Shown: positions 1-37,205 of the stretch, one piece after another
Numbering within the stretch: the stretch's first letter is position 1
Layout: every line of letters begins with the position of its first letter
Origin: Octopus bimaculoides
Taxonomy: Eukaryota
Direction: 5' to 3'
Assembly (NCBI RefSeq): GCF_001194135.2
Contig: NC_068986.1
Coordinates: 15,691,087-15,728,291, forward strand
DNA: 37,205 nt
Made by a program: the position numbers and the translations under genes
Notes under the pieces: model-generated
The model's database searches: none
Told to the model about the DNA's origin: nothing
What the model saw: the letters and a program-made list of their open reading frames with translations, nothing else

Positions 1-34
<34 letters not shown>

Positions 35-683
35 CATTAAACACGAACACACTTGGCATATTGTACTTCATTAACTTTCATTTGTTGCTGCTATGAGTTT
101 CAGCGCATCATCATATATTTTATAACTCCTTCACAGCCATTAAAGTGAAGTGTGTAGTTTTTAAGGTAAGTATTTGCATACATAGAAATCATTACATTCA
201 CAACCACACACACACACACACACACATACACAAAAATACCCCTCTCCACACACACACAACATGAATAATGCAAAACGGTTTGAGAGAGGAGTAACCGCCC
301 AGAATATGCAGACTTAGATAAATGTATATTCATATACGCGCGTAATAAATAAGCATATATTTATTTAATTATTCATACACGTTCAGAAATACATTTAAAT
401 ATATGTTAATATACATTTATGGACATACATATGTTTACAGGAATGTAAATGAGATAATTGTATATATTTACGTTCATTAAAACCTATACAAATTCTAAAG
501 GTATGCAGAGTGATAAATTAATAGACATATATGCAATACAATATATGTGCACGCACGCGCATGTGTATGTGTGCGTGTATTCGTGTATGTGTGTGAATAT
601 GTACGGGCATTATATATTTATGTATACGTGCAGAGGAATAAATTGAGAATTGTAGAAATATATGCCGATATATTTGTGAATCG

Positions 684-1658
684 TTATACTTTGTCATCTG
701 ACGATATATATATATTTTTAGAGGACCGTTCTTTCAACGTTAATGTGGCGCTCGTTTTCATTACTGCTTTTCGAAAACAAATGGTTTTGAAATTATCTCG
801 ATATACTTTACTTGTGATAATATAGCAAACGAAGTTCATACAGTTATTAAGCAGAGCCACAATATTCAAAAGAATTATGATGGGTAATTTATTATGATAC
901 ACTGGATGTGTGCTCGATAATACAAAACCACAGATGCATGCGGGAAATGTAGTTAGAAGAAACAGGAGATTAATAGATACCACAATGCGAATTGTATTTC
1001 TAGATCTCGTTGATAGATTGCGTTGAAACTGTTGACCGAGTTTCGGTCGTACAAGTATTTTATAAATTATACCAACAGAACTGGCAAATATAAAAATTCC
1101 TGGTAAGAATGAATATACAAAGATTGAAATGCGTAATCTGTATTTTCCATCCTTAAACAATATTGTAGTTAGTATGTGCGTTAGAGACACGCCAGTGAGA
1201 ATAAGCAACATTAATATATAAGGTTTGTATTTTTTCGAGGATTGAAACCGGAAAAACGGACAATACACTGCCAACATTCGTTCCATGGATATGGCTACAT
1301 TCAACCAAGAGGAGAACATATTTAGACAATATTTAATTCCTTCTACAACTGAATATCGATATAATATTCTGTCATCATTTAAAGCTTGAAAATTATACGT
1401 AAACGATATATATTTGGGGATATGTATCCAGATTATGGTTAAATCCACAAAAGCGAGGCAAATGAAATATGGAGTGAGCTTTGAGTGACGTAGTTCTTTC
1501 CTGCAAAAAGTTAGAATTACAGCTAAATTACAGAAAGTTCCTAATGTTAATAAAAACATAGAACTGTACCTTATAGTATTAATTATACCAGGATTTGAAT
1601 TGTTGACTATCAGAGTACTGTTGTGCATTATGTATTGGTTATTTCGACTTCGTTCCAT
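684..1658 (-). CDS. Intronless rhodopsin-like class A GPCR (GPCR1), 324 aa; orphan, FMRFamide/peptide-receptor-like or chemoreceptor-like lineage
   Basis: Uninterrupted ORF with 7 hydrophobic segments. Class A motifs: TM1 GTFCN, TM2 LAFVD, TM3 ISMERMLAVYCP (DRY equivalent), TM5 FLP, TM6 TTFP, TM7 NNCMNFVCY, helix 8 KVYR. N-terminal sequons NST and NNS. M11 (MHNSTL) aligns with the GPCR2 start and is an alternative start. Confidence 0.92.
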   Translation of the reverse strand: MERSRNNQYIMHNSTLIVNNSNPGIINTIRYSSMFLLTLGTFCNLAVILTFCRKELRHSKLTPYFICLAFVDLTIIWIHIPKYISFTYNFQALNDDRILYRYSVVEGIKYCLNMFSSWLNVAISMERMLAVYCPFFRFQSSKKYKPYILMLLILTGVSLTHILTTILFKDGKYRLRISIFVYSFLPGIFIFASSVGIIYKILVRPKLGQQFQRNLSTRSRNTIRIVVSINLLFLLTTFPACICGFVLSSTHPVYHNKLPIIILLNIVALLNNCMNFVCYIITSKVYRDNFKTICFRKAVMKTSATLTLKERSSKNIYISSDDKV

Positions 1659-2651
1659 TTAGGTAAATAATAACTCCTATGAAACTGTGCAATATTACAT
1701 GAAATGTTCAAATAAATAGATTTATAAGTTCATATCATGAGCCCTTGTAACTTTAGGTTTTTTCAGCAGAATTGCCGTATTTTCATATATTGTAGCAGAG
1801 AATGTTATTTATATGAATAATTCCCTGAGAAGGAGAGAACGTTTATAGAATTGAGAATGATGTTTGTAAAATCAAGATGTATTTGCTTTTGTGATATTCC
1901 TTTCCCAATCTCTCCGCTCACATGAATGTAACGTCGTTTTTGCTTTGTCCATGTGTGTGTGTTTGCTATAATAACTCAGTCAACATGAGTAATTTTGTTC
2001 ATCTGTCAGAAATGAGGACTGTTCTTTCCATATAACATTATATCTGCAGAGAATTTCAATTTCAATTCGTGACAATTCCCTGTATTTTATGTTCAGCTAA
2101 AGCGTTCGCTAGTATTAAAATCAACGCAATATTAAAAAAGAGATTTAATTCTTTAGTAAGCCAGTCCAGAAATATTTAATAAATAATCAATTTTATCATT
2201 TGTTTCTCAGAGATTTGCAAATGAAATTCCCCGTGATATGATTAAATCTATGGGTATTTTTAGGTAGCAACCGAACTGTAAAATCAGTTAACGTTTGGAA
2301 TAAGACTTTCGGCATTTTATATCATTGATGGCATAAGATTTGTTCTGTAGTTGCTTCATAAAATTGATGATGAAAATGTGTAAGAGGATAAGAAGTAGAA
2401 GAAATAGGATATTGTAGTTTGGTGAGCTGACATCGTTAGCGGCAAACAACTACATCAGCCACGACGGTGACATTGGCTAGAGGTATTGAGTTTTGGATTC
2501 AGTGGTAATAAGGATGTCGATTCTGATGATCATGATACTGATGTAGATGGTAATGAAAATATTTAATCACTTCGTTGATGTCAAATCATCCAACAATGGT
2601 TAGAAGCTACATACTGCGTCGCGAACTTTACTGTAACCCAATATTTAACAA

Positions 2652-2664
2652 GTACACACACACA

Positions 2665-2703
<39 letters not shown>

Positions 2704-2712
2704 ACATACATA
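2652..2712. repeat. (CA)n microsatellite
   Basis: Visible directly. Confidence 0.95.
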
Positions 2713-3090
2713 CACACGTACACTCACGCATATATATATACACGTATGTAGCCCCGTATATATATANNNNNNNNNNNNNNNNNCTCATACATATATATAT
2801 ATATACACATATGTAACCGTATACATACACACACATGCATACGTACATACATATACATATGTATACATACACTCACTCATACCTATATATATATATTCAG
2901 ACACACAAACACAATTACTTGTAGGCATGCATTCATGATGTACATTTGCAAAACAAACACATATTAAACCGGTTTCTAATCATTTACCACTAATTATCTT
3001 GACAAACTATGATCGATGCCGCTGTATACATAAGGTGTGGCTAAAATCATACTTCAACTAGCTCATGTAATAAAGGCAACCCATATGCGA

Positions 3091-3575
3091 TGGGTCATAC
3101 CATAAATAAGGTGGGGTTTTTAATTGCATGAACTAAAAGTCGCAGGTGGGTGGGATAAACTACCTGCATCAACTTTTTATTAAAGCTAATTGTAATTTTA
3201 CCTTGTGCAAGTTTTGAAGAATTTTGAAGAGCGCAGTTCGATTTTCTCAGTTCTTTTTTCAAAGCTATAATGTAAATGACAAAGGAGCGTGTTCGGTAGA
3301 TTGGGATTTATGAGTTCAATAAAGGCAAAAATGCAATGGAAAATGTGAGGAATTTTAATGCAGTATAAGGGGAACGGACAATAAGCAGAAGCCAGTGTCA
3401 GCAGTGGTTCCAGAAATTGCTAGCCGGAAACCATAGCCTACGAGTCGAGTGTCGTCCTGGAAGATCTGTAAAGATCGATGAGGACGTCCTGCAAATCCTG
3501 GTAGAATAAAATCCCATCGTAACTATTGACGACCTAATATATAAGCTTGGATTTGGTAATCCAACCATTCATTTT
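3091..3575 (+). mobile_element. Mariner transposase 5' relic (N-terminal HTH), with frameshift and stops
   Basis: From ~3312: EFNKGKNAMENVRNFNAV*GERTISRSQCQQWFQKLLAGNHSLRVECRPGRS...NPIVTIDDL, matching the Mos1-type HTH pattern (WFxKF, RxGRP, NP.T). No right TIR seen. Confidence 0.8.
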
Positions 3576-3928
3576 AGATGACAATTCCAGTTACCAAAAT
3601 GATGGTAATCCACAACGACGTTACGTCTGAATATATTCTGCAGCATCACTACAAACACAGCTTTCAAATTCTACATATAAGATCAGTCAATTTCTTGTTT
3701 CATGACAAATTCCATTCTTCATTTCAAGAACGAATGTTATCCGTAACAAAATAACACATGTAATAATTTTTTAGCTCACCCAGTATTTCCAGCACCTAAC
3801 GAGCTAATGAAATACAACATACGAAACACCAGCGCATAATGGGCAGAATATACAGAAAATCCATCAACTTTCAGGTGTATATTTGTACTTTCCGCCTTCA
3901 TCAATGGTAGAGCAATTAAAAGCTATAA

Positions 3929-4100
3929 GGTGGGGAGCTGTCAGAAACATTAGCACGCCGGACAAATTACTTAGCGGCATTTCGTTCGTCCTTACATTCT
4001 GAATTCAAAATCCACCGAGGTCTACTTTGTCTTTCATCCGCATCGATCAAATAAGTCACAGTTACGTAATGGAGATGATGTAATCGACTAGCCTCCTTTC
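3929..4100 (+). mobile_element. tRNA-derived SINE, family A (working label), decayed
   Basis: ggtggggagctgtcagaaacattagcacgccgg...ctgaattcaaaatccaccgaggtc...; A/B-box-like head; homologous to 10100 and 25265. Confidence 0.75.
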
Positions 4101-4980
4101 CATTTAATGTTTTAAAAGCTGCTACATGCCTATATTTTAAAATATAAAGCATCTCTGTCAGATAACCTGAGTTGTGACCAAACGGCGGAACCACCATTTC
4201 ATCTACAAAGCAGACTTTGTGAGGACCATTAATTACTTATGGAACAATTATGTGTATATGTGTCAGAAAGTTTGAACATTAAATGAGAAATGCTGGCAAC
4301 TGCTAAGCGAGATGTAAAACTTATAGAAGTTCTCTCAAGAAAACAGTAAATAGTAACATGTTAATATTGATCGGAGGAAATCACTAATTTGAAGGTACAA
4401 TAAATAACTATATATAAAGGAGAGACATTAAAGAGACTGGTATGATTACATGGAGATAAGAGTTGAAGTATGAGGGGAAGGGGGGATGTTGTAGTGTATA
4501 AATATAAGAAAATTGGATGTCATAAAAACCGGCCAAATATAGTGAGATTTCTACAAAATTGAACCAGAAGGAGTATATGTTAATAATAACCGCTACCAAA
4601 GTTAGATTACATAACCTAGACTGCTAATATTGTAAAATATAATATTGTTTTGTGTTCTTGGTTTCATAAGGTCGGAGAATGTTTCGGTGACTTATAATTG
4701 AGCGATATCTCAACAATGCCCCTAAACGTGACGCCAGTCCAATGAGTAACTCACGTACAGTTAAGTAGGCTAGAGCGACGTAACAAGAAATGTTTTTCCC
4801 AATGACACTACGCATTGCCCGGCGAGCGTAAGAGCAACACACTAAACACTTGACCTGGTGCTTCCACGGAGGGCAGGCACAGAAATAACATTCAAATACA
4901 GTGGAAATAAAAACAGATTAGAATTATTCAACTAAGTATTCTTTAAATAAAACCTAAACACATTGGAATAAAATTCTTCA

Positions 4981-5185
4981 TTTTTTTCTACTCTAGACAC
5001 AAGGTCCAAATTTTTGAGGGAGGTGGCCAGTCGATTAGACGGTCTCCAGTACGCACCTGGTAATCATTTTATAGACCACAAAAGGTAAAGTCGACCCCGG
5101 GGAATTTGAACTCAGAACGTAAAGACAGACGAAATACCGCTAAGAATTGTCGCCAATAGGGCTTACGTTTATGCCAGCTCACCCC
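4981..5185 (-). mobile_element. SINE family A
   Basis: aaagtcgaccccggggaatttgaactcagaacgtaaagacagacgaaataccgctaag is the reverse complement of the family A head. Confidence 0.8.
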
Positions 5186-5464
5186 ATTAATAAAAGGACT
5201 TATTAAGTAAACTAAAAATAACTTGGAATAAAAATAGTTGAGAATGGCCTATGCGTTTAGGTGAAATTTTAAAGAAACCACAAGACTTTTATTGCTTTCT
5301 TAGGGTATCTAATGTTATGGATTACACTGGGTAACACGATTCTTTAGTCCTAAGGTAGAAATTGTTATTTCCTATTTGCTTAATCCTAGAAAGTATGAAA
5401 AAGGGCTAATATCTCCTTCAAACTTTGCTTTTGTTATATCTATACAAACCCTACAGATTTATAT

Positions 5465-5620
5465 TATTTGCATTATTTACATTTGACAGATATTTGTCCT
5501 CATCTTGTTTGTTGTTAACACAGCGCTGCGGTTGATATACCCTCCAGCCTTCCTCAAGAGTCTTGGAGAAATTTCAAACCTGGTTTCTCATTCCTAAAGT
5601 ATTTTTCGATGTTATAATTA
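5465..5620 (-). mobile_element. SINE family C, 3' part (tail with decayed hammerhead-like motif)
   Basis: Reverse complement of 32170-32320 (catcgaaaaatacttaggaatgagaaaccagg...acaaacaagatgaggacaaata). Confidence 0.75.
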
Positions 5621-5745
5621 AAAAAAAAAAATAAAAAAAAAAAATAATAATAATAATAATAATAATGTATTCTTCTTCCCACTTGGATCTTAAATGTTGC
5701 CACAATTATAACATGTCCATTCTAATGTAATTTTCTACATTTCTG

Positions 5746-5833
5746 TGCAGCTGAAGATTGCTCTACATATTGCATTTAATGTAATGCTCGAATTACTTAA
5801 ATAAATGGAGTAGCATGAAATGTGTGTACTGCA
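5746..5833 (+). ncRNA. Minimal type-I hammerhead ribozyme motif (Penelope-like-element type), probably CpG-decayed
   Basis: tgcag-CTGAAGA-ttgct...agcat-GAAA-tgtgtg-TA-ctgca. Stem I tgcag/ctgca; stem II tgct/agca; core CUGANGA, GAAA and UH all present. Confidence 0.55.
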
Positions 5834-6212
5834 ATCAGCTTTAAAATCCGTGTTGCTTATATTGATTTTTTATATACATACATANNNNNNNNNNNNNNNN
5901 NNNNNNNNNNNNNNNNNNNNNNNNNNNNNNNNNNNNNNNNNNNNNNNNNNNNNNNNNNNNNNNNNNNNNNNNNNNNNNNNNNNNNNNNNNNNNNNNNNNN
6001 NNNNNNNNNNNNNNNNNNNNNNNNNNNNNNNNNNNNNNNNNNNNNNNNNNNNNNNNNNNNNNNNNNNNNNNNNNNNNNNNNNNNNNNNNNNNNNNNNNNN
6101 NNNNNNNNNNNNNNNNNNNNNNNNNNNNNNNNNNNNNNNNNNNNNNNNNNNNNNNNNNNNNNNNNNNNNNNNNNNNNNNNNNNNNNNNNNNNNNNNNNNN
6201 NNNNNNNNNNNN

Positions 6213-6480
6213 CTTTCACTGGTTTTAGTCATTATACTGCGGTCATTCTGGAGCAGCGCCTTCCAAATTATAGTTAAACGAATCGACACGCAGTACTATA
6301 TGTTTTTGACCTAGTACTTATCATATCGGTCTCTTTAACGAACTGCTATATTACTTGGACTTGAACACATCAACACCGGTTGTCAAGCGGTGTTAGGGAA
6401 CAAACACAAACAGAAAGATAGAGACGTCTGCATACATACACACATACAAAGACGAACTCACACACAAACAAGACTATTGA
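6213..6480 (-). mobile_element. SINE family B, 3' part, decayed
   Basis: ttagtcattatactgcggtcattctggagcagcgcc...ctagtacttatcatatcggtctc...acaccggttgtcaagcg. Confidence 0.6.
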
Positions 6481-6769
6481 AAAGGTTGCAAGACGCAACG
6501 AAAATTTTAGGAAAATAAAAATAAGAAATAAGTGGAAATTTTACCGGTGAGTGTGGTAAATTTTAAGGCGCAATAAGAAAATGACTCTCTCCAGACACAA
6601 CAGAATATGCTTCAACACACGAAATCACATAAAAAAAAAAACTTGCAAACCAAATCCAAATACGAAATACAGACAAATGAGTTACTTATATAAATGTATA
6701 TAAAGTAGATTGTACGTTAAACAAATAAATATGTACATAGGTAGAAATGATTGAAATAGAGGTACCTGA

Positions 6770-7693
6770 TTACGCTGTAGCATTAGGTCGGTTTGGCAAT
6801 GTGTATGATCTTTGCTGTATCCCTGTAGGCTTGCGAATACATACTTGCTTCAAATTTTCACGAAACACTTTGCGTGTAATAACATAACTTAAGAAATTCA
6901 CGCAGTTGTTAATGTAAGCCACGGCAGTTAGAATAAGGATGGTGCTTGATACGGTTTGGTGCATCGCATTATTGGGCATCAGGTAAATGATACAAATGGA
7001 TACTGGGAACGTTGTTAAAAGAAATATAGTATTTATAGCGATTACAAGACAAACAGTATTCCTAGTCCTTGCTGAAGCGTTCCGTTGAAACTGCTGGCCG
7101 AGATTTGGTCGTCGGAGTAGCTTATAAATCATAAGGATCGAACTGGTAATTAAGAAGGCCGCTGGTATGAATGCATATAAGATGACTGAATAGTATAAGA
7201 TAAGCCAATCATCTTTTAGCAATATATGAATTGAGATGTTTATTATGGAAACACAGATAAAAAGAAAGAACATTACCACGTATGGAGTGTACGGATTAGA
7301 GGATTGTAGGCGGGAAAATGGACTGTAAACTGCCATCAAGCGTTCCAAAGATATGACTACGATTAACAACGTAGAATACATATTTAAAGAATAAATTATT
7401 ACTTTAATGCTTCGATGCACCAAAAAGAATGCTCCAGTGGTCGGGTTTTCCATCATACCTGCATACCAAATAAATTGTGGGTAATTCATCCATACAACAG
7501 CTAAATCTACAATCGCTAGGCAAATGAGGTACGGGGCTATTTTGAACTGGCGCAGTTCTTTCCTGCAAAATATTCCAATTACTGCTACATTAAAGAATGT
7601 CCCAAGAGTCAATAATACTATGGAGCCGTACCTTATCGTACTAATGATAAATATATTAGTATTATTGACAATAACCTGGCTATCGTTGCTCAT
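6770..7693 (-). CDS. Intronless class A GPCR (GPCR2), 307 aa, MSNDSQ...PNATA
   Basis: ATG at 7693 just after an N gap (the track's 384-aa ORF reads through Ns); TAA at 6770-6772. Motifs GTFFN, LAIVD, ISLERLMAVYSP, FIP, TTFP, NNCVNFLSY. Shares RPxLGQQFQRN in ICL3 with GPCR1. Confidence 0.92.
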   Translation of the reverse strand: MSNDSQVIVNNTNIFIISTIRYGSIVLLTLGTFFNVAVIGIFCRKELRQFKIAPYLICLAIVDLAVVWMNYPQFIWYAGMMENPTTGAFFLVHRSIKVIIYSLNMYSTLLIVVISLERLMAVYSPFSRLQSSNPYTPYVVMFFLFICVSIINISIHILLKDDWLILYYSVILYAFIPAAFLITSSILMIYKLLRRPNLGQQFQRNASARTRNTVCLVIAINTIFLLTTFPVSICIIYLMPNNAMHQTVSSTILILTAVAYINNCVNFLSYVITRKVFRENLKQVCIRKPTGIQQRSYTLPNRPNATA

Positions 7694-8003
7694 GGTTAAT
7701 GGGTGCGACTNNNNNNNNNNNNNNNNNNNNNNNNNNNNNNNNNNNNNNNNNNNNNNNNNNNNNNNNNNNNNNNNNNNNNNNNNNNNNNNNNNNNNNNNNN
7801 NNNNNNNNNNNNNNNNNNNNNNNNNNNNNNNNNNNNNNNNNNNNNNNNNNNNNNNNNNNNNNNACCAGCAAAACATTACATTGCCAAGTACCTGTATACT
7901 TTCAGCCGTTGTGAATATACACATGTTGATGTATAAGACGTTAAATTCGTGGAATGTGGTGTTAATGTTTTATGTTTTAAACTCGTCAACGTCGTCGTCG
8001 ACT

Positions 8004-8276
8004 TTATCTCAGATCACAGCATTTAAATACTTCTTTGTTGAACGCTTGCTTTATGGCAATGATGTCATTGATGATTCTGTTGACCAATTCTTGCATAGAC
8101 GAATCGATGGCAGTGACAACAAGGCAATGTTGGTGACGAACGCGGTTGATTTCGTCGAGCTTTTTTCTGCTGTCGTTCGATTTCTTCCTCTTCTCTTCTG
8201 GCAACTCCGACGTATTTCTTTGCAATTGTGATGGAACGCTGCCAGTTCGTATCCTCTCGGGTTTGTGGGTCAACCT
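8004..8276 (-). other. 91-codon upstream frame / putative exon, copy 1, containing a 30-aa ATG ORF at 8004-8096
   Basis: Collinear without indels with 12023-12295 and 14571-14843. Preceded by AG and a pyrimidine tract on the minus strand. Confidence 0.45.
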
Positions 8277-8823
8277 CTAATGGGTTTTAAAGCTACGTGA
8301 GAGAAACATGGAGGTGTAGATATAATTAATATGAGGTAACTATATGTGTCTAATAATCCACATGTTTAAATGTTTCCTATTCTAAAATCGCATTGTAATG
8401 TTGAAAACGTAAAAACGATCTTCACTCTTACAGTAAGTGCATGATATTGACAAATGGAATTATCAACGATATTTGTGCGTGCGTGTGTATGTGTGTGTGT
8501 GTGAAGATATGAACGTATGCATAGGTGTCTATGTTAGAATATATGCAGAAGCATACGCATTTGTGCGTGTGTGTTATCTGAACGATCTATGTTTGTGTGC
8601 ATCCATTCAATACATTTGCAAGCGTAAATTTGCTCATGAAAGACGTGCTTATGTCCACGCTTGACTTAGCATTAACTATCCAGTATTCATATGTATCAAA
8701 GGTGTGGTTAAAACTTTCAAATTACACAAAAATATATTCTATACACATAGGCGTGTGTACGCGCGCACGTGCAAACACGAGGCCGCATATTCAGTATCCT
8801 ATCAACAAATATTGATAATTAGA

Positions 8824-9416
8824 GGCGCAGGAGTGGCTGTGTGGTAAGTAGTTTGCTTACCAACCATATGGTTCCGGATTCAGTCCCACTGCGTGGTATC
8901 TTAGGCAAGTGTCTTCTACTATAGTCTCGGGACGACCAAAGCCTTGTGAGTGGAGTTGGTAGACGGAAACTGAAAGTAACCCNNNNNNNNNNNNNNNNNN
9001 NNNNNNNNNNNNNNNNNNNNNNNNNNNNNNNNNNNNNNNNNNNNNNNNNNNNNNNNNNNNNNNNNNNNNNNNNNNNNNNNNNNNNNNNNNNNNNNNNNNN
9101 NNNNNNNNNNNNNNNNNNNNNNNNNNNNNNNNNNNNNNNNNNNNNNNNNNNNNNNNNNNNNNNNNNNNNTGTGTGTGTGTGTGTGTGTGTTTGTATATGT
9201 TTGTGTGTCTGTGTTTGTCCCACAACATCGCTTGACAACCGATGCTGTTGTGTTTACGTCACCGTAACTTCGTAGTGCGGCAAAAGAAACCGATAGAATA
9301 AGTGCTAGGCTTATAACGAATAAGTCCTAAGATCGATTTCTTCGATTAAAGTCGGTGCTCCAGCATGGCCGCAGTCAAATGACTGAAACAAGTAAAAGAC
9401 TAAAAGAGAAAAAGAG
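8824..9416 (+). mobile_element. SINE family B (tRNA head, CORE-like accttgggcaagtgtctt segment, internal (TG)n), full length, spans a gap
   Basis: ggcgcaggagtggctgtgtggtaag...gttcagtcccactgcgtgg...; tail gctccagcatggccgcagtcaaatgactgaaacaagtaaaag. Confidence 0.85.
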
Positions 9417-9435
9417 CGATTTTTATTCACGAATA

Positions 9436-9860
9436 GGCGCAGGTGTGGTTGTGTAGTAAGAAGCTACCTTCCCAATCACATGGTTCCAGGTTTAGCCCCA
9501 CTGACTGGCAAATTGAGTAAGTATAACTCAACTATAATATCGGGCCGACTGAATCTTTGAGTGGATTTCCAAGACGGAAACTGAAAGAAGCCCATTGTAT
9601 AATGTGTGTGTGTGTATGTGTGTGTGTGTGTGTGTGTGTATTTGTGTGCCTGTCTCTCTGTGTCTGCGTGTGCGTTCGTGTGTGTATTTGTGTTGGTCTG
9701 ATTACGTTTGCATGACGTAGCGATTCGGCAAAAGGGTCCGGTAGAATCAGAATTAGTGTTATAAAAAAATAAGTCTCGGTGTGTGATTTATTCGGCTGAA
9801 ACCCTTCACGACAGTCTCCCAGCAATGACCACAATCTAATAACTGAAACGTGTAAATGAT
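9436..9860 (+). mobile_element. SINE family B, old decayed copy
   Basis: Diverged head, (TG)n middle and tail. Orthologous to 15425-15576. Confidence 0.75.
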
Positions 9861-9911
9861 AATCGATTAAATATACAGAAATTTAGGTAATCCTTTCTGT
9901 TATATACAAAG

Positions 9912-10090
9912 GGCTTAAACTTTGGTGTTTGATGATTAGTCGATTACATCGATGGCATGGTTCGACCGGTACTTATTTTATCGATCTCGAAAGATTGAAA
10001 AACAAAATCGACCTCGGCAGAATTTGAACTCATAATGGTAAGACAGAAGTAATCCCAATATTTTAACCATTTTTTCCAACATTGTAGCGT
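9912..10090 (-). mobile_element. SINE family A
   Basis: gattacatcga...ggtacttattttatcgatctcgaaag...cgacctcggcagaatttgaactc. Confidence 0.75.
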
Positions 10091-10099
10091 ACACATACG

Positions 10100-10315
10100 A
10101 CGGCGAGGCGGCAGAATCGTTAGCATGTCGAGCAAATGGTCTCGTGTCATTTCGTCCGACTTCACGTTCTGAATTCAAATTCCACCGAGGTGCATTTTGC
10201 CTTTCATTCTTCCGACATCGACAAACTAAGTAACAGTGAAACACCGGGGTCGATGAATCGACTTGTCCCACTGCCTTAAATTTAAACCTTGTGCCTTTAG
10301 TATCAAGGATTATTA
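10100..10315 (+). mobile_element. SINE family A (head-to-head with 9912-10090)
   Basis: gacggcgaggcggcagaatcgttagc...ttctgaattcaaattccaccgagg...ggggtcgatgaatcgac. Confidence 0.8.
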
Positions 10316-10685
10316 GGGTCCATGTAATCGACACATCACTTCCCCCTAAACTGCTGCGCTTGTGGTAAAATTTGAAACCGTTATTATTATTATTACTATT
10401 ATTGTTATTATTATTATTAGTGCTGCTACGGCTTATGTTGTTGGTGTTAGTGGTCGTGTTGGTAAAGCCTGACTCTTATTTTATCTCGCATATCTGACCA
10501 ACCGGTAAGTTATAGAGACGTAAGCAGACTAACACCGGTCGTAGTGGAGAGCGAATGCCATCTCAAACAGGCGCATTCACTCATTTATACGCGCATTGAT
10601 TGAATCCAACAAACAGCCATAAGAAATCGCAGAAGAAATAACTTCGCAATTCGGAAGTATAAACTCAAACATTCAAATAAATTAG

Positions 10686-21240: not shown

Positions 21241-21490
21241 TGTAGACTGGTAAAAATGTTTTTATTTTTCATTCTCTTTCGAAATTATCCCTATTTTTGT
21301 GGTATAGAATTTTTTGCTACTCTTTCTAGCGGGTAGATGTCCTATNNNNNNNNNNTCTTTCGAAATTATCCCTATTTTTGTGGTATAGAATTTTTTGCTA
21401 CTCTTTCTAGCGGGTAGATGTCCTATTATAGGCATCTCTATATTTTAAATGTATATATATATATATATGTATGTATAGTACATAGTACAA

Positions 21491-21538
21491 GCATAGTACA
21501 TAGACGATTGTTTATAAACAATCGTCTATGTACTATGC
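21491..21538. repeat. Perfect 48-bp spacerless palindrome
   Basis: gcatagtacatagacgattgttta|taaacaatcgtctatgtactatgc. Confidence 0.95.
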
Positions 21539-21754
21539 CGAATACATGAAATGTTCGTCGGGAATGTTGGTTTTTGCTTATTTCTATGTGTCTTGACCAT
21601 ACGTGTAATTACTGCGTTGATTATGAAGCCATTGGTTTACCGTTAAGTTAAAAGTTTCTAGGAGGTTAGATTTGAGAGTTGCATTCCCTCACGATCGATA
21701 AAAATGTGATTATTATAGTAGTTTGAATTCTGGAGTCATTCTTAGCGTGAAGCG

Positions 21755-22111
21755 TTACTGTATAGTAAGGACCTGGTCAAACATGGGGCTTCCTTCTTTC
21801 TGCTCTGCCATAGTAACCAAATTTGTGGAGATACCTGACATCAACTTCTCAGAGGTATTGCAACAAGGATTATCCTCCACACTTCTCTTAGCAAAGAGAA
21901 GGGTCTTGTCTGAGGACTCTGGTTCATCTGGACAAGGTGATGTGGACTCTTTCCTCTGTCTGGTGAATTGCACAATCACTCTGTTAACTGTAGAAAGCGA
22001 GATCCTAAGGTTTTCTTCGATTTTACGCTGACTATATCCACCTTCAAAATGACCCACAATACGGCCTCTTTGAATTTGAGACAGTTCCAAGACTTCTTTT
22101 GTACATGGCAT
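21755..22111 (-). mobile_element. Tc1-family transposase N-terminal (paired-like HTH) fragment
   Basis: [38 protein letters not shown] is a typical Tc1 HTH. Truncated before the DDE domain. Confidence 0.8.
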
Positions 22112-22239
22112 GATTAAACAGTGACGTGTAAAGTCTGAAACATAAAAAAAATCATTAATAATAAATATAAATCTTTACAAATTAGAATAAATAGAAAACG
22201 ATGTTTTATGGGGTGTCTATTTATTTATAACATGTGTGT

Positions 22240-22240
22240 A

Positions 22241-22280
<40 letters not shown>

Positions 22281-22281
22281 A
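22240..22281. repeat. (CTAT)n microsatellite running into a gap
   Basis: Visible directly. Confidence 0.95.
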
Positions 22282-22419
22282 NNNNNNNNNNNNNNNNNNN
22301 NNNNNNNNNNNNNNNNNNNNNNNNNNNNNNNNNNNNNNNNNNNNNNNNNNNNNNNNNNNNNNNNNNNNNNNNNNNNNNNNNNNNNNNNNNNNNNNNNNAT
22401 ATATATATATATATATATA

Positions 22420-22497
22420 AAAGGATAAGCTCATTAAAAGGAATCCGTGGGAAACTCATTTAAATAAAGGGTTGGGACCAGCTGTTGGGAACCACTG
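22420..22497 (-). mobile_element. Single hAT(Charlie)-like terminal repeat
   Basis: The minus strand begins CAGTGGTTCCCAAC. No partner end was found; it may lie in the adjacent gap. Confidence 0.4.
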
Positions 22498-22689
22498 AAC
22501 TAAGTAATAAAGTAATCTGAAAAATCCATTGATAAATGTCTTAGAAATCGAATCCACTATTTTAAATACGTCAAAAGTATGAGTTAAAGATCGACATTCA
22601 ATTTTAGTTACATGCCATGTGAAATCATTGGGTACATAATATCGTTGATGTAATGACGTCTCTAAAGTATCAGTGGCAATTAAAAATTA

Positions 22690-22792
22690 CAATGATGATG
22701 AAAGTCATGATGATGATAGTCATGATAATGATTGTCATGATGATGATAGTCATGATGATGATGATGATGATGATGACGATGACGATGACGAT
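22690..22792. repeat. (ATG/GAC)n microsatellite
   Basis: Visible directly. Confidence 0.9.
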
Positions 22793-23205
22793 GAGGAGGG
22801 GGAAGAAAAACAGGTGTAAAATAATATCGATAGGAAAAATATGATGCAAATCCCAACGAAATTAATTAACAAGTGGATCCTATATGCGTTTACTAACCCC
22901 TTATGTATATATATATATTTGCATTTTATCGTGATAAGTGCAGGTGCGATGTTACAGTTAATTTTGAATCAATACAAGTCATTATTACCATTCTCAAATA
23001 TAATCATTAAAAGCATGCGACGTTATGAATATTCTATTTCACTCTAAATCACATCTTTTCTATATTGTATAACACAACGGAAGATCCTAATATATATATT
23101 TGTATACCGATGTAGTTGACATTCATGAATCCATTGACCAAACTGTATATGGAACGATATTCTAGTAGCGTTATACGAGTGTATATTTTTTATTCTTTTA
23201 TTAAT

Positions 23206-23580
23206 TTACTTGTTTCAGTCGTTTGACTGCGGCCATGCTGGTGCACCACCTTTAGTCGAGCAAATCGACCCCGGGACTAGTTCATTGTAAGCCTAGTGTT
23301 TATTCTATCGGTCACGTTTGCCAAACAGGTAACTTACGGGGATGTAAACGCACCAGCATTACTTGTGAATGGGGGGGGGGAACACGGACACACAAACACA
23401 CACACACATATATTCAACGGTTTGTTCCAGTTTCCGTCTACCAAACCCACTCACAAATTTTGGTCGACGCGCGGCTATAGCAGAAGACACTTGCCCAAGG
23501 TGCTATGCAGTGGCACTGAACCCGGAACCCGGAAATATGTGGCTGGCAAGCATGCTACTTACACACACACACGCACGCAC
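23206..23580 (-). mobile_element. SINE family B, near full length
   Basis: tttacttgtttcagtcgtttgactgcggccatgctgg...agaagacacttgcccaaggtgc... Confidence 0.85.
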
Positions 23581-23616
23581 CCCCCATATATATATACATA
23601 CACACACATAGATAGC

Positions 23617-23877
23617 GGGATGTTGAGGTGGTTTGGCGACATGGAGAGGATGGATGATGAGAGGATGGTAAGGAGGATGACAAAGGCATAAGTGGTAGGC
23701 AGTAGAACCAAACGCAAACCTTGGGTCATGTGGATGAATGGAGTAAGGAAAGCTTTGATGGTTAGAGGTGTTGGAGTGAGAGATGGACACGAGTTTATAA
23801 ATAATAGGAAAACTTGGAGAGTATTTGTGGATGGATGAGTTAATTTGTTGTTGCTCAAAGGGGTATGGAAGCAGCAC
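23617..23877 (+). mobile_element. RTE-clade LINE 3' end (C-terminus of ORF, one stop)
   Basis: GMLRWFGDMERMDDERMVRRMTKA*VVGSRTKRKPWVMWMNGVRKAL...NRKTWRVFVDG* matches the RLRWFGHVxRM...RGRP..W..V..D...DR..WR tail of RTE elements. Confidence 0.8.
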
Positions 23878-24122
23878 NNNNNNNNNNNNNNNNNNNNNNN
23901 NNNNNNNNNNNNNNNNNNNNNNNNNNNNNNNNNNNNNNNNNNNNNNNNNNNNNNNNNNNNNNNNNNNNNNNNNNNNNNNNNNNNNNNNNNNNNNNNNNNN
24001 NNNNNNNNNNNNNNNNNNNNNNNNNNNNNNNNNNNNNNNNNNNNNNNNNNNNNNNNNNNNNNNNNNNNNNNNNNNNNNNNNNNNNNNNNNNNNNNNNNNN
24101 NNNNNNNNNNNNNNNNNNNNNN

Positions 24123-24184
<62 letters not shown>

Positions 24185-25264
24185 TATATATATATATATA
24201 TATGCATACACACTGACACACACATACACTGACACACACACTCACATGCCCACACACAAAAGATCTACATATATGCATACATGCATACGCACGTACATTA
24301 CACATACCATACGTGTATTTTTTGTTCATGTGACCGACTCAATTTGTTCAACTACATTCTCCAAGGGATTGAAATGAATAAAGGACAAAATATATTTAAA
24401 AGTAGGCACAAAGCTGTTGCTTACTCGTTTGACTTTTCCGTGTGACTGAGTTTAATCTAATTAATTCCAGTATTTTGCCCAGATGGCGACATTGAGATGG
24501 GTACGTCATTAGACAGGATTTACTGTTCTGTAAACTGAGTAGGATTGGAAAATTAACATATTTACATAAAACACATTACTGGTGTCATTTGCTGAAAGAT
24601 AACATGTGCATAAATAATCAGACAGTTAATTTGGAAGTAATATATTTAAGACAATATAGCAAAAATCTAATTAAAAATAATAACTAGGTGCCAAGACTGT
24701 AATAAACACTTGAAAAATTGTAAAAATAGTTTTAGTTGAAATATTACTTAATTTCTAGATTTTTTAATTTTATTTTTCATTTTTTCTAGTTTCAGCTCAT
24801 GAGCTGTGGCCATACTAGGGCACCGCCATTATGTTATTTTCTTTTCCAAAAGCTGCATTTTAAGATATATATATATATATATANNNNNNNNNNNNNNNNN
24901 NNNNNNNNNNNNNNNNNNNNNNNNNNNNNNNNNNNNNNNNNNNNNNNNNNNNNNNNNNNNNNNNNNNNNNNNNNNNNNNNNNNNNNNNNNNNNNNNNNNN
25001 NNNNNNNNNNNNNNNNNNNNNNNNNNNNNNNNNNNNNNNNNNNNNNNNNNNNNNNNNNNNNNNNNNNNNNNNNNNNNNNNNNNNNNNNNNNNNNNNNNNN
25101 NNNNNNNNNNNNNNNNNNNNNNNNNNNNNNNNNNNNNNNNNNNNNNNNNNNNNNNNNNNNNNNNNNNNNNNNNNNNNNNNNNNNNNNNNATATATATATA
25201 TATATATATATATAACACCTTAGGCGGTGATCTTGCAGAAATGTTTAAAAATTATAATATCGAC

Positions 25265-25457
25265 GTGCTGGTGGAAACGTTAGCACGCCGGCAAAATGCT
25301 TAGCGGTATTTCGTCTACTGTTACGTCCCGAGTTCAAATTCCGCCATGGTCGACTTTGCCTTTTATCCTTTCAGGGTCGATGTAATCGACTTAATCCCTT
25401 TGTCTGTCCTTGTTTGTCTCCTCTATGTTTAACCCCTTGTGGGCTATAAAGAAATAT
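25265..25457 (+). mobile_element. SINE family A with an internal deletion
   Basis: Well-preserved head and tail, but only one of the two gggtcgat repeats remains. Confidence 0.85.
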
Positions 25458-26403
25458 GAAGCGTTAGCAAGATTTTAGATATGTAAATTAGCTTTGTGTA
25501 CTAGATCTTTGTATTAGTTACGTTAGCAAGGTTTTAAATATTCATTCCTTGTAACATGCACTTTTGTTTTGCATATCCTGTTTTATTTCTTAGTACTTTT
25601 GCAAAAATAATTCCTTATATGATTTTCAATTTTAGTTTATTGGCAATGGCGGATAGAATACAAGAAACAACGAAATTGAATAACGAACATATTTTCTGAA
25701 GAAAATTCTATTCAACTAATAAATTGAAATTTCACAAATAAATCACGACTAGAGTACGCACACGTGACACAGAGAACCTGTTCTAAGCATTTTGTTGAGG
25801 CCCAGATACCCCATTTAATTTGAATTCTTCATATAAAAGATATTCTATTTAGAAAATGTTTTTCATAACTACCGTGTCAAAAACATTAACCTTAGATTGA
25901 CCGAAAGAATACAAGTTAAAAAAAAAAGCGAATATACACCCATAGAGATATACATATATGTATATACTTATGTATTTGCTATTGATAAATGGACAAAAAC
26001 CAATAGTATTTCATGTCTTTATTTGGAGTTTGTGTGTAGCTGCAAAAAGCGTAATAACCCCTTTTATATGTATTTGAATTACTCATGTACGGAACAATTA
26101 AGTCATTGAAGAAGGCTGTGGAAGGAATAATGTTCGTATATAGAGACGCACTCTATTTTATCCCGTTACTTGTAGGTGACTTATGATAAAATTTTACCCA
26201 TTATCTTTCACCACAAATTTCTCTCACTCTTTCTTCCTGTTTCTAAATAATGTTGCACTGTTTTACAGTTTCTTCCGTTAGATAGCAATATTTTCTAATA
26301 GAATCTATAGCTAAAATAGGATTATTGCAGAAACTACTCTACGTATTTCGTATGTGTATTTCGTGTGCAAGATTCTTGATGTGGATACGTGTGTTGAAAG
26401 AAA

Positions 26404-26498
26404 TACAATTAAACCTTGGGAGGGGCCTTATGCCGGTAATAATGAACCAGTGCGTGTGTTTATTACCGGCATAATGCCTCTCCCAAGGTTTAATTGTA
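26404..26498. repeat. 95-nt fold-back (39-bp arms with 2 differences, 17-nt loop); likely a Tc/pogo-type mini-MITE
   Basis: tacaattaaaccttgggaggggccttatgccggtaataa / ttattaccggcataatgcctctcccaaggtttaattgta; both ends TA. Confidence 0.8.
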
Positions 26499-26839
26499 CT
26501 CTACGTAACTTTCATTCAAAGTTGGTTTGGTTCAGTTAATAATCCAGCACAAAAACAAAAACAAAAACAGAAAAACCTGAAATGGCACTAGAATATACCA
26601 GAAGAGTGCATTTTAGAAAATATTAAAATCCATGACATTCAGCAGATAGCACAATGTTTGTGACCACGATTGCAATTCACTTTAGACGGAGAAGTTTTGA
26701 GACATTTCGTTCTTATTTTTACATCTTATGAAATTAGTCATTGTTTTAGATATGCTAAAGAGAAAACCAACTTTCTCGAACTATCGCGGAATCCTGTACC
26801 CTTTACACTCATATTAATTATAAATAGTACTCTTTCTTT

Positions 26840-27292
26840 TTTACTCGTTTTACTTGTTTCAGTCGTCTGACTGCGGCCATGCTGGAGCACCGCTTTTAGT
26901 CGAGCAAATCGACACCGGGACTTAGTCTTTGTAAGACTAGTACTTATTATATTGGTCTAGTTTGCCGTACCGCTAAGTTACGGGGACGTAAACACACCAG
27001 CATCGGTTATCAAGCGATGGTGGGGGGTGGGGATAAACACAGACACACACATATACACACACACATACACGGCCACAGCTCATGAGCTGAAACTAGATAA
27101 ACTGAAAAATGAAATGAAATACATATATACAACAGGTTTCTTTCAGTTTCTGTCTACCAAATCCACTCACAAGGCGTTGGTCAGCCCGAGGCTATAGTAG
27201 AAGACACTTGTCCAAGGTGCCACGCAATGGGGCTGAATCCAGAACCATGTGGCTGGTAAGCAAGCTACTTACCACACATCCACTCCTTCGCC
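26840..27292 (-). mobile_element. SINE family B, full length, with a nested short + strand tail fragment at ~27070-27110
   Basis: Complete reverse-complement tail, middle and head. The nested cggccacagctcatgagctgaaactag matches 24784-24827 in reverse. Confidence 0.85.
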
Positions 27293-27862
27293 TATAGTAG
27301 CAAATATTTCTCAAACTTAACCCTGCATTGAAAATATTAGAATACTTTTTCTTTACGTACATATATGGTTGTGTAGTGTGCATGATATGAAAATAAAGCA
27401 GAACACAAAATGGGTTGGTAAAAAAAGATTTCTTGTTAGATGAACTCAACTAGAAATGGACTAGATATACATTAAATGAGAAACATGTCTAAATTGATAA
27501 AAACAACATATTGCATCAAATTATAATATATTTAACACACTTACAAAAAACAGTCATAGAGAGTTTCAGTATTCTCTGCCTGCGCACATTTTTAATTAAA
27601 ATGCAAATGTTTTTTTAACAAAGAGGACAGTTGCACTCTCCGTGTGATAAAAACATTGGAAAGTAGGTCGTTTGCTCTTAAAGTAAAACATTTCAATAGA
27701 AGTGCTAATTTCTTAATATGATATTTCGCCTACGGTTTCTAAATAATATGCCTTCGAGTAGGAAAGGCAAGCATGACTTACGAGTTTAGTTTCGGATTAT
27801 AATTCATAATTTATATTCCCTTATCAGGTTCCCAGATCAGATTGCTGATTACGAACTTGTTA

Positions 27863-27970
27863 CAGTAATCCCCCGATTATCGCGGGTGTTATGCTCTAAA
27901 ATGCTGCCCCACGATAGGTGAAAATCCGGGAAGTAGAAACAGCATTATATTGTATATTTTTTTAATCATT
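27863..27970. mobile_element. Partial copy of the same Tigger-like MITE, opposite orientation
   Basis: TA|cagtaatcccccgattatcgcggg. The internal ccccacgataggtgaaaatccgggaagtagaaacagca is the reverse complement of 30967-31005. Confidence 0.65.
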
Positions 27971-28379
27971 TTTATAATTTGTATATATTTATTTTATTAT
28001 AAATGTGATCACGATTATATTATATATTATGAAAACATGATAGTTTGTTATATAAAAAAAAGCATAAATACAATATAACATGAGTAAGTTTTATAAATTC
28101 ATATTTTTTATCTATTCCATCCATTAGTTATGTATTGCGTAACACTCAGAATATCTTAAACAGTTATTCGAAAATGATTAGCTATGCACACTCGCGCTAC
28201 ACAAATTGCATTTCACGTACTTTGATATTCCAAAGATGTCGACTCTTACTGTTGCACATTGCTGCACTTGGTACGATAGGCCATATGCTGTCTTCAATAG
28301 CTGACATGTTGTCGGCTGTGGTATTTTTATTCGCACGTGGGCAGATAACCGACAAGACGATGTTAGGTTACTTACGATA

Positions 28380-28672
28380 GGAGGCGCAATGGCTCCATGT
28401 TTAGAGCAGCGAACTGGCGGTCATAGGATCACAGTTTCGATTCCCAGACCGAGCGTTGTGAGTGTTTATTGAGTTTCTTCTTGTTTCTGTTGTACTTGTA
28501 TTTCAAAGGGCCAGCGTTGTCAAACTCTGTGTCACACTGAATCTCCCCAAGAACTACCATAAGGGTACAAGTGTGTGTGAAGTGCTCAGCCAATTGCACG
28601 TTAATTTCATGATCATGCTGTTTGGTTGATCGGATCAACTAGAACACTCGTTATCGTAACCGACGGATTGCC
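28380..28672 (+). mobile_element. tRNA-derived SINE, family D, internally deleted
   Basis: Head ggaggcgcaatggc...tttcgattcccagacc; tail ttgatcggatcaactagaacactcg...cgacggattgcc. Confidence 0.75.
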
Positions 28673-29056
28673 GCGATAAGTTTCTATCACCTGCGTGAGT
28701 AATAAAAGGCTATACATTCTTCGAGAGCAGCGATCTGTCGCGCTGAGATTGGTATATTCGGTTTATTAGCGGTCGATGCTTTTAAGTTCAGTTGCTGGGC
28801 GTACTTCTGTGTTCATATTTAAAGATTCTGAGTGGAGTAGGTGTATATATATATTACTAATGGAAGCATAATTAGAAATTATGTGGCGTTCTTTCGTCAG
28901 TCAAGTTACCAAATGTCCTTACAGTTTCGGGCGGTTACACTTCAGATTATTCGATCTGGTTGGTCCCAGGAAAGTCTACACTAAGAACATTAGAATTTTT
29001 GTAAGAAATCAAGCGAATGTTTATGACAACAAAGACAAAAAATCGGGAAAATTATA

Positions 29057-29201
29057 AATAATAAGGGTGGCTTGCGCGCAATTTTACAACCAAAAGGCAG
29101 AAATGTATACGTCACTAAAGTGATTGACAATAATAATCAGCACCGGTATCGATATGAATAAGATTAAAACAACAAATTCCTAACAAGCCACCCTTATTAT
29201 T
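29057..29201. mobile_element. Small MITE-like element with perfect 18-bp terminal inverted repeats
   Basis: aataataagggtggcttg (29057-29074) / caagccacccttattatt (29184-29201). Confidence 0.55.
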
Positions 29202-29540
29202 CACACCCACAAACACACATGCACGCACACAGATACACAAACACGCATATTTTCAATTAGAGGTTAACCTCATGAAAAGATGGTTTCAAGGAAATACTGG
29301 TTCAATACTAGGTATTTTGGGGGATTAATTCCCTTAAAATAATAGGTATATACATATAAAAACATAGCTTTCATTCATATAAAAGAAGAAAAATAAAATG
29401 AAGGTGGAAAGTTAATAATTGCTTATTATTAGTAGGAAATTAATCATCTTTCTTTACAGCTGTTTCAATTAATCTGTAGTAAATATTAAGTAAATATCTA
29501 ACTTATATGACGTGAGAATAACTTGAGAGAGACAAATATA

Positions 29541-29640
29541 CCCTTTCATCCTTTAGGGTAGATAAATTGAGTACCAGCTGCGCACTGGGGTCGATCAAAT
29601 CGACTGGTCTCCTCCCCCAAAACTTCGGGCCTTGTAAGCA
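29541..29640 (+). mobile_element. SINE family A, 3' fragment
   Basis: ctttcatcctttagggtagataaattgagtaccagctgcgcactggggtcgat. Confidence 0.75.
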
Positions 29641-29709
29641 GAACAGAACAGAATAATAATGGACTTAGTAACTTCCCAATCTGAATTTTCTTTTCCCGCT
29701 TATATATAC

Positions 29710-30064
29710 TCTTTGACTTGTCTCAGTCATTTCAGTGAGGCCATGCAGGAGCACCGCCTATAGACGAGCAAAAAGACACCGGGACTTATTCTTTTTAAGC
29801 CAAGTACTTATTCTATCGGTGTGTTTGGCAGAACCGCTAATTAATGAGGACGTACACACATACACAAGCATCGCTTCCGAAGCAATGTTGTGGGGGACAA
29901 ATACAGACACACAAAATACACACACACATAAACACACACAAACATATACACACACATATATATATATAGTAGAAGACACTTCACCAAGGTGCCACGCAGT
30001 GGGACTGAACCCGGAACCATTTGCTTGGTAAGCAAGCTGCTTAACACACACCTACTTCTGCGCC
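29710..30064 (-). mobile_element. SINE family B, internally deleted
   Basis: Tail at ~29710-29760; head agtagaagacacttcaccaaggtgccacgcagtgggactgaacccggaacc. Confidence 0.8.
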
Positions 30065-30089
30065 TCTCTCTCTATATATATATGTGTGT

Positions 30090-30275
30090 GAGTTTGTCTG
30101 TCTGTCTTGACTAAACTCCTCTTGACTAACTGCTGGTGGGTTTATTTTACTCGTAATTTTAGTGGCTCGGCAAAATAGACCGATAGATTAATTACCAAGC
30201 TTAAAACAAAACAAAAGAAATCAAGACGGTGCTCCGGCCTGACCACAGTTTAATGACTGAAACAAATATGGGAGT
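30090..30275 (+). mobile_element. SINE family B, 3' part, decayed
   Basis: ctcggcaaaatagaccgataga...gacggtgctccggcctgaccacagtttaatgactgaaacaa. Confidence 0.6.
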
Positions 30276-30694
30276 AAAGAACTTCATCAAATGAGGTAAA
30301 TATAGATGAGTGTACTTTAGATTACACAGAATAAAATGATTTCTCATCTATTTCTGGATGGAAATAATGCACCGAGTTTTACCATTCGTTTGTCAACAAG
30401 AATACGGAAATCTCAAATGAATGTATGCTCATATGATTTTATTGCCACCATTGTCTTAATTTTTGTAATCTAGTTCTTTATTACTTATTTTCACTGATGT
30501 GACATAAGCATAAAATTACCTTTGGGAAAAAGTAAATGAAGTTGTTTGCTCCTTCGCACACATATTCATGGTACATTTTCCGGCCGCTGAAGGATTAAAA
30601 GAGAACAGCTGAGGATTGAACTTGAAATGGTTGAATAGAATATAACATCAATCCATCGACTACTTTATGTATTGATTTGCAATTAACAGATATA

Positions 30695-31056
30695 CAGTAA
30701 TCCTTCACCATATCGTGGTTCACCTATCGCGGTTCACTTATCTCGGTTTATTATTTAACCTTACGTTGATTCCTTTGTGGTGTTGTCTTCCATTTATATT
30801 AAAATAAATATATACAGAGTAAAGATTGTTTACCAAAATAACATGGCAGACAATCTTTACTCTAGAGTACTATTGCTGAATGTCTCTCGTTGAGAGATTT
30901 ACAAATAGTAATTTTCTAAGTATATACAATTTATAATAATAATTTTAAAAAATGTATTCAGTACAGTGTTGTTTCTACTTCGGGGGTTTTCATCTATCGC
31001 GGGGGGGGGGGGGGGGTCTTTGGAAAGTCACACCCGTGGTAGCCGAGGGATTACAG
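30695..31056. mobile_element. Tigger/pogo-like MITE, ~360 bp, TA target duplications
   Basis: TA|cagtaatccttcaccatatcgtgg ... ccgtggtagccgagggattacag|TA (imperfect TIRs). Confidence 0.7.
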
Positions 31057-31804
31057 TACGAGTGTGCGAAAAATAGATATTTAGTTGCTTAAAATGAGTG
31101 GAATGTTCTTTTCATATCTCTGTTTCTCTTTTACGATGCCTATTTACCTATTTTTGTAGCATGAATATGTATGCGAAAGAGAAAACAACTTCATTTTCTT
31201 TTTCCTAAAGGTAATTTTTATAATTATGTCACATCAGTGAAAATAAGCAATAATAAACTAGATTAGAGAAATAAAGAAAAGGGGGCAACAAAATCGTTTG
31301 AGCATACATTTTTTTGAGATTTACGTATTTTGGAAACTCACACCCGCGGTAGCCGAGGGTTTAATAGATATTTAGTTGCTTAAAGTGAGTGGAATGTTCT
31401 TTTCATATCTCTGTTTCACTTTTACGAAACCTATTTACTTATTTTTGCCCCCCGCTGTATAATATTGATATCTATGTAATTTGAACTCATGACTGATGGT
31501 CTGAGCTAAGCATATATTGTCCAATGTTCCATTTACTTCATTCTTAATAGATTAAAATTGACATAAAAATTAGCTTACCTGCTTCTCAAACACACCTGTC
31601 CAAATGATTAATAGTTCTCTTCTTTTTACGGCACCACTCAGCCAATTATATGATGAAAATATCTCCACGTTTAAACTCCGTTTCATTCCGTTTTCCCTTC
31701 GAACTGTGGGTCTGTTATTTAGTTTCCGTGGCTTATAATTGATCGAAATCACAAGGTCTACTTTGGGTGGTACGACAGCTTGATGCGGAACAGGTTTCAA
31801 CCCC

Positions 31805-31983
31805 AGCAATTTCGAGAGAAGGGAGCCACTCGGTTACATAGCACTTGACAAGTACAATATTTTCTCAACCTCCGAAGAGATGAAAGACAAATCTGATCAT
31901 GGTGAAATTTGAACTCAGAACGTTAAGAGCCAGAAGTATAGTCACTAAGAATTTTGTGAGACTAACGATTCTACCAGTAATCC
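31805..31983 (-). mobile_element. SINE family A, decayed
   Basis: gatgaaagacaaa...gaaatttgaactcagaacgttaagagc...ctaacgattctaccag. Confidence 0.6.
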
Positions 31984-32084
31984 ATAGATTATTTTCCAGA
32001 AGACATTAACATATAGGAACCGGTATTATGGAAGGATAGGAAAATGTTAGATTTATAAGCCCTAAAATTCACTTCATAATTGCC

Positions 32085-32327
32085 CACGGTCATGTGGCGT
32101 AGTGGTTAAGAGGGCGGGTTACTAATATCAAAATTCCGAGTTCGATTCCATTTAGTGACCTGAATAATATTAATAATAACATCGAAAAATACCTTAGGAA
32201 TGAGAAACCAGGTTCGGCATTTCCCCAGGACACGTGAAGATGGCTCCAGAGTATGTCAGCCGAAAGGTTGTGTTAAAAACAAACAAGACAAGGATAAATA
32301 TACGTCAAATGCAAATTAAAAAAAAAA
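32085..32327 (+). mobile_element. SINE family C, full length (tRNA head, hammerhead-like tail, A-rich end)
   Basis: A box tggcgtagtgg (32095), B box gagttcgattcc (32138), tail homologous to 5465-5620, poly-A at ~32318. Confidence 0.85.
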
Positions 32328-32379
32328 GATCAACATAATTTCTTCTAATATCTTTCATCGGCATTTTATCCATAATCAT

Positions 32380-32797
32380 AACTGGTTTGAAATTTGGGGG
32401 AAAGACCCGCCCTTTTGGGAGACAGGGTACGCCGATTCCATCGACCTGCATTACTCAACTGGCATTCATTTTATAGTCCACAAAGGACGGAGAGAAAGTT
32501 CGACCTTGGTTAAATTGGACGGACGAAAGGATTCAAAGAATTGTGTGCCTCCTCGCTCCACGTCTGTAACAATTCATCCAGCTCGCTGATTACATGTTTA
32601 TAAATATTTTAGCAGTTTTTATGCGAGGCCAACAATTTTGGGTGGAGATGTAAATCGATTACATCGACCGCATTACTTACTTTTATCGGCTCCGATAGGA
32701 TGACAGAAGGTGACATTTGAACTCACAACTTAAAGACTGAAGAAAAACTGCTAAGCCTTTCGCTCGGCTTTCTAACGTTACTGCAATCTCATACCAC
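32380..32797 (-). mobile_element. Two decayed SINE family A copies (32380-32590, 32620-32797)
   Basis: Residual gattacatcgacc, atttgaactca and ccagctcgc motifs. Confidence 0.55.
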
Positions 32798-32951
32798 TTT
32801 AAGGTGTTCTAATTATTACTGCCAAAGTATACGCATTTGAAAACTGTGAAATGGGTGATTCACGACATGAAGGTGTTTTTCAGCTGTTGTTGTCATTTTA
32901 TGCTTATTTTCACTAATCAAACTGGCTCTTCGTTATCTCTGACCAAATATT

Positions 32952-33117
32952 CTTTTCTACTCTAGACACAAGGCAGACATTTTGGATGAGGGGGCCAGTC
33001 GATTAGATCGACCCCAGTAAGCAACTGGTACTTAATTTATCGACCTCGAAAGTATAAAAGGCAAAGTCGACCTCGGCGGAATTTGAACTCAGAATGTAAA
33101 GACAGACGAAATACCAA
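32952..33117 (-). mobile_element. SINE family A, truncated at gaaatacc where the LINE tail begins
   Basis: Young-looking copy (gtcgattagatcgaccccagtaagcaactggtacttaatttatcgacc...); the 5' part of the head is missing. Confidence 0.85.
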
Positions 33118-33123
33118 ATTCTT

Positions 33124-34020
33124 TATTGCCCATACAGAAATGTACAAAACAACTGATTGGGATCAGTAATGCGATATGGTTTTACGTAAAATGTGATTTT
33201 AAAAATTAAATAAAATATAAAAAATCGAATCATATTAACAATACAGAGACAATACAAATGAAGTGATGATCGGGCCACGCTCCTACCCCACAAGCCCAGA
33301 TCTATCGCTGGTATATTTTTTGTTTGTTTTATTCCGTCCATTCACACGGTTTCTTGCACGCACACAGTTCCTTGCACGCACAACATTCCTGCAACATGCT
33401 TCCATCTCTTTTGGAATGTACACTCCGACAGACATCTCTTCTCCAGCCACACTTTCGTTTTCAAATGAAAAGTAAAAAATGAACGTAAATTGTGGCCAGA
33501 GATAAAGTTGCCTGACTTAATTACTGTTATCCTAGTCTTCCATACTGCCTCTTTCGCTACAACCGTGAGAAAACAATTCTTACCTTCGTTTGTTAAAACT
33601 CCCGGTGGGTCAATTTTTATAATTGACTCAGTCGACAGCTGTACTCTTCATTCGCCGGACAACAGGTGTTCAGCATAAGCCCACATTTCAGATATCTCCG
33701 GACACTGAACAATAGCATGAGGGACGGTCTCCCTGTCTCCTCCGCATCTTTGACAGGTCGGCGACTGACGCTTACCGTGTCCTGCGAGCTTATCCCCGAC
33801 GGGCAAGGCACCTCTGTACCATTGCCAGGTTAATGACTTTTGGAATTTGTTCAACGTTCTCAACCCGAATGTACAGTGAAACAGGCTGTCCAGTTGAATA
33901 AACCCGAGACCTAGAGTCTCCCGCAGGCCATCGTCGCATTTAGACTCTACTAACCCACTATATAAAATCCGTGTGGAACCCCAGCGCTGGCGTTGCCCGA
34001 GCGCCGGAATAGCAAGAGGG
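33124..34020 (-). mobile_element. Tx1/L1-clade LINE 3' fragment with zf-RVT (CCHC) C-terminus and 3' UTR
   Basis: About 220 codons with one in-frame TGA: ...KSLTWQWYRGALPVGDKL...PTCQRCGGDRETVPHAIVQCPEISEMW...GE*RVQL...AKEAVWKTR...KRW. AATAAA on the minus strand at ~33122-33127. Confidence 0.85.
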
Positions 34021-34429
34021 CCTTACATTTCGACCTTTAAATGACATGTAGTACCGCATATGTATATGTTTTAAGTTGTGTGTGATATAGTGAGGTTTTG
34101 TTTCTTTAAATCTTCTAACAATATATGTTGTCTTTCAGACTAAATCGCTGATGATCAAAATTGTGTTTCTCTGTCAGTTTCTTTTTTTCTTCTTTGCATT
34201 TAGTACCCGAGTTATTTAAATGGACAACCCATCTCGTACGTCAAAAAAAAAAAAAGAAACATAATTGTTATCGTCAATTACAAATCCATATTTTAACATT
34301 TTTTTTGCAGTATATCTTCCATAAAGCAGCTTTTGGTTTACTTTGTTAATCCCATAAGTCCATGTGGTTCATTTAAAGATAATTCATTGTTTTGATATTT
34401 AATACGACCGGAAATTCGTTGCTAAAACT

Positions 34430-35296
34430 TCATTTCTGTTTAGAAAACATTTTCTTTGTTTTGTCTCTGAATTGCTTACTAATGCACACATATACAAGGA
34501 AATTTAAACTGTTGTTTAGGCATGCGACAAAATCTGCAATTAGAAAGGATATCTGAGTTCGAGTATACTCGTCTACGTTCGCAATAATCGCAACAGGAAC
34601 CGTTGTGAATATAAATATCGCATTTATACTAATGACAAGACATATAGTATCCTTTGATTGTGTATTGTGTTGGTTATTTTGGCCGAGATTTGGTCTATGA
34701 ATTAATTTGTATGACATAAGGATGTTGCTGATAACTAAAAGTGTTGCTGGTATAAAGGAGTATAAGATGGTTAGAAACAAAACTATTAGGTTTTGCGGGA
34801 CAATTTTGCTGAATACTACTCCTATGCTAATTGCTAATATTGAAACAAATGCAATGGATCCCGCAATAATAAACCTTTGAGTTGATCCGTTCAGAATTAG
34901 AAATGGACAATAAACTGCCAACATGCGTTCAGCTGATATTATTACCGTTAACCATGAAGACATTTCGTTTGAAATTATAATAATCAGGGTTAGCAAATAA
35001 AAAACACTTTCTGAGTATTGAAATCCGTAAGTATCTAATATAATTTTCAGTGCATTCACCCATAAAGTAATGGTATCCACAATCGCTAGTGAAATAAGAC
35101 GAGAAGCAATTCTATATTCTTTCATAGCTGTCGAACACGCCACTGTTATTATAAGGAGGTTGCCCAGAGTCCCCAAAATCAGCACTGAAATGGAGCTAAA
35201 ACGAAGAGCATTATATATTCCAGTGTTATTCATTATTATAATAGAATATATTCTCACAATTTCTCCAAATTCCTTTATATTCGATGGAAGATACAT
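34430..35296 (-). CDS. Intronless class A GPCR (GPCR4), 288 aa, divergent paralogue; alternative start at MNNTG
   Basis: GTLGN, LAIVD, ISAERMLAVYCP, YSFIP, HRPNLGQ, TTVP, NNSLNFLVY, SKQFR: the same family signature as GPCR1-3. Confidence 0.9.
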   Translation of the reverse strand: MYLPSNIKEFGEIVRIYSIIIMNNTGIYNALRFSSISVLILGTLGNLLIITVACSTAMKEYRIASRLISLAIVDTITLWVNALKIILDTYGFQYSESVFYLLTLIIIISNEMSSWLTVIISAERMLAVYCPFLILNGSTQRFIIAGSIAFVSILAISIGVVFSKIVPQNLIVLFLTILYSFIPATLLVISNILMSYKLIHRPNLGQNNQHNTQSKDTICLVISINAIFIFTTVPVAIIANVDEYTRTQISFLIADFVACLNNSLNFLVYVCISKQFRDKTKKMFSKQK

Positions 35297-37070
35297 AAAA
35301 AGATGGAATTTCAGTTGTTACTGATAGCAGAGTGGCTGATTGCTTATTACCATGTTATGAAAGTTGTTTGTAAAGTGTAGAAAGACAAGATATTTTCATG
35401 TCGGAACACTGGATATACACAGTAGCAGTTCTAATTTATGATATAATTCACACGAATGCATCTTTACAAGGGAAGGAAAATAAAAACTACGACCGAGAAA
35501 AAAAAATATTTATAATTATTGTTTACCTTCCTTTACATATCACATTTGCGTAAAAATAAAAAGAATATGAATGAAGCATATTTTATAAACTGATCAAGCA
35601 AAGATATAAGTATTGTAAAAGCTTAAAATATATTTACAGATATTCAAGGCGCTCCGTTGAAGAAGCACTGACCCGACACACAGCATAGGTAAGAAGCATT
35701 GATGTTTTGATTATCTCAGTATTAGTGTGCTTCGCTTGTAATCTAACAAGTTTCAGTGTTAGTTTGTGACGCACGAGATGAATTAGGCACAAACAATTTC
35801 TTCTCAGAACCGTACCAAATGAGGACAACCATTTATCAAAATAAATGGTAGTCTGCGTGTGAATATTCTTTATTTTCGGAAAAGGTAATATCTGCTTAAG
35901 GCCGCATGTCTGAATACGCTGGTTATTTTTCAGAAGGTAGGTTGTTGTTTGGAGATGATTTACCTGCAATATCATGCAAGGTAAATGAAACAGATGTTCA
36001 GTGGGTGATTCACAAAATGAAATCGCTTTTCAGCTGTTGTATTCATTTTATGGCCTATTTGAACTAATCGAACTTCTTCTTCGTTAACTATGATCAAATA
36101 TTGACAATATTATCTTTACTTTACATATTATGTCATTTCTTGTTAATTTGGTATTAAAACAAAGACAAATTGATTTTGAAGGGAATTTGGCTCTTAATTT
36201 TGGTAGGGCAGTAATGAAAGTCGAATTTCCATCTTTGGCTCTCTGACAATTGAATGAGAAGGTATCCGTTTGAGATATATTCTACGTTTTATTGGTAAAC
36301 GCAGAAATAAAAAGGAGATATGATTCCAATTTTTTTTTTTTTTTTTGTTCACATCCTTGTAATAAATTTATATGCTATGTCCATAACTTCATTGCTTCGA
36401 AATTCAGCAAAACATAAATAAATGCATAGAATAATTATTAGCAAAGATCTCCTTCAAATAATTTGTTGTCGCACTCTGAGAGAATGGATTTAGTTGACAT
36501 CTTTCTTTTTACAAAGTATTTTGTCTTTTCTATCTTGGAAACGAAAATCTGCAACCTATATGCAAATGATATACTTAATAAGAACATGAAACAAAAACAA
36601 AACAATGTCAGTTTATTGAATCTGACACTGTAATCTCGTTTGTACGGCAATTATCTGGATATGTGGATAGTCTTAATACTTTGCACTAGCCAGGCGTTAA
36701 AGTAATAAATGGCTTCCCTAAAGTGTATTAGTAAATATTGATATCGGGTCACTTACTGTTGAAGCATTAATAATTGGATCGAACGCCGAATCCACTATTT
36801 TTCCCATTCAATTATCTGCTTAAAATACGATAATTAATTAGTTTCAGTAAATCTAAAAGTCTACTTTAAACAATCATCTAGACGACTTTTCTGTTCAGTT
36901 AAAGCAATCAACCTAATGCTAGCTAACACTTCGGTAAATAATATTACATTAATATATTAAGTTTGTAATATTATTTGAAAGAAAAAAAAATCGATTAAGA
37001 TACAAGCAAAACATGAATGTATTATTATATGATCGATTTGTATATGAATAATAATTACAACAATAACTGC

Positions 37071-37176
<106 letters not shown>

Positions 37177-37205
37177 GTTCAGTAGTTTTATTTTTATAAC
37201 GTGTT

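Follow-up and report, generated by a model that had tools for sequence, protein, structure and literature searches.

Class A GPCR gene expansions have been described in cephalopods, where they are expressed in testes, gills, nervous tissue and other organs (Ritschard et al. 2019, PMC6408891). Lophotrochozoan expansions, those of cephalopods included, lack the typical TM3-ECL2 disulfide, and the ECL2 of these receptors is long, at 25-30 residues (Nath et al. 2025, PMC11886862). A lid-less receptor of the same class is found among the melanocortin receptors, where MC4R combines an EL2 of four residues, free of Cys, with the lack of a bridge to TM3 and a 'wide-opened extracellular vestibule' (PMC8563958). 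Srw is the one family of nematode chemoreceptors with a clear relationship to rhodopsin receptors of the peptide type, and the Aplysia receptors that score with the Srw model cluster apart from true srw genes (Krishnan et al., PMC3963977).

The window analysed here is a stretch of 37,205 nt from Octopus bimaculoides (GCF_001194135.2, NC_068986.1, positions 15,691,087-15,728,291, forward strand). Reading its ORFs revealed four co-oriented paralogous class A GPCR genes, all on the minus strand:

684..1658, minus strand: G1, complete and intron-free, 324 aa; Tyr at 3.25; ECL2 of 3 residues (KDG region)
6770..7693, minus strand: G2, complete 7TM gene, 307 aa counted from the Met of MSNDSQ; His at 3.25
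10686..11421, minus strand: G3, 244 codons read; its 5' third (~93 codons) lies inside the gap 11422-11798
34430..35296, minus strand: G4, 288 aa; Phe at 3.25; ECL2 of 6 residues (SKIVPQ); the most divergent paralogue

Pfam matches agree with the ORFs on what a preliminary description had proposed, namely four intron-free minus-strand paralogues of 288-324 aa where complete. G1-G3 pass the gathering threshold of the 7tm_1 model (33.1 bits for G1 against a threshold of 30.5, and 47.8 bits for G2) and G2-G4 pass that of the Srw model (37.2 bits for G2 and 32.9 bits for G4), and this family assignment cannot be due to chance. An in-frame stop lies immediately upstream of the G1 ATG and another 8 codons upstream of that of G4. 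The true start of G4 may be Met22, as in its orthologue P0009. A tblastn search of the window found no receptor copy or relic beyond the four genes. The reading of G1, G2 and G4 as real, intact, intron-free class A GPCRs is supported, and the four genes form a co-oriented cluster.

The middle of the cluster is marked by assembly gaps and by a tandem duplication:

6675..8976, no strand: first tandem duplication unit (G2 plus its upstream region; self-blastn)
7711..7863, no strand: assembly gap, beginning 17 nt upstream of the G2 ATG
10679..13015, no strand: second tandem duplication unit (G3 plus its upstream region; repeat period ~4.0 kb; self-blastn)
11422..11798, no strand: assembly gap, which leaves G3 without its start codon and 5' third
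14399..15573, no strand: older, incomplete third copy of the 1.2-kb upstream segment (76-80% identity), with no adjoining receptor ORF

No receptor ORF bridges a gap; G1, G4 and, from its Met onwards, G2 lie in uninterrupted sequence, and the remaining gaps of the window are all intergenic. The frame of G2 is open as far as the gap edge at 7710, and its exact start is not certain because the gap begins so close to the ATG. A 384-aa 'ORF' at 6770-7924 was rejected as an artefact in which N's had been translated.

G3 is a recent tandem duplicate of G2, with 95% nucleotide identity, a dS of 0.038 and an omega of 0.79. By self-blastn, 6675-7414 matches 10679-11420 at 95% identity and 7864-8976 matches 11889-13015 at 90%. 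The offset between the two units is 4004-4039 nt either side of the gaps 7711-7863 and 11422-11798, and given this agreement the stated gap sizes must be roughly right, with the G3 gap fitting the missing 279 nt. A change of the G3 stop codon from TAA to AAA adds 31 codons as a tail. Both copies adjoin assembly gaps, and elsewhere in the window a gap-edge artefact is evident (21275-21345 is 100% identical to 21356-21426 over a 10-N gap), so one might suspect a single locus assembled twice, through uncollapsed haplotypes or a scaffolding error at the gaps, and a cluster of only three genes. We regard this as very improbable, since the two copies diverge by 5% within the coding sequence and by 10% upstream of it, carry indels as well as the stop-codon change, and have thus diverged far more than the identical duplicate at 21275-21426. 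The older third copy also argues that the segment has been duplicated repeatedly.

The encoded proteins are almost without a lid. When position 3.25 is assigned by counting back 25 residues from R3.50 (ERM/ERL), it is occupied by Tyr (G1), His (G2) or Phe (G4), which upholds the earlier claim that the conserved Cys is missing. The TM4-TM5 linker had likewise been described as very short and free of Cys, and AlphaFold models bear this out. The AF2 model of G1 has seven helices plus H8 (pLDDT 78.5) and a linker of 3 non-helical residues, whereas that of G4 (pLDDT 87.4) places TM4 at 140-161 and TM5 at 168-200, leaving 6 residues without Cys. None of the three complete window proteins (G1, G2, G4) has any extracellular Cys, although in the alignment some octopus members from outside the window have one in the N-terminus and one in ECL3. 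The remaining motifs were also correctly read: TM4 is without any Trp, and hence W4.50 is absent, TM6 reads TTFP or TTVP, TM7 reads NFxxY, and ICL3 holds RP(K/N)LGQ. The proposal of an unusually open pocket stands as regards the loss of the disulfide and of nearly all of ECL2, but a lid-less class A pocket has a precedent in MC4R. We infer this openness from loop length rather than reading it off model coordinates, and the N-terminus or ECL1 and ECL3 could form a partial cap. With W6.48 and Y5.58 both absent, the mechanism of activation is uncertain; GPR139 signals without Y5.58.

Not all of these traits belong to the subfamily itself. The preliminary description had treated NFxxY and the loss of W6.48 and W4.50 as peculiarities of the family, yet these features (W4.50 loss being frequent rather than general) are common to more than 100 GPR139/Srw-like relatives. 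Among the 107 other nearest relatives, 103 have N-F at 7.49-7.50 and 82 have T6.48, whereas none has W6.48. The subfamily belongs to a large invertebrate clade that scores with Srw in Pfam and whose mollusc members are automatically annotated as 'GPR139-like'; N-F at 7.49-7.50, Thr for Trp at 6.48 and the lack of Tyr at 5.58 are characters of this parent clade. The motif RPxLGQ, by contrast, deserves its designation as family-specific, since RPx[LIV]G is found in 10 of 13 core members versus 6 of the 107 others. All 13 core members lack both Cys residues and have an R3.50-to-P5.50 spacing of 58-61, whereas nearly all relatives outside the core have both Cys and a spacing of 63-127. As judged from the alignment, the subfamily-specific traits are the loss of both Cys, a deletion of ~10-25 residues in ECL2, and RPxLGQ. 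In an NJ tree the core is monophyletic with 100% bootstrap and is nested among disulfide-bearing relatives; P0018 and P0020, which lie closest to it, retain both Cys. The tree therefore places the loss of disulfide and ECL2 as derived, from ancestors with a TM3-ECL2 disulfide.

In a library of 1.84 billion proteins, the subfamily comprises only ~15 representative clusters at 50% identity, and one member, P0014 (UniRef A0A0L8II40, 'Tax=Octopus'), bears the Octopus name. The nearest named outgroup in this library is a Haliotis 'probable GPR139', and the search did not find the short-ECL2, Cys-less architecture beyond the tight core. Together with its monophyly, this small number of clusters and the single named member support the earlier view of a lineage-specific family. 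The accompanying term 'birth-and-death' is less apt. G1 has a collinear orthologue in a second related species (P0001/L001, 79% identity over 1332 nt), as does G4 (P0009/L002, collinear including 1.7 kb upstream), and the nearest relative of G2 is P0002 (70% identity), with which it pairs at 100% bootstrap. Given that recent duplication is seen only at G2/G3, turnover seems modest. The proteins nevertheless change quickly: omega is 0.41 for G1/P0001, 0.62 for G4/P0009 and 0.26 for G1/G2, and the values of 0.6-0.8 for G4 and G2/G3 are also compatible with relaxed constraint. Orthologues share 81% identity in coding sequence versus 75-77% in alignable flanks, and the outer, ligand-facing helix halves have an entropy of 2.02 bits versus 1.31 for the inner, cytoplasmic halves (p = 1e-9).

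On balance, we favour the interpretation that the four genes clustered in tandem in the window belong to a small, octopus-restricted class A GPCR subfamily with an uncapped pocket, whose members are probably functional receptors for fast-changing ligands. We infer function from ORFs that are intact in two species at ~19% nucleotide divergence. The G-protein side appears conserved (N1.50, D2.50, S3.39, E/R3.49-3.50, P5.50, P6.50, N7.45, N7.49, Y7.53, helix 8 and RPxLGQ), while the outer helix halves seem to diversify fast. By analogy with melanocortin receptors, a ligand would probably enter a vestibule that is wide and uncapped, with no walls other than the helix tops, ECL1, ECL3 and a short glycosylated N-terminus, and a heterotrimeric G protein would then relay the signal. 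Quickly changing ligands are favoured by the fast protein evolution, the restriction to one taxon and the tandem duplication; candidates would be chemical cues from outside or secreted peptides that evolve rapidly, as opposed to a neuropeptide conserved across bilaterians. A role of the window receptors in smell or taste is putative and unsupported, and the small family with one-to-one orthologues of G1 and G4 makes a poorer fit to a classical chemoreceptor repertoire.

That same small size and orthology, with the pairing of G2 and P0002, would suit receptors that act inside the body (nervous system, testis, gill) on the octopus's own peptides or metabolites, that have no chemosensory role and whose open vestibule fits a bulky peptide, as in melanocortin receptors. 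Peptide hormones can be served by a lid-less class A pocket, as in MC4R, the closest solved relatives are the peptide or orphan receptors GPR139, NTSR1, GHSR, SSTR and GALR2, and most of the expression found for the cephalopod class A expansions was in testes, gills and mixed tissues (Ritschard et al., PMC6408891). We consider this possible but the less probable reading, because an orthologue omega of 0.4-0.6 is high for a conserved hormone receptor, coding identity barely exceeds that of the flanks, the outer helix halves are strongly diversified, and the architecture was not found outside the core.

Gene decay, with the loss of disulfide and lid reflecting loss of function in young pseudogenes or under relaxed selection, would account for the omega of G2/G3 and of G4/P0009, for the lost G3 stop codon and for the missing microswitch residues W6.48, P7.50, Y5.58 and W4.50. 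However, omega is below 1 in all comparisons, at least 13 members are full-length, and the ORFs are full-length without frameshift or stop in both of the diverged species. The missing microswitches are common to more than 100 relatives, and in part to functional human GPR139, whereas N1.50, D2.50, S3.39, R3.50, P5.50, P6.50, N7.49 and Y7.53 vary little or not at all. Decay is accordingly a most doubtful explanation, and we retain the reading of functional receptors.

Among solved receptors, human GPR139 is both the best PDB profile match (E 2.7e-23) and the best fold match (7vug_R) to the window receptors. Like them, it has a TM7 that reads NFxxY, a Tyr-Lys pair placed 13-14 residues past P5.50 in lieu of Y5.58, and no Cys at 3.25 (Asp, counted from the profile alignment). 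However, identity is only ~19-20%, and GPR139 keeps Trp 6.48 and an ECL2 of normal length in that alignment. The molluscan 'probable GPR139' names are automatic NCBI annotations, and the likeness to GPR139 is one of profile and fold match. With melanocortin receptors (MC1R-MC5R), the window proteins share a very short, Cys-less EL2 and the absence of the TM3-ECL2 disulfide. The spacing from R3.50 to position 5.50 in MC4R, which is ~57 by our own numbering, is close to the 58-61 of the octopus subfamily, and the N-terminal and ECL3 Cys of some octopus members outside the window recall the N-terminus-ECL3 bridge of MC4R. Melanocortin receptors nonetheless do not rank with the best matches of the window receptors, whether by sequence or by fold. 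The window receptors have Tyr, His or Phe at 3.25 instead of a Ca2+-binding Asp, and the three complete ones are without extracellular Cys; the resemblance is convergent. The likeness of G2, G3 and G4 to Srw (PF10324) is one of profile score, in matches that cover only part of the protein (TM1-4 or TM5-7 stretches), and G1 has no match.

The published expansions of cephalopods and other lophotrochozoans (PMC6408891, PMC11886862 and the Aplysia AcCRs, PMC2700072) offer a close parallel, being for the most part rhodopsin-type genes with a single exon that form co-oriented tandem clusters, confined to one lineage and fast evolving, with short N-termini that carry N-glycosylation sites. The Pfam Srw model scores on G2, G3 and G4 as it does on 29 AcCRs (PMC3963977). 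The Aplysia signature (W/F)ITAF(I/V)TFERCLCIA (Cummins et al. 2009, PMC2700072) is absent, however, and the window receptors have SSWLxVxIS(M/L/A)ER(M/L)(L/M)AVY instead. They differ further from the published expansions in that the octopus family is small and that G1 and G4 are each matched one-to-one by an orthologue in a second octopus species, and from those of Nath et al. in that ECL2 is 3-6 rather than 25-30 residues long. Given that the cephalopod class A expansions, their missing TM3-ECL2 disulfide and the lid-less precedent of MC4R are already published, we view the cluster as a real but modest variation on the cephalopod expansions of receptor genes.

Four receptor genes, G1 to G4, lie in tandem in the window, co-oriented on the minus strand and without introns, as the preliminary description had stated. 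Two of them occupy tandem units that are evident at the nucleotide level.

684-1658, minus strand: G1, complete ORF, 324 aa
6770-7693, minus strand: G2, 307 aa counted from the Met of MSNDSQ
10686-11421, minus strand: G3, 244 codons, ending at a gap
34430-35296, minus strand: G4, ORF of 288 aa
6675-8976: tandem unit 1, containing G2
10679-13015: tandem unit 2, containing G3

The window has a G+C content of 36%, carries many microsatellites and short interspersed repeats in AT-rich sequence, and is interrupted by 11 runs of N, none of which is crossed by a receptor reading frame. G1 and G4 are located in gap-free sequence, with an in-frame stop codon immediately 5′ of the G1 ATG and 8 codons 5′ of the G4 ATG. 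The proposed Met of G2 lies 17 nt below the gap at 7711-7863, and because the frame stays open up to the gap edge, we consider this start to be probable rather than proven. A 384-aa ‘ORF’ that extends over G2 was discarded as an artefact of the translation of N. G3 is cut by the gap at 11422-11798 (377 N), and 279 nt of the gene are missing. Given that the offset between the two units is similar on either side of the gaps (4004-4006 nt below, 4025-4039 nt above), the stated gap lengths are about right, and the gap in G3 is large enough for these 279 nt. The other gaps are intergenic. The stop codon of G3 has changed from TAA to AAA, which adds 31 codons, and this gene may be drifting. We also considered whether G2 and G3 represent a haplotype duplication, and judged this to be unlikely.

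Searches of the whole window by tblastn with the three complete proteins (E ≤ 10) revealed no receptor loci or relics beyond G1-G4, including in the 17-34 kb interval and beside a third copy of the segment upstream of G2 and G3. This copy (14399-15573) is older, exhibiting 76-80% identity to the 1.2-kb upstream region, and lacks an adjacent receptor ORF; it represents either what is left of a third duplicate that has otherwise disappeared or a mobile segment. Elsewhere, two 71-nt stretches (21275-21345 and 21356-21426) are 100% identical across a 10-N gap, and most likely are overlapping contig ends that were left unmerged during assembly.

The proteins encoded by G1, G2 and G3 match the Pfam 7tm_1 profile with scores of 33.1, 47.8 and 32.3 bits, respectively (gathering threshold 30.5 bits). 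G4 instead matches Srw and Srsx, and its relatives P0009 and P0013 from the protein library have precomputed PF00001 assignments. Matches to Srw (PF10324, threshold 22.2 bits) are also observed for G2 (37.2), G3 (29.0) and G4 (32.9), extending over half-length stretches only, and there is none for G1; mollusc receptors that score with Srw are described in the literature as sometimes falling outside the srw family. AF2 models of G1 (pLDDT 78.5, pTM 0.76) and G4 (pLDDT 87.4, pTM 0.83) each consist of seven helices and helix 8, and more than 1000 PDB GPCR chains match in a fold search at E ≤ 0.001. Human GPR139 is the best PDB match both by profile (E 2.7e-23) and by fold (7vug_R), with an identity of ~19%. 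It shares NFxxY in the printed alignment and, counting along that alignment, has Asp rather than Cys at position 3.25. The nearest named outgroup is a Haliotis ‘probable G-protein coupled receptor 139’. Residues N1.50, D2.50, R3.50, P5.50, P6.50 and Y7.53 are invariant or nearly so in two protein alignments (A1 and A2), and the N-terminus carries N-glycosylation sequons.

All of the sequence departures listed in the preliminary description are present. R3.50 is located within ERM or ERL, and the residue 25 positions upstream (3.25) is Tyr in G1, His in G2 and Phe in G4. The second extracellular loop (ECL2) is reduced to 3-6 residues without Cys, and thus the disulfide that usually links C3.25 to ECL2 is absent. 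In the structure models, the Cys-free connection between TM4 and TM5 comprises three non-helical residues in G1 and six in G4, and the extracellular segments of the three complete proteins contain no Cys at all. TM4 has no Trp at 4.50, TM6 carries TTFP or TTVP in place of CWxP (W6.48 is absent), TM7 carries NFxxY in place of NPxxY (P7.50 is absent), and the third intracellular loop (ICL3) includes RP(K/N)LGQ. A hidden exon encoding a normal ECL2, which had been raised as a reason to doubt the missing loop, is excluded by the single unbroken ORF that spans TM4, ECL2 and TM5; the same spacing is found in all 13 full-length members of the subfamily (the core), from at least two species. Five related proteins outside the window (P0003, P0004, P0006, P0008 and P0015) have an N-terminal N-C-(S/T) motif and a Cys in ECL3, both of which are missing from the window genes. 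These residues suggest that one branch of the family may form an N-terminus-ECL3 disulfide like that of the melanocortin receptor MC4R.

W4.50, CWxP and NPxxY are common yet non-obligatory features of class A receptors, and only some of the departures noted are peculiar to the subfamily. We assessed this with an exhaustive HMMER search of 1.84 billion representative proteins with G2 as query, which yielded 505 matches at E ≤ 0.001, of which no more than 15 reached E ≤ 1e-30; the subfamily corresponds to ~15 clusters at 50% identity. Key positions were then read from an alignment of the 117 nearest full-length relatives. Among the 107 sequences outside the core, N-F occupies positions 7.49-7.50 in 103, position 6.48 is Thr in 82 and Trp in none, Tyr at 5.58 is never found, and the TM4 Trp is missing in more than half. 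NFxxY, Thr at 6.48, the lack of Tyr 5.58 and the frequent loss of the TM4 Trp are therefore read from the alignment as traits inherited from a large clade, and not as family hallmarks. What sets the 13 core sequences, those of the window among them, apart is the absence of Cys at 3.25 and between TM4 and TM5, whereas nearly all other relatives retain both cysteines. The spacing from R3.50 to P5.50 is 58-61 residues in the core versus 63-127 (mostly 75-87) in the others, and RPx[LIV]G in ICL3 is found in 10 of 13 core sequences but only 6 of 107 others.

A neighbour-joining tree recovers the core in 100% of 200 bootstrap replicates. P0018 and P0020 lie closest to it, and P0017, P0033, P0036 and P0040 come next; most of these sequences retain both cysteines and have a shortish ECL2. 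Given these disulfide-keeping neighbours, the loss of lid and bridge is a derived event inside a disulfide-bearing lineage. Within the wider NFxxY clade, a shortened ECL2 is also seen in P0029, P0092, P0114 and P0033, together with the loss of one or both of the two cysteines (C3.25 and that of ECL2). The tree places P0029 away from the core; the losses in this sequence, in P0092 and in P0114 lie elsewhere and look independent.

One core member, P0014, corresponds to UniRef A0A0L8II40 (‘G-protein coupled receptors family 1 profile domain-containing protein, Tax=Octopus’), four more carry UniParc numbers from the same batch, and the remaining members derive from sequencing-run assemblies. Two proteins from run SRR11869391, P0001 and P0009, are 70% identical to G1 and 67% identical to G4, respectively. 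The contigs that encode them align collinearly with the window through the coding regions and, upstream of these, through 0.4 kb and 1.7 kb of non-coding sequence, the latter at 75-77% identity. This collinearity with non-coding flanks indicates that the contigs are genomic and that the two proteins represent orthologous loci in a related species. In all, three genomic loci from this second species, L001-L003 (runs SRR11869391 and SRR11869384), hold the orthologues of G1 and G4 plus a G4-like paralogue, and their non-coding flanks match the window at 75-77%. The tree pairs G1 with P0001, G2 with P0002 and G4 with P0009 at 99-100%, and therefore the paralogues are older than that species split. 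Only the G2/G3 pair is recent (dS 0.038). Taxon restriction and monophyly fit the lineage-specific expansion proposed initially, whereas the small size of the subfamily, the collinear orthologues of G1 and G4 in a second species and the pairing of G2 with P0002 fit it less well.

Nei-Gojobori omega values are 0.41 for G1/P0001, 0.62 for G4/P0009, 0.26 for G1/G2 and 0.79 for G2/G3. Coding identity (81%) is barely above that of the alignable flanks, and full ORFs are retained in both species. Column entropy is 2.02 bits in the outer helix halves versus 1.31 bits in the inner, cytoplasmic halves (p = 1e-9); the latter, together with ICL3 and helix 8, are far better conserved. Raised protein evolution concentrated on the ligand side is, like the tandem, co-oriented and intron-free arrangement, a working mark of chemosensory GPCR repertoires that these genes share.

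Besides the receptors, the window yielded transposon debris and no further genes.

33651-34022, minus strand: zf-RVT ORF fragment (Pfam; reverse-transcriptase zinc-binding region), E 1.3e-08
21758-22174, minus strand: 139-aa ORF with weak similarity to helix-turn-helix (HTH) profiles, among them that of the Sleeping Beauty transposase (E 2e-3, sub-threshold)
8807-8981, 12843-13036, 15430-15577, 16877-17090, 23388-23529, 27119-27312, 29965-30065 and others, both orientations: dispersed repeat of ~150-240 nt

The zf-RVT fragment is a non-LTR retrotransposon remnant located ~400 nt downstream of G4, and the 139-aa ORF may be a Tc1/mariner relic, judging from its profile matches. Copies of the dispersed repeat are 75-90% identical and have a SINE-like appearance; ARAGORN predicted no tRNA genes in the window. 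Approximately 700 nt of low-complexity, triplet-like repeats at 17459-18194 create poly-Ile/Thr/Ser, poly-Asp and poly-His ORFs in several frames, and this region was rejected as a gene.

With these results in hand, the structural observation is confirmed, and the interpretation first attached to it is partly supported. The genes encode intact class A receptors with conserved machinery on the G-protein side. Their extracellular face lacks a disulfide and is composed solely of a short glycosylated N-terminus, ECL1, an ECL2 of 3-6 residues and a similarly brief ECL3; by analogy with MC4R, the orthosteric vestibule would be uncapped. Fast change on the outward-facing side, combined with taxon restriction, points to ligands other than conserved bilaterian neuropeptides.

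A chemosensory role is one putative explanation that we hold tentatively, at somewhat less than an even chance. The same pattern of change might also be produced by receptors for internal signals whose ligands are rapidly evolving endogenous peptides, a proposal that we regard as slightly less likely. The rest of the probability falls to some other role or to genes in decay, as the altered G3 stop might hint for that copy and the full ORFs kept in two species do not. Octopus chemosensation is mainly explained by chemotactile receptors derived from nicotinic receptors. A bolder form of the chemosensory proposal, which we consider improbable, is that this octopus clade converged on a melanocortin-type architecture, with hardly any ECL2 and no extracellular disulfide, in which external molecules that are bulky, sticky or of low solubility could reach the helix bundle directly. 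The proteins would then serve in chemoreception by contact or at a distance, in suckers, lips, skin or olfactory organ, beside the nicotinic-receptor-derived ones. With ~15 intron-free and easily cloned sequence clusters, the subfamily offers a compact and well-defined candidate set for those interested in GPCR chemosensation. If its members are ordinary orphan receptors of internal tissues, they merely add one annotated subfamily to the known expansions.

The kind of gene family described here, and its missing disulfide, are already known. Class A expansions specific to cephalopods, with 63 and 21 genes, have been reported to form tandem clusters, to show positive selection and to be expressed mostly outside the brain (Ritschard et al., PMC6408891). 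A survey of class A lineage-specific expansions across 19 cephalopod genomes found that these receptors lack the usual TM3-ECL2 linkage but have a long ECL2 of 25-30 residues (Nath et al., PMC11886862); the absent disulfide is therefore common to both sets, whereas ECL2 spans only 3-6 residues in the G1 and G4 models. Candidate chemoreceptors of Aplysia are likewise clustered and mostly intron-free (Cummins et al., PMC2700072). However, their AcCR signature, (W/F)ITAF(I/V)TFERCLCIA (ERC), is absent from the window proteins, which carry ERM or ERL followed by AVY(C/S)PF; P0018 and P0020 are nearer to this signature (ER..C.C). These published descriptions of comparable expansions (PMC6408891, PMC11886862, PMC2700072) mention neither an octopus subfamily that has shed almost all of ECL2, nor the polarity of such a loss, nor RPxLGQ.

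The closest structural parallel is MC4R, in which a four-residue, Cys-free EL2 and the lack of a TM3 bridge offer large peptides a ‘wide-opened extracellular vestibule’ (PMC8563958). Melanocortin receptors are absent from the best 60 profile matches and the top 50 fold matches, and the likeness is confined to the short, Cys-free ECL2; position 3.25, acidic in the Ca2+-binding 3.25/EDD site of melanocortin receptors, is Tyr, His or Phe. We therefore reject membership in the melanocortin family in favour of convergence. Disulfide-keeping relatives adjoin the core in the tree and make it possible to date when the ECL2 lid and all extracellular disulfides were lost. The subfamily thus provides a natural experiment on how a class A pocket functions once its lid is gone, as a second independent case besides the melanocortin receptors.
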